This document shows, piece after piece, positions 1 through 64,000 of a stretch of 64,000 bases of DNA (positions are counted from its first letter, which is position 1; each line of letters begins with the position of its first letter). A program made the translations under genes and the position numbers. The stretch covers positions 35,307 to 99,306 of the IMG/VR virus record IMGVR_UViG_2541046997_000001; one strand, 5' to 3'. The notes under the pieces were generated by a model. The model was given only the letters and a program-made list of their open reading frames with translations, did not search any database and was not told the DNA's origin. This DNA comes from a virus (taxonomy: Duplodnaviria > Heunggongvirae > Uroviricota > Caudoviricetes).

Positions 1-432
1 ATTATTTTGAGTACGTTTTTCTTCTCGTTTGAGTCGTTTATATTCTTCATACTCAATCCAGCCTCCAAATTTTTTCACCCAAGTAATCCATTTGTAATCA
101 ACATCAGGAAACTTATACCAAAATAATTTTCTTTTTAATAGTGCGACTGAATCTGGACATCCTTTGGTGTCAATAACTTCTTCATGTCCATCTTTATATA
201 TAATAAAAAAGTCAGCCACATACTTAATTGGCTGAACAGACTTCCCATCATGACGAAACTTTGGTTGCAATTCATATGGCTTTTGCAATTCATATTTAAC
301 CACATCACCGCTCTCCACTTTCGGGCAAAGAACGTCACGAAAGTATTTCATTTCTAATACAGAATCAAATACGATTCCATTATAGGTACGTTTGCTTTTA
401 TCTTTATCTACATTAAATTTTGATCTATTTAT
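1..432 (-). CDS. DUF1064-like PD-(D/E)XK nuclease-fold protein; runs off the window edge; probable ATA start
   Basis: Manual translation: NRSKFNVDKDKSKRTYNGIVFDSVLEMKY...ELQPKF...IKYVADFFIIYKDGHEEVIDTKG...LKRKLF; RBS GAGGTG 6 nt before ATA at 432; absent from ORF track because no stop lies in the window. Confidence 0.8.
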   Translation of the reverse strand, partial: MNRSKFNVDKDKSKRTYNGIVFDSVLEMKYFRDVLCPKVESGDVVKYELQKPYELQPKFRHDGKSVQPIKYVADFFIIYKDGHEEVIDTKGCPDSVALLKRKLFWYKFPDVDYKWITWVKKFGGWIEYEEYKRLKREEKRTQNN

Positions 433-488
433 TTTTATCACCTCTTTATATAAGAAGAGAAGTTACCACAAAGCAACCCCTCAACTTA

Positions 489-1175
489 TTATTTTGTAGA
501 TTTTCCTTCTTCATAAATTGGATTAATTTTAATAGGCAAAACGGGTAAATGCTCTTTTACATATTTGTATTTTTCTGTTCTGCCGTGATTCCCTTTTAAT
601 TCATTGTGATAGGCATTCCATAATCCGTCAAATTCCGCAACCTCATTTTCTGGAATACCTTTCATTGCAATGTATTTACTAAATCTCTGATCAATTTTAT
701 CACCAAGAAGCTCCATTGTCCCGCACATAAGGGCTTTGATTTGTTCTTTTCTTTCAACAGCACCTTCAGCTAATTTATCGATGGAACAATTTAGTTCTTG
801 TCTAATTTCTTTTGATTTTTCGCGGTCATCGATTCTGTTTTGTGCATATGTGTTTAACTGTTTTTTTTGTTCTACAAGTGCATTCTTTAGTTCAAGAGCA
901 AATTCTTCAATTTCTTGTCTGATTTCCTCATCATGTTTGTCAGAGCGAATACGATCTTCTTCTTGTTTTTCTTGTAATTTTGTGAGATTCTCAGACGTTT
1001 TTACTAATAATTCATGCTCTTCGCGTCTCTGTCTAATGTGAGTAAATTCAATTCCAAATGTATTTCCAATTTTAACAGCTAATTCATACATAAATACAAG
1101 TGCCAATCCGGCGATTATTAAGCCCAAAGTAAAAGCAACTAAATCCATTTCGAAGAATTTTTCAACATATTCCAT
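489..1175 (-). CDS. Membrane-anchored coiled-coil protein next to the holin (lysis accessory?)
   Basis: N-terminal TM helix LVAFTLGLIIAGLALVFMY followed by a charged coiled coil. Confidence 0.6.
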   Translation of the reverse strand: MEYVEKFFEMDLVAFTLGLIIAGLALVFMYELAVKIGNTFGIEFTHIRQRREEHELLVKTSENLTKLQEKQEEDRIRSDKHDEEIRQEIEEFALELKNALVEQKKQLNTYAQNRIDDREKSKEIRQELNCSIDKLAEGAVERKEQIKALMCGTMELLGDKIDQRFSKYIAMKGIPENEVAEFDGLWNAYHNELKGNHGRTEKYKYVKEHLPVLPIKINPIYEEGKSTK

Positions 1176-1189
1176 GATTTAGTTCCTTT

Positions 1190-1486
1190 CTATTTTTTAG
1201 CATCAACCTCTTTACTCTTTGGAGTATTATACGTCATCGCAATTTTACTATCAGAGAAACCTTTAGTTGTTGGGTCTGTGATAGCATTAAAGAACGACAC
1301 TGCAGCAATTAATACTACATATGGATTACTGATAGCATCAAGAAATGTTTGCCAGACCATACTCCATGTTGTCAGATCAGAAGCCTGTAAGCCAAAATAC
1401 CCAAGTACAGGTGCAACAACAGACAAAATAACTTGAGCAATAAATAAAATATTTTCTTTATTAAATCTTACTTTCCAGTTGATCAT
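1190..1486 (-). CDS. Phage holin, phiLC3-like
   Basis: MINWKVRF...NPYVV...FFNAITDPTTKGFSDS signature; RBS AAAGGA before ATG at 1486. Confidence 0.9.
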   Translation of the reverse strand: MINWKVRFNKENILFIAQVILSVVAPVLGYFGLQASDLTTWSMVWQTFLDAISNPYVVLIAAVSFFNAITDPTTKGFSDSKIAMTYNTPKSKEVDAKK

Positions 1487-1610
1487 AAGTATTATCCTTT
1501 CCAAAAATAGGAGAGCGGTAGTCCTTTAATACTATTGTCAATTTACTGTGTGAAACCAACTCAAAAATATGACATCCACTTTTATATTCATTATCTTGAA
1601 TAACCTATAT

Positions 1611-1796
1611 TTAATTTGTATATTTATCCCAGAACTCAGATAAAGCAACTCCAAGTTCTTTTGTTTTTTTATATTTCCATACAGTCACACCGTTTTCTGT
1701 CTTTACAAATGTGTATCTAATACCACATTCCGATAAAAAACATACTTCTTGTGAAGAATCAGTACGGTACTCTTTATCAAATTTTTTAATTTTCAT
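1611..1796 (-). CDS. Small DUF5659-like protein
   Basis: EVCFLSECGIRYTFVK...TVWKYKKT..L pattern shared with two other small ORFs in the window. Confidence 0.6.
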   Translation of the reverse strand: MKIKKFDKEYRTDSSQEVCFLSECGIRYTFVKTENGVTVWKYKKTKELGVALSEFWDKYTN

Positions 1797-1896
1797 CACT
1801 CCAAACTTTTGTTGATGGAGTAAAAAAATGGGGTAAATACCAGTGATAGATATTTACCCCATACATATACACACTAAATATCTATCACTCTTATTG

Positions 1897-2238
1897 TTAT
1901 GAATTTGCCATGATCCCTTGTTTTTTCAATTCGGCAAGAATTGCATTGATTTTATTCTTTAAGTCAGTCGTTGTTTCCGTAGATAGGTCTTGGATCAAAG
2001 CCATTTGCTTTACTCCTCCGATAGTTGTTTTATTGGCTGCCGGAAGTGTATATTTATTTGCCTGTGATGCAATACCATCAAGCTTTGATTGATCTTCTTT
2101 GGATATAAACCCATCTTTGGAACCTGCAACAGCATTTACCGCCTTGGCATCTAGTGCAGCTATACCATTTTCGATATTATTCATAGCATCCTGAGTAATA
2201 ACTTCATCATTACTCCATGTTTTTTTCGAATAAGCCAT
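1897..2238 (-). CDS. Head-fibre-like virion protein
   Basis: YTLPAANKTTIGGVK fibre motif; AYSKKTW...MNNIENGI N-terminus. Confidence 0.55.
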   Translation of the reverse strand: MAYSKKTWSNDEVITQDAMNNIENGIAALDAKAVNAVAGSKDGFISKEDQSKLDGIASQANKYTLPAANKTTIGGVKQMALIQDLSTETTTDLKNKINAILAELKKQGIMANS

Positions 2239-2320
2239 TTTACTCACATCCTTTATTCTGATTTACCAACTTTTGCCTTACCGATTTTACCCCTACCTAT
2301 TAAGGCATTATCAGCAGGGG

Positions 2321-3085
2321 TTACGGTTCCCCCACTGATTCATCCGGAAGAAGGGTTAAATCAAGCATATTTCCATCATCATCAACCATCATATCGCAAG
2401 TTAATGTTACTGTACCCGGGTCGCCTGAGTTTGCAAAAGAAAGAGACATATTTGCCTGTGGGATAACTTTGTATGCTTTGAAAAGATAAGGCATAATATC
2501 TTCATCTGTCGTCTTCATATATGTATCGCCATAAACTGTAAATGCTTTCGGGAAATCAGTAGATTTGATGTTGATATTATATACGTCTGATCTTTCTGTA
2601 AGATAGAATACGATAACTTCATTTCCAACTTCTCCAGATTCTAATGTAATTTCTTGTGAAGTTACACTAGTCACTTTTAATTCTGTTTCTAAATTTGTGT
2701 CATCAGCAGAGTAGACCCAAACCGTCTCCTTCTTAAGAGTTGCTTTCTTATTTGAAACATTTACCTTATTAGATGCTTCAATTTTACATTTTTCTCTTTG
2801 CATAATGCTTGCAGTCTTAGAAGCCTTACCACCTGTCATCAGTTCCCAAAGTTTAGGTGTCTGAATCTGTGTCTCAATTGTAAGTGTACCAGCTCTTTCT
2901 CCAGAGAAAGTAATTTTCTTTGGATGACCTTTTCCACCGTAAGCAAACACGTTTTCACCAGTTAATTCCTGACTAGATGTGTTAGCATAATCACAGAAAA
3001 GGAAAGGTTTCTGTGTTTTATAATCCACAAATACTAAATCGCATACCTCACGGTTAGCCATTTGTTTACCAAAAATATTAGCCAT
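2321..3085 (-). CDS. Major tail (tube) protein
   Basis: Position after neck genes; strong RBS AGGAGG; ANTSSQELTGENVFAYGGKG tube-like sequence. Confidence 0.7.
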   Translation of the reverse strand: MANIFGKQMANREVCDLVFVDYKTQKPFLFCDYANTSSQELTGENVFAYGGKGHPKKITFSGERAGTLTIETQIQTPKLWELMTGGKASKTASIMQREKCKIEASNKVNVSNKKATLKKETVWVYSADDTNLETELKVTSVTSQEITLESGEVGNEVIVFYLTERSDVYNINIKSTDFPKAFTVYGDTYMKTTDEDIMPYLFKAYKVIPQANMSLSFANSGDPGTVTLTCDMMVDDDGNMLDLTLLPDESVGEP

Positions 3086-3142
3086 TGTGTATTACCTCCT
3101 AATCTAAGTTTTGTAATAAAAAAACACTGACTGTTCAGTGTT

Positions 3143-3931
3143 TTAATCTTTTTCATATATATTTGAACTCCAAGTGCCAAACTTGAATTTCTTTTCTTTA
3201 TCTCCCCACACAGCCACTTGTGTAGAAAATACATCATATTGATCTATGATTTGCAGCCGTTCAAAAGTATCAAATAATTGAAAGACTGTAATATTCCATA
3301 TAGTATCCCAATTTAAATTATTACTTTTAGAAGCAACGGATGAAATAATGTTAGGGAGCGTTAATGAAGAATTTCCGCCAGTCTTCTTATTGAATTTTTT
3401 TCGACCTTTATGGATTTTTAAATAATTCCTCAGTCCGCGTTTGTTTTTTACCTTGCTTAAATCATCAACTTCATTTTCATCTTTTGTGATGTGTACACGC
3501 TGCAAAATGATGTCTACAGTTTCTGAATAGTTATCTTTACTAATCATTCCTGTTACGAAATATTCAGGTTCTTTCCCAGGTTCTACCTGTAAAGTAGACA
3601 TTGAAATGAATGCTTCATATTCTTCGTACCATTTAAAATTTTCCACAAAGAAAAAATTCAAAGCAGCACAAATAATATCACGAAAGTTTGAATCCAAAAG
3701 AAGCAAATCATATTTCGTAGTGGCTATCATTTCTTTGATTTCATCATTACTGTTTTCATTTAAATTATCATAATAATCAATGGGTTTCATTTTCAGAAAT
3801 GATACATATTGTGCATATGTAAAGTATGATATCTCCGCAATTTCTTTTAGTTTTGGAGATTTGATATGACCTATTTTATATAATTCAAGTGGGAGAGGAG
3901 AGATTAAATCGAAATAATCTAACTTCATCAT
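3143..3931 (-). CDS. Virion morphogenesis protein (neck/tail region), function unknown
   Basis: ORF track, 262 aa, co-oriented in the structural operon. Confidence 0.6.
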   Translation of the reverse strand: MMKLDYFDLISPLPLELYKIGHIKSPKLKEIAEISYFTYAQYVSFLKMKPIDYYDNLNENSNDEIKEMIATTKYDLLLLDSNFRDIICAALNFFFVENFKWYEEYEAFISMSTLQVEPGKEPEYFVTGMISKDNYSETVDIILQRVHITKDENEVDDLSKVKNKRGLRNYLKIHKGRKKFNKKTGGNSSLTLPNIISSVASKSNNLNWDTIWNITVFQLFDTFERLQIIDQYDVFSTQVAVWGDKEKKFKFGTWSSNIYEKD

Positions 3932-4410
3932 TATACCTTCTTGAATTTAAAATCTGATGTTTCAAATGTTAATTGTCTTCCATAATATTTATTATTTGGA
4001 AAATAATAATTAACCGATTTTAAAGTTAATTCTCCTATTCCATATTTATTAGGTTCTTGCAGTTGACGTTCAACCATATCTGCCAAAATATCGGCTCTGG
4101 TTCCTAGATATCCGTCTTTATGATATTCCATACAATCTTTATGACAATATGCATATACAGTTACATACATAGTCTTCATTGTACGAGATTGATTTGAAAA
4201 ATTGACTTCTACACATAAATACGGAAGCACCTTTATTTGAGTATCGTCAATATATAAATATGGGAAAATTTGAGAATAAACCAAGTTGTCCACATCATCA
4301 GAAGTGTAATTTTCTCCTAATAATAACTCACATATATCAGGAGAATCTAAGAAGGATAAAAGAAGATTCGTTTTAAAAACACCAATATCTTTTAAAATTG
4401 TTTTACTCAT
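3931..4410 (-). CDS. Putative tail terminator/completion protein
   Basis: 159 aa, located between neck and tail tube genes. Confidence 0.5.
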   Translation of the reverse strand: MSKTILKDIGVFKTNLLLSFLDSPDICELLLGENYTSDDVDNLVYSQIFPYLYIDDTQIKVLPYLCVEVNFSNQSRTMKTMYVTVYAYCHKDCMEYHKDGYLGTRADILADMVERQLQEPNKYGIGELTLKSVNYYFPNNKYYGRQLTFETSDFKFKKV

Positions 4411-4422
4411 AAATCCCCCTTG

Positions 4423-5463
4423 CTAAAATAGATTACATATTTCTATTTTCTTTTCTATGATAATCACATTGTTTATAACTATCTGTAATGTTATGTCTTT
4501 CCCAACAGAATTTGAATCAATTACTTTAATATCAATAGTTGATCCAGAAATAGAAGTATCTAATTTTGTATCTGATTCTATTTTCCAGTTAAATTCTGTA
4601 TATTCGAATTCATTCGTTTTATTTTTATCTCTATAGAATTTAACTTGGTATGATTTTTTTCTATTTAATTTAATGGAATCGCTTCCTATTATATTTGCGA
4701 AAATAATAAATTCTGGTTTATCTGTTTGTTCAGGCAAAACCTGACTATCTACATCTATATAATCACAAATTCTCAATTCTCTATTATCCGTTTGCAGATT
4801 CAATTCAGTTTTATCTGCAATGAAGCTTAAAATACTTCCATGATATTCATCGCCATAATCATATAAAACATCATCGCTTCTAGTTAATTTAAAAACTTTG
4901 TCCGGATTTATCTTTTTTCTATCAATAAATACACGTTTACGATCAAGATTCAAACATTCTTCATCTCCTGGAAGCTTTATAGTGTATGTATTAGAAGATA
5001 AGGCAATTGTAAAATTACCATTTTCTCCGACATCATATTTTGATGCAGAAACTGCATTACACCAACGTTCAATTATCTCACCAGAAGAGTTTTGCCATCT
5101 TAATAAATATTGGCATAGTACCATTGTTGCTTTTTCGTAAATTCCGTTATTACCGGGATACCCGTCTATAAGCCAGTATCGATTTTCAAAAAAGATATAC
5201 ATGCCAGCCTTAACAGTTCCGATTTGAAATAAAACTGTCCTTTCAAGAGATTTCAATTGTGTATTTGCAGTGTTGCCCTGAATAATACATCTAATTTGTT
5301 TTGAAATGCTTAAATCACTGTTATAAAGAATAACAGAAGTGGCAATGTCGGTTTCTAATGCTTCTGCAAATGCGTCATCTTTATTTTCTAAAAAAGCATC
5401 ATTTTCATATCCACCTGTTACGTTTGGACGAGTGTCTTGATTTAATAAATACCAATCTTGCAT
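4423..5463 (-). CDS. Putative head-tail connector/stopper with C-terminal Ig-like domain
   Basis: 346 aa; YIFFENRYWLI...CQYLLRWQNSSG pattern; beta-rich C-terminus. Confidence 0.5.
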   Translation of the reverse strand: MQDWYLLNQDTRPNVTGGYENDAFLENKDDAFAEALETDIATSVILYNSDLSISKQIRCIIQGNTANTQLKSLERTVLFQIGTVKAGMYIFFENRYWLIDGYPGNNGIYEKATMVLCQYLLRWQNSSGEIIERWCNAVSASKYDVGENGNFTIALSSNTYTIKLPGDEECLNLDRKRVFIDRKKINPDKVFKLTRSDDVLYDYGDEYHGSILSFIADKTELNLQTDNRELRICDYIDVDSQVLPEQTDKPEFIIFANIIGSDSIKLNRKKSYQVKFYRDKNKTNEFEYTEFNWKIESDTKLDTSISGSTIDIKVIDSNSVGKDITLQIVINNVIIIEKKIEICNLF

Positions 5464-5472
5464 AACACCCTC

Positions 5473-5865
5473 CTAAAGAAAAGCAGTTACTTTCTGATTT
5501 CCAACCATTGTGTTTGCCTTTTCAGTGATATAATCCAATTCCGCTTTTGTTGCAGTTTTAGAACCGTTTGAACCATCAATTCCTAAATCTTTACCAGTTA
5601 TACTAATACGTTTATTGACTTTTGAATATTGACGTTCTTGATAAGACTGTTTCATAAATTCTGCAAGTGTATCGATTGTATATCGATCAAGCCTTGTATC
5701 GAATTGATTCAGTTCTACATCAAAATTCAAATCGCTTAATTCTGCTGAATATCTTCCAACAGCCTTTTTAAACCATTCCATTTCCAGTGATACAGGCAAT
5801 ACAGTTTTATCTGCAAAAGAAGATTCAAATGATTGTATCACTTCGTTGGCGGTTGTATTACCCAT
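5473..5865 (-). CDS. Putative head-tail adaptor
   Basis: 130 aa, position downstream of capsid. Confidence 0.45.
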   Translation of the reverse strand: MGNTTANEVIQSFESSFADKTVLPVSLEMEWFKKAVGRYSAELSDLNFDVELNQFDTRLDRYTIDTLAEFMKQSYQERQYSKVNKRISITGKDLGIDGSNGSKTATKAELDYITEKANTMVGNQKVTAFL

Positions 5866-5877
5866 TTAAATTCACCT

Positions 5878-6363
5878 CTAAATCTTATATCCAACATAAT
5901 TTTCAACAACTCTGATTTTTTCAAAATCGTTAAACTTCTCTTTTTTAATAATTTCAAGAATTGCAATTTCCTCAGCTCTTGTAGCTACTAATTCCTGCAA
6001 TTTGCTTTCAAAAGTCTTCATAGTTTTATATTCAAATAACTTTTTGACCGCATCTGTAGTAAGTACAGCCTGCGTCATAGTGCCGTCCTCACTATCAAAA
6101 TCAACCTCAACTCTTGTAGGCTTATCATCAACATAGAGCGTTGCATGAGAACCTCTATCGTCAATACCTGTCAGTAAACGGTTTCCGTTCTGAATCTGTG
6201 CGATAATTTCGCTTCTCTGAAGACGTACGGTTCCATTTGGCGGAATAGTAACATCTCCATTTGTTTCAATTCTCTTAAATCCTGTTGTCCAGTTTGCGAT
6301 ACTTCTAACAGTTACTTTCTGTTCAAGATTTAATTCTTCAACTGTATTTTTTTCTTCAGCCAT
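5878..6363 (-). CDS. Head completion/unknown structural protein
   Basis: 161 aa with RBS GGAGG. Confidence 0.5.
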   Translation of the reverse strand: MAEEKNTVEELNLEQKVTVRSIANWTTGFKRIETNGDVTIPPNGTVRLQRSEIIAQIQNGNRLLTGIDDRGSHATLYVDDKPTRVEVDFDSEDGTMTQAVLTTDAVKKLFEYKTMKTFESKLQELVATRAEEIAILEIIKKEKFNDFEKIRVVENYVGYKI

Positions 6364-6408
6364 TTTATTTCCTCCGTAACAATTATTGTATTTTTATCAA
6401 CTAATTAT

Positions 6409-6588
6409 TTAAACGGCATGGATAACAGTTTTATATAATGCAATTACTTTATCGAGCCGTTCTGACTTTTTAAATGTGTGATATGGCATACCATTTTTCT
6501 TGTTTACAGATTTTGATACATAAGGAATGTCATATGCCATAATGAAGTGTGATAATTTTTTTGAATAACAATAGAAATATTCATTCAT
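6409..6588 (-). CDS. Small DUF5659-like protein (missed by ORF track, 59 aa)
   Basis: Manual translation MNEYFYCYSKKLSHFIMAYDIPYVSKSVNKKNGMPYHTFKKSERLDKVIALYKTVIHAV; RBS GGAGAG. Confidence 0.75.
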   Translation of the reverse strand: MNEYFYCYSKKLSHFIMAYDIPYVSKSVNKKNGMPYHTFKKSERLDKVIALYKTVIHAV

Positions 6589-6654
6589 GTTATTGCTCTC
6601 TCCTTCAAACTAAAATAAGAGACAGATTAAACTGCCTCTTATTATTCAAATATT

Positions 6655-7761
6655 TTATTTTCCAAGAGAATCGAGGTTCTGGTCGTGAAGCATACCGATT
6701 TCATATTCTCTTCCAGGGACTAATAATGTTCCAAACTCCATGTCAAAACGGGAAAGTTGCATACCAGTTGTAACATCATTTCCAGAGAATGTTGTCAGTC
6801 CACCTCTTGTTACCATATGGATCGGAGACTGTCCTCCCTGTGGCATTACAAATGCAAGACCTGCCGGCAACATTGTTTCAAAGTTTGTACCATCTTTGTT
6901 CAGTGTTGTTAAGTCATATGGGTTTGGAATTTCTGCAAGAGTAGCACCATTATATACACCCATCAGTCCTGTATTATGAATTTCATCCATAATTGTACGA
7001 GAGATTCCGTTTACAGTCGGTGTTGTTCCCTCATATCCAGCGAATCCATTGAACTGTGCGATCATAGCGTAATCACCAGAGATTGTTGGTTTACCAAAAC
7101 GTCTAACATTTGCGATAACACCATCAACACCTGTCTTTGTAAGACCAGCTCCCTCGAAGAAATATTTCACACCTTTCGCATTTTTAATCGCTTTGTATGT
7201 TTCATCTACTACATATTTAGCAGCTTTATTTCTAATATCTGTACGAACCTGTTCCTGAAGCTCGTTCTCATCACTCATATCTCCAAGTGCTGCTTTTCTG
7301 TAGTCAACTGCATAACCACCAGAAATAGTAGTTGTTGCAATCGGTACACGTCTTTTTCTGATAGTCGGGAATTTTACATCCTGTCCAGCAGCCTGGATTT
7401 CAGCACCAGTATTTACGTACTCTGTGATTTCTACTTCACAAGACTCGTTATATCCGATCGGTTTGTAATTTCCGTAAATTCCAAGTAACTTGATTTCCTG
7501 CATCAACACTGGCTGCATTTTAAAACGTCTCAGTTCATTGATTTCAGAAATAGCAACTGGATCATTTGTTGCAGCTCTGCTATTTAACTCTTTAATATAT
7601 TTAGCTGCAGCATCAGCTGTATTTTTGTTATTAAATTTAGGCAGTTCTCTACCATCTGTCATAGCAGAGAATACTTCTACAACTGGGGAATTAGCATTAA
7701 TTTTCCCACTTACAAAAGAAGCATCTCTACGTTCATTATTTAATTCAAATGTATAACTCAT
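6655..7761 (-). CDS. Major capsid protein
   Basis: 368 aa after protease and decoration genes; RBS GGGAGA before ATG at 7761. Confidence 0.8.
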   Translation of the reverse strand: MSYTFELNNERRDASFVSGKINANSPVVEVFSAMTDGRELPKFNNKNTADAAAKYIKELNSRAATNDPVAISEINELRRFKMQPVLMQEIKLLGIYGNYKPIGYNESCEVEITEYVNTGAEIQAAGQDVKFPTIRKRRVPIATTTISGGYAVDYRKAALGDMSDENELQEQVRTDIRNKAAKYVVDETYKAIKNAKGVKYFFEGAGLTKTGVDGVIANVRRFGKPTISGDYAMIAQFNGFAGYEGTTPTVNGISRTIMDEIHNTGLMGVYNGATLAEIPNPYDLTTLNKDGTNFETMLPAGLAFVMPQGGQSPIHMVTRGGLTTFSGNDVTTGMQLSRFDMEFGTLLVPGREYEIGMLHDQNLDSLGK

Positions 7762-7782
7762 ATGTATTTTATCTCCCTTCAA

Positions 7783-8202
7783 TTAGTCTTGTTTTGTAAC
7801 AACTTTGGCAACAAGACCAATTTTGTTTCCAATAATCTCAGTTACTTCAAAATAAGGAGCTACACTCGCACCTGTAATTAATTTTCCTGTTGCATCAGAT
7901 TTCAGTTTATTTCCTTTTGCAAAAGTTGCTGGTAACTGAGCACCGTATACTTCGATTTCCTGTCCCTCAAGTTTTTCAAAGTCTACGACTCTTACATGAG
8001 ATCCAGCAGTGATTTTATATTCTGACATTCCCATATCATCTCCAACTTCAACCTGCATAATTGCCTGTTTTGCATCTGCCTTTGGTGCAAATTTTCCTGT
8101 TGTAACTGAACCAAAATCTCCATTCAGAGCATCTTTATCAATGGTTGCGTCCACAAAAGGGTATAACTTCTCGATCTGTGAGATTCTTCTAAATTTAATC
8201 AT
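7783..8202 (-). CDS. Putative capsid decoration/cement protein
   Basis: 139 aa, beta-rich, between protease and capsid. Confidence 0.6.
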   Translation of the reverse strand: MIKFRRISQIEKLYPFVDATIDKDALNGDFGSVTTGKFAPKADAKQAIMQVEVGDDMGMSEYKITAGSHVRVVDFEKLEGQEIEVYGAQLPATFAKGNKLKSDATGKLITGASVAPYFEVTEIIGNKIGLVAKVVTKQD

Positions 8203-8216
8203 TTAGTTTGTCCTCC

Positions 8217-9431
8217 TTAAAAAATATTTACTTCTTCATCGTCATCGACATATTTCTCGCTACATACTTCTGAGAAAATATCTTCGATTTTTACTTCTTC
8301 TGAATTCTGCTCAGAAATACGAGCTTCAGATTCTGCCTGTTTCTGTTTTGCAACAATATTCATGCAGATTTTAGATTTGATAGAATTGATTTCAGATGTG
8401 ACATTATTTAATTCTTCTTTTTTCTGACATGCGTTGATATTCTTTTTCAGTTCTTCAATGTCTTCTTTTGCAACTTCTTTTTCTTCGGCATTAAACTCTT
8501 TAAGAGAATTATCTAATTCAGCAAGCTTTTCAGCCACTTTAGCCTTTGCAATTTCTCTTTCTAAAAGTTCTCTTTCAGCCCAATATGTATCTCTATCGGA
8601 TTCCATTTGTTTTAATGTTGCCTGAAGCTGCTCAACAGACGCATTAAGTTCTGAAATTGTATTGTCTTTTGTTTCAATCTGCGAATTCAGATCTGCAATC
8701 TTATTGTTCAATTCAGAAACCTCATCATCATGTGTTTTCTTTTCACTATTAATTTCAGAAAGAGCAGATCTAAGAACTGTTTCAAATTCTTTCTTATCGA
8801 ATTCCATGTTTTTATTTTCCTCCTTAAGTTTTTCTTGTTTTTGTGCTACTTCAAGAATGTAACAATTTTCGTCAGCTTCCTTGACACCCAATATCGCTGT
8901 TGCCGAAAAATCAAACACTTGTGGATATCGAATTTCTTCGTTGTATCCACCGTCATAAATAATGTTTCCTCCATTCTTGCCTACAATTTCGATAGAAGAC
9001 TTAACATCGGACAATAAAATATTTTCTTTAATGTAATCACAGAAATTTTTATATCTTTGATAAAAAAGATATCCGTATCCAACAAGAACTCTTTTCATTT
9101 CTCCGTTAATTTCTAAATCTTCAATCTTAGCGTCTTCAATAACTCCGCAACATTCAGAGTTATTAAATAATGGTTCAGATTTTCCATCTCCAATTTCTAC
9201 AGTTTCTGTATATCCATGGTCTAAAGGAACATCTTTTAATTCTGAATCAACAAAACTTGCACAAATTGGTATTCCTTTTATTGAATCTAAATTGTTTAAA
9301 ACATATTCCTCATTCCAACTAATTCCATTTAGATTTTTTTCGTCTTTTTTATGTAATGTAAGCAGCACCATTCTGATTTTTCGCCTACCACCTTTTGATG
9401 ATTTGCTACTTAATTCGAGGATTCTATTCAT
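8217..9431 (-). CDS. Prohead protease with C-terminal coiled-coil scaffold
   Basis: N-terminal ..PLDHG..GYLFYQRY..SSIEI domain plus long acidic coiled coil. Confidence 0.75.
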   Translation of the reverse strand: MNRILELSSKSSKGGRRKIRMVLLTLHKKDEKNLNGISWNEEYVLNNLDSIKGIPICASFVDSELKDVPLDHGYTETVEIGDGKSEPLFNNSECCGVIEDAKIEDLEINGEMKRVLVGYGYLFYQRYKNFCDYIKENILLSDVKSSIEIVGKNGGNIIYDGGYNEEIRYPQVFDFSATAILGVKEADENCYILEVAQKQEKLKEENKNMEFDKKEFETVLRSALSEINSEKKTHDDEVSELNNKIADLNSQIETKDNTISELNASVEQLQATLKQMESDRDTYWAERELLEREIAKAKVAEKLAELDNSLKEFNAEEKEVAKEDIEELKKNINACQKKEELNNVTSEINSIKSKICMNIVAKQKQAESEARISEQNSEEVKIEDIFSEVCSEKYVDDDEEVNIF

Positions 9432-9476
9432 CGTTTTATCCTCCTTTGTTGTTATATAAAAAAAGAAAGCAAGGTA

Positions 9477-11228
9477 TTAACTCGCTCTCTTGATCTCAAC
9501 ATCCATATTAAATTGATTATCTAAAATATTTGAGATATTGTTTATGTCATTATAGAAAATTTCAAGTAACTCAATATTTTTTATTTCCGCATATTCACGC
9601 TTTCGCTTATCATGTTCTGTTTGAATTACAAATTGATCTTCTCCTCCGAAGTATTCCACAGGTTCTACATGCTGTTTCCCTTGTGCTTCTATTAAAAGAT
9701 TATATTCTGGAAGATAAAAGTCATAAGATAACAATCCGCCATTTACTCCGTATAGTCCATCAAAAGAATAATGTAATTTGTAACTTATTTTATGTTTATC
9801 TAAATACAGTTTTATATAGTATTCTAATTTAGAATTTGTGGTACAATTAGGACAATTACAAGATTTTAAAAGATCATGCGGCGTACGTTCAAAATTACGA
9901 TTGCAATTTGTACATAGAAATGTAGTGGAAGTAGACATGTCAACAAAGTCTCCAATTAATTTTATTGTTGAATTTTTTTTATCCAATCCGTCTATAAAAG
10001 AATTTAATTTAAGAATTCTATTCTTTTCTTGAGTACAATTTTTACATCCAATGGATGTATTAGAAATATAAGTCATTGTACTTTCGAATGTCCCTCCGCA
10101 TACATTACATTTAAAAGTTGCCGGAGTAGTAGCATTAATGTAATCTGATACAACACTTAAATTCATATTGTTTAATAATTCAGAATAATCACTTATGGAT
10201 TTGTATTTTGATTTGTCTCGTCTCTTTTGTGCACATATAGGACATCCGCGCCCACGTATTAAATTTTTGGATTTAGCCTTCCATTTATTACCACAAACAC
10301 CACATTCGCAGTCGAGCAAAGATTCAGAAGAAAAATAATTAGAAAAATCAATATTTATATTATTCCCAAATGACTTAACCTTTTCTACAACTTCTGTGTT
10401 AGAAAATCTTGCATTTGATTGACTTATAACTGAGGCACAATTTCTGTGCATACATCCTTGTATTAAACTTTCGTAAGAAGTTTCATATATAGCTCCGCAT
10501 AATAAACATTCGCATTTAATTCTTTTACATTCTTCGTCATATGATAATATCTTTGCATATTCAGATTTTTCTGAATGCAACCTATTAATTCGATTATTTA
10601 CAATATCAATCTTTCGCTTTGATTTAATTTTTCCGCCGCAATCTACACAGCCACAAGTTCTCCAAGCTCTTACGAGATCATATTTTGAAATGAATTCTTT
10701 TCCACATAATTGGCATCGAAATTTCGTTGGCGTTTTAGAATTTATATAATCTCCGACTATTTCCACTTTCAAATGTGATATTAAATCATTCACTTGTTCT
10801 TTTGTAAATTGATTATACTTAGGTGCTTCATTTCTACACAATTCACAAGTTACACCATTTAGTGCACTTTCAGGAGTTGTATTGAATAATACATTATGTT
10901 TTTTACATCTAAAAGTTACCTTCTTTTTCATGCTCTTATATCCATCTATGTATTCGATATCATCTCTTGTGCTGTATAAATCATTAAGAAAATCCTTTAA
11001 TGGTTTTATTCTTGCTTTCCGTACTCGTTCATTTCCACACATCGGACAACCGTACCCTCTCATCAAGGAATCAGATATTGGTTCCCATTCATAGTCACAA
11101 ACTTTGCATTTGCATTTTATCCTGTTTTTAATTCCACAATATTCTGATAATAATTCAATATTGTCAAAATTCTTATTTTTTAATTTCAATTCAGAAACAA
11201 ACTCTTCATGAGTTTTCTTTTTCGCCAT
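9477..11228 (-). CDS. Free-standing homing-type endonuclease with ~7 zinc-ribbon repeats and a C-terminal PD-(D/E)XK domain
   Basis: Repeated CxxC...GCPxC units; C-terminal SKLEYYIKLYL...SYDFYLPEYNLLIEAQGKQH. Confidence 0.8.
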   Translation of the reverse strand: MAKKKTHEEFVSELKLKNKNFDNIELLSEYCGIKNRIKCKCKVCDYEWEPISDSLMRGYGCPMCGNERVRKARIKPLKDFLNDLYSTRDDIEYIDGYKSMKKKVTFRCKKHNVLFNTTPESALNGVTCELCRNEAPKYNQFTKEQVNDLISHLKVEIVGDYINSKTPTKFRCQLCGKEFISKYDLVRAWRTCGCVDCGGKIKSKRKIDIVNNRINRLHSEKSEYAKILSYDEECKRIKCECLLCGAIYETSYESLIQGCMHRNCASVISQSNARFSNTEVVEKVKSFGNNINIDFSNYFSSESLLDCECGVCGNKWKAKSKNLIRGRGCPICAQKRRDKSKYKSISDYSELLNNMNLSVVSDYINATTPATFKCNVCGGTFESTMTYISNTSIGCKNCTQEKNRILKLNSFIDGLDKKNSTIKLIGDFVDMSTSTTFLCTNCNRNFERTPHDLLKSCNCPNCTTNSKLEYYIKLYLDKHKISYKLHYSFDGLYGVNGGLLSYDFYLPEYNLLIEAQGKQHVEPVEYFGGEDQFVIQTEHDKRKREYAEIKNIELLEIFYNDINNISNILDNQFNMDVEIKRAS

Positions 11229-11264
11229 AAATAACCTCCAATATTTTTACATAATAAAAGTGAT

Positions 11265-11438
11265 CTACTTATTAGCAGACCACTCATTTAACAAAGCGTT
11301 TAATTTTTCGTTTTTGATATAAACCCAAAATAGTTTTTTACTATTTGGATTTAACGCTGCCAGTTTATATCTCAATCCATTTTCGTAAAGAAAATTACGA
11401 AGCGGGAGAGAGTAACAGCAATATAATTCTACAGCCAT
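11265..11438 (-). CDS. Small DUF5659-like protein (missed by ORF track, 57 aa)
   Basis: Manual translation MAVELYCCYSLPLRNFLYENGLRYKLAALNPNSKKLFWVYIKNEKLNALLNEWSANK; RBS AAGGAG. Confidence 0.75.
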   Translation of the reverse strand: MAVELYCCYSLPLRNFLYENGLRYKLAALNPNSKKLFWVYIKNEKLNALLNEWSANK

Positions 11439-11458
11439 ATAACTAATTCTCCTTTTAA

Positions 11459-13057
11459 CTACTTATTGTCACTTGGACTAGGGATATTATTTCCACCATT
11501 ATCCCTACTTTTTATTGTATTTTCTGTTGGTGTTTCCGTTTTGGGTCTTCCGGCGACATCATCATTTTTAGAAATTGTATTACTATTAAGATGTGGCAAA
11601 TATTTTTCGTATATTTTATTATCTATTTCTTCATCCAAAACCGAGAAGTACGCATCGGGATCCACACCTGTACTAGCAATGAGGAAACTCAACGATCCTC
11701 CAACATCGTACAAACCTTTCATCATATCAAAAAAGCTTTTTCGATTTACGAATGAAGTAGGGAAGTAGTAAACCTCGACCCGGTTTTTCTCATTTTGAAT
11801 AATGTTTTTATTGATTACATAATTCAATTCATTTTGCCATTCATTTACCCATACATATAGTTGTGCCGTTATCATCTCTAGGTTGCTTTGTGACGCTCCA
11901 TAGTTCCCTGTAGTCATAGCACCAATAAGAGCAGATGAAATACCCAAGTCAAGAGAAATCTGATCATTTAAATCAGATTCATTTTTGCTATCGAAAATAT
12001 CCGTAGATACATCTATAGAATCAAGTTTCGTGCCGGCGGCAACACTGAAAAATGAAATTCCACCACGAGAATTTTTATTCATAACTGCTTGTCTGACCGT
12101 TGCATGTTGCTGCTCCTGTTGTTTTCCAGTAAGAGAACTTGAACCTTTATCTTTTCCCTCTGGAAATGTCTGGTAAATAATTTTATTGTTGATTTCGTCT
12201 AATACATTTCTTTTTGTGTCAGTAAAATAATCTTTATATAGTACATCTGCAAGTGCAGCAATAATTAAACTTCGACCCCAAGGTTCAGAATCTTTGCATT
12301 TGATTTTTCGACACATTGTATGATCGTTGTCAAGAATAACCCAGTCTCCTCCGGTAGTCCGAGTATTACGACTATTGTATGCTTTTACAATTTCTTCAGG
12401 ATATTTTCTTAATTTTCTTTCCAGCTTGTCTCCGGTATAGTCGTCAAAATATCTTAGATTAAATGCAAGTACATATCGACCATTCTTCTTTCCAACAATT
12501 TTAGTATATTTCCACGGTAAGGAAATAATGGAAGCATTAATTCCGACCTCATTGATTTCCACAATATTTTCTACATCATAATCAGTCATAAATTTGGTCT
12601 TATCGTAGTTCTTCTTTTTCGTTTCAAAATAGAAAAAAGCGATTCCATCTAACATATCTGTAAACAATGCATTTCTGATAAATTGTCTGTCATCAATTTT
12701 TTCTAGGACAGATTTCATTAATGCTTTATTTGCCTGAACTGTCTTTGTGTTTCGTTTATTTTTACTTATTAAAATACGATCAAGACATGGTAGAGCAGTC
12801 ATATAATCGACTGAGTTGGATACGATACCGTTTTTGGTATATACAAAATTTGATAATCGAATTGCAGCATCGTGATTCCCGATAGGATCACGTAAAATAG
12901 AATCTATTTCTTCTTTAGAAAAGTAATCGTAAATACCACACGAGAATAAGCTACTTATATCCATCGGTGATACAAAACTATTAAATTCATATATATTAGC
13001 AGCAGGAGAGGACTCGTTTTGAATCTCTACCGATTGCTCTTTATTAACTTCTGGCAT
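11459..13057 (-). CDS. Portal protein
   Basis: 532 aa immediately after terminase large subunit. Confidence 0.8.
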   Translation of the reverse strand: MPEVNKEQSVEIQNESSPAANIYEFNSFVSPMDISSLFSCGIYDYFSKEEIDSILRDPIGNHDAAIRLSNFVYTKNGIVSNSVDYMTALPCLDRILISKNKRNTKTVQANKALMKSVLEKIDDRQFIRNALFTDMLDGIAFFYFETKKKNYDKTKFMTDYDVENIVEINEVGINASIISLPWKYTKIVGKKNGRYVLAFNLRYFDDYTGDKLERKLRKYPEEIVKAYNSRNTRTTGGDWVILDNDHTMCRKIKCKDSEPWGRSLIIAALADVLYKDYFTDTKRNVLDEINNKIIYQTFPEGKDKGSSSLTGKQQEQQHATVRQAVMNKNSRGGISFFSVAAGTKLDSIDVSTDIFDSKNESDLNDQISLDLGISSALIGAMTTGNYGASQSNLEMITAQLYVWVNEWQNELNYVINKNIIQNEKNRVEVYYFPTSFVNRKSFFDMMKGLYDVGGSLSFLIASTGVDPDAYFSVLDEEIDNKIYEKYLPHLNSNTISKNDDVAGRPKTETPTENTIKSRDNGGNNIPSPSDNK

Positions 13058-13073
13058 GTCCTCCTCCTTTCTG

Positions 13074-14696
13074 TTAATTTATAAGACATGTAAATTCATA
13101 GTCGGAAACCGCGTATATATCTCGACAAAACTCGTTTATATACCATAATACATATATGGTTGCAGACACACGGTCTTTGTCTAATTTGTTTACAACTTTT
13201 TCGATTGTTACTCCACCATTTGATAAATGTTTTAATTTAAGATTTGCGATCTCTTCAAATAAGCAATCAGTTTGAAGATAGGGGGCTACACAGTTATCAA
13301 AATCATCATATTCTTTCTCAGTAAAATCAGATTGTTGCCTACTTTCCAACATTCTAAATTTCCCACTATCTACAACATCAATAAAATTTGTAACGATTTT
13401 ACTTTGAACTGATTGAGCCTTCAGATTATATAAAATCTTCTCAGCAATTTCTGGAACTTCTGGAGTGTTATCATCATTAATTGTATCCCAACATCCAAGA
13501 GATTCTTTGGTGATTGGATCAAAACTTTCTTTAAGTAATTCGTCTATTAGCCCCGCACCAAGTCCGTTGCCATCAACGATTACGTTTTTCGCATTGTAAA
13601 GTTTTTTGTATTTTTTTATGACACATGCTTGTGCTGTGAAATTCATAATATTGGGGATATTAACAAGATTGACAAGATCCATTGATACAATTTTTGTCTT
13701 GTCTTTTGTTCTATTGACTTTTATTACAGATATGAATGATTGATTATTACTTGTATTTTGACTTCTTGCGACATCCACACCAATATAAAATTCATCTTCT
13801 TTGTTTTTCGATGAAAGAATTGGGGATGTTAAAGATCTGCAATTCATAAGTTTATTAACATTTACTAAAGCACCAGACGCTGCTCCGACCCATTTTGATT
13901 CATAGTTTTGTGCGAAAGAAATCATTGTCATGTCTCGTTTCTTCTGAAAAATCTGACTTTTTGTTGAACCACGTCCATACCAGCAAGGCAGCCAAAAACT
14001 TGAACCCAGAACAATTTTACCGTTAAGATTCACCATATCTTTTACCATATCAACAGATCTTTGATATTCATCAGAGCCTTTAAACCCGGCAGTAGTGAAA
14101 AAGTTGATTTGCTGATTCAATTCTTCTGGATCAACTATTGAATATTTTCCAACACAAACTCTAGGAACTTCTACAATCGGTAACAAAGCATCCAAAAAAG
14201 TATCATTGTCAATTAATGCAGATTCTTCCATGTTAATTCTTTTTCTACGTTGTCCCTTCGATGTTTGTGCGTTTGCTAAATTATCCAGTCTTGATCCATT
14301 TTTAAATACAACAAGAGCATCACCTTTAGCAAAATTAGCCTTGTCTATCTCATTTTTAAGCAATGGATAAAACCTAAGTATTTCATTATATTTATCTTTT
14401 AAAAGGTCTGCTGCGTTTTCTTTTGTTTGAGCAGATAAAGAAATAGAAATTTCTGGGAAAAATATACAAGCCAGCATTGACGCAAGCACTTCGTCAAATG
14501 TTTTTCCATAACCTCGTGGGAATACTCCATAAAAAGATGTGAATCTTAACATTACTCTTAGATAAATACGCTGATCTAAATGTAAATTTAATCCACCTTT
14601 GGGCGGCTTTATTAAATCTAAGAATGAATCAGGGAACCATCTTGAATAACTACAAAAATATTCCCAATTATCGATATTAAATCCGTAATCATCCAT
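13074..14696 (-). CDS. Terminase large subunit
   Basis: Walker A-like FPRGYGKT, INMEES Walker B, nuclease YIGVDVAR and KDRVSA motifs. Confidence 0.92.
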   Translation of the reverse strand: MDDYGFNIDNWEYFCSYSRWFPDSFLDLIKPPKGGLNLHLDQRIYLRVMLRFTSFYGVFPRGYGKTFDEVLASMLACIFFPEISISLSAQTKENAADLLKDKYNEILRFYPLLKNEIDKANFAKGDALVVFKNGSRLDNLANAQTSKGQRRKRINMEESALIDNDTFLDALLPIVEVPRVCVGKYSIVDPEELNQQINFFTTAGFKGSDEYQRSVDMVKDMVNLNGKIVLGSSFWLPCWYGRGSTKSQIFQKKRDMTMISFAQNYESKWVGAASGALVNVNKLMNCRSLTSPILSSKNKEDEFYIGVDVARSQNTSNNQSFISVIKVNRTKDKTKIVSMDLVNLVNIPNIMNFTAQACVIKKYKKLYNAKNVIVDGNGLGAGLIDELLKESFDPITKESLGCWDTINDDNTPEVPEIAEKILYNLKAQSVQSKIVTNFIDVVDSGKFRMLESRQQSDFTEKEYDDFDNCVAPYLQTDCLFEEIANLKLKHLSNGGVTIEKVVNKLDKDRVSATIYVLWYINEFCRDIYAVSDYEFTCLIN

Positions 14697-15800
14697 TTAA
14701 TCACCGTCCTTAAAATCTGCAGGTATAGTGATAAATTTTTCAATAGTTTCTCTATTTAATTCAGTTGTATCGTCAGAAAAAATACCATACGGATCTCCAT
14801 ACATTTCAATATATTCTTTTTTCTTTCTGTCATAGAATTCGTAAATATCTTTATATTCAACTTCTGGCATGTTGTTTAAATTTCTTTCATAGTTCACATA
14901 ACACCATATAATGAAATCGGCAGCATCTTTGGGTTGATATTTAAATTCTGGGAATATAGAAATCCTTTCTTTCGCTCCTTCGACGGCAGAAAATATATCA
15001 CTAAAATTTACGATTCCACCTTGTAAATCTTCCTTGGACAACTGTCTTGGTGTCAATTTTGCTTTTTCAGCAGCGTCCTGTGCAGCAGAATACCATTTCT
15101 GTGCTTCTTGCACATCTCCCCTGGATGTAGCCATTTCTTCTTTTACTTTAAAACGCACATATGTAAGTAAGGCTTCTTTATGAAGATTTGTCTGTATGAC
15201 ATATGTTTTCGTCATGTCATCGTATTTTTTGCACATCTTTTTGTATTCTATTCTTGTAAAGCCTTCTCCAAACATTTCAATCATGTCTGGTGTTACTTCA
15301 AAATCATCAGATTCAGAAATAATTATTTCATCATTTTTTTTACTTTGTAAATCTTTTTTGTATTTACTACGTTCAGTTTTCTGAATGACGGTACTGTGTT
15401 TTTGTATAAAATTTTCTTTTTCAGATTCTTCATAACTTTTTGAAGAAACCTGTCTTAAAGAAGCAATATTCTTCATATATAAACGTATTATGGAATCTCC
15501 GCAATGATGTACTTCTTCTTCGGACATAAAAGAATGTTCCTTTTTAAATTGATTAAAAGCACTTTGTAATAAGTCTTTATAAAATGGTTTATCAATTTGT
15601 CTAAGAATATTTTTGATTTTTTCTTCGCTGATTTCGTTAGTATTTTCATCTATACTCGATTTAATAATGCAATCTTTACAAATCGGGGTTTTTTTATCAA
15701 GAGCATGTAATGGCGATTTGCTCATATAAAAATCAGATAATGGCTTTTCTTTCCCACAGCAAGAACAATGTTTTTTCTTTATTTCTTTTTTTGTAGCTAT
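14697..15800 (-). CDS. Zinc-finger protein, probable terminase small subunit; probable ATA start
   Basis: Frame extends upstream of the ORF-track start to ATA at 15800, adding CSCCGKEKPLSDFY to pair with PICKDC; RBS GGAGGTG 5 nt upstream. Confidence 0.65.
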   Translation of the reverse strand: MATKKEIKKKHCSCCGKEKPLSDFYMSKSPLHALDKKTPICKDCIIKSSIDENTNEISEEKIKNILRQIDKPFYKDLLQSAFNQFKKEHSFMSEEEVHHCGDSIIRLYMKNIASLRQVSSKSYEESEKENFIQKHSTVIQKTERSKYKKDLQSKKNDEIIISESDDFEVTPDMIEMFGEGFTRIEYKKMCKKYDDMTKTYVIQTNLHKEALLTYVRFKVKEEMATSRGDVQEAQKWYSAAQDAAEKAKLTPRQLSKEDLQGGIVNFSDIFSAVEGAKERISIFPEFKYQPKDAADFIIWCYVNYERNLNNMPEVEYKDIYEFYDRKKKEYIEMYGDPYGIFSDDTTELNRETIEKFITIPADFKDGD

Positions 15801-15847
15801 AATTACACCTCCATTAACTTAACCAAAGCATTACTTTTATCTTTTAA

Positions 15848-15918
15848 AGCTCAGACCCAGATTTGAACTGGGAGCAACTGATTACAAGTCAGTCATTTTA
15901 CCATTGAACTATCTGAGC
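15848..15918 (-). tRNA. tRNA-Thr(UGU)
   Basis: GCTCAGA...TCTGAGC acceptor; ACTGA-CTTGTAA-TCAGT anticodon arm; CCCAG-TTCAAAT-CTGGG T arm. Confidence 0.93.
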
Positions 15919-15962
15919 ATAATGAAAGGGCAGTAGTAGTACCGCCCTAATGTAAACTAGTA

Positions 15963-16109
15963 TTATTTCGTCAATTCTTCCATTCCAGAATCGATTAAAA
16001 TCTGTTTAACTTGTTCTTTTAAGAGTCTAGGAACTCTTTTGTACATTGCTTTTGCAGCTTCCACCGTTTCCTGACTCATAATCTGCTGTGCCCATAACAT
16101 TGCCATCAT
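15963..16109 (-). CDS. Small CD1375/XkdX-like protein
   Basis: MMAMLWAQQIM...VPRLLKEQVKQIL; RBS AAAGGA. Confidence 0.65.
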   Translation of the reverse strand: MMAMLWAQQIMSQETVEAAKAMYKRVPRLLKEQVKQILIDSGMEELTK

Positions 16110-16162
16110 AATATTGTCCTTTCTGTTTAAAAATAAAATTAAGTTTGTTAACATTTTCACAA

Positions 16163-16537
16163 TCATACGTATACTAACTCCGACATTTCTAATACGCATC
16201 CTGTTAGCGTTTCGATGTCCCTTGTATGACCATCTACTACATCTGCCAAACTTGGAGTTGGTTGAAAATCAGGTATTACCACGTAAGTTTGTGTTCTTTT
16301 AATATGCCTTGGAATTGTTTCTCCTTCTGGGGTTTGCTGCTCATCCACGATTGCGTAATTGTCTGTGATTTCAAATCCTTCTTTATACGGCAAATCCGCA
16401 TCCATTATAATAGGTAGATAACCAGCTTGGATGTAATCGCTTTCAAATGGAGAGACAATCACTTTTCCGTTTGTTGTCAAAACATTCGGAGCATATATTA
16501 GAGTAGTATCAACTAGCTTTCCGTATTTTGTATTCAA
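16163..16537 (-). CDS. Putative fibre-associated chaperone (XkdW-like position)
   Basis: TTG start after GGAGGTG; lies between a fibre-like gene and the XkdX-like gene. Confidence 0.5.
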   Translation of the reverse strand: MNTKYGKLVDTTLIYAPNVLTTNGKVIVSPFESDYIQAGYLPIIMDADLPYKEGFEITDNYAIVDEQQTPEGETIPRHIKRTQTYVVIPDFQPTPSLADVVDGHTRDIETLTGCVLEMSELVYV

Positions 16538-16550
16538 GTCATACACCTCC

Positions 16551-18239
16551 CTAATTCGATTTCATTTTATAAGTTGCTTCAATACCTGCTGGAACTTCTC
16601 CGCTATCTACAAACGCATGTGTCGTGACGTTTTCGCTGTGCAGGGCTTGTAATTGCTGTTGTACAGATTCTGGGAGAGGTTCTGTAATAGGTTCGTTAAG
16701 TTCTGCGATGCAATGTAGCGGATGATTTTCAAGATATTTGATTACTGCCACCTTATTTTCTTCTGGTGTTGTATCGCTTCCCAGACCCAATCTTTCACGG
16801 CTCAAACGGAAGTCAATTCCTTGTTCCGTCATAGAAACTGATTCTTCTTCTTTTGCCCAATTATTAATATTCTTTAATTCTTCACAAAGTACCGCTCCTG
16901 TTTTCTTTAAACTGGTATCTTTGTACCGATAGATAACCGTATTTGTTTCAGGTGATCCGTATTGCCCAAGTGTATATGTAATAGGTGTATCTTTCATTAT
17001 TTCAACTTCTTTGAAACGTCTTGTAATTCCGCTTGAATTTAGTGCTTCTTGCACGTTTTTGCCATCAGTTATTCTCCTGATACCCCTTAAAGGCTCGTCT
17101 AGGGCGATTTGTACAGATTGCTCGGTGTAAGGTTCATATTCCGTCGGTATATTTCCAATTTCCACCTGTAGCAACTCTGATTCTGTACACTCATGCAGAG
17201 TGGTCGTGCCATCTGTCCACACTCCCGCAACAAAACACAACAAGACTCCATTACCAATTGCTGTATAGGTTAAATTGTCTTTACTTTTTAATGTGTTACC
17301 TACTTTTTTCTCGATATTTATTGTGCTGTTCAGATCTGTGTATTCTGTAATTCCTGTACATAAATTTTCGTTTGGGTTCGTTACGGAAAAAGTATACGTC
17401 ACCCCTTTTTTACACGGCACAACATAACCCACACCTTGCGTTTCTGATTTCGGTCTAAATGGTAACGTTGCTTCTTCTAGGTTATTCGTACACCCGATTG
17501 CTCTTGAATAGCTACAATAGTAAAGTTTTCCAAATGCAAAATTCTTCCCAGTCACTTTCACATCAATTTCATACTTTTGAGTTCCCTCATTCCACTTTCC
17601 TGCACTTTTAATCTCTTGCGGATTATCGGGACTTGGCTCAGTAACAGGTTTTCCGCCAGTAAAAGGTTCCCATTTTCCGGCACTATTCTGATATAACATT
17701 GGTTTGATTGTACCTGGCTTAATTTCTGAATTGCTAGGCATATAAAAGGATAACATTAGTTTGGAATTTGGATCGTCAAGAAATTCTTGTTTTATTTCTA
17801 CGCTGTCAACTGGATTATATCTGTTTGAGAGACCAACATAGATACCGTCTGCTTTACGAAGAGATACATCTACTCTGGGGTTTGAAACACTTGAAGTCTT
17901 TATAGTTATAGATCCAGCCTTCAACAATTCTATTGTTTCTTCATGAGTATACACATAATCGATATACAATTCTGAATTCGAATTTCCAGTTCCACTAATT
18001 GTAAAGCTTCCATCGCCGTTATTGGTCAGAGTCGCTCCACCTGCACTAGTGGTCGAAAACTTTGAAGCATCAAACAATTGTGTTCCCGCGTAAGTTTTAT
18101 GTCTGCTGTTACCTAATATTTCGACGTTGCGAAAATTTGACTTCATACTTTTGGATAAAGAGATATTTCCAGTACCATTCACCGTATTCCAATCATAACC
18201 AAGCATAAAAGATCTTCGTTTGACAAGTCCTAAACTCAT
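16551..18239 (-). CDS. Fibre/receptor-binding-like minor virion protein
   Basis: 562 aa; GTQLFD/GKNFA repeat starts and TEYEPYTEQS motifs typical of siphovirus fibre proteins. Confidence 0.55.
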   Translation of the reverse strand: MSLGLVKRRSFMLGYDWNTVNGTGNISLSKSMKSNFRNVEILGNSRHKTYAGTQLFDASKFSTTSAGGATLTNNGDGSFTISGTGNSNSELYIDYVYTHEETIELLKAGSITIKTSSVSNPRVDVSLRKADGIYVGLSNRYNPVDSVEIKQEFLDDPNSKLMLSFYMPSNSEIKPGTIKPMLYQNSAGKWEPFTGGKPVTEPSPDNPQEIKSAGKWNEGTQKYEIDVKVTGKNFAFGKLYYCSYSRAIGCTNNLEEATLPFRPKSETQGVGYVVPCKKGVTYTFSVTNPNENLCTGITEYTDLNSTINIEKKVGNTLKSKDNLTYTAIGNGVLLCFVAGVWTDGTTTLHECTESELLQVEIGNIPTEYEPYTEQSVQIALDEPLRGIRRITDGKNVQEALNSSGITRRFKEVEIMKDTPITYTLGQYGSPETNTVIYRYKDTSLKKTGAVLCEELKNINNWAKEEESVSMTEQGIDFRLSRERLGLGSDTTPEENKVAVIKYLENHPLHCIAELNEPITEPLPESVQQQLQALHSENVTTHAFVDSGEVPAGIEATYKMKSN

Positions 18240-19189
18240 GCTGTCACCTCAATCTCTCTATAAAACAGCACATTCTGTTCGATTTGACACATGTATTTCA
18301 TATTCGGTTTTGTAACAAATCCGTCTAGTATGATATTAGATGGGAGAGTAACTCTCGTAGCTGTTGCCCCGCTTGTAAACCAGAACGGATAAATATTTAC
18401 CACTCCTGGTTTTGGTGCACCAAGTGTAAGATTAAGTTCTACGACCTCTCCCCATATAGCCTGAACATTTGGTTTAAGTTCATATGTAGCAGCTATAACA
18501 TTTTCTTCTGGAATTTCATCCATTGTGCTTAATCCAGAATTCGGATATGTAGGAACGAATAATTTTCCTGTTGCTGCATCAATTGCAACCTCAACAGTCT
18601 CGTTTGTTTTTGCTTTTGCTTTCACACCACCAAGAACTTGATCTGTTGCTTGTGGAAGAGTATAAGAACTTCCGCTTGGAATATTAATCGTCTTTTCGAC
18701 AGACCCATCGTATTCATCTGTAACAGCACCAGTAAATTTAATTTTTTTAGGATTTGGAAGAGAAGTAGTAGTCTTTGGTAAAGCACCAACCTCATCAGCT
18801 GTATAAGTTGGTTTCTTTGACTCTTTCGCCCAAGCAGGAACAGTAGGATCCGTTTCTGTTGTAAGATAATTACCTTTTGGTTGAATACCTAAATCATCTA
18901 GTGTTTTATTTCCGTCCAATTCAACACCGCTAATCTGAGGCTTGTTTGTGAGCGCAGAATAATCAAGAGAAATATTTCCTCCGGAGCCTCCTGATGTTGG
19001 TTGCTCAATCCATTCTCTGTTTGCTTCATTATATTTAAAAATTGTTCCGGTATCGATTTCTTCAAATGTACTTCCATTTGTAATTACAACGCCATCGATC
19101 GTGCCGGTTGGTTTATTCTCAGATGATAGACCTGTGATTTCCAAAATTGCACGGTTCATATAATTTCCAATTTTCTGTAATGTTACCAT
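18236..19189 (-). CDS. Fibre-like virion protein
   Basis: DYSALTNKPQISGVELDGNKTLDDLGIQPKGNYLTTETDPTVPAWAK and YTLPQATDQVLGGVK motifs. Confidence 0.65.
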   Translation of the reverse strand: MVTLQKIGNYMNRAILEITGLSSENKPTGTIDGVVITNGSTFEEIDTGTIFKYNEANREWIEQPTSGGSGGNISLDYSALTNKPQISGVELDGNKTLDDLGIQPKGNYLTTETDPTVPAWAKESKKPTYTADEVGALPKTTTSLPNPKKIKFTGAVTDEYDGSVEKTINIPSGSSYTLPQATDQVLGGVKAKAKTNETVEVAIDAATGKLFVPTYPNSGLSTMDEIPEENVIAATYELKPNVQAIWGEVVELNLTLGAPKPGVVNIYPFWFTSGATATRVTLPSNIILDGFVTKPNMKYMCQIEQNVLFYREIEVTA

Positions 19190-19263
19190 ACATTTTCCTC
19201 ACTTTCTTTTTATTATTATGCCGATATGAAACCGGCATTTCTAACGAAAGCCGGATTTTACAA

Positions 19264-19310
19264 TGACTCCAATGGGAATTGAACCCATATTATCTCCTGA
19301 CCAAGGATCC
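19264..19310 (-). pseudogene. Internally deleted tRNA remnant (Glu-like)
   Basis: GGATCCT-TG-GTCA fused to GGAGA-TAAT-ATGGG-TTCAATT-CCCAT-TGGAGTC-A; intact T arm, D loop and anticodon missing. Confidence 0.6.
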
Positions 19311-19344
19311 GGATACAAAAATAGGAGAGCGGCACCGCTCTCCA

Positions 19345-19695
19345 TTAATCACGTAAATCAATCTCTGTTAATTCCACGTAGTCATCTTCATGTGTGATTC
19401 GTAGATAATCACTTCCTTGAATTAGTTTCCCATCATGTTTTTTTACAATGTCTCTCATATAGTCAAATGGATGAATATGTGGAATTACCTTTTTATAATC
19501 TAAAAAACTGATTTCAAAATTATCATCCATATGAATATATACGCATCTTGTTGTAGATGTTGCAGAATATTTTTGCTGGAATTTTTCTATATCACAGAGA
19601 AAATTAGTATTCCTTTCATCTACAATTTTTGATTCCAAATCGCTAACATCGATTGCAATCATTTTTACATATCCTGTTTTAACTAGTCTTTCCAT
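19345..19695 (-). CDS. Hypothetical protein
   Basis: ORF track; RBS GGAGGT. Confidence 0.7.
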   Translation of the reverse strand: MERLVKTGYVKMIAIDVSDLESKIVDERNTNFLCDIEKFQQKYSATSTTRCVYIHMDDNFEISFLDYKKVIPHIHPFDYMRDIVKKHDGKLIQGSDYLRITHEDDYVELTEIDLRD

Positions 19696-19785
19696 AGCTA
19701 TGTATACCTCCGGTGTTGTGATCTTCAGAAACAGTATAACATAGAATGAAAGAGTGGTATGCTGGTAAATAATGGTAAATTGGAG

Positions 19786-20808
19786 TTAAACAAATGCATC
19801 ATCAGCATCATCAGAGTCTTCACGAATTACATATATTTGGGTAGTTTCGCTTGATTCATGCCCCAATAATTTCTGAGCTGTTTCAAGTGGGCGATGATTA
19901 TACACAACTAAATTAGTTGCCCTACTTCTTCGGAGACCGTGGGGAGTAAGTCTCTGCCCAACAATTGCTGAAAATTCATTAATACACCAATCATTGAATA
20001 CGCCTTCGCTCACTTGTCTTGTTTCGCCATTCTTTTGTTTAATTACAAACATGTAAGGACAATCATCTTCGCCACGAACTTCAATCCATTTTTTTAAAGC
20101 AATCATCACATCTTCGCCAAATTGAAGCTTTCTGATTTTACCAACTTTGCTTCTTCCTTTACACCTTATATCATGAGTTTTATACGAAACAGATTCTACT
20201 TCATGTTCTACTCCGTCTTCATCGATTATTTTTACCATTTTTCTTTTAGGTTCATAATTAATTACTTCTTTTAACAATTGCCTAGATTCAGCGCGGCGGC
20301 AGCCTGTGGAATATGTGTATTTTACGTAAGCTAATTTTTGCCACTCCTCACGTTTTTCTAATTCATTACATAGATAATCAATTTGCTCAGGAGTCAAAGG
20401 CTCTTTTGAAAATACTTTTCCTGTTTTGGGAACCTGCATTTCGGCAGTTACAAAATTACGAAAAGTTGGATATTCATCCTCATAAAAATTTTCAATAAAT
20501 TTATTCATAGCACTAACAGCAGATTTTTTAAATTTAATTCCGGATTCAGAAAAGCCTCTATTTGCAAGCCAATTCATATATCTAAGAAATTCTTTCTTTT
20601 TAATATCTATACACTTTTTATCTCGTAAATTATTTTTCACCCAAAGAAAAAATATTCTTAAGGCTGATTTGTACGCATTTATGCTTTTAGGTGAAAGATG
20701 TGTTTGATTGTTAAGATAATCATCAACCATTTCCCTATTAAATTCATTTACTGTTAACCAAATTTCATCTGTAATATCTTCTGATCTATTTGCTATCTTT
20801 TCATTCAA
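19786..20808 (-). CDS. Tyrosine recombinase
   Basis: YSTGCRRAE, KG, HGLRRSRAT, LGHESSETTQIY catalytic motifs. Confidence 0.92.
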   Translation of the reverse strand: MNEKIANRSEDITDEIWLTVNEFNREMVDDYLNNQTHLSPKSINAYKSALRIFFLWVKNNLRDKKCIDIKKKEFLRYMNWLANRGFSESGIKFKKSAVSAMNKFIENFYEDEYPTFRNFVTAEMQVPKTGKVFSKEPLTPEQIDYLCNELEKREEWQKLAYVKYTYSTGCRRAESRQLLKEVINYEPKRKMVKIIDEDGVEHEVESVSYKTHDIRCKGRSKVGKIRKLQFGEDVMIALKKWIEVRGEDDCPYMFVIKQKNGETRQVSEGVFNDWCINEFSAIVGQRLTPHGLRRSRATNLVVYNHRPLETAQKLLGHESSETTQIYVIREDSDDADDAFV

Positions 20809-21050
20809 AACATCACTTCCTTTTATTTAAATATTTATTTTCTCCTCACTCCATAGAAATAGGAGAGAAGCGCGAATGAGGTTACGCTTATCCGGTGGCT
20901 CATGACTTCCACCGTATCCCTCCTTGATATCCAATGTATCATTGAAGAATACAGCTAAACTGCATTGGATTTTCATTTGTCTTTGGTAGAGATAAACAAT
21001 CTGTTCACAATTCTCTTTACTTGTCAGACTGACAAACCATATGTATTTAA

Positions 21051-21824
21051 CTAATTTTTTGAGTTACAGATCCATTTTCCGTAATTTTCAATAATCCATT
21101 TTCTTCCTTTTTCTGTCCACTTCAAACACAGGTTAGAATTTTCAACATTATAGCTTTTGTAGTCTGCATAGTTTTCAGTGATAAGCCATTCATAGTCTGC
21201 ATAAGGACACCATGTACCAGAACTATTTTTAAAGATAATATTATTTGAATGCATTAGGTTGTTTAATTTTGCTGCACTGCGTAATCCTAAATCTTTTGCG
21301 ATAACAGTAGTATTAATAAGATCGTCTTTATTCAATACTTCGTCATGGTAATCCGCTTTTGGTTTCATTACTGTGTTCTCTGCAATGAGTGGTGCTGTAG
21401 CTCTATCTACCTCAATAGCAACTAATTTTTGATGAGATTGAACAACAACAAGTGGATCTTTATCAAACAATCCTAATCGTAGCTGATCTTCATTACTGAT
21501 ATAATTACCTGTTTTCCTAATAGAAGGTAATACTTCTGAAGTAACCCAGTGCTTAAAACTTTTCGCTGATTCCAGCTTACTCCCAAAGATGAGAGCATAA
21601 AGACCAGATTCATTAATTACCGTTACTGTTCTTCTCTGACCTGCGTACTCGATTTGGGTACTCAGCTTATCTTCGTCTAATACATGTTTAGGGACTGCGT
21701 TTTTAGGATTTGCATACCCCAATGCTTCGGCTACATCTTTTCCAACAAACCACGGCTCGTTATTAATTACAATTGTTCTTACTTGTCCAAACTCTTCGTT
21801 TTCAAAAATTTTTATTTCTTCCAT
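21051..21824 (-). CDS. Bro-N/KilAC (ANT) antirepressor
   Basis: FENEEFGQVRT...EPWFVGKDVA..LGY N-terminus; MKPKADYHD..L..DDLINTTVIAKD C-terminus. Confidence 0.9.
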   Translation of the reverse strand: MEEIKIFENEEFGQVRTIVINNEPWFVGKDVAEALGYANPKNAVPKHVLDEDKLSTQIEYAGQRRTVTVINESGLYALIFGSKLESAKSFKHWVTSEVLPSIRKTGNYISNEDQLRLGLFDKDPLVVVQSHQKLVAIEVDRATAPLIAENTVMKPKADYHDEVLNKDDLINTTVIAKDLGLRSAAKLNNLMHSNNIIFKNSSGTWCPYADYEWLITENYADYKSYNVENSNLCLKWTEKGRKWIIENYGKWICNSKN

Positions 21825-22056
21825 ATAAAATTCCTCCAATATTTTTAATTGAAGGTAGAGATAGGAGAGTATCAACCGTCCTACTTTAACTCTTTATCAG
21901 ATTATCCATCTGGCCAATTACCGGCAGCGCAGTCGGAACTTACCCGACACATTCCTTTTGCTGATGTCTTAATTTCTTATTCTCCTAATTGAGAACACAA
22001 AAATAGATCCGTAAGCTGTGACACCTACGGATCCCAAAAAGTATATGAGTATTAAA

Positions 22057-22644
22057 TTACAAACCAAAAATTTCCAATAAATCTCTCATTTCATCAGAAT
22101 CAAGTCTTTCTGTTGAATAGAATGATAATGTGGTAAACCCGTTATCATCATTACGCGTAGCCGTAAAGCCATGCACATCATTGTCTTCTTCGCATTCTTT
22201 ACAGAAGATACATTCATCATTACAAAAATCATCGAATTCTTCATCATTAATGTGAACTTCACAAATATAATTTGCTTCACATTTTTCTAATACTTTAGAG
22301 CTGCAACTATCTAAAATGTATGAAAAATGTGATTCACAATAAATATATTCATCTTCTCGTTTTAATGGTTCACACCAAATTTCCCCATCATAAATAGTAA
22401 TAATATATTCGTCAATATATCCATCATATTCTGGATCCGCGAGTTGACAAAAAACAATGTCATATTCTGATTTACAAAGATATGAAATAATTTCTTTTGC
22501 CTCATCATACTTTGCGATAAAACTAATATCCGACGTATCTTCATCAGATGGGAATCTATTTAAGGATTCGTATGTATCAACAACATCTTCACATAATTCC
22601 AAAATGGAATCATATGTTTTATTTCTAATTTTATTTGTATTCAA
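22057..22644 (-). CDS. Acidic hypothetical protein
   Basis: ORF track; TTG start after AGGTGG. Confidence 0.65.
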   Translation of the reverse strand: MNTNKIRNKTYDSILELCEDVVDTYESLNRFPSDEDTSDISFIAKYDEAKEIISYLCKSEYDIVFCQLADPEYDGYIDEYIITIYDGEIWCEPLKREDEYIYCESHFSYILDSCSSKVLEKCEANYICEVHINDEEFDDFCNDECIFCKECEEDNDVHGFTATRNDDNGFTTLSFYSTERLDSDEMRDLLEIFGL

Positions 22645-22661
22645 TAGAATCACCACCTATC

Positions 22662-22937
22662 TTATACATTTACTTTATCTTTTAATGCTTTACCTGCCTT
22701 GAATTTTACATTTTTAGAAGCTCCGATCAACATTGTTTCTCCAGACTGTGGGTTTCTACCCATTCTTTCAGCTCTTTCTCTTACTTCAAAAGTTCCGAAA
22801 CCTGCAATCGCTACCTTTTCTCCTTTAATTAATTCTTCTGTAATCACTTCTAAAACAGCATCAACGACATCTTTTGTTGCGACCTGTGTAAGACCTGCTC
22901 GTCCTGAAACTTCTTTAATTAATTCTAATTTATTCAT
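22662..22937 (-). CDS. hup: HU family DNA-binding protein
   Basis: MNKLELIKEV...IAGFGTFEVRERAERMGRNPQSGE...VKFKAGKALKDKV. Confidence 0.95.
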   Translation of the reverse strand: MNKLELIKEVSGRAGLTQVATKDVVDAVLEVITEELIKGEKVAIAGFGTFEVRERAERMGRNPQSGETMLIGASKNVKFKAGKALKDKVNV

Positions 22938-22997
22938 AAATATTATCTCCTTTTTATCAACTAATTTTTCTAGTAATATAATTTTTCTTTCATTCAT

Positions 22998-24188
22998 CTA
23001 AGTGAATTTAACATCATATACACAATCTAATCCGTCATCTGTTATAACTGAAATTAATTGCTCAGGTCTGTTTTGTAATCTATTGTCTAAGCAATAATTA
23101 TCAACGCCAGAAATGCAGCCTGACTGTAAAATTTTCACATTATAAACAGTAGACATTGCATTTACATGACGATGGCTCATATATACAATATCCGGTCGTA
23201 TTTGCGTCATAAGAGACAGTTTTTGTACAACTGTTTTTGGATCATCTTTATCTCCGTGGACACCAAAAATTTTTGTACCTCTAACAGAAAACATCACAAT
23301 TGATTCATCAATTTCATTTTCATGGAATTCAATGTTCTTAAAGTTCTGTAACTTAGCCTGTAAAAATGGAATAGCAAGACAGTCCATATTTTCGCCTTTC
23401 AAAGACTCTTCCTTTTTTGCATGTAATCTGGAATGATTTCCGGGACAAACATAAACGTGAACTTCATTAAATTTATAACTAAGTTCTGCTAAAAATTGTG
23501 AAATACAATCCGATACGGATAAGAACTGTTCAATCAGATTCTGATTGCTTTCAATACGAAGAGAGTTATGGATCAACCCAGAAATCATCTCGCTTATAAT
23601 TACATGAATGTTCTCTGATCCATGTCGTAAATATACTTCAAAAATTTTATCCAAATATTGCCTAAATCTATCATACATAACATTTGTGTTGTATTTATTA
23701 AACCAGTTATCGATTTCAATTCCTCCATGAATATCTGTTACTGAAACGACTAAATCATTGTTGGATTTCAAAATTCCTTTAAACGGTTTTCTCTTATCGT
23801 AATCCAGTGGCTGTCCGTGATATTCAGAAATTGATCTTAGAATTTGTTCTTTATAAGATTCTTTTCTAGCTTCTTCACGAATCAATTTACGATATTCATT
23901 ACGCTCATCGCGTGTTTTAATACGCTCCTTTTCTAAAAGAATACGCTCTTCCTTTAGTTCTTGAAGCTGTGCAGCGCTATTTGCAAACTTAGATTGATTT
24001 GCATCAAGAACTTGCTGAAAATACTGAACTCGTTTTCTGTAGGCTGATTCTGTATAATTATGACCGAGAAGAGAATTTAGCACTGTAGCTACATCATTCC
24101 AAGTTCCGATATTTTCTTTATCATTACAAATTCTCAGGATAAGTTCATCATCGCTTTCTCCGTCAAACTTTTTATAATTATGTACTAT
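22998..24188 (-). CDS. Metallophosphoesterase-fold protein (SPbeta YonJ-like position); probable ATA start
   Basis: VTDIHGG, PGNHSR, GVHGD, SHRH motifs; frame open to ATA at 24188 with AAGGCGGTG RBS, while the GTG at 24083 has no RBS. Confidence 0.75.
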   Translation of the reverse strand: MVHNYKKFDGESDDELILRICNDKENIGTWNDVATVLNSLLGHNYTESAYRKRVQYFQQVLDANQSKFANSAAQLQELKEERILLEKERIKTRDERNEYRKLIREEARKESYKEQILRSISEYHGQPLDYDKRKPFKGILKSNNDLVVSVTDIHGGIEIDNWFNKYNTNVMYDRFRQYLDKIFEVYLRHGSENIHVIISEMISGLIHNSLRIESNQNLIEQFLSVSDCISQFLAELSYKFNEVHVYVCPGNHSRLHAKKEESLKGENMDCLAIPFLQAKLQNFKNIEFHENEIDESIVMFSVRGTKIFGVHGDKDDPKTVVQKLSLMTQIRPDIVYMSHRHVNAMSTVYNVKILQSGCISGVDNYCLDNRLQNRPEQLISVITDDGLDCVYDVKFT

Positions 24189-24202
24189 AACAACACACCG
24201 CC

Positions 24203-24406
24203 TTACATTTCTTCAGATTCCAGTGGTAATTCCACAGTGATTTTAAACCCAACCTGTTCTGTTCCTTCTGGAAGCGCATCAAGAACCTGCTGTGTAATAT
24301 CGCCTGTTTCGTCTACAAATTTTAAATCTTTTACAAAGATTCCATCTAATTTAATATTCTGTTTTGCTGGTGTTAATTTTTCTTCTGTTTTTGTAATTTT
24401 AATCAT
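24203..24406 (-). CDS. Small hypothetical protein (YonK-like position)
   Basis: ORF with RBS GGAGAA. Confidence 0.65.
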   Translation of the reverse strand: MIKITKTEEKLTPAKQNIKLDGIFVKDLKFVDETGDITQQVLDALPEGTEQVGFKITVELPLESEEM

Positions 24407-24471
24407 ATTCAAATTCTCCTTTAAACTAAAAATAGAAGAGTAGTAGTATACTCTCCGATGATATTTTGCAA

Positions 24472-24684
24472 TTATTTTACTGTGATGTTTTTTAGATGCC
24501 TGCGATAGAACGATAATGCGCCTTCTTTGATCACAACTCGTTTATGCAGTTTCTTATCATACCGACATACATCATGTTCTTCTACAAGATAATAAGTCGG
24601 ATGTTTGGACTTTGATTTTTTGACAAATTCTTCAAATCCATTTTTTCGCATATAAAATGCATCGTTTTTTGAAATTTTAATTAT
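24472..24684 (-). CDS. Small basic hypothetical protein; probable ATA start
   Basis: Manual translation IIKISKNDAFYMRKNGFEEFVKKSKSKHPTYYLVEE...KNITVK (70 codons); RBS GAAGAAGG. Confidence 0.5.
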   Translation of the reverse strand: MIKISKNDAFYMRKNGFEEFVKKSKSKHPTYYLVEEHDVCRYDKKLHKRVVIKEGALSFYRRHLKNITVK

Positions 24685-24729
24685 TTTAAAAACCTTCTTC
24701 CATATTTATTTCCCCGTAAGGGATAGTAA

Positions 24730-24800
24730 CAGGTCGGGCAGGAGTTGAACCTGCATCGTTAGTTTTGGAGACTATAATGCTACCATTACACCACCGACCC
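24730..24800 (-). tRNA. tRNA-Trp(CCA)
   Basis: GGGTCGG...CCGACCT acceptor; ATAGT-CTCCAAA-ACTAA anticodon arm; GCAGG-TTCAACT-CCTGC T arm. Confidence 0.93.
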
Positions 24801-24964
24801 AATGTGAGAAACTGGCAGCAATACCGCAAGATTTACGGTATCACTACCAGTTAAGAAAGGAGCGTATGAAGAATTCATACAAAAATGAAAATAAGTATTT
24901 ACCTATGGACATAGATGGAACTTCTCCCTACATTAACATACCGTCATAATATTCTGTCACTATT

Positions 24965-25560
24965 TACAAAAGGCTGGGCACAAAGGAGCTACCTTTATAC
25001 CTCTTTTGCATCTGATAAACAGCAATTATAGATGTGAGTGGTTACACATAACTTTCACCCAGGTCATTCAGCAATATATGAGAGCAGATATTAAACCATT
25101 GTTCTATTAATATAATTTTCCAATCCTTTTTAATTCGTCAATTTGGGCTACTCGCACCTCTAACAGATCTTATACAAAAATTTCTTTTTTTCAACGACGC
25201 AACTGACTTGTTTGGATTTTCCTTACTTATTTCCTATAAGATTCCACCCTTATAGGCATCAGGATTATTACTCCACCGGAGTCGTCTATTATGCCAGTGA
25301 TCTGACGAGTACATTTTACGGCAATATGTTTTTGCAAATATGTTTGATTTTGACGGTTTCCGTCTTTCTGTTTATACCTCGCAGTATTCCAGAAGATACA
25401 ATATGAAACTATCGCATCATATCACATCTCATCGTACACATATTCTCAGCATGGTGACTAACCAATCTGCACTGAGTTACCTATATCCATAAGCAAATAC
25501 TTATTCGGGCAAAAGCCCAAGCCCCATATTAGGGGCTATATTTTTATAGATATATCTCCG
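24965..25560 (-). ncRNA. Candidate large structured ncRNA (ROOL/GOLLD-class context); boundaries approximate
   Basis: ORF-free on the minus strand, dense hairpins with G-U pairs on the minus strand, upstream of tRNA-Trp. Confidence 0.6.
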
Positions 25561-25725
25561 TATTTATTAAACGCTTCGGCAATAGCGTTAGAGAGAAAAT
25601 TGCAAAGATCATGTTTCCTCTCCATATTACGGACGAAGTTGAATGTTAAAAAACATTGATTTTAAAGGATATTTTAGCAGTTTAGACAAAATAATTCGGC
25701 ATTTTTTGTGATAAATATACAAATT

Positions 25726-28488
25726 CTATTTCGAAATAAAGTTTTGCAGAAAAACATCCTTGTTCATTTTATATAAATAATTCAATATTTTTCTTGAATA
25801 TTTAGAACTAATACCTTTTGTCTTATGGCTGTTCCCAACACCATTATCTAGACCAAATGCTGTTTCAATTAATCTGTTTATTGTTACGACATTTCTAATT
25901 TTAATTTTTCTTAATTCAGCTAGAAGATTATTAGATTCAGAAACCAGCTGCTCATTAATTTCATCTTGATCATCATTAGTGATATGAAGATTTTTTACAA
26001 ATTTATCATAATCTTCAATCAATCCTCTTATTTTCGTCATCTGCCGGTTATTTGCTTTTCCATCCATTTTGATAAAAAAATCTGAAATAGGAACGGATTT
26101 TGATGTACTTGCAGGTTTTATTCCATCAAGACATTCTTCGAGCCAATTCATCGGACATATTAATGATGGATTGATTCTATTTTTTAATTTGTTCTTGTTT
26201 TCAATAATCTCTTTTTGAGGCAATTCTTTACCGTTTTTTGTTATTTTAACTGTTCGTGTGTATCTCATAAATTCAGGAAAGTCATATTTCTTTTTTACGG
26301 TTTTCCCTTCCTTATTCACGCCAGATCTAGTTAATTTCATACATGGCATTTTACTTATTCTATCAATTTCTTTCATTGCATCGATTTCATATTCCCTTTT
26401 GCATCCATCAATAACAACTTGAGCAAGAACCGATAGTATTACAAAGTTATCATACAAATCTTTTAAGATTATTTCGTCAGGAATTTCTTTTTGTAATTCA
26501 GTCCAATAATAGGTTAGAGCTAACTGTGCCAGGTTACTAGAATATCCTATTCCAATTCTTGATTTTGAGAATTTGTTATCCATTCGAGCATATTCTAACA
26601 TTGTGTTCTTATATGTAATACCACTTTCTTTTAAGGCATTTACAATGGTAGGAAAATCACGATAACAAATTTCTGCGTATTTTACCATAACAGGATTGTT
26701 TGTAACCAAGTTAAAATCCGAGTCGAAATCCTCCCCGTTCATACGGTCTTGAACATCTGTGCCAATGCAATTTACTGCCATAATATTTTTACTAAAGTCA
26801 AAATATCTTGACATTTCTGGGCTGTACACATTGTGGAAATGGCAACAATTGTTTGGTGAATTATGAGGATTTCTAAATCCGCAAAGATATTCTCCATCAT
26901 CAAATCTACGTGTGTAACATTGGATGCTATTTTCCTCCGGTGAAAAAGTTGGATCTTGTGTCCAGTCTTCTCCAACTGAATAGAGTAGAAGGGCATATGG
27001 ATTACCACACACTGTTAGATTGTCACCATTAACAAGAATTTTACCTTTTCTCATTCTATGAACATAATCAAAGATTATTTTCTTTTTTTCATTTCTAAAC
27101 CACGATGAATCAGCAATATTATTATTATATTTATATAAGTCAGCAAGCATTTCGTAATGATTTATCTCGTTAGAATATTTTCGTAAAAATTTTTCAAACT
27201 CGTTATTATCAGTTTTTAATGACTCAATATATTTTACTGTATCCGATGCAATCTCATAAACATCTTCTTTATGACACGGCAGAGTGTTGATCATTTGATA
27301 ACTCAACTGTTGTAATTCATCAAATTTACTTTTATGATCTGTTTTCACAATTCCCCATATATTATTATCTTTACGAATTCTTTCGCACCAGTATTCATAT
27401 GCAGCTAATGGTGTTCCACCCATTATATCAATAAATTTTTTCCACTTTATAGCATTGTCTGTTGTGATTACCTTTATATCTTTTACATAATGCAGATTTC
27501 CAAACATATCTTTTACTTGATATGTGTCATAATCTAATCCATTTTGCAAACACCAATCTCTGAAAAATAATTGAATGCGACCTTTAAATCCACACATTTT
27601 AAATAGATGATTTCGTAATAAAGCCATACCATTTATCCACTTTGGAAGATATGAAGATTCAATAATTCCCATACCGTCCCAAAGAGTATTCTTTACCTCT
27701 CGTTCTTCCGAAGCAACTATACATTTTTTCTTTTCGATACCAGTTATATCTTTATATTTTTCCGCTTTTACTACCTTTACAAATGTTTTAAAGAATGAAT
27801 CTTGATCTTTTAAAATCAAAATATCTTCAACAGGAATACTCATTGTTCCAACAATAGTAGATGTGGTGAGAGGGGCATAAGCCGACATTTCTACAATCTT
27901 AGCATTATCGTGTGACATTTTTTTACCCAAACCAATAGTTAACCAATCATACGCATTCTCATATAATTTTTCATTTATGAAAATAACTTGTCCAACTTTT
28001 GCTTTTGCACTGGTTCTAAATAGCATTACATAATGGATAGTTTCAATAATTTCTTTTCCTTCTTTATCGGTGTGTTTATAGGATATATCAACTCCATTCT
28101 GATAAAAGTCTTCTCTAATTTCATCTCTGTTTTTTTCTTTATATAATTTTTTCTTTTCTTCTATTTTTTTTAGAAGATATTCAATTTTTTCTTTATTTTC
28201 TATTGAATCTGTATTATCCTTTAAAGTTTCAAGCCGTTTCTTTTCATCTTCATAAGATCGACTTCCGAAATCAAAATCTAAACATATTATGTCACGAGTA
28301 AATTCTTTTTTGTTCTTAGCATTTTTATGAATATTGATTCCGTTTTCTTTAAGATGATAACTAAACAAACTATTATTTAGCATAGCTTCTGTGTAAGTAA
28401 AATAATCTCTTACACCAATATTTGTATCATAAACCATACCAGCTTTTATATTTTTAATTCTAATTCCAAATTCACTTATGTTCTCCAT
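25726..28488 (-). CDS. yonO: YonO-like single-subunit DNA-dependent RNA polymerase (RdRP-like fold)
   Basis: 920 aa; NTLWDG, RNHLFK, FRNPH and catalytic DFDSD; directly upstream of the co-oriented late operon, as in SPbeta. Confidence 0.85.
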   Translation of the reverse strand: MENISEFGIRIKNIKAGMVYDTNIGVRDYFTYTEAMLNNSLFSYHLKENGINIHKNAKNKKEFTRDIICLDFDFGSRSYEDEKKRLETLKDNTDSIENKEKIEYLLKKIEEKKKLYKEKNRDEIREDFYQNGVDISYKHTDKEGKEIIETIHYVMLFRTSAKAKVGQVIFINEKLYENAYDWLTIGLGKKMSHDNAKIVEMSAYAPLTTSTIVGTMSIPVEDILILKDQDSFFKTFVKVVKAEKYKDITGIEKKKCIVASEEREVKNTLWDGMGIIESSYLPKWINGMALLRNHLFKMCGFKGRIQLFFRDWCLQNGLDYDTYQVKDMFGNLHYVKDIKVITTDNAIKWKKFIDIMGGTPLAAYEYWCERIRKDNNIWGIVKTDHKSKFDELQQLSYQMINTLPCHKEDVYEIASDTVKYIESLKTDNNEFEKFLRKYSNEINHYEMLADLYKYNNNIADSSWFRNEKKKIIFDYVHRMRKGKILVNGDNLTVCGNPYALLLYSVGEDWTQDPTFSPEENSIQCYTRRFDDGEYLCGFRNPHNSPNNCCHFHNVYSPEMSRYFDFSKNIMAVNCIGTDVQDRMNGEDFDSDFNLVTNNPVMVKYAEICYRDFPTIVNALKESGITYKNTMLEYARMDNKFSKSRIGIGYSSNLAQLALTYYWTELQKEIPDEIILKDLYDNFVILSVLAQVVIDGCKREYEIDAMKEIDRISKMPCMKLTRSGVNKEGKTVKKKYDFPEFMRYTRTVKITKNGKELPQKEIIENKNKLKNRINPSLICPMNWLEECLDGIKPASTSKSVPISDFFIKMDGKANNRQMTKIRGLIEDYDKFVKNLHITNDDQDEINEQLVSESNNLLAELRKIKIRNVVTINRLIETAFGLDNGVGNSHKTKGISSKYSRKILNYLYKMNKDVFLQNFISK

Positions 28489-28530
28489 CCTCCATCCTAT
28501 ATGTATATTTAAAGACTTGCGTTCACTGTA

Positions 28531-28731
28531 TTATTTTCTAAAGTTCTTTCCAGAATTCTCAGACCATGTAATTGATCTGGCGATCTTTTGAATTTTTTTA
28601 CCACCTTCTTGGCAACCATTTGTAAAAAAGTCACCAACATTCAATGTTTCCATAGCATATTTATGGAATTCTGATCTTGTTGGAATTCTAAGGTTCATAT
28701 TTGCTGTTTCTGTATAACTTGTATTGATCAT
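28531..28731 (-). CDS. Hypothetical protein
   Basis: ORF track; RBS GAGGAG. Confidence 0.6.
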   Translation of the reverse strand: MINTSYTETANMNLRIPTRSEFHKYAMETLNVGDFFTNGCQEGGKKIQKIARSITWSENSGKNFRK

Positions 28732-29002
28732 GTTTTATCTCCTCTGTTTTAAAATATTTTTTATTCATATAACTCGCTCCTTTTGATTGAAGTGTTTAAT
28801 AGTTACATTTATATAATTCTCTTTACAAAATTCTTCTTAACAAACCTTTCCATATCTGATACAATACAATTGATGCATCACTGTAACCCGTCAACCAATA
28901 CCACAACTGATTGTTCAGGTACGGAAAGGAGTGGCATCATCATTTTTGACATCTTAGGTAAATTCTCCCTAGTGGTATGCTTTATTCACGAAAGGAGAGT
29001 TA

Positions 29003-29242
29003 ATGACAGAATTACTAACAGTCGGTTCTCCTGTTGTCTTAGCAATAATTTTTGCTTTTGGTAAATATGTAATTAATCTAATAGGCTCATTTGTCGCAGT
29101 TTTGATTAAAAAACATTATGAACTAAAAGAATTGAAATTATTACTCGACTCAGGAGTAGACAATGCCGTAGTCACAAATGACTACATTGCTTTTGGATCA
29201 AAGCAAGAATTAGGTACGCTAAATTCTAATTCTCCGCAATAA
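29003..29242 (+). CDS. Counter-oriented small membrane protein
   Basis: RBS AAGGAG; hydrophobic N-half VVLAIIFAFGKYVINLIGSFVAVLI. Confidence 0.65.
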   Translation: MTELLTVGSPVVLAIIFAFGKYVINLIGSFVAVLIKKHYELKELKLLLDSGVDNAVVTNDYIAFGSKQELGTLNSNSPQ

Positions 29243-29468
29243 TCCAAAATGTGTGAACTAATTTCGTTCACAAAATATCTTATGCAGTTAAGGTATTTTC
29301 TAGGGATACCTTTGCTGCATATCCAATGTGATAGAAAATTTTATGTTTTCACTCACATTCACCTCCGTTTCTTTTTTCTTGAAATCTGGTTTTAATGTTA
29401 CTGATTGGTGTGGTGTATTATGGATATATTTTTATTCACTGTTTGTTTATGAAGTTCGAAGAAAAGCT

Positions 29469-31340
29469 CTATTTATCTTCGCTATCAATATTTTTTATAG
29501 TTTCTTTAATATCATTGATAAATGGACTTACTATTTTCCTATCATCGTTATAGAAATCAACATAGGACATATATAATTCTTTCTCTGCTCTTGTGATCGC
29601 AACATAAAATAATCGACGCTCGTCATTTATATTTTCACTTTTATAATGTGGTAATAGTTCATCGTTACATCCGATTATAAACACGACAGGATATTCCATG
29701 CCTTTTGATTTATGAATTGTAAGTAATTTGACTTTATCATCATATTTGCTTTTTATTTCTAATTCGTTGTCTAGGTCATTTATGTATGAAATGAATTCGT
29801 CAATGGAAGAATACCTTGAACAGATATTTTCAAAACTGTTAAGGTTATCAATTTGTTCAACATAACTTCCATCATCTGACTGTTTCCCTTTTGTGACAAA
29901 TTTATCAATATTTAATCTGTCTCTTAAGTATTTCACTAATTCAGAAACATCAGAATTTTTGTTGCTTTTTAAATGAGTTATAACCTCAATAATTTCATCT
30001 ATACCGTTTTTAAATCGCCAATTTCGCCTATCAATCGTAAACATCGATTCATATAAAGATGTATTTCTCCTAAAACTATTGTCTTTTACTTCTTTGAGGA
30101 ACTTTCTATCTAACCATCGGTTTGGTTTGTTATATAAATATGAAAATGCATCATTATCACCAGTATTCGCTGCTAATTTCAAATAAGAAATAATTAATTT
30201 GATTTCTGATAACTCAGTAAAACTTTTTCCGTCAACAATATCAAATGCAATATCTTCATCGTGTAATATTGTTTCTAATTTTTGTAACTGAGCATTTGTT
30301 CTTGCGAGAATAGCAATATCGTTGTAATTATATCCTTTGAATTTTAATTCGCTTATTTTTGTCGCAATCCATTTGCTTTCTTTATGATCACTTATAAAAT
30401 GTCTTAATTCAGGTGTTTTGATATCATCTTTATACGCTATGCTTTCTACATAATTCTTGTGCTTAGAATCAGGAATATTTAATGCTAGTTTATTCGCCGT
30501 TGAAACAATGTTTTTACTACATCTATAATTCGTATTCAGATTTATAATCTTCACATCTGAATAATCTGAATCAAAATTTAAAATAAATTTACTGTCTCCA
30601 CCTCTAAATGAATAAATTGCCTGTAATGGATCTCCTACAATCATAGTATTTTCTGTATTTAATTTTTTCAAAAGAAGAGCCTGTGATATTGAAATGTCTT
30701 GAAACTCATCAACTAAAACATACTTAAATTTATTTTTGTATATTTCTAAAACAGAGTTATTTTTATCAAACACCTCATTAGCCATATTCATAAAATCATC
30801 AAATTCAATATAATAATTTACTTGCTTGTAATTTTCATATAACTTATATATTTGCTGCATAATTAATTCAGGAAATGGAATCTCTTTATTGTAAATTAAA
30901 ACATCATCTGGATTTTTCATATTCGTTTTTTGTAATGCAATAAAAGATAAAATTTCGTTATGTGGAACAGCATCAGGAAAACATAGCGATAATTCTGTGC
31001 ATATATCTTTGATTATCTTTTCTTTCTCCCATTGAGCCGTCCATACTTTATATTTGTTTATTCCATATGCAGTAGAAATAATTTTCAGTGCAAATGAATG
31101 GAAGGTTTCTATTGAGACATTTAATATGTTTAATTCTTGCATTTTTGACACAATATTATCTTTCGCTTTTTTACTAAAAGTTATCGCTAAAATAGAAGAC
31201 TGTGGAATATTATGGTTTACAACCATGTTTTCAATTCTATGAGTTAATACAGTTGTTTTCCCGGATCCTGCCGCAGCAATAACAGAAATGTTTCCGCTTA
31301 TTGTATTTATAACTTCCTCTTGTTGTTTATTAAAATTCAT
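29469..31340 (-). CDS. UvrD/PcrA-family SF1 helicase
   Basis: AAAGSGKT, LVDEFQD, VGDPLQAIYSFRG, NYRCS, TIHKSKGMEYPVV, ERRLFYVAITRA. Confidence 0.95.
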   Translation of the reverse strand: MNFNKQQEEVINTISGNISVIAAAGSGKTTVLTHRIENMVVNHNIPQSSILAITFSKKAKDNIVSKMQELNILNVSIETFHSFALKIISTAYGINKYKVWTAQWEKEKIIKDICTELSLCFPDAVPHNEILSFIALQKTNMKNPDDVLIYNKEIPFPELIMQQIYKLYENYKQVNYYIEFDDFMNMANEVFDKNNSVLEIYKNKFKYVLVDEFQDISISQALLLKKLNTENTMIVGDPLQAIYSFRGGDSKFILNFDSDYSDVKIINLNTNYRCSKNIVSTANKLALNIPDSKHKNYVESIAYKDDIKTPELRHFISDHKESKWIATKISELKFKGYNYNDIAILARTNAQLQKLETILHDEDIAFDIVDGKSFTELSEIKLIISYLKLAANTGDNDAFSYLYNKPNRWLDRKFLKEVKDNSFRRNTSLYESMFTIDRRNWRFKNGIDEIIEVITHLKSNKNSDVSELVKYLRDRLNIDKFVTKGKQSDDGSYVEQIDNLNSFENICSRYSSIDEFISYINDLDNELEIKSKYDDKVKLLTIHKSKGMEYPVVFIIGCNDELLPHYKSENINDERRLFYVAITRAEKELYMSYVDFYNDDRKIVSPFINDIKETIKNIDSEDK

Positions 31341-31347
31341 TATCTTA

Positions 31348-32448
31348 TTATCCTTTCTTTGATGGTGTAATTTTCAGAGAATAATCATCGTCAATAGTTT
31401 TTTCTCTTATTCTATGACCAAGATACTCAGTATTTTTATCAATAGTGATTTCACATAAATTTTGAAAACATAAAGTATAATCGTCTTTTTCTGAATAAGA
31501 AATATACTTATTTGGATTCTTATCAAATCTTTTTCCTGCATTTTCAATCAACATCTTAGTAAACTCTTCGTTGAATTCACCTATTAAATTATCTGTTTGG
31601 AAATTTCCAAATTGATCTAATACAAAGTTGCATTTATCCAGGTTGACATAATAAGCCTCATAAGTTTTGAAAACACACTTGATTTTCTTTTTGTAAAGTT
31701 CTCTCTTTAATACTTCTCCAAATAGTTTTGATTTTTTACTGTAATATCTTTCTCCGGCATTTTCGATTCTAGCTGCTTTATCAGCAATTGATACACAATG
31801 AGAGTAATAGTTCATCTCGTCTTCAGAAGCTTGATGACTTTCAATAGAAATATCAACATGAATATTACCGTGTTCATCAATTACACTTTCGCCACTAGAT
31901 ATTTCTTCACTTACTCTGTATACTTCTCTCCAAATAATTAATCCAGCTGATTTTAAATAATCAAGAGCATTGGTAATATACCATTCAATCATGTCGTCTG
32001 CTTTATCGTAAAATTCATTAATAGTATCAAGAGAACATTGTGTTTCTTTACTGGTATCTTCTTTGTTATATTTAACGAGATTATAATTTTTATTTACCAT
32101 ATTTATTTCTCTCGCCCATTTTCCAACAGTAATATCAATTTTATTATTTTCATCATGACCATTAATTAAGTTGGTAAGCAGCAATGGTACGATATATTGG
32201 TATAAGGATTTCGTCATCTTATTGAAATTTGATGGAAGAGGATAATCATACACGTTAGTTATTTTATATGTACGATCTCCTAAATCCTTAATGGTACAAT
32301 AACGAGACATTTTAGTTAGTAGAGTTTTTTTATAATTACTTACGAAGCGTCCATTTTCTTTGTAAGATTTTTTCTGAGCTTCGCTTCCATATAACTCTAC
32401 TAATTTCTTTTCTGTAAGTTTTCCTTTTTTGATAGTTGGTTTTTCCAT
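31348..32448 (-). CDS. Hypothetical protein (possible replication protein)
   Basis: GGAGG RBS before ATG at 32448; downstream of a palindrome-rich intergenic region. Confidence 0.6.
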   Translation of the reverse strand: MEKPTIKKGKLTEKKLVELYGSEAQKKSYKENGRFVSNYKKTLLTKMSRYCTIKDLGDRTYKITNVYDYPLPSNFNKMTKSLYQYIVPLLLTNLINGHDENNKIDITVGKWAREINMVNKNYNLVKYNKEDTSKETQCSLDTINEFYDKADDMIEWYITNALDYLKSAGLIIWREVYRVSEEISSGESVIDEHGNIHVDISIESHQASEDEMNYYSHCVSIADKAARIENAGERYYSKKSKLFGEVLKRELYKKKIKCVFKTYEAYYVNLDKCNFVLDQFGNFQTDNLIGEFNEEFTKMLIENAGKRFDKNPNKYISYSEKDDYTLCFQNLCEITIDKNTEYLGHRIREKTIDDDYSLKITPSKKG

Positions 32449-33034
32449 GAATTTTCCTCCTAAAATAAGTGTTTTATTATTTTTTGCAAAGTAAAAATGC
32501 CAGTTTTCCTTGTAAAATAAGCGTTTTTCACGATTTTCGCATCCTTTCATTCCTCCCTAATATATATATATAATATATAGGGAGACTTTAAAGGATGCCG
32601 TTTTGCTGAAAAAGCCCGTAGTTATAATGTATTCCATGATTTTTACTTGAAAATTTTCTCCCTTTTTTAGAAAAAAATAGTACGCAAAGGGGGTGTGGGG
32701 GAAATGCAAAAAAGATCATAATTCATTTAGTCGCACTAGCATTTTGTGAGCTTTAGCGAACAATATGCGTATGTAAGACTTATGAATTTGGTCTTCTTTC
32801 CCCCACTATTAGTAATTCACTGTTTCAAATAAATTTTTACTATAATTATTAATGTATTAATTCGGGGATATCCCCGTACCCCTTATTGGCTCCAAATCCA
32901 TAATTTCTATTTCCTTTACATATCTAAACAGAAGAGTGATAGTACTTCAGAAAATCCGTAAACGTCTTTTCCTTGTACTTCCGTCTTTATTTTCCTATCG
33001 GAAAATTAAATCCGGATATTTTTATTTATATTGA

Positions 33035-33880
33035 CTATTTCTCTTTCTTTTCTACCGGTGTATCAAAAATAGTTTTATATTGTTCACATGGTAGAACTTG
33101 GTCATTTTTCGTAATTCTATATTTCAATAAATTCTTGTGTATAATTTCTTCAATCATTTTTCTGTATTTAGGAACAAATTCATATGGCTCTAAAGGGTAA
33201 CATGTTTCCAAATTATTTTCGTAACAGTAATCTGCCTGAATTTGATATGGATCCAATCCATATGTTTTCTTTAATTCCATTAGGATTTCTTTATATAATT
33301 CACCTCTTGTAATATTGAAATGTTCTTCTAATAATTTATATTTGGGACTCATTTTAGAAAACCATGGATTATATGGTTTCTTGTATGTAGTCAGTTTATT
33401 TAACTGTTCTTGTTGCACAGATAATTGTTTTTCAATTTTAGATAGTCGTCTTTCTTGCTTTTCTATAACGTCCACGAATTTATTTAATATAGTTGTAATA
33501 CGTGACATGTCCATAATTTCATTACTACGGTATTTTTCTACAATATCCCATACCCAGTCCATGAATTTATTTGCTAATGGTTGTCTTGACCACCTACAAA
33601 TTTCCATAATTCCTCGTTGGGTATAATAGATACGTTCTTGCTCTTCACTTTTTGAGGTTGGCTCGTTCTGGAGTCCCCCTAATTTTATTTGTACAGAAAA
33701 TAAATCTAACCTGTCTTTATGTTTTCTGTGTAAATTTTTTATCGCAGTAGATGGATTAGAATATTCCAAAGCTTGACCAATTTGTTCACGAGTAAGAAGG
33801 ATGTCATCGTTCATATTTCTATAAAAGTTACATTCTAAATTTCCAAAGTTCTCTGTTGTTACCAATTTTAAATTACTCAT
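33035..33880 (-). CDS. Bro-N-like DNA-binding/antirepressor protein
   Basis: LLTREQIGQALEYSNP..AIKNLHRKHKDRL...YYTQRGIMEICRWSRQPLANKFMDWVWD. Confidence 0.8.
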   Translation of the reverse strand: MSNLKLVTTENFGNLECNFYRNMNDDILLTREQIGQALEYSNPSTAIKNLHRKHKDRLDLFSVQIKLGGLQNEPTSKSEEQERIYYTQRGIMEICRWSRQPLANKFMDWVWDIVEKYRSNEIMDMSRITTILNKFVDVIEKQERRLSKIEKQLSVQQEQLNKLTTYKKPYNPWFSKMSPKYKLLEEHFNITRGELYKEILMELKKTYGLDPYQIQADYCYENNLETCYPLEPYEFVPKYRKMIEEIIHKNLLKYRITKNDQVLPCEQYKTIFDTPVEKKEK

Positions 33881-34006
33881 ATATTTCTTCCTTTCTTAAG
33901 TCGACAAATTAATATTTGATATAATCAGTGATTCTCTCTTGATTTGGAAATATGTGTAAAAATTTCTTTTGTTATGATATTATGTAGATAAATATAAAGA
34001 GGAGGT

Positions 34007-34534
34007 TTGGATATGAATTTTCGAGATGAGCTAAATGAAATATGTAGAACGCCTGAAGAGGTTGCCGCAGAGAAAAGTAGCAAGGAATATAAAGAAGGGG
34101 CGGAATGTGCTACCTATGTACATAGCTACATTAAAGATGAAATTCGTAAAAGGGTTAAAAATGGTGAGTATGAAATTATAGACAGGAAGAAACATGTAAA
34201 ATTTTATACAGATAAAGATACTTTTCCTTTTGGATTATATGGGCATCCTGTAATACGTGATTTTCGTGTAAATAAAAGTTTTTTTAACAAACTTGGAGAT
34301 TATCGTGTAAAAGTATATTACAATATTTTTGATATTGATTATTATCATGGATTTATGGATACCTTCACTAAATTGATAGAAGAAGATCATATTCATGTTG
34401 AAATAATAGGATTTTATGATAAACCTAATTCGATTCACAACGTCGAGTTTGTTCCGACAGATGGAGTTATTTTTGATTCCGCTGTATCGAAATATAATTT
34501 TTCTATCTTAGGAAAATGTGAGATTACATTTTAA
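34007..34534 (+). CDS. Hypothetical protein (moron-like)
   Basis: ORF with GAGGAGG RBS. Confidence 0.7.
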   Translation: MDMNFRDELNEICRTPEEVAAEKSSKEYKEGAECATYVHSYIKDEIRKRVKNGEYEIIDRKKHVKFYTDKDTFPFGLYGHPVIRDFRVNKSFFNKLGDYRVKVYYNIFDIDYYHGFMDTFTKLIEEDHIHVEIIGFYDKPNSIHNVEFVPTDGVIFDSAVSKYNFSILGKCEITF

Positions 34535-34847
34535 GTTTATTCGTTGGCGTGGCTAGTAGAATTCTTTAGGGGCGATTTATGGAGTATTCTGATCGTATAG
34601 AGCGTAGAATAGATTTTATATATCCATATGAATACTTCTTAGGGTACAGACATAAAATCGAAATTTAAGTCTGAGATTTAAAAATTTTACATAGTTCTTT
34701 CCTTATTATATATAGGTTCAATAAAACATGGTTTTAGAAAAAACAATTTCTTTCTGTTATCTTTTATAAGAGCATGCAAACATACTTTCGATTTTTCTGG
34801 ATATTTGAAAAATATTTTGTTATGATATAAGTAAGAATATACGAAAC

Positions 34848-36377
34848 ATGGAGAGTGATTGTTTGAGTAACAAATCATATATATCGATAGATTTAAAAAG
34901 TTTCTATGCATCAGTGGAGTGTATAGAACGAGGGCTAGATCCGCTAACAACGAATTTAGTTGTTGCGGACAATAGTCGTACAGAAAAGACCATTTGCTTG
35001 GCAGTAACTCCTTCCTTAAAATCATATGGCATTTCAGGCAGACCAAGATTATTTGAGGTTGTTCAACAAGTAGATAAGATAAATGCAAGTAGATTCTATC
35101 AATTAAAAAATAAGGAGTTTACTGGAAATTCTTACGATAAAAAAGATTTAGATAAAAATTTGAATCTAAAAGTTGATTATATAGTTGCTCCTCCGCGAAT
35201 GGCTTTTTACATGAAATACAGTGCAGAAATTTATAATATTTATCTGAAATATGTTTCACCAGAAGATATCCATGTATATTCTATTGATGAAGTATTTATA
35301 GATGCAACTTCTTATTTAAATGTATACGGATTGTCTGCAAAAGAATTAACACAGAAGATGATTTTAGATGTACTGAATACTACTGGCATTACCGCAACCG
35401 CCGGAATCGGAACAAATTTGTATTTGGCAAAAGTTGCTATGGACATTGTTGCAAAGCATATTCCGGCAGATGAACACGGAGTCAGAATTGCTGAATTGGA
35501 TGAGATGTCTTACCGTAAGCAACTTTGGAATCATAAACCTCTCATAGATTTTTGGCGAGTGGGAAAAGGATACGTAAAACAATTAGAGTCCGTTGGTTTA
35601 TATACGATGGGAGATATTGCAAGATGTTCACTGGGTACTGAAAATGATTTTTACAATGAAGACTTGCTGCGAAAAATGTTTGGTAAAAATGCGGAATTAT
35701 TAATCGACCATGCATGGGGATATGAACCATGTGCTATTGCAGATATTAAGAAATATAAGCCTGAGAGCAATAGTATTGGGAGTGGACAGGTGCTTCAAAA
35801 TGGAACAGATTATAAAACTACAAAATTAATTGTCCGTGAAATGACAGAGAACTTAGTTTTGGATCTAGTAAGTAAAAATCTTGTTACAGATCAGATTGTG
35901 TTAACAATAGGATATGATAGAGAAAATTTATTGGATTCCGCAAGGATGAGTGCATATCAAGGTGAGTTTTCTGTCGATCAATATGGTAGAAAGATACCTA
36001 AACATGCACATGGAACGATTAATTTGGGTGAGCACACATCTTCTACGAGTATGATTGTAAAAGACGTTTTAGATCTGTTTGAAAGAATCATAAACAAGAA
36101 CTTATTAGTAAGAAGGCTTAATATGTCGGCTAATCATGTAATAAATAAAAATTCTGCCATGAAGAATACTTATGAGCAGTTAAATTTATTTGATTTGATG
36201 AACAAGCAAGAGTGTAAAGAAGAGAAGGAGCTTCAAGAAAAAGAGGAAAATATTCAAAAGGCTGTTTTAAATATTAAAAATAAATTTGGAAAGAATGCGA
36301 TTCTCAAAGGGATGAGTCTACAAGAAGGTGCGACTATGAGAGATAGAAATAATCAGATAGGTGGACATAAGGCATAG
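34848..36377 (+). CDS. Y-family DNA polymerase (UmuC/DinB/UvrX-like)
   Basis: SIDLKSFYASVEC, YSIDEVFID, TAGIGTNLYLAKVAMD, FWRVGKG; start may be the TTG at 34863. Confidence 0.95.
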   Translation: MESDCLSNKSYISIDLKSFYASVECIERGLDPLTTNLVVADNSRTEKTICLAVTPSLKSYGISGRPRLFEVVQQVDKINASRFYQLKNKEFTGNSYDKKDLDKNLNLKVDYIVAPPRMAFYMKYSAEIYNIYLKYVSPEDIHVYSIDEVFIDATSYLNVYGLSAKELTQKMILDVLNTTGITATAGIGTNLYLAKVAMDIVAKHIPADEHGVRIAELDEMSYRKQLWNHKPLIDFWRVGKGYVKQLESVGLYTMGDIARCSLGTENDFYNEDLLRKMFGKNAELLIDHAWGYEPCAIADIKKYKPESNSIGSGQVLQNGTDYKTTKLIVREMTENLVLDLVSKNLVTDQIVLTIGYDRENLLDSARMSAYQGEFSVDQYGRKIPKHAHGTINLGEHTSSTSMIVKDVLDLFERIINKNLLVRRLNMSANHVINKNSAMKNTYEQLNLFDLMNKQECKEEKELQEKEENIQKAVLNIKNKFGKNAILKGMSLQEGATMRDRNNQIGGHKA

Positions 36378-36390
36378 AGGAGGGATAGTT

Positions 36391-36819
36391 TTGAGTGGGA
36401 AATATGATGATATTATAAAACTTCCACGTTTTGTTTCTAAGAAGTATCCGCAAATGAGTATGCATGACAGAGCTGCACAATTTTCACCATTTGCTGCACT
36501 GACAGGATACGATGATTTAGTTAAGGAAACTGCCCGAATTACTGATCAGAAAGTTGAATTAGACGAGTATATTTTGGATAATTTGAATGAAAGGTTATGC
36601 ATTCTGAAGAAGAATTTGAGTGAGAGAGTAGAAGTTAAGATTACTTATTTCCAGGAAGATTTAAAGAAGTCTGGAGGAAGGTATTTAGAAAAGCAAGGTA
36701 TTATTAAGAAAATAGATGAGTTTAAAGGTTATGTTATATTTGAAGATGGTGCAATTATTCCGATAGGTAATATTTGTGAAATTGAGTGTGGCTTATTCCA
36801 AGAAGAAATGTTTTCGTAG
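36391..36819 (+). CDS. yolD: YolD-like protein
   Basis: YDDIIKLP...QMSMHDRAAQFSPFAALTGY; adjacent to the Y-family polymerase. Confidence 0.85.
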   Translation: MSGKYDDIIKLPRFVSKKYPQMSMHDRAAQFSPFAALTGYDDLVKETARITDQKVELDEYILDNLNERLCILKKNLSERVEVKITYFQEDLKKSGGRYLEKQGIIKKIDEFKGYVIFEDGAIIPIGNICEIECGLFQEEMFS

Positions 36820-37353
36820 GTAGATATGAAATTTATTTTTAAGAAATTAAGTATGAATTTTTAAAGATCAGTCTCAGGATTGGTCTTTTTTTGATGCGAA
36901 ATTTTATGTAAAAAGTTCAGGTGGGTCGATAGGATAGATTATAGAGTACGGTGTTTCTCGAATGTTTTGGTAAAAAAATTTGAGTATTGAAAAACGGACT
37001 TCGGTGGAGAGGAATATTCGTGAGTCAAAATATGTTGTATGTAAGGATAATTTTTGAGATTCTAAGATGTGAATTTTGTGAGTGAGAGGGTGGTAGAATT
37101 CTGTAATTTATGGTGTCTTCGATAAAAAGTTGTATTTATGGGATATTATGGAAGAAATACGGGTAAAATTAATGATTTTGGTATAGATGGGGTGTGAAAA
37201 GTGCGATAAATAAAGAGGCTGTCGAAGTCATTATCGAACTAAAAATGGTTGATTTGAGATCGAAAATCTGGTCATGGCGTGTGGATGGAACCCATTCCCA
37301 GTATTTGGCAGCACTAATATATTGCATAAATGTAAAATACCCCCGGTCTGAAT

Positions 37354-37383
37354 AATAGTGTAATAGTATAGTATTACACTATT
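37354..37383. repeat. Perfect 12-bp inverted repeat with 6-bp spacer (dif-like)
   Basis: AATAGTGTAATA-gtatag-TATTACACTATT. Confidence 0.9.
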
Positions 37384-38090
37384 TTGAGGACTTTTTGCGT
37401 ATCCTTAAAATGGCGAAAATTATTGATATAGGACTTTTAGGAGTGGGGCGGGGGGAGTAAAACAGGGGTTGCGATTTGCATGCAAACTAGTGCGGAATAT
37501 TGGCTATTTTGGGGTTCGGTTTTCTGTAGGGACTTAAATTTTTACAAAAAATAAATAAAAAACAATATATCTAAAATCAGATCATAATAATATAAGCAAA
37601 AAATAAAAGGAGTTCTCAGATACTCCTTTTGTATTAAAAACGACCATACATAATAACGCATATTATTATAAGTAGTTTAAAAAAATATATATAAAATTAT
37701 TTATATTAGATCTTTCTGCTCTGCTCTCCTTCTTGCGCCATTTCCGCCAGTAAATCCCACCGCATCCAATATTAGTAATCATTCCTATTTTCAAAAAATC
37801 CGCACTGGTAGCCAAACAAATTATACAGATCACAATCTAATATAATCATATTAAAGCCTACAACTCACACTGCCTATCATTAATCAGTTATCACTATCTA
37901 ATATACTTGCATAGCTATGCATATGCTATAACGATACTACAATATATATCTAATATATATATCATACTTGTATAGTTGTGCATATACAGCTTATAAAAGG
38001 CAACTGATACTATCTATATAATAGTAGTAATGCGTTGCCGTCTAAAGAGTCATAACGAAAAAGTGTATTTACATACTTTCTAATAAAATT

Positions 38091-38294
38091 CTAATAATGC
38101 TCTCTATATTTTGGGCAGTCCGATGAGCCTGAACAAATACAATTTAATCTGCAACTTTTTAATTTATTATTATAATATATACAACGTCTTTTATCTCGTC
38201 TATTAGTTTTGCGTTGGCCTGTTTCTATAATATGCCAGCCTTCTCCATTAAGCAATGCATGTACTCTATTTACATCCTTATGTCTCCTACTCAT
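38091..38294 (-). CDS. Small Cys-rich protein
   Basis: RRDKRRCIYYNNKLKSCRLNCICSGSSDCPKY; ATG overlaps the upstream stop. Confidence 0.6.
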   Translation of the reverse strand: MSRRHKDVNRVHALLNGEGWHIIETGQRKTNRRDKRRCIYYNNKLKSCRLNCICSGSSDCPKYREHY

Positions 38295-38730
38295 CACTTG
38301 TATCCTTTTCTTTGTATTTCTCACATTTTGATGATCCGATACACTTATATAAATAATGTCTGCATTTTTTACTTTCTTTGTCATAATAAAAACATCGTGC
38401 TTTGTGTCTGCGAGGTTCATTACTTTTCATATATCCAACGTGGCAAGGTGTTCCTATATTTCTACTTACTGCTATATATTCATTAGTGCGTTCATGTGTA
38501 CCGGCTTGCACAGGTAGGGGCACAAATACATCATTTTCTTTTTCAGTTTTCTTATTTTTGTAATATTTACAGCTATCAGATTTACAAAAAGTATTATATG
38601 CCAAGCTCATGCTATTATTACACGTTTGTCTTTCTTTGTTGTAATATATACAATCTTTCCCGAGTCTTCCTTGTTTTTTATGTTTATATGATTTTGATTT
38701 GCTATTTTTAATATGCAAAACATTAACCAT
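38287..38730 (-). CDS. Cys-rich protein with two copies of the same module
   Basis: KDCIYYNKERQTC...CKSDSCKYY and RRHKARCFYYDKESKKC...CIGSSKCEKY. Confidence 0.65.
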   Translation of the reverse strand: MVNVLHIKNSKSKSYKHKKQGRLGKDCIYYNKERQTCNNSMSLAYNTFCKSDSCKYYKNKKTEKENDVFVPLPVQAGTHERTNEYIAVSRNIGTPCHVGYMKSNEPRRHKARCFYYDKESKKCRHYLYKCIGSSKCEKYKEKDTSDE

Positions 38731-38731
38731 T

Positions 38732-38929
38732 TTAAGCACCTTTTTCATCAAGATCTTTTTTTATAAGTTCTTTTATATATCCCTGATATGACAGATTATT
38801 GTCATCGCAATATTTTGTAATTCGTTCATATTCAGATAACTGATTGTTAGTAAATTTTAGTTGTATATATTTGCTATTAGCATTATATTTTTTTATCGCT
38901 TTTAAAGTAGCTTCGCTCGTCTTTGCCAT
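38732..38929 (-). CDS. Ribbon-helix-helix/Arc-like DNA-binding protein
   Basis: KYIQLKF...YERITKYC...SYQGYIKELIKKDL. Confidence 0.65.
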   Translation of the reverse strand: MAKTSEATLKAIKKYNANSKYIQLKFTNNQLSEYERITKYCDDNNLSYQGYIKELIKKDLDEKGA

Positions 38930-39018
38930 ATTGCTATATCTCCTTTTATAAAGTCCTTTATATTATCATTTTATCTTTAATATGTCAATAATTCAATATA
39001 GCATAGTATATAATAAAC

Positions 39019-39118
39019 AATAAGCACCACCTATAATATATTTGTTATTATGCATATGTTATAAAACTTAAAAATATAAGCAACACCTATTGACTATAAG
39101 CAACACCTATATTATAAT
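39019..39118 (+). promoter_or_regulatory. SigA-type promoter overlapped by direct-repeat operators
   Basis: TTGACT(39090)-17-TATAAT(39113); TATAAGCAACACCTAT at 39075 and 39095, variant at 39019. Confidence 0.8.
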
Positions 39119-39169
39119 ACAACTATCAACAAGAGACACATAACAAACATACATAATAAAACTTGTTGA

Positions 39170-39830
39170 TACAGCACATTGATAATTTTTAGATACTACT
39201 AGCAAGTAAAGCGTATAGTAAAAAGCAATAGGGTAAATCTATCAACGCCACTCATGTAAGCGGAAAGCCGTATCATTTTACGATTGATAGTTCTGAAAAA
39301 AATCATTCATTAATGATTATTGTAGAATAGGGTAAACTTGATCTTGTTAGCAAGTCGTGAGTGTTAGCCACACTGAAAAACGGTTAGGGTAGTTACATAC
39401 CTTCTGAAAAGCCAGAAAAGCAACAGCGGATTATTAAACGCTTAAAATCCTATATTGGAAAGAAATGGATAAAATAATAAAGCAGTATCCGAATATATTG
39501 GGCGATACTGGCTAAACAATAAAAAACTAATATAACTTAATTCCGAAGGGAATTACAAATGTCGGAGGAGTCTGACTATAAAGAATCATCTAACGGGGAA
39601 CCGGTTGTGAACAGGTTTCAGAGGATAAAGAAAGAGTATATCCAGTGATCCTCTGCACGATATATTCAAAGAAAAAATACATTTTTTATTTTGACTATGC
39701 GAGGCATAGAGGACAAGCAAAGAAAGATCTATTTCGGGCAAAAGCGTAAGACTTGTAACAGTGAGTAGTAGAAATAACTTTACTTTTAATGTCTTCACAC
39801 ATGGCTTGCATAGATGAAAATAAAACAGCG
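39170..39830 (+). ncRNA. Candidate large structured RNA or leader; boundaries approximate
   Basis: No plus-strand ORF of 60 aa or more; more than 8 hairpins; repeated TAGGGTA...CTGAAAA module. Confidence 0.6.
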
Positions 39831-39861
39831 AATAATCAAATAAGCAAAGGAGATTAAGACA

Positions 39862-40044
39862 ATGGTAAACAAATATTATTTTTCCGAAGATAACCGGGAA
39901 TCACTTCCGGAAGTAATGGATAAAACATTTACAGAGGATCAGATAAAAGAAGTTTATCGTGATATTGTAGATAAAACAGAATACCATGACTTCAAGGAAT
40001 GGTTTTTTGATATGATAAAAAGTGGATTGATCTTGCACGGATAA
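39862..40044 (+). CDS. Hypothetical protein
   Basis: ORF track; RBS AAGGAG. Confidence 0.7.
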   Translation: MVNKYYFSEDNRESLPEVMDKTFTEDQIKEVYRDIVDKTEYHDFKEWFFDMIKSGLILHG

Positions 40045-40146
40045 AATGAGAAAATAATATGTACTAGATATATTCCAACACTGTAAGAAAAACTTGCGAT
40101 GTATTGAAAAATACTTTATAATAAGTAAAGGAAAGAGGGTGATCTT

Positions 40147-40650
40147 GTGAGTAACGCAATTATAACAGATATGTCAGGTGCATATATTGAGCACTCGGAA
40201 ATTATCACAAATTTTGTTGCTACTGTATACAGTCAGTTAAAAGGAAATATCTGCCGTGTATATCCGGACAATGTTCAATATAAATGGACTATAGGGGACG
40301 AGGAAAAAATTGTTATTCCTGATGCCTCTATAAATTGTCGTGTACATGCTAAAAAGGGGAATTCGTTTTTCGATATTCCACGTTTTGTCATGGAGGTTCT
40401 TTCTCCGTCTACGGAAAAATATGACCGTACGGAAAAGATGGAATTATACAGACAACAGGAAATTGATGAATACTGGATTGTAGACTGGAGAAAAAGACAA
40501 GTAGAAATCTATACACTTGACTATGACAGCGAAGGAAATCCAGAATATTACTTACTTAATACAGTGACGGAAGAGAACAAGAGCGAATTATATATTGTAC
40601 ATTTTCCGCATGTTAAGATCACTTTTGACGAATTATTTAATATAGACTAG
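40147..40650 (+). CDS. Uma2-family (DUF820-like) endonuclease
   Basis: IPDASI...PRFVMEVLSPSTEKYDRTEKMELY...IDEYWIVD. Confidence 0.9.
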   Translation: MSNAIITDMSGAYIEHSEIITNFVATVYSQLKGNICRVYPDNVQYKWTIGDEEKIVIPDASINCRVHAKKGNSFFDIPRFVMEVLSPSTEKYDRTEKMELYRQQEIDEYWIVDWRKRQVEIYTLDYDSEGNPEYYLLNTVTEENKSELYIVHFPHVKITFDELFNID

Positions 40651-40663
40651 GAGGTGTAGGAAA

Positions 40664-40876
40664 ATAATAACACTAGACGAGCAGATCAGATCAGCAATGT
40701 TGCATGCTGGTATTAATATAACAGAGCTTGCGGACAGATTCGGTATATCTCAACCGAATATGACACAACGATTAAAAAGAGGAAAATTCACAAAAGAAGA
40801 GCTTCAAAAGATAGCTAATATATTAGGATGTGAATATATTTCAGAATTTAGATTTTCAGATGGTCATAAGTATTAG
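40664..40876 (+). CDS. XRE-family HTH regulator; probable ATA start (missed by ORF track)
   Basis: Manual translation ITLDEQIRSAMLHAGINITELADRFGISQPNMTQRLKRGKFTKEELQKIANILGCEY; RBS GGAGGTG 7 nt before ATA. Confidence 0.8.
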   Translation: MITLDEQIRSAMLHAGINITELADRFGISQPNMTQRLKRGKFTKEELQKIANILGCEYISEFRFSDGHKY

Positions 40877-40917
40877 GCATTATGTTAAAAGCATAGTGTC
40901 TTTTTTTTATAATTAAA

Positions 40918-41002
40918 CATAATGAAATAATTATGAAAATAATATAAAAGTATTGACATAACGAAAAAATTATGATACATTAAGCGTAACGAAAAACTTA
41001 TA
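40918..41002 (+). promoter_or_regulatory. SigA-type promoter with three palindromic operators
   Basis: TTGACA(40953)-17-TACATT; CATAA-N8-TTATG at 40918 and 40957, variant at 40985. Confidence 0.75.
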
Positions 41003-41166
41003 TAAAATAGTTTTAAGTTATGAGTACCTTGAAAATTTTACATTGTAAATCAAATACAGCGCACTTATACGAGCAGATAACACTGTTTAAGTACAGAACT
41101 TTTATAAGCGGAAAATCAGCAAGTGAATTAAGGGAATAAACCGTAAACAGGCTGTGCTGTATGATG

Positions 41167-41218
41167 TTCTAGTCTATCGGTAAAAGTCCGATACTGACGA
41201 GCAAGAGCGAAACTAGAA
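41167..41218 (+). ncRNA. Type III hammerhead ribozyme
   Basis: TTCTAG-TC-TATCGG(taaaagt)CCGATA-CTGACGA-GC(aaga)GC-GAAA-CTAGAA; predicted cleavage after C41174 (GUC). Confidence 0.85.
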
Positions 41219-41259
41219 GAGAATAACAAAGCAGATATATAAAAGAAAGGTTAAAAACT

Positions 41260-41529
41260 ATGAATGAAAAATACTTAAAACATACAGTGGAAAATCTGAT
41301 TGAATTTGTAAATGATTTAACATTTATTGACACAACAAAAAATAACTATGTTCAAGCTATTAACGCACTTAAAACGGCAGAATCATTGATTGATTTTTAT
41401 AAAAATGAATTATATGAATTAGAAGGAGAAATTGCTGATTTAAAAGTAAAAGTTGGAAAAATGTTATTTGATGAAATGGTTAATGACTGTAGAGAAACAG
41501 TTGAAGATTTAACAGGACTTGTATTTTAA
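41260..41529 (+). CDS. Hypothetical protein
   Basis: ORF track; RBS AAAGG. Confidence 0.7.
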   Translation: MNEKYLKHTVENLIEFVNDLTFIDTTKNNYVQAINALKTAESLIDFYKNELYELEGEIADLKVKVGKMLFDEMVNDCRETVEDLTGLVF

Positions 41530-41553
41530 GAAAGGTTAAAAAAGGTGGAAATT

Positions 41554-42102
41554 ATGAAGAGAAGCAAATTATACGGAACAACATTTTGTGGAAATGAAGC
41601 AAGCGACTACGCAAAAGAGCAAGGGTATCTTGACTATGCAACATTTGCAAAAGCATTTGATGCCGTGCTGAATAATAGTATTATGGAAAATACTTGTGAG
41701 GTCGGATTTTGGGAGCAAGAAAATGGAATTATTGATAATTCTGAAGAAATCAATGAACTTAATGAAAAAGAAGAAGAATTATCAGTGGCTCTTTCAAATA
41801 TGGTAGACGAAGGAAAAGACGATTCTAAAGAATATCAAGAAATAGAAAAAGAGCGCAATGAAATTGTAACACAAATTGAAAATCTTGAAGAAGAGCAGGA
41901 ACAGTCATATAATCAAGATATTTTTCAATATTTTATTGTATCTGACCAGGGAGTGGAAATGATTAAACAGTATACAGATGATCCACTGTTTTATAACGAA
42001 ACTCTCGATATGTACGTTTGGGGAATCACACACTTTGGAACAAGTTGGAACTATGTTTTAACAGATGTTAAGTTAAATTGTGGGCAAGAAGCATTTGAAT
42101 AA
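41554..42102 (+). CDS. Acidic hypothetical early protein
   Basis: DIFQYFIVSD...MYVWGITHFGTSWNYVLT core with a Glu-rich coiled-coil insert. Confidence 0.7.
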   Translation: MKRSKLYGTTFCGNEASDYAKEQGYLDYATFAKAFDAVLNNSIMENTCEVGFWEQENGIIDNSEEINELNEKEEELSVALSNMVDEGKDDSKEYQEIEKERNEIVTQIENLEEEQEQSYNQDIFQYFIVSDQGVEMIKQYTDDPLFYNETLDMYVWGITHFGTSWNYVLTDVKLNCGQEAFE

Positions 42103-42115
42103 GGAGGTTTAAACT

Positions 42116-42289
42116 ATGACGAGAAAATTTTTAAGACGTGTTGTCAGTGAATCAATTATTGATACACGGAAATACAGATATACATATAATGCCGGAAATG
42201 GAAACATTGAACGGCTACAACTGAATAAATTGAATACGACAGAAGCGATATCTAGTTGGGAAATAGTAGGAAATATTAAGCATTTATAA
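42116..42289 (+). CDS. Small hypothetical protein (57 aa, missed by ORF track)
   Basis: MTRKFLRRVVSESIIDTRKYRY...; RBS AAGGAGG. Confidence 0.7.
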   Translation: MTRKFLRRVVSESIIDTRKYRYTYNAGNGNIERLQLNKLNTTEAISSWEIVGNIKHL

Positions 42290-42304
42290 AAGGAGAATCA
42301 AAGA

Positions 42305-42598
42305 ATGGAAGTAACAACAATGTACAACGGAAAGATCTTATATAAAGAGGAATATTACAGCACAGAGCAGACTAGAGAAATTATCTCTCGACAGCTCAAG
42401 AAGAGAGAAGAGCGGAAACGGCAGAAAGCAAAACAGAAAATCAAAGAACTGATAATCAGATTATGCGGAATCATTGTGATCTTTAGCATGTTTTTCGTTG
42501 GAAAATTATTTTCTAATGATCCGGTGGACGTGGGAGGTCATATTGTTTTAGGTGTAACCGGAATCTTACTCGCAAGATTTCCACAGTTATTTATTTGA
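42305..42598 (+). CDS. Two-TM membrane protein
   Basis: Basic N-terminus, two hydrophobic C-terminal helices. Confidence 0.7.
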   Translation: MEVTTMYNGKILYKEEYYSTEQTREIISRQLKKREERKRQKAKQKIKELIIRLCGIIVIFSMFFVGKLFSNDPVDVGGHIVLGVTGILLARFPQLFI

Positions 42599-42695
42599 AT
42601 ATTTGTAAGCAGTTAGAAGGCATTAGTTATTATACTGATGTCTTTTATAGTGCTTATAAATAGGCATTAAAAAGGAAATAAAGGAGAATAAAAAG

Positions 42696-43622
42696 ATGAA
42701 AAGAGCATATTTGACAGCAAAGGAAGTAGAAGAAAAATTGACAGCACTCAGAACATTGAGAGGCTATGAAACTGTTACGGAAATCAAAATCAACGAAGAC
42801 AAGGTTGAAGAAGCAAAAGCAAAGCGCGGAAATGGAGATAAAACAATCATTTCAGTCAATCCTATTTTAGTACATATTCCGGAATGGCAAAGAATGTTGA
42901 ACGTAAGAAGAGCCGAAGACATCGGGAAGAATTATGATCCTTATAAGTGGGAACTGCCGAAAGTAGTATATAAAGATGGTTTATTCATCGTGATTGACGG
43001 GATGCACAGATTATATGGTGCTGCTATGGCAGATATGAGAATGATTCAAGTAGAAGTTTTGGTCGGAATTACGGAAGAAAGAGCGATCAACCTGTTTCTT
43101 GACCAGGGGAAAGACAGAGGAAGAATGACTTTGCAAGATTCATATGGCGCAGCTATTGAAGCGGGCAGACCAGAATATATTAGATTAAAAGAAATTTGTG
43201 ACAAGAATCACGTTGCGATTAAGGGTGATCAGAAATCAATCAAGAATCCAGTAGGACTTTTGACATCCATTTCAGACGGCTTAAGACTTGCGAGAAGCAA
43301 TCCGGAATTATTAGACAGAATCCTTCAGATTTTAGGAAAATTACAATGGAATGCAGGAAAATCTATCCATGAAGGGAAAGCGTACAGCGCAAAAGTAATT
43401 AGAGTATTCAACAAGCTATATGCTTATTATGCAGGAAAAGAAGATAGACTGGAGGAAATATTGATTAATAATTGCAAAGGAAGTACATATTTCAACACTA
43501 ATATTTCTGATAAATGGCAGGATACGTTGTTTGATTTTCTTTCTGGTGTGATTGAAAAGAATATTAATATCCCAACTATCGGAAAGAAGCGCACTACTAG
43601 AAGAACGTCAAGAACAGCATAG
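42696..43622 (+). CDS. ParB/Srx-like N-domain protein
   Basis: EWQR...WELPKVV...FIVIDGMHRL. Confidence 0.7.
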   Translation: MKRAYLTAKEVEEKLTALRTLRGYETVTEIKINEDKVEEAKAKRGNGDKTIISVNPILVHIPEWQRMLNVRRAEDIGKNYDPYKWELPKVVYKDGLFIVIDGMHRLYGAAMADMRMIQVEVLVGITEERAINLFLDQGKDRGRMTLQDSYGAAIEAGRPEYIRLKEICDKNHVAIKGDQKSIKNPVGLLTSISDGLRLARSNPELLDRILQILGKLQWNAGKSIHEGKAYSAKVIRVFNKLYAYYAGKEDRLEEILINNCKGSTYFNTNISDKWQDTLFDFLSGVIEKNINIPTIGKKRTTRRTSRTA

Positions 43623-43710
43623 CCTATATTACATATTTTACGGCTGATACTTGTCAAAGGGTATCGGCTGATTTTAGAAACAGTTTGAAAATGAAGAGAA
43701 GGATAGAGAA

Positions 43711-43944
43711 ATGACAAAAGAAATCGTATTGAAAAATCTCCGTACTTTGATAGGAAGAAAGTTTGATCAAAATGAGGTAATTTGTGCTTTTGAGGATTTT
43801 GAAGAGGATGGCGAAACTAATATTGTTGTATCTGATAGTGATAATACTGGATATGACAAGATTGCTTACATTAATAGGGTGGGTGCAACAGGATTTTATT
43901 TTGATCTTAATAAAGAAAGAATAGTTGACGTTTGGATGAAATAG
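43711..43944 (+). CDS. Hypothetical protein
   Basis: ORF track. Confidence 0.65.
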   Translation: MTKEIVLKNLRTLIGRKFDQNEVICAFEDFEEDGETNIVVSDSDNTGYDKIAYINRVGATGFYFDLNKERIVDVWMK

Positions 43945-43982
43945 AGAAGCAATAATAATGTCAAGAACAGGAGAATGAATAG

Positions 43983-44378
43983 ATGTTTAAATTTATTAGC
44001 AAATTTGAATCAGATGGAAAAGATTTTTATATCGTAAGAACAAAAGGTGAGTTTCTATACTTACAGAATGGGAATACAGGAAAGTATGGGGGAACTACCA
44101 CAGAAATAAATGGATTAAAGAATGATTTTGTTGGGGGATTGAAGATGAATAGAATAGAATTTAAAGAATCGAAAGAGTATAAAGATGCAGTAGAAAAAAT
44201 CAAAAGTTATCCTAAAAGGTTTAAATTTACGCTGCCGTATTACAAGATGACAAAAGGACAGAAAAACGCAATGCACATTATTACAGATGATTGTATAAAG
44301 AAGAAAATTATTGATAGTGTCTCATTTGGTTTGGACTTAACTGGAAACATAACAGAAGAAACATTTATCAGATTGTAG
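43983..44378 (+). CDS. Hypothetical fusion; C-terminal 77 aa paralogous to 46587-46820
   Basis: Internal ATG at 44146 begins MNRIEFKESKEYKDAVEKIKSY. Confidence 0.7.
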   Translation: MFKFISKFESDGKDFYIVRTKGEFLYLQNGNTGKYGGTTTEINGLKNDFVGGLKMNRIEFKESKEYKDAVEKIKSYPKRFKFTLPYYKMTKGQKNAMHIITDDCIKKKIIDSVSFGLDLTGNITEETFIRL

Positions 44379-44438
44379 GAATAAAAAGATAATTTCAAAT
44401 TAATTTATTAGAATAACGAATAAAGCGAGGAGAATAAT

Positions 44439-44628
44439 ATGAGCTGGAAAGTAATAGTTGATATTTCACCAAAAACGATACAGGGCACAAAAGATTGTCA
44501 CAAATATGTTTTTGATGTATATAAAACAAAAAAAAGAAGCATGTGAAGTTAGAGATAGAATAAATTTGATTGGCGATATGGGAAAGGCTTATGTAGAAAA
44601 TCAACGGAGGAAAAATAAGAATGTTTAG
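44439..44628 (+). pseudogene. Small gene with +1 frameshift in an A8 run (44528-44535)
   Basis: RBS GAGGAG; removing one A restores YKTKKEACEVRDRINL...NV. Confidence 0.55.
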
Positions 44629-44953
44629 ATTGTATAAATTAGAAACTGAAAAAAGAAACAAATCAAATTTAGAAACAATCTATGACTATTTAGATTTATA
44701 TAATGGTCACCTGGGCTATATGTTATTAGCAGAAGTGAAAACAGAACAAGAGTTTAATTCCATTGTTATTAATTTTATAGAAAAATGGAAATTAGGAGAG
44801 AACAAAATTACTGCACTTGTAATAGAAGATATGGATGAAAATGTAATTGATATCCTGTATGAAACAGAAAATATGGAACTTAAATGGTCTGAAAATAATG
44901 TTACTAAAAATTTTATTCATAATTTCAAATGGAGAAAACCGTATGAGAATTAA
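44621..44953 (+). CDS. Hypothetical protein
   Basis: ORF track; RBS GGAGG. Confidence 0.7.
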   Translation: MFRLYKLETEKRNKSNLETIYDYLDLYNGHLGYMLLAEVKTEQEFNSIVINFIEKWKLGENKITALVIEDMDENVIDILYETENMELKWSENNVTKNFIHNFKWRKPYEN

Positions 44954-45116
44954 ATTAGAAATGGGAGAATGGATTATCGATGATGAATATTTTATCACAA
45001 ACGGATTAAACGGATATGAAGTATATACCTGTGGAAGTGAAGATAGCGAAGCTAAAGAAGTATATGCAAGCGAATCTTTTGAAGAGTGTTTGACATGGAT
45101 TTACAACAGTTTATAG
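44943..45116 (+). CDS. Hypothetical protein
   Basis: RBS GGAG before ATG at 44943. Confidence 0.65.
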   Translation: MRIKLEMGEWIIDDEYFITNGLNGYEVYTCGSEDSEAKEVYASESFEECLTWIYNSL

Positions 45117-45127
45117 AGGAGAATCGC

Positions 45128-45355
45128 ATGAGAATTCATTTATTTTGGATTGATAATAATTGGAGAAAAACAGGAGGAACGGCAAATAACTATAACCTTA
45201 TTATCGATATGGAAAATAAAATATATAAACAGTTTGTCGATCCCTTTTATGGGTATTATAAAGCAGATGATATAGAAGTTAAAAGAAAATCTGATATTGT
45301 AGATTACATAAAATACTTAAAAGACAATGATTTTAAAGAAGTAGAAAAAATTTAA
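45128..45355 (+). CDS. Hypothetical protein
   Basis: RBS GAGGAG before ATG at 45128. Confidence 0.7.
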   Translation: MRIHLFWIDNNWRKTGGTANNYNLIIDMENKIYKQFVDPFYGYYKADDIEVKRKSDIVDYIKYLKDNDFKEVEKI

Positions 45356-45400
45356 AGAGTAAATGAAAGCACGATTTTGTATGGAAGTATATAGGAGGAA

Positions 45401-45856
45401 ATGGAAATGGAAATCAAGAAAGAGATAAAAATAATTGAACAGGAAATCACGACATATATATCAGAAGATGGAAAAATATTCTCAACAAAACTTGATTGCT
45501 TAAAATACGAAGAAGAAGTGGAAAATAAGGATAGAATAAAAGAAGCGGAGAAATTGAGAATTGAAAAATTAGACAATATGATTCCCATAAATGATGATGC
45601 ACTGCCTAATGACAATAATTGTTTTTACTGGTACAAGTTGAATACAAAAGAAGATTTTGAAATTCTTATTAAGGCATACAGAAACGGTAACCTTGACGAA
45701 CCAGAGCATTTTCCAACTTTATATTGTGTGGAAACGTGCGGTTACAAACCATACGAAGATGAATCATACAGTTATGATTTAGCAACATGCAAAACATGTA
45801 CTGAAAAATTTTGGGAAGAACTTGGATACAAGGTAGTGCTTACAAAGAAACATTAA
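45401..45856 (+). CDS. Hypothetical protein
   Basis: ORF track; YISEDGKIF..KLDCLKYE pattern. Confidence 0.7.
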   Translation: MEMEIKKEIKIIEQEITTYISEDGKIFSTKLDCLKYEEEVENKDRIKEAEKLRIEKLDNMIPINDDALPNDNNCFYWYKLNTKEDFEILIKAYRNGNLDEPEHFPTLYCVETCGYKPYEDESYSYDLATCKTCTEKFWEELGYKVVLTKKH

Positions 45857-46029
45857 GAACTTAGTAGAAATAGAACATTTAATAGAATGAAAGAACGCTT
45901 TCATAGGAGGAAAACATGACAATTAAACAATTATTAGAAAATGGTATGGAAAATAATATGGAAGAACTGAAACGGTATCCAGAAAATTGTTATTATGATA
46001 TAAGCGATATTACAGAAGGAGATGTATAG

Positions 46030-46383
46030 ATGGGTGAAATTGCGGATGATGCAAGAGAGGATGAGTTTAATAATTGGTTTTCCTTGTCTGAAACAGAGAG
46101 GGAGAAGTATAAGGCTGAATCTAGGCTGGATAAAGCCTTATATAATTTAAGAGTAGCTCAAAATTATGATAACACTGTATGGAAAGATAGGAATGGAAAT
46201 GTAACAAGTTTTCTTGATATGGATGGTTTTCATTTATGGAATGTCAGAACATTTATTCTGAGATCTCATAACAGAGGTTTACAAAATAAATTGATGTATA
46301 TTGATTTAGCCTTAGCCAAACTTAATTATACAGTAGATGATTATAGAAAAGATTGTGAAAGGCTTAAAAAAGAGAATATGTAG
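46030..46383 (+). CDS. Hypothetical protein
   Basis: ORF track; WKDRNGNVTSFLDMDGFHLWN. Confidence 0.7.
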   Translation: MGEIADDAREDEFNNWFSLSETEREKYKAESRLDKALYNLRVAQNYDNTVWKDRNGNVTSFLDMDGFHLWNVRTFILRSHNRGLQNKLMYIDLALAKLNYTVDDYRKDCERLKKENM

Positions 46384-46393
46384 AGCTATATGT

Positions 46394-46576
46394 ATGAGTT
46401 CATTAACATTGGCAAATAGAATATTTAACTGTTTATCTAATAGATATAATGCTGATGAGCATATGAAAGAAATAGTTACAGCTTTGTACGATGAGCTATC
46501 CCAAATTCCTGGAGATAACTTTGTGAAAGCTGCATTGGCAAGATTATGTGAAAGAATAGAAGAATTAGAAACGTAG
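46394..46576 (+). CDS. Hypothetical protein
   Basis: ORF track; start uncertain. Confidence 0.55.
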   Translation: MSSLTLANRIFNCLSNRYNADEHMKEIVTALYDELSQIPGDNFVKAALARLCERIEELET

Positions 46577-46586
46577 AAGGAGAATT

Positions 46587-46820
46587 ATGAATAGAGAAGA
46601 ATTTAGAGGATTAAAAGAGTATAAAGAGTCAGTCGAAAAAATAAAAAGCTACTTAAAAGGTTTTGCGTTTACTATTCCTTATTACAAAATGACAAAAGCG
46701 CAGCAGAACGCAATGAACATTATTACACATGATTGTATTAAAGATAGAATAATTGAAAGTATATCTATTGGAGTCAGTTTGGAAGGGAAGATTACAGAAG
46801 AAACATTTATGAAATTGTAA
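46587..46820 (+). CDS. Hypothetical protein, paralog of the 43983-44378 C-terminus
   Basis: MNREEFRGLKEYKESVEKIKSY...PYYKMTK..QNAM.IIT.DCIK..II.S.S.G..L.G.ITEETF..L. Confidence 0.75.
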   Translation: MNREEFRGLKEYKESVEKIKSYLKGFAFTIPYYKMTKAQQNAMNIITHDCIKDRIIESISIGVSLEGKITEETFMKL

Positions 46821-46834
46821 AGGAGAGTTGAAAA

Positions 46835-47099
46835 GTGAAGAACGTAAAAGAAAATCAATTAAAAAAATGTATTTGTAAAAAAATATGAAGAATTTAAACA
46901 CGATGTATTAAGCGCTTTTGGGAGTGAGGTAGAAGTTTTTTGCGATTGTGATGGAATTTATTTTGAGTGTAAATGGAATGGAGATGCGCTTTGCACAGAA
47001 GAAGTTTTAGCAGGAATGTCAAAATACTATGATGTAGAAGTTACTTCTATACATATGGATGATTGTGAATTACTTGGTGTTTGGATTTGTTATAAGTAG
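46835..47099 (+). pseudogene. Gene with +1 frameshift in an A7 run (46877-46883)
   Basis: RBS AAGGAG; removing one A gives one ORF ending LGVWICYK. Confidence 0.6.
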
Positions 47100-47130
47100 T
47101 AGTGGTAGATTTTATGTGGAGGAAAGCGTT

Positions 47131-47490
47131 ATGACATTAAGAGAATATTTAAAAGAGCTGAAAATAAATCAAATTGAAGATGACGAAGAGTTTTGTGATA
47201 AAGAACATGATGCAATTATGAATTATTGTACAGAACGGAAATTCTTAATCACAGATAATGACTTAGCATGTATTGTTAATCGTGGTTTAAACGAATCCTA
47301 TGAATTCCAGCGCGCAGAATATATTGAAAACTTATAGTTAGAATTTGGAGATATACCAATGAATCCAGATACTGAATGTATTGAGGAAGAATGGAACGGA
47401 TTCGCAGCAGGAACTCATAGGGAGGAAGTCTGGTCGTGGTTTGAAGAAACTTATGGTGTTAGTGTTGCGAAAGACTTGATGGGATTATAG
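47131..47490 (+). pseudogene. Gene interrupted by an in-frame TAG at 47335
   Basis: Frame continues after the TAG as LEFGDIPMNPDTECIEEEWNGFAAGTHREEVWSWFEE. Confidence 0.65.
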
Positions 47491-47502
47491 GAGGAAAAGA
47501 TT

Positions 47503-47784
47503 ATGGCAAAATATATCGTAGATTATTACCAAAGATGCAGCAAATCGTATGAAATTGAAGCTAATAGTAAAGAAGAAGCAAAAGAAATCCTTTTAAGAAA
47601 TATTGAAAGCGGATTGGAATATGAACCAAAATGTTTTAATTGCGAAGAGGAAATATTTGAAATAGAAGAGGTAAACGAAACATGTCTAATTGATGGCGTA
47701 ACAGAATGTTGCGGATATGATTTTGGTACAGATATGGATAAAGCAAGATTTTGTCCTATATGTGGAAAGAAAATTATTGGATAA
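47503..47784 (+). CDS. Small protein with C-terminal zinc ribbon
   Basis: ECCGY...FCPICGKKI. Confidence 0.7.
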   Translation: MAKYIVDYYQRCSKSYEIEANSKEEAKEILLRNIESGLEYEPKCFNCEEEIFEIEEVNETCLIDGVTECCGYDFGTDMDKARFCPICGKKIIG

Positions 47785-47819
47785 AATCAGGATTTTATGA
47801 CAGGAAGAGGTGGAATAAT

Positions 47820-48152
47820 ATGACATGTAATTATTTTGAATATAGAGAAATGACAGATAAATTATTTTATGGAGTTGCACTAACTGATTCTCATTTAGAT
47901 AATGCAACAAAGAAAATACAGAATTATTTTGTGTATGGTGGAGCTGAAAATATTCTGAAGCAGCTAAAAATTGGAATAAGAGTCATAACTATGAAAACTA
48001 CATTACCGTCAACAGAGATCATAAGGAGGCGTTTTGTATATCTTGACGATAGACACAAAGGAGAGGAATTAACTATAAGAGAAATTGAAAATATCGGAAT
48101 GTTTTTAAAACATGGTGCGATGTACAGAATGTATGATTCTAATACTTTGTAG
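47820..48152 (+). CDS. Hypothetical protein
   Basis: RBS GAGGTGG before ATG at 47820. Confidence 0.65.
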   Translation: MTCNYFEYREMTDKLFYGVALTDSHLDNATKKIQNYFVYGGAENILKQLKIGIRVITMKTTLPSTEIIRRRFVYLDDRHKGEELTIREIENIGMFLKHGAMYRMYDSNTL

Positions 48153-48318
48153 AATAAAGTGGGAATTTGATTGAATGAAGGGATAAATATGAGAGAAGTA
48201 ATTTATAAAATGATTTATTTTGATGGAGCATGGTTTTATCAAAGAATTTCAGACGGAAAACTTATTAAGAGAATTTATCTATAATAGAAGGAAACTTTAT
48301 GGAATAGAGGAAGTTGAT

Positions 48319-48551
48319 ATGATTAAAGAAGAATTTTAAATTACATAATTGATTTTGCGGCAAATACATTATGGAGCGAATTTAATGCAAGAGAGCAGTT
48401 AAGGGCATTATTTACCTCATATTGTCTCATTTATGGAGTGGATGCTGATACAAAGGAATGCGATGATATTTTATACATAATCAGAGAAGCGCTAGAATTT
48501 CAGGCAGATGTCGAGGAATTTGAACAGTATATAATTGAGTTGATTGTATAG
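48319..48551 (+). pseudogene. Gene with -1 frameshift in a T run (48334-48337)
   Basis: Adding one T restores MIKEEFLNYIIDFAANTLWSEFNAREQLRALFTSYC...ELIV. Confidence 0.6.
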
Positions 48552-48564
48552 AGGGGATTTTAAA

Positions 48565-48771
48565 ATGAAATACAACAAAGAAAGTTATATTGGGAAAGAA
48601 ATTCAGCTTTACCCAGGAGATACATATAAAAAATATGGAATCATTGAAAATGTGGATGATTTAGGATGGACAATTAGAATAACTGATATGCAGGAGGACT
48701 ATAGTTCTTCATACAAAATAGGAGATAGAGTTTTTATTAGTCACTCAAAACCATTTAATTTCAGATTTTAG
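48565..48771 (+). CDS. Hypothetical protein
   Basis: RBS GAGGGG. Confidence 0.7.
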   Translation: MKYNKESYIGKEIQLYPGDTYKKYGIIENVDDLGWTIRITDMQEDYSSSYKIGDRVFISHSKPFNFRF

Positions 48772-48818
48772 AGGATTAAGTTGAAACTCGTATTTCTTAG
48801 GAAGAAAGGATAATCACT

Positions 48819-49097
48819 ATGAAGAAGACTAACAATAGGCTGATTTGTCTCACATCAGGAATGCTAGGCGAATTTGAAATTATTAAAACAAATGCTACGG
48901 ATGGATTGATTGAAGAGCAGTTGCATTTGAATTGCCGGAAAGAAGTAGATGGAGAAAAAATTGATGAAGAGTATAGTTTGATAGAAGATTATGGATATAC
49001 AGTTGAACTTATAGGAAACCATTCTTCTATGAATGATATACCAGATGAAGTAAGTAATACTTTTGATTGGTATGATTATTATCCGGAGGAGGTATAA
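48819..49097 (+). CDS. Hypothetical acidic protein
   Basis: ORF track. Confidence 0.7.
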   Translation: MKKTNNRLICLTSGMLGEFEIIKTNATDGLIEEQLHLNCRKEVDGEKIDEEYSLIEDYGYTVELIGNHSSMNDIPDEVSNTFDWYDYYPEEV

Positions 49098-49233
49098 GAA
49101 TATGGAATAGCTATATGATAGTTTTAATAGAAGAAAGTCGCATTTCAACAGATAAGAAAATAAAATGATCTAAAAGCATTCAGAGAACATATCTTTGGGT
49201 GCTATTTTAATGTGAAAAAGGAGGTGTGATGAT

Positions 49234-49527
49234 ATGTATGACGAATTGAAAGACATATCATATATTTTTTACATAAACAGTAAGAGCGGGAAATTATGTA
49301 CTTGCAGTGTTGGCAACAAAGAAGAATTAGACGATAACGGATACCCGAGATACTTAGGAAAATATGGAAATTGTCTGATTGCTTTACAAAATCAGAAGAT
49401 AACAGACAAGCTATATCTAATGACGGAAGAAACATTCAACAGAGTAAAAAAGAAATTTTGGCAGCTTGATAGATATGTCATAAAGGACTTCTTTGATCGT
49501 TATGCTGATAGAGTTGTGGAAAGATAG
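49234..49527 (+). CDS. Hypothetical protein
   Basis: RBS GGAGGTG. Confidence 0.7.
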   Translation: MYDELKDISYIFYINSKSGKLCTCSVGNKEELDDNGYPRYLGKYGNCLIALQNQKITDKLYLMTEETFNRVKKKFWQLDRYVIKDFFDRYADRVVER

Positions 49528-49619
49528 AAAATAGCTCATAAATTTTTAAAAAATAGTTTAAAACTAATTGACAAATTAGTAAAATACGGTATAATAGTAA
49601 TTGTAAAGGAGATAAACAA

Positions 49620-49802
49620 ATGGCAAGAAAAACTTTTGCAACTCCTGTTGAGGAATCAATTCAGAATGATTTTAAAATTGAATGTAAAAATCAGGGATAT
49701 AAGCAAAATGAAGTAATAGAGGCTTTAATGTCTGGTTTTGTAAATGGAGAAATCAAAATAGAAAAGAAGATAAGTTTTAAAATTGTTCAACGGGATAAGT
49801 AA
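49620..49802 (+). CDS. RHH-like small DNA-binding protein with its own SigA promoter
   Basis: ARKTFATPVEESIQNDFKIECK..G..QNEVIEALM; TTGACA-16-TATAAT upstream. Confidence 0.7.
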   Translation: MARKTFATPVEESIQNDFKIECKNQGYKQNEVIEALMSGFVNGEIKIEKKISFKIVQRDK

Positions 49803-50057
49803 AAAAGAATAGCGGCTCCAACGTCTACCAAACAATGAAAACCGCTACTCAGCACCGCCAAACATAGTGTTTGACTAATTTCTATTATACCAATTCTTTA
49901 GATTTAGTCAATCAAAAATTTCCTTATGTAAAGCACATTGAAAACTGAATAGCCTTTACAGAATAGGTACGGTGAAACGATGCTAGGACAAGCTGACTCA
50001 CGCTAAAAGCTGTTTTGTGTAGAGGTGTGTGAAATTAAAGAAAGGAAATGATTATTT

Positions 50058-50771
50058 ATGGATCAAGTAATGGAAAAGAAACCGGAATTGAAATTATTTC
50101 AAAATGATGACTTTGGAACTATTAGAACAGTTATTCTTGATGGAGAACCGTGGTTTGTGGCTGCGGATGTTTGCAAAATTTTAGAACATAGCAATCCAAC
50201 TATTGCTATGAATGGTCTGGAAGATTTTGAAAAGACTAAGTTGAACTTAGGCTTACAGGGTGGTAATACTAATATCATCAGCGAAAGTGGATTTTATACT
50301 TTGGTATTACGCAGTAGAAAATCTATTGCAAAGCCATTTAGAATTTGGGTGACATCAGAAGTTCTTCCGTCAATCAGAAAGACAGGAAGGTATATTGCCC
50401 CATCAGAAAATAAGATGGAAGCTATGTTGTCTGATATGAACTGTAATATGAAGATTGTATATGCACAGATCAATAACATGGAGGAAATGATTGGAGAGCA
50501 AAATTCTATGTTGGAGCGAGTTGTTGATAACATGACTCTTTCTACTAAACAACAACAGCAAATGTATAAAGCAGCAAAAGACAGAATTAATTATCTATTG
50601 AATGGAGCGCATTCCATCGAATACAAAAAGAAGTCAAAGAGTTATTTTGTTAACCTTTGGAATAGCATGAAGTCTTTGTATAACTGCGGTAGTAGTTATA
50701 AAGATTTGAACCCGATGTATTTTGATGAAGCAATGGAATACATTAAACATTGGGAATATAAAGAACAATAA
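50058..50771 (+). CDS. Bro-N/ORF6C antirepressor
   Basis: FQNDDFGTIRTV..DGEPWFVAADVC; C-terminal YKDL....FDEAMEYIKHW. Confidence 0.9.
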   Translation: MDQVMEKKPELKLFQNDDFGTIRTVILDGEPWFVAADVCKILEHSNPTIAMNGLEDFEKTKLNLGLQGGNTNIISESGFYTLVLRSRKSIAKPFRIWVTSEVLPSIRKTGRYIAPSENKMEAMLSDMNCNMKIVYAQINNMEEMIGEQNSMLERVVDNMTLSTKQQQQMYKAAKDRINYLLNGAHSIEYKKKSKSYFVNLWNSMKSLYNCGSSYKDLNPMYFDEAMEYIKHWEYKEQ

Positions 50772-50847
50772 AATATTACATATAAATAAGAAGATTCTGG
50801 AGAATAAAAATCCAGAATCTTTTTTCAAAAGGAAGGAGTTATGTATT

Positions 50848-51156
50848 ATGATTTGGACATTATTTGTATTAGACTATGATGGAACGTACAGTTGTGAATA
50901 TGAAGAATACTACGGTGTAAGACCTTCAGTATATCAGATTCCATTGGATAAACAGCAAGAGGTCGAAATGTTTGCGAAGAGAGCTTCCAAAGAATTTAAT
51001 GAGGGGGAAGACGTCTGCGAATCTATTGGAGATATTTTTGAAGGTTTTCTTGAAGAAAATAATATTAAATTTCATTGCGTTGGAGATTTGAAACTTCGTT
51101 TTGGCGATAGACAGAAGGATTATCTTGCGGATTATATCCCTAGAGAGATTGTGTAA
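50848..51156 (+). CDS. Hypothetical protein
   Basis: RBS AAGGAG. Confidence 0.7.
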   Translation: MIWTLFVLDYDGTYSCEYEEYYGVRPSVYQIPLDKQQEVEMFAKRASKEFNEGEDVCESIGDIFEGFLEENNIKFHCVGDLKLRFGDRQKDYLADYIPREIV

Positions 51157-51168
51157 GGTGGTGAAAAT

Positions 51169-51891
51169 TTGAGAAGAGAATGGACAGAAAAGGAAGTTGA
51201 GTATTTAAAAGAACATTATGGACAATATCCTGTAAAAGATATTGCAGAAAAACTCAAAAGAAGTTATGAATCTGTTCAAGCAAAGGCAGGTAGGATTGGC
51301 ATAAATTCCAATGGAAGTATTACTACAAATAGAAGAAAGTGGACAGAACGAGAAGAGAAATACATGGAATCAAGATACTTATATCAACCGGTGGAAATTA
51401 CAGCAAAACGACTAAAGAGATCAGTGTGTTCTGTAAAGAAAAAGGCGGCGAAATTAGGACTTAACAAATTCTATGACATATTTTCAGCAAAACAGTTAGC
51501 GAAATGCTTTAATACTGATATATCTGTGGTTTTAAGATGGATTGAGAAATTTGATATGCCACATGATAGTATAGATCTGAATGGAGTCATTCATTATGAT
51601 ATTGACTTGAAGAAATTTTGGAAATGGACGGAAAATCATAAAGATATAATAAACTGGTCTAAATATGAATGTGGAACCTTGGCATTAGAACCTGAATGGG
51701 TGCGTCAAGAAAAAATGTCTTATGAATATAGTAACACAAGAGAAAAGTGGACAGATGAAGATTTGAGAAAAGTTAAATTACTTTTAAAAGCGGATAAAAC
51801 CTATAAAGAAGTCGCAAAAGAGTTGGGAAGGACATATTACGGCATTCTTCATTTAATGAGGAGTGGTGTAGTATATGGAAAAGTTAATTGA
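51169..51891 (+). CDS. Myb/SANT-like repeat HTH protein
   Basis: Repeated WTEKE/WTERE/WTDED units followed by IAEKLKRS...AGRIG. Confidence 0.75.
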   Translation: MRREWTEKEVEYLKEHYGQYPVKDIAEKLKRSYESVQAKAGRIGINSNGSITTNRRKWTEREEKYMESRYLYQPVEITAKRLKRSVCSVKKKAAKLGLNKFYDIFSAKQLAKCFNTDISVVLRWIEKFDMPHDSIDLNGVIHYDIDLKKFWKWTENHKDIINWSKYECGTLALEPEWVRQEKMSYEYSNTREKWTDEDLRKVKLLLKADKTYKEVAKELGRTYYGILHLMRSGVVYGKVN

Positions 51892-51943
51892 GAAAATTGT
51901 AGAAGTATGATAATATGAAAAGAAAAAGAGGAGGTATTATATC

Positions 51944-52099
51944 ATGGGAGCAGCTTTATTTATTGCAGCAATTTTTTTACTTTGCAAAGGACTTAATTGG
52001 GTAGCTAATTTACCGGAGGAACATTACAAGAACACACTTACACCGGAGCAAAGATCAGATTATGTTTTTAGAAAAAATCTGAATAAATACAAAAAATAA
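51944..52099 (+). CDS. Small membrane protein (51 aa, missed by ORF track)
   Basis: MGAALFIAAIFLLCKGLNWVA...; RBS GAGGAGG. Confidence 0.65.
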   Translation: MGAALFIAAIFLLCKGLNWVANLPEEHYKNTLTPEQRSDYVFRKNLNKYKK

Positions 52100-52176
52100 T
52101 TTTATAATGAATGTGTTTTGGGAGACTAAGTATTAATTTGCTTAGTCTCTTTTATATTACAAGAGAGAATATATAG

Positions 52177-52395
52177 GTGAAAATATATCAGAAAGAAGGA
52201 ATTTATATGAAGAATTTTATTATTGGGAACATGTATTTTGTTCAGGTAACAAGTCACATGAAGGACTATGTTAGTTATGTGGGAAGAAAAGGAAATTTCT
52301 ATGTGTTTCAGAAAGGTGTCGTACAGTATTATCTGAAAGAATGTCATTTGTTTAATGCTGTCCCGGTGATGAATCGAATTGCCATGATTTCTTGA
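52177..52395 (+). CDS. Hypothetical protein
   Basis: ORF track; start probably later, after AAGGA. Confidence 0.55.
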   Translation: MKIYQKEGIYMKNFIIGNMYFVQVTSHMKDYVSYVGRKGNFYVFQKGVVQYYLKECHLFNAVPVMNRIAMIS

Positions 52396-52430
52396 TGTGT
52401 GATATACTCATGATAAGAGGTGATGGTCGT

Positions 52431-52817
52431 ATGGAGAAGTTTCATCGTATGAATTTAGAAGAAATTCAAAAATGCAACAACAAGCAAATTGAAGATATAA
52501 TCTTATACACAGGCAATATCAAGAAGCAAGATTTTCAAGCAGAATGTTTATATTGGATGTGTATGTTGGAAGTAAATATTCGAGCAGATCAAGATGTAGA
52601 ATACACATGGATTAAATGTATTGCTAATATAAGGAATAAAGATGGAGATATAATATTCCAGTATGGAAAAGATTATATGGTGTTTGTACTTGGCTTGGTT
52701 CCAATTGTTTTTACTGGAGATTTATTTCCATATATATTTTCCATAAAAGAAGAAGATCATCGTTGCATATGGAAGTATTTTACGGAGAGTGAATTAAAAA
52801 ATATATATTTGATGTAA
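52431..52817 (+). CDS. Hypothetical protein
   Basis: RBS GAGGTG. Confidence 0.65.
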   Translation: MEKFHRMNLEEIQKCNNKQIEDIILYTGNIKKQDFQAECLYWMCMLEVNIRADQDVEYTWIKCIANIRNKDGDIIFQYGKDYMVFVLGLVPIVFTGDLFPYIFSIKEEDHRCIWKYFTESELKNIYLM

Positions 52818-52926
52818 ATAGTTAGAAGTCGTTATCGTTTTGATAGCGACTTTTGTAGTGTTTATAGTTGAGAGACCAGAGAATAATATCCTGGTCATTT
52901 TTTATGCAGAAATGGGGGTAATAGTT

Positions 52927-53175
52927 ATGAAAAAAATAAAAAGAGAAGATTTGACCATTGGAGAACATGAAAGACTGATTTATCCAAGTGTTTTTACTTA
53001 CTTGACGAGGAACAATAAACCGACAAGACAAGAATATTACAGAACCGGCGATGGGGAGGTATGGGAAATCAGTCATTTTGAAAATGAAAAATCAGAAGAA
53101 TTTGGAAAAAGAATGGATGCATTAGAGTATTTGAGTAACAAATTAGATCTGGCAGAAGCATTTGGTGTATTATAG
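52927..53175 (+). CDS. Hypothetical protein
   Basis: RBS GGGGGT. Confidence 0.65.
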   Translation: MKKIKREDLTIGEHERLIYPSVFTYLTRNNKPTRQEYYRTGDGEVWEISHFENEKSEEFGKRMDALEYLSNKLDLAEAFGVL

Positions 53176-53189
53176 AGGAGATAATAGGT

Positions 53190-54185
53190 ATGTGTTACAA
53201 AGTTGAAAAGCAAAGAAAGATTGAACAAAAATTAGCTGAGGAATTAAAAAATGTTCCGGGTTTTATCGCAGATTTTTTTGACAGATATAAATCATCAGCC
53301 ACAAAAAAAATTAACTGGATCTATATCAGAGACATGTTAAATTGGATGCTTTCAAATGGATGTATCAAGAAGGACAGTATTTCTAATATAGTAGAAGAGG
53401 ATATGAACGGAATCACGAGCAATAATGTAATCAAATATCTTAATGAGCTGAAGAATGGCATATCAGGCAGAGCTAATTCGTTGGACTCAATCAATACTAA
53501 GAAAAATGTATTTAGTTCATTTTGGAATTATTTAAGACAGAACAAATGTGTAGATGAGAATGTTATTGCGTATATTCCTAAAAATTTGTATAAGTCAGAG
53601 AAAAAATTCAAAGAAGTAGAAATTCCAACAGATGAAGAAGTGGAAGAATTCTTAAAAAGGGTTAATGATGGAAACAAAAATGAATTTAATGTTATCAGAA
53701 ATATTGCGATTGTACAATTAATAAAAGGAAGCGGTATTCGATCAGAAGAACTAATTAATATGGATATTTCAGATTTGCACTTGTATGAAGAAGATAGACC
53801 ATACATGATGATTTTGGGAAAAGGAAATATAGAGATGTATGACAAAGTATATATGTCAAAACGTGCAAAAATGTATCTTGAAGAATATTTGACCATGAGA
53901 GATATTTTTATTAGAGAACGAAAAATAACTAATAAGGCACTATTTCTTTCAAACGAAAACAAGAGAATGAGCAAAGGGGCAATAACAAGTTTTTTTGAAC
54001 GATATTCTGATGGGAGAATATATCCACATATGCTTAGACACTGGGTTGGAACAGATTTATATAATAGAACTAACAACATTATGATTGTACAGAGACAATT
54101 AAGACATAAAAACCTTGAAACCGCAGCTAGATATTATGTACACATGGATGAGTCTACAATTGCAAATGCTGTACTTGATTTGTAA
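53190..54185 (+). CDS. Tyrosine recombinase embedded in the small-gene array
   Basis: GSGIRSEEL, GKGN, PHMLRHWVGT, LRHKNLETAARYY. Confidence 0.92.
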   Translation: MCYKVEKQRKIEQKLAEELKNVPGFIADFFDRYKSSATKKINWIYIRDMLNWMLSNGCIKKDSISNIVEEDMNGITSNNVIKYLNELKNGISGRANSLDSINTKKNVFSSFWNYLRQNKCVDENVIAYIPKNLYKSEKKFKEVEIPTDEEVEEFLKRVNDGNKNEFNVIRNIAIVQLIKGSGIRSEELINMDISDLHLYEEDRPYMMILGKGNIEMYDKVYMSKRAKMYLEEYLTMRDIFIRERKITNKALFLSNENKRMSKGAITSFFERYSDGRIYPHMLRHWVGTDLYNRTNNIMIVQRQLRHKNLETAARYYVHMDESTIANAVLDL

Positions 54186-54220
54186 TATGTGTTAAAATAA
54201 TATGCAATGGAGGAATAAAA

Positions 54221-54418
54221 TTGAGAGGAAAATATATTGGAAGAGACGGAAGTATGGGGTTTCGTACAGGACAAACATATGAGATAAGCACAGAACTTAC
54301 GAAAATCTACAGAGATAAGAAAAAGGTTGATGTGATTATGGTGCGTAGTGGGAAATTGTTTTGTCCATATGATTCTGTGGAAAGCATCTTGGAAAATTGG
54401 ATTTTGGAGAAAATGTGA
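54221..54418 (+). CDS. Hypothetical protein
   Basis: RBS GGAGG; KYIGRDGSMGFRTGQTY. Confidence 0.7.
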   Translation: MRGKYIGRDGSMGFRTGQTYEISTELTKIYRDKKKVDVIMVRSGKLFCPYDSVESILENWILEKM

Positions 54419-54573
54419 TGGAAAATTTTATGAATACTCCGGTAGAATATAACTGGACAGAGAAAGATATTGTAGAAGAGTTTGAAAAGTGTAAAGATAA
54501 GAAAATGATTGCAAAGATCTATGATATAACTGTAAAAGAGGTTACAGAAATTTTGAAAAGAATAAAAGATTAA
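54418..54573 (+). CDS. Small hypothetical protein (51 aa)
   Basis: ATG overlaps the upstream TGA. Confidence 0.6.
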   Translation: MENFMNTPVEYNWTEKDIVEEFEKCKDKKMIAKIYDITVKEVTEILKRIKD

Positions 54574-54589
54574 TTGCAAAGGAGAATAT

Positions 54590-54823
54590 ATGGATCGTAG
54601 GTGGAAATATTTTATAGTATTAAATAGTAATGACTTTCCCTATAACATAGTTGAATTTGAAGAAACTCCTGATGGTGAATTACCATTATGTTGTGATCTT
54701 AATGTAGCTATAAATTTTGATTCACCAGAAGAGCTTAATAGTTGGGTACAAGAACATACATCATTAATTTTGGAGAATTGCGATTATCATATTGAAGGAC
54801 ATTATTTGCCGGTTAATATGTGA
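54590..54823 (+). CDS. Hypothetical protein
   Basis: ORF track; RBS AAGGAG. Confidence 0.7.
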   Translation: MDRRWKYFIVLNSNDFPYNIVEFEETPDGELPLCCDLNVAINFDSPEELNSWVQEHTSLILENCDYHIEGHYLPVNM

Positions 54824-54835
54824 TTTTAAAGAAAG

Positions 54836-55084
54836 GTGAAAAAGATGGATTTAGATGTTTTTATTGAAGAAATTAAGTCTGTATATCAAGATGCAACAGA
54901 AAGAGGATTTGACAGTATTGTAATTGCCATAGATACAGATTTAGATAATACATATTATATTAATGATACAGAAGATGGATTTCAGTGTGATTTATTTGAT
55001 TATGTATTTGATGATTTATATGATATATCTAGTCAACTATATGATGAGATTCAAGGGAATGTAATTGATATCAGAATAGAATGA
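54836..55084 (+). CDS. Very acidic hypothetical protein
   Basis: Asp/Glu-rich, 82 aa. Confidence 0.7.
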   Translation: MKKMDLDVFIEEIKSVYQDATERGFDSIVIAIDTDLDNTYYINDTEDGFQCDLFDYVFDDLYDISSQLYDEIQGNVIDIRIE

Positions 55085-55099
55085 AACAGAGGAGCGTAT

Positions 55100-55291
55100 A
55101 TGGACGAAGATCAAAAACGCATGGCATGTGCGTGGTGTGATGGGGAAATTAGGCATGGAGATAAAGCATATAAAAGAACTGGATATTATGGATTGTATTG
55201 TTCTTTGGAATGTTTGGTGAAAGGATCTCGGTTACAATACGAAGAGGTAATTGTAAACGAAGATATATTTAAGAACGAATGTAAAGGATAG
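55100..55291 (+). CDS. Small zinc-binding protein
   Basis: CAWC...YCSLEC. Confidence 0.7.
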   Translation: MDEDQKRMACAWCDGEIRHGDKAYKRTGYYGLYCSLECLVKGSRLQYEEVIVNEDIFKNECKG

Positions 55292-55308
55292 GTTTTGAGG
55301 TATAAATT

Positions 55309-55575
55309 ATGTTTGAAATAGAAGTTGATTGTGTGCAAGTATGCACTTGTAAGATATCTGATGAAAATGAACAGATGATAAGAAATTATATAAATGATAA
55401 TCCAGAAAAGTTCGAATTTATGTCTTGTCAGGAGTCTATTATAGAAGCTATTTCTGAATTGAAAATTGATTTATATAATGACTATATAGAATCTGATTCA
55501 TATACAAATGACATTAGATGGTCGGAATACGAAGAAAGAAGTGCGGAGGAAATATTAGATGAAAAATCCATTTAA
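55309..55575 (+). CDS. Acidic hypothetical protein
   Basis: ORF track. Confidence 0.7.
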   Translation: MFEIEVDCVQVCTCKISDENEQMIRNYINDNPEKFEFMSCQESIIEAISELKIDLYNDYIESDSYTNDIRWSEYEERSAEEILDEKSI

Positions 55576-55768
55576 AAATAAAACAGATGAAGAACTAAAA
55601 GTTCTATATGAACAGTATAAGGAATTTCAGAAAACAGGAGTAATTCCAGATAATGAACTTGGAAAAATTAGAGATGAATTATATGAAAAATTAAATTCAG
55701 GATGGCATGTTATGATGATGCAGTACCTACTAGAAGTTATTGCAGAAAGATGGATAAAAGGAATATAG
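55559..55768 (+). CDS. Hypothetical protein
   Basis: ORF track. Confidence 0.7.
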   Translation: MKNPFKNKTDEELKVLYEQYKEFQKTGVIPDNELGKIRDELYEKLNSGWHVMMMQYLLEVIAERWIKGI

Positions 55769-55877
55769 ATTTTATGAAAGGAGTTGTTTTTATGTCAGAA
55801 CTTGATTACCCAGGAGAAGCGTTGGAAAATCCGGTTAAATTATAGTAATTATTTAATAAGAAGGAGTATGGTAGAAT

Positions 55878-56060
55878 ATGATTAATATTATTCATAGAAG
55901 TAAATTAGAAGGTGCAAACAGGTTTGGAACTTGCGCTTCGTGTGTAAAAGAAAGAGACGTGTATAAAATCTCGTTTGAAGATGAACATGGAAATAATTGC
56001 TCCATAAGTTTGTGTAAAAGTTGTTTGAAAGAATTGGAAAATATGATTCATGAAATCTAA
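55878..56060 (+). CDS. Small zinc-binding protein
   Basis: CASC...ISLCKSCL. Confidence 0.7.
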   Translation: MINIIHRSKLEGANRFGTCASCVKERDVYKISFEDEHGNNCSISLCKSCLKELENMIHEI

Positions 56061-56082
56061 GTTTTAACAGGAAAATGGAGGA

Positions 56083-56292
56083 ATGAATATGCATACATTC
56101 AACGGAAAGAAAACAAGAATACACTACAACAGTGATATGTCTGGAAATATTATTATTCAACATAAAGATTATGAGTTGGAGTTGAGTGTTTTAGGCGAAG
56201 ATATTCTTGATTTCGTTGCTGAATATGTAAGAAGTCAGAAGATTAGTAAACTGGAACAGATGGATAGTAAAGAGATTTTGGGATTGGAGTGA
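56083..56292 (+). CDS. Hypothetical protein
   Basis: RBS GGAGG. Confidence 0.7.
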   Translation: MNMHTFNGKKTRIHYNSDMSGNIIIQHKDYELELSVLGEDILDFVAEYVRSQKISKLEQMDSKEILGLE

Positions 56293-56296
56293 TAAT

Positions 56297-56476
56297 ATGA
56301 CAGTTCAGGAATTGATAAATGAATTGAATCAAATAGAAGACAAATCTCAAAGAGTAATTTTTGAGTGTATAGGAAACCGTAATGTATATGATGTAAATGA
56401 AATAGTAGGAGCAAACATTCCTAAAGATGATTCTTGTAAAGAATACGAAAGAGGAATACTTATTAGTAATGTGTAG
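56297..56476 (+). CDS. Hypothetical protein (59 aa, missed by ORF track)
   Basis: MTVQELINELNQIEDKSQRV... Confidence 0.7.
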   Translation: MTVQELINELNQIEDKSQRVIFECIGNRNVYDVNEIVGANIPKDDSCKEYERGILISNV

Positions 56477-56500
56477 AGATTGCGAGATTGGAGTGATACA

Positions 56501-56878
56501 ATGTATAAATGGGAATGTCTTATTTGTGGTAAGTAACCTGAACATTTTGGAATTAAAGAGTTTGCAATGTCTCCGAGAACAACATTATTTGGCGAGTTCA
56601 ATTTTAGAGACGCAGATGGTAATATCAGAACTGTAAATCGCAAGGTAAATAAACCAGTGTGTTCTGAAGAATGTAAGCGAAAGAATGAGGAACAATATTT
56701 TGTAGAAGAATATAAAGGGACTAGAATTTATTGCATAGATGGTAGATATATGACATATCTTGAATGTGATTATTGGTACGATAGTATTCAAGGAATAAGA
56801 AACAGAATTGATAATCCACATTTGATACCGGTTGCACCTAATCTTTTAAGTGCTTTAAGGGGTAAAATGAGAGAATAA
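56501..56878 (+). pseudogene. Zinc-binding protein gene with premature TAA at 56534
   Basis: MYKWECLICGK*PEHF... in frame with the 56567 ORF containing VCSEEC; RBS GGAG. Confidence 0.6.
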
Positions 56879-56991
56879 AATTTAACTTTCATTTTTGCGG
56901 CACAAAGTCTAGCATTTTTGAGAACGTAATTTAACGTAATCATATTGACTATGACGTAAATACATGTGATAATATGGTGGGAGGTGATTTT

Positions 56992-58185
56992 ATGTTCAAA
57001 ATAAATCCATATAGACCTGGAGCTGGATTGATGCCAATGTATATTGCTGGAAGAGATGAAGACATAGAGAGTGTAGAAGAAATGTTTAATGCATTATCTA
57101 TGAATATACCAACGCCATCTATTGTTTTTAGCGGTTTGCGTGGAGTTGGGAAAACTGTTCTTATTAATAAGTTACAAGGTATTGCGGAAGAAAAAGATAT
57201 ATTTTGCAGACATATTGAGGTTGAAGAGAGAAATGATTTTATTTCTCAAATAGCTACTTGTTCACAAGCATTTCTGAGAAAAGTTAGTGCAAAAGAAAAA
57301 TTTAAGCATCTTATACAAAAGCCATTAGATGCGATAAAATCTTTAGTTGTATCGTTTGATGCAAACGATAATACATTTTCATTATCATTACAAGAAAAAG
57401 AACTGTATAAATCAAATAGTTTGACACAAAGTTTGACAGAAGTGTTTGTAAATATCGGAGAAATAGCATATAAAACAGAAATACCTATATGTTTTTTTAT
57501 TGATGAGATTCAATACATGAAACAGAAAGAATTAGGATCGCTGATTGCAGCGTTGCATCGTACAAATCAACTTGGTTATCCAGTAATGATTGTTGGTGCA
57601 GGTTTACCTAAAATATACAAAATGTTATCTGAAGAAAAATCATATTCGGAAAGACTATTTGTATATAAAGAAATAGGTTCATTAACATATGAACAGTCAT
57701 GTAAGGCGATTGAAGAACCAGCGAAAAAATTTTCTGTTGAATATTCTAAAGATGCGATTGACAAGATTGTTGATGTAACAAAAGGATACCCGTTTTTTAT
57801 ACAGCAGCTTTGTCAGGTTGTATATAATAATACAAATGAAAAAACGATTCAAAAATCACATATTGAAAATTGCATGAATGATTTTTTAAAAATATTGGAC
57901 GTTGGATTTTTTAAAGTTAGATACGAAAGATGTTCTGATGGAGAAAAAAGATTTATATTTGCAATGGTAAAATGTGGTGAACTTCCATGTACAATTTCAA
58001 ATGTAGCAAAAAACTTGGGAAAAAAAGTAAAAACAATTTCACCTACAAGAGCGCAGTTAATTAACAAAGGCATTATATTCCCAATAAGGCATTCAGAATT
58101 GGATTTTACTGTTCCTGAATTTGATAATTATATACGGAGACTAGGTGAATATAAACAATGGAACGAGAGTGGTTTAGATGAATAA
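56992..58185 (+). CDS. AAA+/P-loop ATPase with its own promoter (moron)
   Basis: NPYRPGAG..P..IAGRD, GLRGVGKT, FIDEIQY, GYPFFIQ; TTGACT(56945)-17-GATAAT. Confidence 0.9.
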   Translation: MFKINPYRPGAGLMPMYIAGRDEDIESVEEMFNALSMNIPTPSIVFSGLRGVGKTVLINKLQGIAEEKDIFCRHIEVEERNDFISQIATCSQAFLRKVSAKEKFKHLIQKPLDAIKSLVVSFDANDNTFSLSLQEKELYKSNSLTQSLTEVFVNIGEIAYKTEIPICFFIDEIQYMKQKELGSLIAALHRTNQLGYPVMIVGAGLPKIYKMLSEEKSYSERLFVYKEIGSLTYEQSCKAIEEPAKKFSVEYSKDAIDKIVDVTKGYPFFIQQLCQVVYNNTNEKTIQKSHIENCMNDFLKILDVGFFKVRYERCSDGEKRFIFAMVKCGELPCTISNVAKNLGKKVKTISPTRAQLINKGIIFPIRHSELDFTVPEFDNYIRRLGEYKQWNESGLDE

Positions 58186-58360
58186 CAAAAGAAGGATAAT
58201 TCTTAGCCCACATCCAGACAAATCAAAATTGTGGTGCTGGACTGTGTTAGAAGAAGATAAGAAAAATAATTTATGGTATTGCATAGACACAGGTGTAGAA
58301 GTGAGTTGGGATATTGCTGCAAGAAGAGCAAAACAGTCGATGCAAGTCAAAGATTATTAG
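58178..58360 (+). CDS. Hypothetical protein
   Basis: Overlaps the ATPase stop codon. Confidence 0.65.
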   Translation: MNNKRRIILSPHPDKSKLWCWTVLEEDKKNNLWYCIDTGVEVSWDIAARRAKQSMQVKDY

Positions 58361-58386
58361 TGAATATATAATATGTAAGACGATAC

Positions 58387-58650
58387 TTAATTGGTATCGT
58401 CTTTTTTGATATGACCAAGATTGCAACTATACTGAAGCAACCTGTTAAATGTGTCATCATCAGATCTGAATAAGTCAGACGGAGTACATTCTAGTGTAAT
58501 ACATATTTTTTCTAGTGTATCAAAATTTATTTTACTTGTATCTCCGTTATAGAGCTTGCATGCAGCAGGATAACCAACACCAATTGCTTTTGCAAACTGA
58601 TTTTTATTTTGGAATTTCTTGTCCACAAGATCCTTAATATCTAAGTGCAT
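58387..58650 (-). CDS. XRE-family HTH repressor
   Basis: KNQFAKAIGVGYPAACKLYNG..SKINFDTLEKICITLECTPSDLF. Confidence 0.9.
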   Translation of the reverse strand: MHLDIKDLVDKKFQNKNQFAKAIGVGYPAACKLYNGDTSKINFDTLEKICITLECTPSDLFRSDDDTFNRLLQYSCNLGHIKKDDTN

Positions 58651-58733
58651 ATATCCACATCCTCTTTATTGTATATCGTTTACAATATATAGTTTAGCAT
58701 ATATTCTTGAGAAAATAAATATATTTTATAGAA

Positions 58734-58769
58734 TATACTCTTGACAATATACTGTAAAGAGTATATAAT
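58734..58769 (+). promoter_or_regulatory. Consensus SigA promoter with inverted-repeat operator
   Basis: TTGACA(58741)-17-TATAAT(58764); TATACTCTT...AAGAGTATA. Confidence 0.85.
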
Positions 58770-58827
58770 AAGGAACATCAAAGGAAGGTATTTATAGTTT
58801 ACATAATTGAGAAAGGAGAAAGTACAT

Positions 58828-59208
58828 ATGGAATTGCATAGATATGATATTATAGAAGCTGAAATAAAAACAGCATCTGGTTCTGTTCAAGGTAAGAAAA
58901 GACCATATGTTATTGTGAGCAATGAATCTGGCACAAAACATGCTAGTATAATTACTATAATGCCTTTAACTCATGTTATCAAAAAATTGTATATGCCGGT
59001 ACACGGATGTATTGAGGCTGAGTCTGAAAATGGTTTGTCCAAATACTCAATGGTTTTGGGAGAGCAGCCAATGACTATATGTAAAGAGGAAGTTTTACGT
59101 AAACTTGGTAGGGTTACAAATCAAAATCATAAAAACATGATAAATAAGGTATGTTATAACTCATTTTTTTATGGTGAAGAAATAAATTGGGAGGAAGTAT
59201 TAGCATGA
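58828..59208 (+). CDS. PemK/MazF-like endoribonuclease-fold protein
   Basis: RYDII.A....GSVQGKKRPYVIVSN..G.KHA..ITIMPLT...EQPMTICK..V..KLG. Confidence 0.85.
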   Translation: MELHRYDIIEAEIKTASGSVQGKKRPYVIVSNESGTKHASIITIMPLTHVIKKLYMPVHGCIEAESENGLSKYSMVLGEQPMTICKEEVLRKLGRVTNQNHKNMINKVCYNSFFYGEEINWEEVLA

Positions 59209-59483
59209 TAGTGACAACATCTGAGATCATTACAAAAGAAGAAGCTAAACGTAGGATAGACGAATCACCTGGTGAATATGTAATATGGGATTCTATAAAG
59301 AGGACATGTTTTGTGCATGAGAGTAGGCGTATTTCTAAAGAAAAAAGTGAGAAATTAATTGATTTAGCAAATAAAATATTATATCAAGATAATAGTTATT
59401 TTGGTGTGTTGTCGTTGGAAGTCGGCAAGAAGATAAAAGACCCCAACATTGTAAATAATCTTTTATTTCCACAACAAGAATGA
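59205..59483 (+). CDS. Hypothetical protein
   Basis: RBS GGAGG. Confidence 0.65.
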   Translation: MIVTTSEIITKEEAKRRIDESPGEYVIWDSIKRTCFVHESRRISKEKSEKLIDLANKILYQDNSYFGVLSLEVGKKIKDPNIVNNLLFPQQE

Positions 59484-59487
59484 AAAT

Positions 59488-59538
59488 CGAACATCTGTTC
59501 TGAAATAGGTTGACAAGAACATATGTTTGTGATATTAT
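59488..59538 (+). promoter_or_regulatory. Promoter with two LexA (Cheo/SOS)-like boxes
   Basis: CGAAC-atct-GTTCT at 59488; AGAAC-atat-GTTTG at 59516 between TTGACA(59510) and TATTAT(59533). Confidence 0.75.
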
Positions 59539-59845
59539 TCATATTGTAAAATTTACCAGTAAAAAAGAGGATCTACTTGATCATAGGTGTTGGCGCACCT
59601 CCTAAGTAAATCCTCTTAAGACAACGATAGCATAAATGCTATACACTTGTATTCTTACATATTTAATTTTTAGTGTCAAGCATTTCTGCCATTAATTTCC
59701 AAATTTTACAATTAAATAAGGAAAAGTTAATATTTTATTCTTTTGACGTTTAGTCGAAAGGTGTTATTTTTGCACTCTTTTTTATGTGAAAAGAATAAAA
59801 ATGAGGGAATATTGCTTTTAGAATTATGTTAAAGGTGGTGAAAGA

Positions 59846-60500
59846 GTGGAATACATAATTACAAATGGCAAAATCTCCATATGTTTAGACGAAAAAGGAA
59901 GACCTGTCACATGTGGTAAAAAAGAAGCACATTCTTTTAGCAAAGAGAAGGCAGAAAATATATTAAACAACCTTCCAAGCGTCCTAAAAAACTTCCATTT
60001 TAAAATTAGATGTGTTTCTCCGGGAGGAAGTAAAAAAAGATACAAAAAATGAATGTAACAATCACAAAGCTGATGATTGTAAAGGTGAAAAAACAGTATT
60101 ATATGGTGAAGATTATGAACCGTGCAAAGAGGTAGTCAAATGGATGGAATTATCAAAATCATGTGATGTTCTATTTAGTGAAGCCAGGAAAAGAAGAAGT
60201 GAATTACATAAAAAATTATCTAATGTGGACAAGGAATTGTCTAACGCTATGCACGAAATAGAACTTGAAAAGTGGAAGAGTGGATCTGATGGCTATAAAG
60301 AATATAAAAAGGTCAAAGAAGTTTTGCAGAAACGTAGAAAAATAAAAGATGAGCTTCTTGTAGTTCAGTCCGTTATAACAAACACAAAAGGATCAATTAA
60401 TTTAAAAAATATTGAAAAAACTTTTGAGATGTTAAGTACGAGACATTTTACTATGAGAATCATAGAAGAAGATAATCCGTTTGATGGAATAGAAGATTAA
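59846..60500 (+). pseudogene. Two overlapping ORFs, probably one gene with a +1 frameshift near 60022
   Basis: 59846-60052 and 60012-60500 overlap; removing one G from CCGGGAG joins the frames. Confidence 0.45.
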
Positions 60501-60518
60501 GAAAAGAGGTAATGAGGA

Positions 60519-61157
60519 ATGGATAAAGAGGAGTGGAAGAATCAAATCGCAAATGAATACTGTGGTAACAATATGAGAAAACTTCGAAAGATTTGTGACA
60601 AGATTTTAAAAGCTAGAAATATTCCAAAAGAACATTGGGAGAGCTTTTATGATCGTGCTGTTGATATTTTTCTTGAGAGTATTAATTCCTATGATGATTC
60701 CAAAGAATGTAAGTTTAATACTTATTTTTATGGGAATCTAAGACGGAGAACTGGAACATGGTTTAGAGATAATTTTCGATTTAAGAGATGTAATTTGGAA
60801 AGAGATTTTATTGGGAATATCATAAAAGATGAAAAGGGAAACCCTACGATTATTCCGAATGTTTCTATACATATGAAAGTTGATCCGGAAGAGGATTGTA
60901 TTTTGGAAGAGATTATTTCCTCTAATTATAATTTAGAGAGAGAAATAATGAATAAATTATATCCAACCACAGATAGAGTAGAACTTTATAAAAGTAAATT
61001 ATCTTATAGTCAACAATTGGTTGTAGATCTTATGTGTGCCGGATATACAGAAAATGAAATCTTATCAGAATTACATATTTCTAGGGAAGAGTACAAAGAT
61101 AAAATTTTAGACACGATGAAACTATATGAAAATGTAAAAGTATTATTACGAGAATAA
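60519..61157 (+). CDS. Sigma factor-like protein
   Basis: DIFLESINSYDDSKECKFNTYFYGNLRRR (region 2-like); LSYSQQLVVDLMCAGY...EILSEL (region 4-like). Confidence 0.7.
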   Translation: MDKEEWKNQIANEYCGNNMRKLRKICDKILKARNIPKEHWESFYDRAVDIFLESINSYDDSKECKFNTYFYGNLRRRTGTWFRDNFRFKRCNLERDFIGNIIKDEKGNPTIIPNVSIHMKVDPEEDCILEEIISSNYNLEREIMNKLYPTTDRVELYKSKLSYSQQLVVDLMCAGYTENEILSELHISREEYKDKILDTMKLYENVKVLLRE

Positions 61158-61177
61158 TTAAATGGAGGAATGTAATC

Positions 61178-62617
61178 ATGGCAAAGAAAATCAGAAAGAG
61201 AACGTTGTCTTTAGAATCATATTTAGAAAAAATCGTAGAAGAGGATATTAGCGATAATCAAGACGTACAAAGGATGTTTTGCTGGGAAAATGTGATGGTG
61301 AATGAACTCATTAAAACTGTGCTAACAGATGATTATATTCCGCCAATTATCTTAGGCGAAGAAGATTTAGAAGAAGATGTCGTTCAGCAATATATTGTAG
61401 ATGGAATGCAAAGAAGTTCTGCTCTGATTAAATTTAGATATGGAAATTATAAAATAACACCTTCTTTGGAAGAACCTTTTATTCAATATCAAAGAAAAAT
61501 GAAGGATGAAAATAATAATATTTGTAAAGATGAAAATGGAAAGGTTATTTGGGAGTCAATTGAATACGACCTAAGAAGGAAAACATACGAGATGTTGCCA
61601 CCTGAACTAAAGAAAATGTTTGATGATTACCAAATTGATATTACTATACACCAGCATTGTACGATGGCACAAATTAGTCGCCTAGTAAGAAGGTATAATA
61701 ACCATAGAGGGATGAATCAGTCTCAGAAGGCATTTACTTATATTGATTTATATGCACGGAAAATCAGGACTATTTCTGAGAATAAATTCTTTAAAAATTG
61801 TATAAGCTGCTCTGGCAGCGAGCGATCTAAAGGAACTTATGAGCGGTTGGTATGTGAATCTGTAATGACAACATTTTTCTTTAACAACTGGAAAAAAGCT
61901 GCAAAAGACATGAGTAAATTTTTAAATGAAAAGGCAACAGAAGAACATTTTGAAGCAATTGACCAGTATTTAAGTAGGATTGAAAATATTTGCAAAGATA
62001 ATTTTACGGATGTGTTTGTTCCTAAAAATGTAGCCGTTTGGGTTTCTGTATTTAAAAAGTTTACGGAATATGGATTAGATGATAGTGATTTTTTAGAGTT
62101 TATTAAGGAGTTTAAAAAAGTATTGCATTCAAAAAAGATAAACAGCATTTCTTTTGATGAATTAAATGAGCATCGAAATACTAAAGACAAGGCAACGTTA
62201 AAAGAAAAAATAGACATATTAGTTTCTCTTATGGATGAGTTTTTACATAATACAAATGAAAAAATATTTGATGTGTTGGATGAGTATGATCCAAATCAAA
62301 ATATCATTAATTTTATTAAAGAGAATGTGAAAGAAGATGTTATCGAAGATGATATTGAATTTTACAAATCGTTGCTTGAAGATTGGTCTGTGGAAGTAGA
62401 TAACTCATCAAAACTTCTTGATGAAGGTAACATGAAATCATTACTTGCTGCAATTGCATATAGTGTTGAAAATGAGCTTGATGAAGAAGTTCCTGCGTGG
62501 ATGGTGAGCTTCTTTGATAGAAATTCTACATATATTGAAAATCAAAAAAAGAATTATACATATATGATTAATGATCTTAATGAATTCATCAGAAATAAAT
62601 ACCAACTGGCAAGTTAG
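61178..62617 (+). CDS. DUF262 (GmrSD/ParB-like N-domain) protein
   Basis: QDVQRMFCW...YIPPIILGE...YIVDGMQRSSAL...VRRYNNHRGMN. Confidence 0.8.
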   Translation: MAKKIRKRTLSLESYLEKIVEEDISDNQDVQRMFCWENVMVNELIKTVLTDDYIPPIILGEEDLEEDVVQQYIVDGMQRSSALIKFRYGNYKITPSLEEPFIQYQRKMKDENNNICKDENGKVIWESIEYDLRRKTYEMLPPELKKMFDDYQIDITIHQHCTMAQISRLVRRYNNHRGMNQSQKAFTYIDLYARKIRTISENKFFKNCISCSGSERSKGTYERLVCESVMTTFFFNNWKKAAKDMSKFLNEKATEEHFEAIDQYLSRIENICKDNFTDVFVPKNVAVWVSVFKKFTEYGLDDSDFLEFIKEFKKVLHSKKINSISFDELNEHRNTKDKATLKEKIDILVSLMDEFLHNTNEKIFDVLDEYDPNQNIINFIKENVKEDVIEDDIEFYKSLLEDWSVEVDNSSKLLDEGNMKSLLAAIAYSVENELDEEVPAWMVSFFDRNSTYIENQKKNYTYMINDLNEFIRNKYQLAS

Positions 62618-62620
62618 GAG

Positions 62621-62929
62621 GTGATATGTGTGAGTAAGAAAGAACATAAGTATAAAAGAGAAAAACATGGTATTGGAATTGAAGGTGCTTTATTAATCGG
62701 TGGAGCTGTTTCTATATGTGTATTGGCATCATGTGGAGACGAGAAGAAAGAGTATATTGATCCAAAACCAATTATTGTCGAAATGCCGGAACCGTGTACA
62801 GAAGGTAGAATACTCGTGACAAAAAATGGGCGATGTATTTTTGAGTACAAAGGTGAAATTGAAATGATTAATGACGGTAGAAATGGTGAAGAAATTGATG
62901 TGCAGGTACATATGAAAGAAGAGAAATAA
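62621..62929 (+). CDS. Membrane-anchored/lipoprotein-like protein
   Basis: Hydrophobic stretch ending VLASCG. Confidence 0.6.
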   Translation: MICVSKKEHKYKREKHGIGIEGALLIGGAVSICVLASCGDEKKEYIDPKPIIVEMPEPCTEGRILVTKNGRCIFEYKGEIEMINDGRNGEEIDVQVHMKEEK

Positions 62930-62947
62930 ATAAAGGAGAAATAAATT

Positions 62948-63712
62948 ATGTGTGAATTTAAAAGTGGAATTATTTTTAAAAACAGGGTAGTGTTAGCACC
63001 TTTAGGAAATGAAAGTCATTCAAATTTACTTGAAAGTTTAGAGGTAGAAGATAATGAATTTAATGCTTCAAAGAAATTTGTGAGAGCAGAATTAATACCG
63101 CCAGAAAAATATATTATCACTTCAGATATCTCTAAATGGGAGTACAGAGTTGACCAAGATTTTGTCCCAGATTGGTATAGTAACGATCCGGGAAGATATG
63201 AACAGGAATTTAGAGATAATGTTAAGGGTTTTATGGATAAAAACTTTACGGAGGAATTTGGATATTATTGGACAAACATTCAAATGGATGGAAAGGTGTA
63301 CCACTTTATGTATGGAGTTATTACGCATATGAGTTTTGGTAGTAATAATAACTACACAGAATCTGCTATAAGAAGGTATCTTAAGGAGTGCAAACTTGCA
63401 AAAGATATTGAAAGTAAGTACAAGAAAAAGATTGTTCCATTTGAAAACAACTTACTTAGTATGGATGGATTTGATGATTATGGCGTTGTTAAAGATGATG
63501 TATTATCTATTCTAAACTTTGATTTATTTAGGAAATGCGGGAATAGATTGCCGCTGATCGATTGTATATATTGGTTATCAACACCAAATCAGACACCGTT
63601 GAAAAAAGATTCTTCCTGTGTTCAGTTTGTCTACAGTGATGGGGACATGGGTTACGACTCTTGCCGCTGGCGTGGTCGTGGGGTTCGTCCGTTTTTTATC
63701 ACGGAATCTTAA
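62948..63712 (+). CDS. Two-domain hypothetical protein (C-terminal DUF6273-like)
   Basis: MCEFKSGII N-domain; NNYTESAIRRYL...YWLSTP...GVRPF C-domain. Confidence 0.7.
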   Translation: MCEFKSGIIFKNRVVLAPLGNESHSNLLESLEVEDNEFNASKKFVRAELIPPEKYIITSDISKWEYRVDQDFVPDWYSNDPGRYEQEFRDNVKGFMDKNFTEEFGYYWTNIQMDGKVYHFMYGVITHMSFGSNNNYTESAIRRYLKECKLAKDIESKYKKKIVPFENNLLSMDGFDDYGVVKDDVLSILNFDLFRKCGNRLPLIDCIYWLSTPNQTPLKKDSSCVQFVYSDGDMGYDSCRWRGRGVRPFFITES

Positions 63713-63907
63713 ATCTGTGCATCTTGTCGATAACGTTTTTGTAGTTGGGTTAAAATGTCGATTTCATTCGGAAATAAACACAATATATAGTGGCTTTTAA
63801 TGAATGCAAATACTATATGTTGTGTGTAAAAATTCCTGAGATGGAAGTCCTTCACGGACAATCATTACAAGAAATGAATTGTAATGCGACAACCGCCACT
63901 TCGTCAA

Positions 63908-64000
63908 TTATCTCTTAGGATAATGGCGATAATGCTCATGGACGTATTCCCACTTTTGCATCCGGAACCGCCAATAAGCATCGACATGAACCATATTATG
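63908..64000 (-). CDS. 3' end of a small basic counter-oriented protein
   Basis: ...VHVDAYWRFRMQKWEYVHEHYRHYPKR*. Confidence 0.55.
   Translation of the reverse strand, partial: HNMVHVDAYWRFRMQKWEYVHEHYRHYPKR

Follow-up and report, generated by a model that had tools for sequence, protein, structure and literature searches.

Palindromes with slot-specific centres lie at points of gene-content difference in SPbeta-like phages

In recombinase-mediated cassette exchange (RMCE) with heterospecific lox or FRT sites, and in the R64 shufflon (Rci acting at sfx sites), one tyrosine recombinase serves many sites, and the identity of the overlap decides which of them pair, so that unlike centres do not cross-react. 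In-register swapping of a cassette is possible when it lies between two different lox or FRT sites. RMCE is engineered and relies on mutant sites, and the shufflon works by inverting segments of a single replicon; to our knowledge, no natural series has been described in which about 20–40 heterospecific sites stand in order and serve exchange between genomes. The stoperators of the cluster A mycobacteriophages, some 20–30 copies of a short binding site for the repressor (gp71 of L5), lie in the short intergenic gaps of co-directional gene arrays of a temperate phage, as do the sites reported here. Stoperators are 13 bp in length, asymmetric, of one sequence and orientation-dependent, whereas the present sites are palindromic, have variable, slot-specific centres and coincide with exchange borders.

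The pdif (dif) modules of Acinetobacter plasmids (XerC/XerD; PMC6449649, PMC13141974) resemble the present locus in having dispersed Xer-type sites with inverted arms and a 6 bp centre, which lie in the accessory region and delimit gene modules variously combined in related replicons. They differ in their length (28 bp, with 11 bp XerC and XerD arms, against 6 bp per arm here) and in their alternating orientation, as all of the phage sites share one polarity. They are also thought to use the host XerC/XerD, whereas this phage encodes its own Xer-like recombinases, and here the centre differs from slot to slot, in an order that is fixed. The nearest solved or curated relatives of the Xer-like protein encoded at position 53190 belong to XerH–difH (Helicobacter, Campylobacter) and XerS–difSL (streptococci, lactococci), in which one protein reads both arms and the inner arms are of the form ...GAAAA / centre / TTTTC... 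(PMC3325230, PMC5357621). Those of difH, ...TGAAAA / 6 bp centre / TTTTCA..., resemble the phage consensus ATGAAA-N6-TTTCAT, but in difH and difSL the TGAAA core is one base farther from the centre, the arms are 10–11 bp and each genome has a single chromosomal site, at which dimers are resolved with FtsK.

Two phage elements also bear comparison. The PeSL 'mobile regulatory cassettes' of T4-type phages (PMC2839356, PMC4122927) are likewise short repeated intergenic motifs of hyperplastic regions that mark the borders of inserted, deleted or replaced small genes and mediate modular shuffling. A PeSL comprises a sigma-70-type early promoter and a terminator stem-loop, and shuffling involves homology between copies and mini-circles; the sites reported here have neither promoter nor GC stem, and their constant arms and slot-specific centres leave little homology between copies. 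In the same phage group, MrpR (YopR) of SPbeta is a recombinase-fold protein encoded in the early array and bound to a repeated intergenic DNA element, SPBRE (PMC10516654). This element is promoter-like (ACAAAtACAAAwAATATGTATA, as derived here from ten published target genes), and SPbeta carries it separately from 31 intergenic copies of the palindrome, which leads us to reject the palindromes as part of the MrpR/SPBRE system. MrpR keeps three of seven catalytic residues, compared with seven of seven in the 53190 protein, and a comparison of the two proteins gave no sequence similarity.

We analysed a stretch of 64,000 nucleotides (the window) from a large SPbeta-like gut phage. The element is an 18 bp palindrome in which two inverted 6 bp arms surround a 6 bp centre, with the consensus given above in this phage and ATAAAA-N6-TTTTAW in SPbeta from Bacillus. 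In arrays of early and accessory genes, it is placed after a stop codon and ahead of the following ribosome-binding site. A previous sequence-only reading had listed 14 such strings, all of which are present at the positions it gave; it was also right that they follow or overlap stop codons, that they are missing from the capsid/tail operon and that the centre tends to end in A (53% A at position 6 among 500 unique sites).

The enrichment which that reading proposed to test is weak when measured by simple shuffling. The strict motif WWRAAA-N6-TTTYWW occurs 16 times in the window, compared with 9.1 ± 3.1 in dinucleotide shuffles, and at least 16 matches were reached in 4 of 100 shuffles. Taken alone, this weak result would leave room for chance matches in AT-rich intergenic DNA, with sites and cassette borders coinciding as both lie between genes. 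We treat as decisive a control in which the spacer length was varied from 0 to 14. In the whole 164 kb genome there are 23 intergenic matches at N6 and 2–7 at each other spacer, and the excess at N6 recurs in 34 relatives of the array (293 versus 29–127), in an independent second region represented by 80 loci (420 versus 54–246), in SPbeta itself (31 versus 0–6) and in ten SPbeta-like Bacillus phages (96 versus 3–41). The motif is real, and its excess is specific to the 6 bp spacer and to intergenic DNA.

Ten of the 14 listed strings belong to one family, including one probable member. All of the sites are on the + strand. Slot 'agataa' (ATAAAA agataa TTTCAA, 44381–44398), a strict match, is the first in the conserved slot order; its centre recurs in 33 of the 34 related loci, next to 11 types of left and 13 types of right flank. 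Slot 'gcacga' (ATGAAA gcacga TTTTGT, 45363–45380; 29 of 34 loci, ten left and ten right flank types) has one mismatch in its right arm and lies 10 nt past a stop codon and 29 nt ahead of the next start. At slot 'gaacgc' (ATGAAA gaacgc TTTCAT, 45887–45904; 20 of 34 loci, eight left and six right types) contigs of three metagenome studies start or break at 45877–45890, and at slot 'tcagga' (ATAAAA tcagga TTTTAT, 47781–47798; 19 of 34 loci, eight left and nine right types), which overlaps the preceding gene's stop codon, contig joints and loose ends from two metagenome runs fall at 47772–47781. The string ATAAAG tgggaa TTTGAT (48154–48171; arms 10/12) is probably a decayed copy of the motif, of uncertain membership; homology with relative L006 begins at 48153, and the degenerate form recurs in L007. 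Slot 'ctcgta' (TTGAAA ctcgta TTTCTT, 48781–48798; 31 of 34 loci, 11 left and ten right types) is followed by slot 'gtcgca' (AAGAAA gtcgca TTTCAA, 49131–49148; 29 of 34 loci, ten left and seven right types), and one metagenome contig jumps from 48799 to 49133.

Farther along, a tentative degenerate site not on the earlier list, GTAAAG gatagg TTTTGA (55281–55298; arms 9/12), is a recurrent break point, contigs of three runs breaking at 55296; slot 'tatagg' of relatives may be compared. Two further sites overlap the stop codon upstream: slot 'tctaag' (ATGAAA tctaag TTTTAA, 56050–56067), found in nine loci with six left and four right flank types and its place in the slot order kept, and slot 'tttaac' (ATAAAA tttaac TTTCAT, 56875–56892), found in 33 of 34 loci with six left and four right types. 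At 56878, within the latter, homology with L001 begins and contigs of three runs start or join. Slot 'cttcca' (AAAAAA cttcca TTTTAA, 59986–60003) is a strict match absent from the earlier list; it holds the same order position in L007–L010, L039 and L040, and comparison of flank types across related loci gave no flank swap there. Slot 'tgtcga' (TTAAAA tgtcga TTTCAT, 63750–63767) also keeps its order position, with two flank types on each side, and homology with several relatives ends at 63736–63739.

Four of the listed strings were rejected. That at 15823–15840 (CCAAAG...TTTTAT, arms 9/12) adjoins a tRNA-Thr gene at 15848–15918. The strings at 19226 and 19244 (19226–19261) together form a CCGGC/GCCGG hairpin, one half each, adjacent to a tRNA-like 3' fragment; they are kept in a single 98% relative, and 64 relatives of that region show no N6 excess. 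The string at 45866 (arms 9/12) recurs in only two loci. The idea that the back-to-back pairs 19226/19244 and 45866/45887 are empty cassette slots was not borne out.

The array was compared with those of 34 relatives, with the independent second region, with four metagenome studies and with the SPbeta-like phages of Bacillus, including SPbeta. Alignment places the exact points of gene-content difference among related phages at the sites. Breakpoints of gene gain and loss, a test set by the sequence-only reading, map to them to the base: starts of homology cluster at motif base -1 to +1 and ends of homology at +14 to +18. In the metagenome contigs, which come from four independent studies, breaks or joins fall at 45887, 47781, 48799/49133 and 56878. 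Flanks are joined combinatorially, with 25 right-flank clusters having more than one left partner, and 30 left-flank clusters having more than one right partner; the 35 genomes contain 136 flank combinations. Of 171 junctions whose two neighbours each occur with several partners, 103 carry a site, compared with 11 of the 57 that are fixed (odds ratio 6.3, p = 1e-7). Together with the N6-specific excess in five data sets and the conservation of slot-specific centres, these junction statistics refute the chance-match reading, to which we attach a negligible probability.

Each arm travels with the flank on its own side, while the 6 bp centre is specific to the slot and common to both exchange partners. 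Pairs with the same left and unrelated right flanks are identical in the left arm in 98%, in the centre in 86% and in the right arm in 47% of cases. The corresponding values are 55, 90 and 95% for unrelated left and same right flanks, and 23, 3 and 17% where both flanks are unrelated. At 48781, L001 differs in the left arm and the DNA upstream of it but is identical in the centre, the right arm and the sequence beyond. The centres keep their order in every genome examined, whether in the array, the second region or the Bacillus phages.

The main rival to site-specific recombination is that the palindromes dock another paired DNA-binding protein, such as a nucleoid-type protein or a prophage repressor used as a roadblock to transcription (compare the L5 stoperators), and that relaxed homologous recombination by the phage's own Sak4/RecT-type annealing proteins crosses there. 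Borders would then coincide with sites because these are the sole conserved 12–18 bp between unrelated cassettes, and a footprint of arms with flanks and a shared centre is equally expected from crossover in the only shared sequence. We consider this possible but rather unlikely. About 35–40% of the combinatorial junctions have no recognisable site, and one clear junction (54594/55087) is at a ribosome-binding-site microhomology, which indicates that other recombination also shapes the arrays. The SPbeta annotation includes a Sak4-like annealing protein, a RecJ-like nuclease and a Holliday-junction resolvase. When phi3Ts and SPbeta were evolved together in the laboratory, 15 of 16 junctions fell in long homology, and the single 'non-homologous' junction was bracketed to an interval (Dragos et al., 10.1101/2020.05.06.055103). 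We note that this interval contains an identical 18-mer, with centre tattcc, in both parents amid unrelated flanks.

The compact form of the sites and their fixed place just 5' of a ribosome-binding site could also reflect a role in expression. However, the best sigma-70-like promoters between 44 and 64 kb (49568, 58741 and 59510) are each hundreds of bases from any site, and a search beside the sites gave no conserved -35/-10 element. The ten MrpR ChAP-seq peaks in SPbeta are all at SPBRE, a different element (PMC10516654). Docking accounts for the arms, but it leaves unexplained that conservation within a slot is highest in the centre (86–90% identity amid unrelated flanks). For homologous exchange to be efficient, 12–18 bp of identity is little, yet independent joins at such short stretches number in the dozens.

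A second alternative is that the palindrome acts in polycistronic mRNA as a hairpin with a 6 bp stem and a 6 nt loop, for instance in processing or as a translational operator, and coincides with cassette borders only secondarily. The sites do lie inside co-directional transcription units, 14–35 nt upstream of start codons, and positions 2/17 and 3/16 are complementary above the expectation for independence (500 unique sites). Nevertheless, an A–C mismatch is present at 3/16 in 68 of the 500, the SPbeta stem (ATAAAA/TTTTAT) would consist of six A–U pairs, by established RNA thermodynamics too weak for a stable hairpin, the arms are inherited separately, each with its own flank, and an Rfam search matched no family. 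This alternative is very unlikely.

The sequence-only reading had likened the array to an integron. As in integrons, a tyrosine recombinase gene adjoins an array in which the genes, mostly single and without promoters, are each delimited by a palindrome of recombination type that abuts the stop codon. In a true system of this kind, single-gene circles would be excised between flanking sites and re-inserted at a primary site. In its favour are cassette-sized indels bounded by two sites, for example the 48799 to 49133 skip and an additional 1 kb cassette in L001 at 49131 between two site copies (centres gttaca and gtcgca), and the occurrence of one right flank (R80) in two slots, with centre tcggaa or agataa. 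The particulars of the analogy fail, however: the sites are plain 18 bp palindromes, neither an attI platform nor an attC-type imperfect hairpin with extrahelical bases is present, there is no IntI-type protein, and the two recombinases score 27.7 and 42.3 bits against an integron-integrase cut-off of 265. We therefore reject integron identity and regard an integron-like mechanism as highly improbable. Circle formation would need heterologous overlaps, as flanking centres differ, and the slot order is the same in all genomes examined; of the recombinase-driven cassette movement proposed in that reading, the site-bounded gene swaps stand, but collinear exchange between like slots, an allelic pattern of heterospecific, ordered sites, fits better than excision and capture of single-gene circles.

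As that reading also claimed, two tyrosine recombinases are encoded in the window, and both genes are intact with all catalytic residues. The Xer-like candidate (53190–54185, + strand; PF00589, E = 4.6e-22) lies inside the cassette array. Its best solved relative is XerH (E = 6e-11) and its best NCBIfam match is XerS, at 135.6 bits, which is under the equivalog cut-off of 267; across 119 homologues, with identities down to 61%, there is no variation at R184, K211, H280, R283, H306 and Y316. The alternative candidate (19786–20808, - strand; PF00589, E = 4e-22, with SAM-like N-terminal domains) lies in the late-gene region and is an orthologue of SPbeta YomM (31% identity, E = 2e-46). Alignments show its R, HxxR, H and Y motifs, and it is conserved at 58–98% identity in 80 viral contigs. 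YomM and YopP, the tyrosine-recombinase-family proteins of SPbeta besides MrpR/YopR, read HxxK and not HxxR, and no 53190 homologue was detectable in one 91%-complete relative that carries sites. The proposed link of either candidate to the sites is architectural only.

Our leading reading, to which we give an even chance, is that a tyrosine recombinase encoded by the phage uses the sites as minimal core sites, with exchange limited to like slots. Two monomers of the Xer-like 53190 or the YomM-like 19786 protein would bind the inverted 6 bp arms and exchange strands at the edges of the 6 bp overlap. Since matching overlaps would be needed, the only partner of a site would be the one with the same number in a resident prophage or a co-infecting phage, and cassettes or whole genome arms could be swapped without scrambling gene order; rare recombination between unlike centres may account for cassette gain or loss. 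This interpretation is supported by the excess at N6 only, the base-level junctions, the combinatorial joining, the conserved order of centres, the segregation of arms with flanks in L001, the enrichment of sites at variable junctions, the invariant catalytic residues, the similar inner arms of the XerH and XerS sites and the identical 18-mer in the phi3Ts–SPbeta interval. Both arms also shift together between clades, from G3/C16 here to A3/T16 in SPbeta, as would be expected if a single protein reads both. It is weakened by a conserved arm of only 6 bp, compared with 11–13 bp in dif, lox and FRT, by the junctions without sites, by the relative without a 53190 homologue, by HxxK in YomM and YopP, and by the same footprint being left by homologous recombination in the sole shared 12–18 bp.

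Our literature search found no paper describing the motif. If the recombinase interpretation is true, the sites would be a natural counterpart of RMCE with heterospecific lox or FRT sites, and palindromes whose centres resemble slot numbers point to a built-in, so far unpublished, gene-exchange system of SPbeta-like phages.

The window covers bases 35307–99306 of a single record of 164,212 bp and 32% G+C, classed in the collection as a provirus. By our own heuristic gene calls, the minus strand carries late and structural genes to about 33 kb of the window, and dense arrays of small genes occupy the plus strand from about 34 kb on. Protein comparison places the phage among the SPbeta-like phages, a kinship supported by the product of the ORF at 19786..20808 (minus strand; the 19786 recombinase), which shares 31% identity with SPbeta YomM (E 2e-46). 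A near-identity search of the phage collection with 44–58 kb gave no useful match, and the recombinase alignment detected no relative in bacterial species genomes. We note a full-length ROOL RNA at 24898–25500 (minus strand; RF03087, 336.8 bits, model positions 1–574 of 574), which is located between a YonO-like polymerase gene and a tRNA-Trp (24729–24801, minus strand). A tRNA-like 3' fragment at 19262–19300 (minus strand), consisting of a T-arm (GGGTTCAATTCCC) and the acceptor strand and uncalled by ARAGORN, lies past a strong terminator found downstream of the operon that encodes the YomM-like recombinase, and could be a remnant attachment core.

The sequence-only reading had listed 14 palindromes, which it took together with two recombinases for a possible integron-like cassette system. 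All 14 strings are present where it placed them; ten belong to a single family of sites, but those at 15823, 19226, 19244 and 45866 do not, and the family has a further member at 59986 and a degenerate one at 55281. That the 19786 recombinase might have its cognate site in the pair at 19226 and 19244 was also considered, and was rejected because the pair is unconserved in relatives. The pattern stated in the sequence-only reading matched the window 16 times, compared with 9.1 ± 3.1 times in shuffled sequence, which is a weak excess. The key control held composition and varied the spacer length alone: in the whole genome, intergenic matches numbered 23 with a 6 bp spacer (N6) and 2–7 with any other length between 0 and 14 bp.

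The core sites read ATGAAA-N6-TTTCAT, in which two inverted-repeat arms flank a centre of strictly 6 bp. A stop codon lies at their start or just before it, and their end is 14–29 nt from the next start codon, directly 5' of the ribosome-binding site. All have one polarity: read on the coding strand, position 6 of the centre favours A. A leader-peptide reading of ATGAAA was rejected, as many left arms begin with ATA or AAG. In a comparison designed to tell half-site reading from hairpin pairing, arm positions 2/17 and 3/16 co-vary and 1/18 do not, a pattern that mixed clades and chance matches could also yield. The centres between 44000 and 64000 exceed the DNA around them in G+C content, and 45 of 189 distinct centres contain CG, which is twice the roughly 12% expected from composition. 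The information profile of ±40 nt contains no conserved flank motif or −35/−10 element, only the 18-mer and the downstream ribosome-binding site being conserved, and the best promoter-like and terminator-like matches in 44–64 kb fall away from the sites. The lack of promoters at the sites weakens the view that the palindromes are operators. The view that they act as RNA hairpins is likewise weakened, since the stems would be all A-U in SPbeta and would frequently carry A-C mismatches in the gut phage; Rfam found the ROOL RNA and two tRNAs only, and nothing at the sites.

We compared the window with 34 viral contigs that encode the recombinase of ORF 53190..54185 (plus strand; the 53190 recombinase) at 77–99% identity, taking 10 kb on either side. 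These loci contain 293 matches at N6, compared with 29–127 at other spacers. Breakpoints in the relatives map to the palindromes, as the sequence-only reading had proposed to check: homology with the window begins and ends at sites, its starts clustering at motif base −1 to +1 and its ends at +14 to +18. At 48781 and 56875 a relative matches the window exactly in the centre, right arm and downstream DNA but differs from it in the left arm and upstream; at 49131 one locus (L001) has a 1-kb cassette that the window lacks, with a copy of the site on each side. Several unrelated left flanks are joined to each of 25 right-flank clusters, and several right flanks to each of 30 left-flank clusters. 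In another relative, from a clade of 63% identity, we note an IS605 OrfB/TnpB-type gene within the cassette array (L038:14116–15237).

The centres form a small set whose order is constant in every one of the 34 loci, with varying spacing. Before the recombinase gene the order of slots is agataa, gcacga, gaacgc, tacaga, tcagga, tcggaa, ctcgta, gttaca, gtcgca and ttcaca; after it come gattga, tatagg, tctaag, gaatgc, tttaac, tttact/cttcca and tgtcga. The sites nearest the recombinase gene are ordinary slots. When two loci share the left flank and their right flanks are unrelated, the left arm is identical in 98% of cases, the centre in 86% and the right arm in 47%; when only the right flank is shared, the values are 55, 90 and 95%, and when both flanks are unrelated they fall to 23, 3 and 17%. 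The crossover thus lies inside the 18-mer, with the centre common to both partners. With centre-aware detection, a site was present at 60% of the junctions that have multi-partner neighbours on both sides and at 19% of fixed junctions (odds ratio 6.3, p = 1e-7). The strict motif gave an odds ratio of just 3.1 because many junctions carry one-mismatch sites, and several apparently site-less junctions hold degenerate copies. The sites are ordered, slot-specific crossover points.

An independent region at 110–132 kb of the genome, outside the window, was examined in 80 loci anchored on a 576-aa protein. It contains 420 matches at N6, compared with 54–246 at other spacers, and its slot order is constant within clades; between clades the centres differ and the arms are unchanged. 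Contigs of four metagenome studies were mapped on 44000–63900, a comparison that is blind to circles and strand breaks. They break or join at 45877–45890, 47772–47781, 49133 and 56878, and one passes from 48799 to 49133, skipping the cassette between two sites. Breaks also occur at 55296 and around 58409–59475, where there is no good site. The latter block holds a Cro/C1-type HTH gene (58387–58650, minus strand) and the next gene, which are replaced together in contigs of three metagenome runs; neither border (58409–58411 and 59475) has a palindrome, and in relatives the neighbour of the HTH gene at the matching position encodes a PemK toxin domain.

The element is also found in Bacillus phage SPbeta, where there are 42 matches at N6 compared with 5–17 at other spacers, and 31 compared with 0–6 in intergenic DNA. 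The SPbeta sites have the arms ATAAAA-N6-TTTTAW and the layout seen in the gut phage, namely stop codon, site, ribosome-binding site and ATG. Ten SPbeta-like Bacillus phages keep the centre order tgtaag, gatgca, gtaaaa, agactg, gatagt, tattta, acgata, gtaatt, tgataa, with the same flank-swap statistics as in the gut-phage relatives. The record annotations of SPbetaL phages place the anti-Gabija (anti-defence) genes Gad1 and Gad2 in one and the same variable part of the array (L130:12431–13318, L131:11483–12685, L133:11608–12495 and L134:14909–15802); in the first three, cagaga and acgata sites bound it. Published laboratory evolution offers a further candidate junction. Of the 16 phi3Ts x SPbeta recombination junctions mapped by Dragos et al. 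(10.1101/2020.05.06.055103), 15 lie in long homology, and the lone 'non-homologous' one (N1) joins SPbeta yosA to phi3Ts 107382. Within the N1 interval both parents have an identical 18-mer with centre tattcc (SPbeta 116414–116431; phi3Ts 107396–107413) between unrelated flanks, and natural relatives also break exactly at the tattcc site. The supplement coordinates bracket the N1 junction to at most about 120 bp around this site, which is not proof that the crossover took place in it.

Both tyrosine recombinases of the sequence-only reading are genuine PF00589 proteins with catalytic residues, scoring 79.0 (53190) and 79.2 bits (19786) against a curated cut-off of 27.1. The catalytic set of the 53190 recombinase is complete (R184, E187, K211, H280, R283, H306 and Y316); the six positions tested (R, K, HxxR, H and Y) do not vary among 119 homologues, which reach down to 61% identity and share just 85 of 331 alignment columns without change. 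Its top match among solved structures is XerH (E 6e-11). Against the NCBIfam equivalogs it scores 135.6 bits for XerS (cut-off 267), 109 for XerA (220), 103.7 for XerC (335) and 91.5 for XerD (330); by these profile scores, all below the cut-offs, the recombinases are best described as Xer-like and outside any named Xer family. Four of five clade-B records encode a homologue of the 53190 type at 35–38% identity, and a 203-kb relative encodes one at 37%; none was detected in one 91%-complete record that has sites. In one relative (L035:17861–20470) the prophage seemingly ends about 7 kb past the internal recombinase, with a 180-aa integrase fragment and then apparent host genes (low-molecular-weight phosphatase, ion channel).

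The 19786 recombinase is a YomM orthologue, present at 58–98% identity in 80 viral contigs; its R, HxxR, H and Y are readable in alignments. SPbeta YomM and YopP (L124:40301–41302 and L125:28691–29767) have HxxK in box II where the family has HxxR. Their sole sequence matches among solved structures are to Cre and are weak, that of YopP being below significance (E 0.16), and the SPbeta literature examined describes no role for either. The difH core reads ...TTATGAAAA-CTGCAC-TTTTCAAAC... (PMC3325230) and the difSL arms are TTTCCGAAAA and TTTTCTTGAAA (PMC5357621), so that the nearest known enzymes read inner arms much like the phage sites.

We give about an even chance to the interpretation that a phage tyrosine recombinase uses the palindromes as minimal core sites, with the centre as the overlap region. 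It is favoured because the N6 geometry is strict, because the inverted arms are constant and change symmetrically between clades, because the centre is better conserved than the arms and because intact Xer-like candidate enzymes are present. In such a system unlike centres would block intragenomic deletions and limit exchange to like-numbered slots of another genome; one crossover would swap genome arms and two would exchange a cassette. The strongest competing explanation is that the arms dock another protein and that the relaxed homologous recombination of the phage crosses over in the sole shared 12–18 bp. This would leave an identical footprint, and is helped by the 35–40% of junctions without sites and by one junction at ribosome-binding-site microhomology; we regard it as less likely than the recombinase interpretation. 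The broadest form of the recombinase interpretation, which we advance tentatively and at slightly less than an even chance, is that SPbeta-like phages, from SPbeta itself to the present gut phage family, practise a natural recombinase-mediated cassette exchange. Here 20–40 ordered heterospecific core sites with constant 6-bp arms and a 6-bp overlap particular to each slot, which the phage tyrosine recombinase would join only to the like-numbered site of another phage genome, would leave accessory and anti-defence genes (Gad1, Gad2) freely exchangeable while gene order is kept.

The closest systems already described are pdif/dif modules, integrons, PeSL cassettes and, among engineered tools, heterospecific lox sites. 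Like Xer/dif core sites, which have inverted arms around a central region of 6–8 bp, the phage sites have such arms around N6, but the arms of about 11 bp found there are absent, the information being confined to 6 bp per arm. In pdif/dif modules, too, genes lie between Xer-type sites in differing contexts among related replicons; those sites, however, are 28-bp XerC-XerD sites of alternating orientation used by host XerC/XerD, whereas the phage sites are of 18 bp, with symmetric arms and one polarity. Integron attC sites are imperfect palindromes of 57–141 bp with R''-L''/L'-R' boxes that fold as hairpins, whereas the phage sites are simple 18-bp palindromes without conserved flanks. In integrons attI and the Pc promoter lie beside the integrase gene; no distinct primary site was seen next to the 53190 gene. 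The integron part of the sequence-only reading does not hold: against TIGR02249 (cut-off 265) the 53190 and 19786 recombinases score 27.7 and 42.3 bits, and neither is an integron integrase. PeSL cassettes have a strong sigma-70-type early promoter and a terminator stem-loop, and the phage sites have neither.

The SPbeta repeat SPBRE is bound in ten promoter regions by MrpR (YopR), which keeps three of seven catalytic residues (PMC10516654). From the ten published target upstream regions we derived SPBRE as ACAAAtACAAAwAATATGTATA, which is promoter-like and unrelated to the palindrome; the two are separate elements, both carried by SPbeta. Ten MrpR peaks were reported in the ChAP-seq study (PMC10516654), each assigned to a promoter region with SPBRE, and none at the other roughly 25 palindromes. 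We note that at some SPbeta promoters (aimR, yosX), for example at 76170–76187 and 129244–129313, a palindrome lies a few bases from SPBRE, and peaks there cannot separate the elements. An MrpR-like repressor role for the 53190 protein was rejected, as it keeps seven of seven catalytic residues and gives E 3.8 in BLASTP against YopR; the 8A0A chain is absent among its PDB matches. In the full-text literature searched, SPbeta reviews included, we found no description of the palindromic element.

The borders within mosaic phage genomes are usually explained by selection acting after rare recombination, either illegitimate or relaxed homologous. In the phages studied here the borders coincide with a defined 18-bp element built like a recombinase core site, with a centre specific to each slot. 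The presence of the element in SPbeta and phi3T makes the idea directly testable by Bacillus subtilis genetics. If true, it would add a new category of mobile-gene logistics beside integrons and dif modules, offer orthogonal recombination sites ready-made for engineering and give the tyrosine recombinases YomM and YopP a candidate function. Should an enzyme act on the sites, these phages would own a dedicated device for the in-register trade of accessory and anti-defence genes.

Follow-up and report, generated by a model that had tools for sequence, protein, structure and literature searches.

A complete ROOL RNA gene at the likely late-operon start of an SPbeta-like gut provirus

The locus and its gene order

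The analysed stretch of DNA (64,000 nt, hereafter the window) belongs to a 164-kb SPbeta-like gut provirus. Its host is probably a member of the Lachnospiraceae, and related phages were found mostly in Lachnospiraceae and other Clostridia. The features relevant here lie on the minus strand and are given in downstream order.

25726 to 28488, minus: YonO-like single-chain RNA polymerase, 920 aa, DFDSD motif near residues 587-591
25506 to 25643, minus: conserved structured element, ~140 nt, directly behind the YonO-like gene; no Rfam family
24890 to 25505, minus: ROOL RNA, ~616 nt (cmscan, folding z, covariation)
24729 to 24801, minus: tRNA-Trp(CCA), 88 nt downstream of ROOL
24203 to 24406, minus: YonK-like small protein, 67 aa, weak assignment
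22998 to 24083, minus: YonJ-like metallophosphoesterase/exonuclease, 361 aa (YonJ_N; PHROG exonuclease)
13074 to 14696, minus: terminase large subunit (PHROGs)
11459 to 13057, minus: portal (PHROGs)

Pfam, PDB and PHROGs gave no name for the polymerase, and profile comparison gave YonO of SPbeta (hhalign probability 85.9%, E 5.3e-6, 386 columns), with DFDSD aligned on DNDGD. By this alignment the 920-aa product is a YonO homolog with the catalytic aspartate triad and a predicted polymerase. An identical polymerase is encoded on scaffold KE150435.1 of assembly GCA_000411335.1. The YonK assignment rests on Pfam YonK being matched by 2/7 positional homologs (best E 3e-4); the direct profile match with the 67-aa protein was not significant. 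The YonJ-like protein shared 23% identity with SPbeta YonJ (E 4e-18).

Downstream of the polymerase the same strand carries the RNA slot, the yonK-like and yonJ-like genes, and then terminase, portal, structural genes and holin. The SPbeta order is yonO, yonN, gap, yonK, yonJ. In SPbeta, YonO initiates the one late operon at a point preceding yonK and an ncRNA that is not annotated (Forrest et al. 2017, PMC5467207); published primers bracket that late start at about 60,330-60,575 of AF020713. Since the gene order is that of the SPbeta late start, ROOL lies where the late transcript should begin, and this indirectly suggests that it is transcribed with the late operon. Sigma-70 promoters were not in excess over shuffles (9 found vs 9.0 expected), with no good one upstream of ROOL on the minus strand and no terminator behind ROOL. 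One assembled metatranscriptome contig spans polymerase and ROOL alike. A canine contig covers 24904-25504 almost exactly; that run was probably DNA, with the flanks covered too, and neither contig speaks for expression.

The window holds further genes of note. An HNH/homing endonuclease follows the portal gene (9477-11228, minus), the late region also contains a tyrosine integrase-like gene (19786-20808, minus) and an antirepressor (21051-21875, minus), and a Y-family (ImpB/MucB/SamB) DNA polymerase lies at 34848-36377 (plus).

Identity and predicted fold of the RNA

A cmscan search of the window, a check proposed in an earlier note made from the sequence alone, matched ROOL (Rfam RF03087) with 336.8 bits against a gathering score of 99.1 (3.4 times the cut-off, E 6.5e-77). 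The match runs from 25500 to 24898 on the minus strand and covers model positions 1-574 of 574 without truncation. The interval 25505-24890 is thereby confirmed as a complete gene for this already-described RNA family (Weinberg et al. 2017, PMC5737381). ROOL is present only once in the provirus of 164,212 bases. The only other Rfam matches in the window were two tRNAs; OLE, group I/II introns and the remaining families gave no match above gathering score. The GOLLD (RF02032) 3'-domain model had no match in the window or in the provirus, and the RNA region had no DNA match among GenBank phages.

The RNA also folds better than chance, as the earlier note had asked to see, with a z of -5.4 for the full span 24890-25505 and -3.7 for the Rfam span 24898-25500 relative to dinucleotide shuffles; coding controls of the same length gave +1.1 and +0.4. 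The covariation sought among homologs was found as well: two-sided, compensatory change occurred at 116/163 pairs in an alignment of 8 sequences of the phage family, with a covariation term of -35 kcal/mol. The RNA is closed by a terminal helix of 27/27 bp (23 Watson-Crick, 4 G-U), which seven homologs retain at 22-26/27 pairs.

The ORF-poor gap described in the earlier note measures 924 nt, from the polymerase stop (25726) to tRNA-Trp (24801). The sole minus-strand ORF of 40 aa or more in it has 47 aa, starts 28 nt before tRNA-Trp and continues through the tRNA; two short ORFs (64 and 50 aa) lie on the plus strand. The candidate bounds given there, 24965-25560, were shifted by 55-75 nt, missing the last 75 nt of ROOL and taking in ~55 nt of the upstream element. 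All of its stem motifs were found where implied, and the list lacked the 27-bp terminal helix. Two of the hairpins, AGCCCC/GGGGCT (25537-25520) and GGGC/GCCC (25518-25507), fall outside ROOL in the separate upstream element. Two further pairings are probably wrong, as neither is retained in homologs: the Rfam alignment pairs TGGGT with AGCCCA across the linker instead of CTGGGT with GCCCAG, and TCT with a distal AGTG instead of CATCT with AGATG.

The following parts of the RNA were located, with helix and loop names (P7, L8, J6/8, L18) mapped putatively from the numbering of Kretsch et al. (PMC12286853) onto the Rfam alignment.

25479 to 25505, minus: terminal helix, 5' arm, pairs with 24916-24890
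25270 to 25282, minus: ACUCC-GGU-GGAGU hairpin, putative P7 (apical ring, bridge B3)
25242 to 25247, minus: loop GUGGAA, putative L8, half of the inter-chain kissing pair B4
25212 to 25217, minus: junction AUCCAA, putative J6/8, partner of L8
25064 to 25141, minus: A/U-rich variable linker (Rfam alignment)
24985 to 24993, minus: loop with an AGCU palindrome (24990-24987), putative L18, self-kissing bridge B6 between half-shells (PMC12286853)
24890 to 24916, minus: terminal helix, 3' arm, pairs with 25505-25479

ROOL cages have been solved for env-120, Efa, Lsa and Firm and are stable at ~10 nM; all are protein-free octamers or hexamers that form hollow cages (PMC12286853, PMC12990946, PMC12515178). 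By cryo-EM, env-120 and Efa are octamers and Lsa a hexamer (PMC12286853, PMC12990946), and the variable linker sits within the cage (PMC12286853). In our RNA the linker carries a 23-nt insertion relative to the Rfam consensus, and homologs are unalignable there. The complementarity behind the predicted main inter-chain contact is kept: UGGA of L8 (25246-25243) is complementary to UCCA of J6/8 (25216-25213) at 4/4 pairs, and the fourth pair is A-U here vs U-A in four homologs, a compensatory swap. The AGCU palindrome of the putative L18 is shared with three homologs; four others have a different loop. The putative P7 is a full-length 5-bp hairpin.

The upstream element and slot content in related phages

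We surveyed 96 related viral loci anchored on the polymerase gene. Most ROOL and GOLLD labels come from nhmmer profiles, built from these relatives and run on the 4 kb downstream of the polymerase. The slot held ROOL in 26 loci, GOLLD of two lineages in 24, neither in 46 and both in 0, the last two counts being qualified by the fact that a whole-record GOLLD search missed copies which a local E-value scan caught. ROOL is dispensable across the phage family.

GOLLD lineage 1 (22 loci) is a ~810-nt conserved, covarying RNA with a terminator at its end. Those copies that were scored matched the whole model with 76-100 bits (E 1e-18 to 1e-28; cut-off 150). This lineage (L012:7250-8102 and 21 other loci) is divergent and full length, and default annotation would miss it. 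Lineage 2, in L094 and L104, scored over the cut-off at 162 and 171 bits, and the two lineages had no blastn similarity to each other.

Near-identical phages differ in slot content. The polymerases of L020 (ROOL), L016 and L017 (GOLLD) and L015 (neither) are 98.6-99.4% identical (99.2-99.4% for L020 vs L016/L017). Up to +242/+252 behind the polymerase stop their DNA is 98-99.8% identical, and past that point the sequences diverge; for L020 vs L016/L017 the identity before it is >99% and the DNA beyond is unrelated. The ROOL/GOLLD breakpoint lies directly behind the ~140-nt element. In the polymerase tree of the first set of loci the labels were interleaved, forcing at least 4 changes for ROOL and at least 7 for GOLLD. 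Among dereplicated loci of the clade with both RNAs, 2.0-2.3 overlaps were expected and the probability of no overlap was 0.058, or 0.031 once L094 and L104 were reclassified. Mutual exclusion of ROOL and GOLLD is thus marginal (P 0.03-0.06, with loci that are not independent) and may reflect allelic, block replacement.

Among the further genes carried in the slot or next to it are variable tRNAs, PIN-PhoH, beta-CASP nucleases and a PD-(D/E)XK endonuclease. A ROOL 5' remnant of ~120 nt precedes tRNA-Pro in one relative (L014:7030-7146); the L007 copy (from about 7490) is broken off near nt 490 and followed by a 503-aa ORF that has no Pfam match. In the L084 slot, ~1 kb of DNA between about +230 and +1450, counted from the polymerase stop at 6733, is free of ORFs. 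Its local folding z is near -4, neither Rfam nor the other fetched loci yielded a match, and it is possibly a further large RNA. The polymerase gene itself is lengthened or interrupted in several relatives (L054, L042, L044, L051), and the L054 interruption (L070:1017-1326) gave a weak group I intron match of 31 bits, below cut-off.

The ~140-nt element at the edge of the slot contains the AGCCCC and GGGC hairpins and has no Rfam match. A covariance model built from 12 copies found it once in this provirus and in 52/53 loci of the first set, whatever the slot content, and a sequence profile found it in 84/96 loci. Its folding z is -4.1 here and weaker in some homologs. Two-sided change occurred in 13/23 consensus pairs, a value reached in 0/500 shuffles; several of the 13 are contributed by the clade of the window, in which the alignment of the 3' hairpins is poor. 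The element is most readily read as a candidate late-promoter region plus structured leader.

We made several further observations on this element. The element, which lies at L012:6880-7034 in one relative and recurs in homologs, includes a short self-complementary segment of varying sequence, AGAUAUAUCU here and CUUGCAAG in others. On the plus strand, the AGCCCC/GGGGCT hairpin at 25520-25537 looks like an intrinsic terminator and could stop antisense transcription leaving ROOL. SPbeta has three similar motifs on the minus strand, roughly ATAAT-N-GTCAT-TTATGA-GG (L071:20430-20470, 20590-20615, 21215-21250), one of which lies in the stretch that the published primers mark out for the late promoter. 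The element's start (25640-25620, GTCCGTAATATGGAGAGG) resembles these motifs by eye and is a lead toward a candidate YonO promoter. A reading of the 5'-end motif as a repeated promoter was rejected, as the motif did not recur before other late genes.

Interpretation and comparison with known systems

We consider it likely that the locus as a whole is explained by a ROOL gene in an SPbeta-like late position. Late transcription would probably be initiated by the YonO-like polymerase within the ~140-nt element (25640-25506) or shortly ahead of it. A precursor of the order leader-ROOL-tRNA(Trp)-yonK would then be processed to release ROOL; RNase P could plausibly cut at the 5' end of the tRNA, with trimming taking place around the closing helix of 27 bp. 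The mature RNA would with high probability form a hollow dihedral cage by protein-free self-assembly. An octamer is more likely than a hexamer, because P7 is full length here and ultrashort at the apex of the L. salivarius hexamer.

What such a cage would do is a matter of speculation. Given the patchy, rapidly turning-over distribution of the RNA, the RNA-related genes nearby and the counter-defence that phage tRNAs are known to provide, an abundant stable cage may tentatively be seen, like the adjacent tRNA, as an accessory factor supporting late translation. It could conceivably act as a decoy or shelter in hosts with RNA-attacking defences or stress. Phage tRNAs are reported to counter tRNA-cutting defences (PMC10264068, PMC11464382). 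An L. salivarius ROOL deletion did not yield a definitive function (PMC5643018). GOLLD might be able to serve in ROOL's role, and in SPbeta-like gut phages the two may be accessory late RNAs that can functionally replace each other behind a conserved ~140-nt leader RNA; we regard either proposal as possible, if doubtful. Earlier proposals of a shared role draw only on the resemblance of contexts and of cages (PMC5737381, PMC12286853). In searchable papers we found neither the SPbeta-like late-start position of ROOL and its exchange with GOLLD nor the putative ~140-nt leader element.

The two RNAs stand at somewhat under an even chance of being unrelated cargo with differing functions in a recombination hotspot, the slot being replaced as a block. 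Homologous recombination between the upstream element and the downstream tRNA or small genes would then yield the apparent exclusion. That slot also holds tRNAs, nucleases and unknown ORFs and has neither RNA in 46/96 loci, its breakpoints fall at the end of the conserved flank, and the exclusion P is only 0.03-0.06. Against this reading, a single ~1.5-kb slot has received ROOL and both GOLLDs, three separate lineages of large RNA, and it often carries several modules in tandem, which implies room for both RNAs. The other RNA was also not found at a second site in 91 records, in a GOLLD search that missed some known copies.

Expression from the lysogen by host polymerase, as a moron-like RNA helping the host under stress, appears unlikely. 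In its favour, the record is a provirus, and ROOL from the L. salivarius megaplasmid builds up in growing cells, to levels above 16S rRNA, with no phage cycle involved (PMC5643018). Our ROOL, however, has the SPbeta late-start position and neither a good minus-strand sigma-70 promoter upstream nor a terminator behind it. As a multimeric RNA encoded ahead of terminase and portal, at the front of the late operon, ROOL might recall phi29 pRNA, the classic natural RNA multimer, and so a core virion-assembly RNA. We hold this to be very improbable, given that 70/96 related loci lack ROOL, near-complete genomes among them, and that a 5' remnant (L014) and a broken copy (L007) exist. With so many relatives lacking it an essential packaging role is unlikely, and ROOL counts as accessory, and probably late, rather than as a core packaging RNA. 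The earlier note had allowed for a ROOL-like or a new large RNA. It is ROOL itself; a new class merely resembling ROOL could appeal to sequence divergence and the linker insertion and nothing further, and the end-to-end, untruncated match leaves it next to no probability.

Taken by itself the RNA is unremarkable, since its family is described and its structures have been solved; it is the exchange of ROOL and GOLLD at the probable late start, together with an undescribed candidate leader element, that lifts the case modestly above routine. Alternative occupancy of one late-start slot in near-identical phages points to late infection as the time to look; it speaks against packaging as an essential role and invites a direct test by swapping the two. 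If the two RNAs are interchangeable, natural phage pairs with 99% identical polymerases and ROOL, GOLLD or neither are a ready comparison for cage function.

SPbeta and this provirus have in common the order yonO, non-coding gap, yonK, yonJ, terminase, portal. They differ in the place of the HU gene, which precedes the gap in SPbeta and follows yonJ here, and in that the SPbeta gap lacks ROOL, GOLLD and any match to the ~140-nt element. The SPbeta yonN-yonK gap carries a DUF3800-VIII RNA above cut-off and a sub-threshold skipping-rope match (L071:19410-19475, 20720-20829). GOLLD (RF02032) is, like ROOL, a cage-forming prophage RNA found near tRNAs, and it fills the same slot in 24 loci; its sequence and fold are unrelated to ROOL and none occurs in this provirus. 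With the ROOL family (RF03087) our RNA shares its approximate length (616 nt vs a mean of 581 nt), the full consensus fold with its variable linker, the tRNA-adjacent prophage location and, under the putative helix numbering, the L8/J6-8 complementarity. It departs from the family in the 23 nt added to its linker, a terminal helix that reaches 27 bp, and CCCAG in the pseudoknot segment where homologs have CUCAG.

Follow-up and report, generated by a model that had tools for sequence, protein, structure and literature searches.

Sequence comparison resolves a gene-free early leader of a gut prophage into exchangeable RNA cassettes behind an rRNA-type boxA

Between the first early promoter of a 164-kb provirus (31.9% G+C) and its first early gene lie some 660 bases that carry no evident gene, and the question raised by this locus is what so long an empty stretch is for. 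The window analysed here is a 64,000-nucleotide part of that provirus. An original prediction, made from the letters of the sequence, described the stretch as one structured RNA with an internal module repeated three times and a possible pairing of its two ends, and offered two interpretations: an unknown large non-coding RNA, or a cis-acting antitermination or processing leader for the long early gene array. Its non-coding character was borne out. Across 39120-39861 there is no ORF longer than 70 codons, and the longest plus-strand ORF lying wholly inside the interval has 34 codons. Small ORFs in the interval were rejected for want of a good ribosome-binding site (RBS), and a minus-strand frame of 70 codons, which overlaps the last of the cassettes described below (cassette C), was rejected because the relatives' copies of C vary in length at that place by 5 nt and 80 nt.

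The position of the region directly behind an early promoter was also confirmed (Table 1). The divergent 65-aa gene upstream probably encodes an Arc/ribbon-helix-helix-type repressor of this promoter, as its nearest named clusters suggest, and three direct repeats, one of them inside the promoter, would act as its operators. Other small regulators occupy the position of this gene in relatives. Downstream, the 60-aa gene at 39862 opens a long array of small plus-strand genes, which in relatives includes ArdA. Its homologues are annotated in Mediterraneibacter (Ruminococcus) gnavus, which is for that reason the probable host; the related phages, too, probably infect M. gnavus. Intrinsic-terminator-like sites lie downstream at 40875-40901 and 49175-49203, and the downstream early operons have their own promoters and boxA elements. 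A Uma2 nuclease-family gene (40147-40650, plus strand) lies in the first early operon. Upstream of the locus are a UmuC-family polymerase gene and a YolD-like gene, the latter a weak match (34848-36819, plus strand); SPbeta has a comparable pair.

Table 1. Features of the first early leader and its surroundings (window coordinates)
Feature	Position	Strand	Basis or remark
Divergent 65-aa gene	38732..38929	-	ORF; nearest named atlas clusters Arc/RHH_1/TacA1 at 0.91-0.92, lead only
Three 20-nt direct repeats (family D2), operator-like	39015-34, 39071-90, 39091-110	.	repeat search; one inside promoter
Sigma-A-type promoter, first early operon	39090..39118	+	near-consensus, 11/12 consensus matches
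5′-terminal 10-bp hairpin	39124..39171	+	z -5.5; pair probability 0.78-0.99
rRNA-operon-type boxA, 5′ joint of cassette A	39174..39185	+	match to Lachnospiraceae rRNA boxA
Cassette A, ~370-nt non-coding, three alternating 7-mer pairs	39186..39557	+	present solely in close relatives; z -1.05
Cassette B, 126-nt non-coding, stable hairpin at 39561-39576	39558..39683	+	one sequence variant; z -1.65
Cassette C, ~143-nt irregular long hairpin	39684..39826	+	z -4.7; covariation; absent from Rfam
A-rich linker and RBS (39846-52)	39827..39861	+	3′ joint common to all last-slot elements
First early gene, 60 aa, no known family	39862..40044	+	anchor for collecting relatives
Type III hammerhead ribozyme, last slot of second boxA leader	41169..41219	+	sole descriptor match in genome (type I and III)

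Searches against known families returned little. Rfam, searched with its gathering threshold and by E-value, matched no family to the region, with nothing in 36500-42000 at E ≤ 10; across the whole window at E ≤ 5 it gave only a full-length ROOL RNA (24898-25500, minus strand, adjoining tRNA-Trp) and two tRNAs, all on the strand opposite to the early genes. This silence is weak evidence, because Rfam also missed the hammerhead ribozyme of the second leader and a twister ribozyme in a relative (L027), both described below. No useful match came from BLAST searches of phages and plasmids. A DNA search of 401 Lachnospiraceae genomes returned only short matches at chance level, and pattern and model searches of those of them that were covered found none. 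The comparison made here is based on related loci (L-numbers) collected from viral, metagenome and assembly collections by way of flanking-gene anchors, many of the records being redundant copies of the same phages. One assembly, GCA_000411335.1, matches 39000-39900 with 100% identity.

Among these relatives the leader falls into three cassettes, A, B and C, each inherited independently of the others. Similarity to the window breaks repeatedly at boxA (39174), near 39557, near 39683, at 39708/39794 and near 39826. Cassette A is followed by B and a long form of C, by B and a short form of C, by a series D-D2-E, or by D-F and the short C, while C itself is found after at least six other cassettes. 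Unrelated cassettes stand in for B after A in L001, L003 and L169. In L163, where the promoter and regulator are different, A still begins at boxA, and an unrelated promoter/attenuator cassette replaces the 5′ hairpin. Signature mapping yielded more than 15 distinct complete leader layouts, a count that excludes truncated or cross-matching rows. The cassettes appear to have been exchanged by recombination at short shared joints, namely boxA, ~39548-57, the U-rich start of C and the A-rich linker. Neither a RecT nor a Rad52-type recombinase that could account for this shuffling was found in the phage, nor were further copies of A, B or C elsewhere in its genome. Many relatives carry, among their non-coding cassettes, a tiny ORF with a strong RBS (L005 ~1090-1203, 37 codons; L218 ~8807-8960).

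On this comparative evidence, the 660 gene-free bases are three swappable RNA cassettes behind a boxA, and not one giant RNA. The length of the leader, its overall folding score and the ROOL gene elsewhere in the phage would suit a single large ornate RNA closed by a helix between its 5′ and 3′ ends, and like ROOL and GOLLD (Rfam RF03087; PMC5737381) the leader is long, prophage-borne and non-coding. Unlike them, however, it matches no model, is not one inherited unit, and continues into mRNA, with no terminator at its 3′ end. The free reassortment of the cassettes and an expected pairing between A and C of only 0.2 pairs in the whole-leader ensemble both lead us to reject the single-RNA reading, which we regard as scarcely credible. 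The pairing of the two ends could not be upheld either: the closing pair 39200:39805 has a predicted probability of 0.000, and the two ends are inherited separately.

What, then, remains of the predicted structure? The region as a whole does fold better than its shuffles (z -3.1), but this signal comes mainly from cassette C and the 5′ hairpin (z values by part in Table 1). All of the stems originally quoted are present in the sequence at their places, but several are minor in the predicted ensemble, those at 39239, 39336, 39360 and 39619 having pair probabilities of 0.08-0.18. A local hairpin proposed at 39695-39709 has a probability of 0.00, because its 5′ arm pairs instead with 39805-39813 (0.98-0.99), a long-range helix that covariation also backs. 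Homologue comparison gave covariation for C and none for the closely similar copies of A.

At the head of the leader, the boxA 12-mer at 39174 is a close match to motifs of Lachnospiraceae rRNA operons, which lie 125-281 nt upstream of 16S and also in the 16S-23S spacer. Exactly three boxA matches occur in the phage genome, all on the plus strand and all after early promoters, against none in a reversed control, and boxA is placed likewise in relatives. NusB is encoded in 4/4 Lachnospiraceae genomes searched and was not found in the phage; no NusG-family paralogue was found in the phage. Since the biology of the rRNA boxA is established, we consider it quite likely, by analogy, that the element at 39174 binds Nus factors. 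A third early leader (49800-50050) has a hairpin region overlapped by a promoter in antisense direction (49911-49884, minus strand), then a boxA (49933) and a long stem. Attenuator-like cassettes resembling this third leader precede leader 1 in relatives and give weak ctRNA matches.

Cassette C is, as judged from its covariation, a real structured RNA. Across 17 long variants, 99.3% of the cells of its 44 pairs are paired and 12 pairs are compensated, compared with 43-53% of cells and 1-4 compensated pairs in slid controls. The 4x4 internal loop (39716-19 / 39786-89) is near-invariant and the apical stretches 39732-42 and 39764-74 are conserved. A pattern built on these conserved loops led to two additional, distant phages. 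Their upstream cassettes are entirely different, yet C again stands directly before the first RBS, ahead of a different gene. With these two added, 17 of the 44 pairs are compensated, although these are not 17 independent events because the changes cluster in three divergent sequences (L026, L218 and L219). The basal helix comprises 22 pairs, all of them paired in 100% of cells, and is as long as a stalk of about two helical turns. It is retained in the short form of C, which lacks the apex (39709-39793), occurs as 9 distinct sequences and looks like the product of a hairpin-apex deletion. Since the short form keeps the basal stem, that stem would be the part needed in cis. A simple RNase III site would not need unpaired nucleotides as conserved as those of C, a point against reading C as such a site. 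C is new to Rfam 15, and we found no paper describing it, two large candidate-RNA catalogues being covered partly at most; the first 200 of 408 supplementary files of the Fremin and Bhatt candidate RNAs contain no match.

The role of C is suggested by what else is found in its place. In relatives, other elements stand ahead of the same A-rich linker and RBS: a hairpin cassette (E), a twister ribozyme or, in L007, a plain hairpin that is almost perfectly paired. The same gene stands downstream of C in L026 and of a twister in L027, and homologous genes follow C in L005, hairpin E in L087 and a twister in L096. A twister descriptor gave 13 distinct matches with complementary pseudoknot triplets, nearly all just 5′ of an RBS-like sequence, and no match in a 3.3 Mb reversed control; Rfam weakly supports two of the 13 and missed those checked in L027 and L096. 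In the phage itself, the last slot of the second boxA leader holds a hammerhead ribozyme, with the second early operon's RBS following it. More than 100 locus records have this ribozyme, which Rfam misses even at E ≤ 10. In L010 and L087 a twister replaces it. The second of the two original interpretations, a cis-acting leader, thus stands in outline, with an rrn-type boxA at the head of the region and, at its end, the slot that holds twisters in relatives.

Two of these slot-mates were recorded in their own right. Twister-P1 variants before RBS-like sequences lie at L027:4590-4645, L096:2587-2640, L165:3629 and 4249, and L029:452, 1950, 4587 and 6563, so that L029 has four. Cassette E (L087 ~2575-2635; L001 ~4890-4950) is a last-slot element with a stalk and a three-way junction, has 6/23 pairs compensated and is not in Rfam.

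The reading we prefer, with moderate confidence, takes the region for an untranslated 5′ leader that belongs to the first early operon and is built of exchangeable RNA cassettes, with C setting the 5′ end of the mRNA. The region is likely transcribed. A host sigma-A promoter, visible in the sequence and presumed active, would start the transcript under control of the small divergent repressor. The rrn-type boxA would then recruit host Nus factors and guard the long untranslated RNA from premature termination. Cassettes A and B, in place of which over a dozen unrelated cassettes can stand, would follow, and would most likely be released as separate small RNAs. Finally, the long irregular hairpin of C, directly before the first RBS, would set the 5′ end of the mRNA and separate it from the upstream RNA. 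Because the same slot holds a twister or a hairpin in relatives, and a hammerhead in leader 2, defining this end is the most likely task of C, and it is one that C probably has. The likeliest way would be for host RNase III to cleave the basal stem, with the remaining hairpin protecting the new end. A 22-pair basal helix, together with an RNase III in the host family (encoded in the four Lachnospiraceae genomes searched, and not found in the phage), makes this the simplest mechanism; from stem length and slot, RNase III is a serious if tentative candidate for the cutting agent. C may instead be a purely protective hairpin, stabilising the message while staying uncut. If it is cut, A-B would come free as an RNA of ~550 nt.

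Could C instead cut itself? Its exact exchange with twisters before the same genes would fit an unrecognised self-cleaving ribozyme, as would its conserved apical nucleotides and its near-invariant internal loop, the 3′ strand of which carries UAA, as does L1 of twister. Yet the slot is also filled by a plain hairpin and, in 9 distinct sequences, by a C that has lost its apex, and C has no twister-type pseudoknot-forming loop and fails the hammerhead and twister descriptors and all Rfam ribozyme models. We therefore regard a ribozyme in C as very unlikely, and a bolder version, in which C and its slot-mate E form an undescribed self-cleaving class that cuts the early transcript and frees upstream swappable decoy RNAs, as a long shot. 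Known classes were also tried as candidates and rejected: the type-P1 twister descriptor finds no match in this genome, permuted types being checked by eye only, and the sole hammerhead match of the genome, at 41169, lies outside A-C.

Cassettes A and B present a different picture. The threefold module of A, TAGGGTA followed by CTGAAAA, was correctly noticed and is not random: the two 7-mers follow each other in turn three times over (39229/39293, 39328/39373 and 39385/39404). Of 3000 dinucleotide shuffles of the region, 3 contained a triple alternation of this sort when every pair of 7-mers was allowed, and the entire 164-kb genome has only one other such triple. A predicted helix (39209-21:39431-43) encloses the three pairs. 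The module is not, however, a conserved structural core, because its motifs are extra variable, its folding is no better than expected by chance and its copies are predicted to pair differently. Within the motifs 8/42 positions vary, compared with 14/303 elsewhere in A (Fisher p 0.002, with sites that are not independent and some changes that are homopolymer slips); each of the three 5′ motifs varies in some relative, and the three copies differ in predicted pairing context. The copies of A, known from close relatives only, are 96-99% identical, and 11 variants show 0 compensatory changes, 7 one-sided changes and 7 broken pairs, being too alike for covariation. Its 3′ third has 1 variable site in 115. 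Pattern scans for distant relatives of the module returned only two close relatives and chance-like matches; at the two Lachnospiraceae loci that were inspected, the collection-wide matches proved to be chance resemblances within coding sequence. Homology between A and other first-slot cassettes was not significant. One such cassette, K (L014 ~1733-2060; L027 ~4315-4580), is unrelated to A and carries a similar pair of short repeated motifs. K also has a covarying hairpin that resembles, by eye, the D-arm/anticodon stretch of the phage tRNA-Trp (24730-24800).

Three further accounts of A and B need to be weighed. They may be swappable RNAs that act in trans, as decoys or antitoxins, and are the first to be made when the prophage is induced or a cell infected; the repeats of A would then be multivalent binding sites, either for an RNase of host defence or for some other RNA-binding protein. 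Our explanation of C is compatible with this account, whose appeal lies in the first-transcribed position, ahead of genes that in relatives include the anti-restriction protein ArdA, in the high turnover of the cassettes, and in non-random repeats with the raised polymorphism that an arms race could yield. Because the unrelated cassette K carries similar repeated motifs, a protein-binding role for A is possible. The absence of sequence homology between A and K tells against the decoy account, as do the lack of an Rfam match, repeat units that are unequal (~70, 52 and 26 nt) and not near-identical, and the share of homopolymer slippage in the motif variation. Nor did the 401 Lachnospiraceae genomes or plasmids show either cassette next to a toxin gene. 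A type III antitoxin or pseudo-antitoxin array in A was rejected specifically, as only two 7-mers repeat, at unequal spacing, whereas such arrays are tandem near-identical 34-57-nt pseudoknot repeats. On the whole we consider the decoy account somewhat unlikely.

It is also unlikely that A and B are near-neutral leftovers, decaying cassettes or an old tandem duplication, with only boxA and C of consequence. The weak folding score of A, its 7 broken and 0 compensated predicted pairs, its polymorphic repeats and the failure to find distant homologues would all be expected of leftovers; on the other side stand the near-constant 3′ third of A and the invariance of B, in sequences that are very close, and the covariation of other cassettes of the array such as E. 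Finally, A follows directly on the promoter and boxA, there are terminator-like sites further down the array, and the phage lacks a NusG-family paralogue, as would suit an RNA of the put or conAn2 kind, which would act in cis as an antiterminator by modifying the RNA polymerase that transcribes the long early operon. But most relatives lack A and have unrelated cassettes instead, promoters and boxA elements of their own serve the operons further down, and A combines a weak folding score with no covariation among copies too alike to show it. We consider an antiterminator quite unlikely.

The preferred reading, a cassette-built leader ended by C, has parallels in several known systems. RNase III sites punctuate phage early transcripts, as in T7 (R0.3-R1.3) and Bacillus phage SPO1, and RNase III acts on rRNA processing stalks. 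Like the phage sites, C lies immediately 5′ of an early gene and forms a long, imperfect stem interrupted by an internal loop, and boxA and stalk together recall the rRNA leader; unlike RNase III stalks, C has conserved apical nucleotides and swaps with ribozymes. Antitermination systems of the boxA/Nus type include the rrn boxA, lambda nut, HK022 put and pLS20 conAn. The likeness is that the phage boxA closely matches the rRNA boxA of the host family and follows an early promoter; the differences are that no NusG-like phage protein was found and that relatives do not conserve the RNA beyond boxA. Phage decoy RNAs are exemplified by pseudo-ToxI repeats and by the solitary repeats of Racr RNAs. 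A resembles them in having short repeats in an early, non-coding and variable phage region, and differs in its unequal units, its lack of an Rfam match and the failure to find a cognate toxin locus.

A further likeness is to the clustered hammerhead and twister ribozymes of prophages (Perreault et al. 2011, PMC3088659; reviewed in PMC6765202), which process prophage transcripts, also beside ardA, and for which cleavage in vitro was reported for a Clostridium scindens example (PMC3088659). The locus is of a like kind: small genes in the early part of a prophage, ardA among them in relatives, and an element for cleavage immediately before the RBS. In contrast to that report, C is not a known ribozyme, and where the published ribozymes lie between genes, here a boxA-led chain of non-coding cassettes lies ahead of the first gene. 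The architecture is thus a variant of known ribozyme- or RNase III-punctuated early transcripts combined with boxA leaders. Why self-cleaving ribozymes occur near phage genes is a question that has yet to be settled (PMC6765202). The relatives offer natural swaps ahead of the same gene, between twister, hammerhead, plain hairpin, C and E, and therefore make this question testable, with C and E nominated as short, well-bounded candidates for cleavage. More generally, a long early leader that looks ‘empty’ in these gut prophages is a series of small cassettes, and counting it as a single giant RNA would be a mistake. Should A or B turn out to be decoys that are set free, the leader would parallel, in RNA form, the variable anti-defence gene arrays that lie downstream.

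The early region of relatives holds other RNAs as well. A skipping-rope RNA occurs there on either strand (L096:4085-4165, plus; L063:644-724, minus), and in other relatives a PBECR2/3 nuclease-like gene stands in a comparable position.
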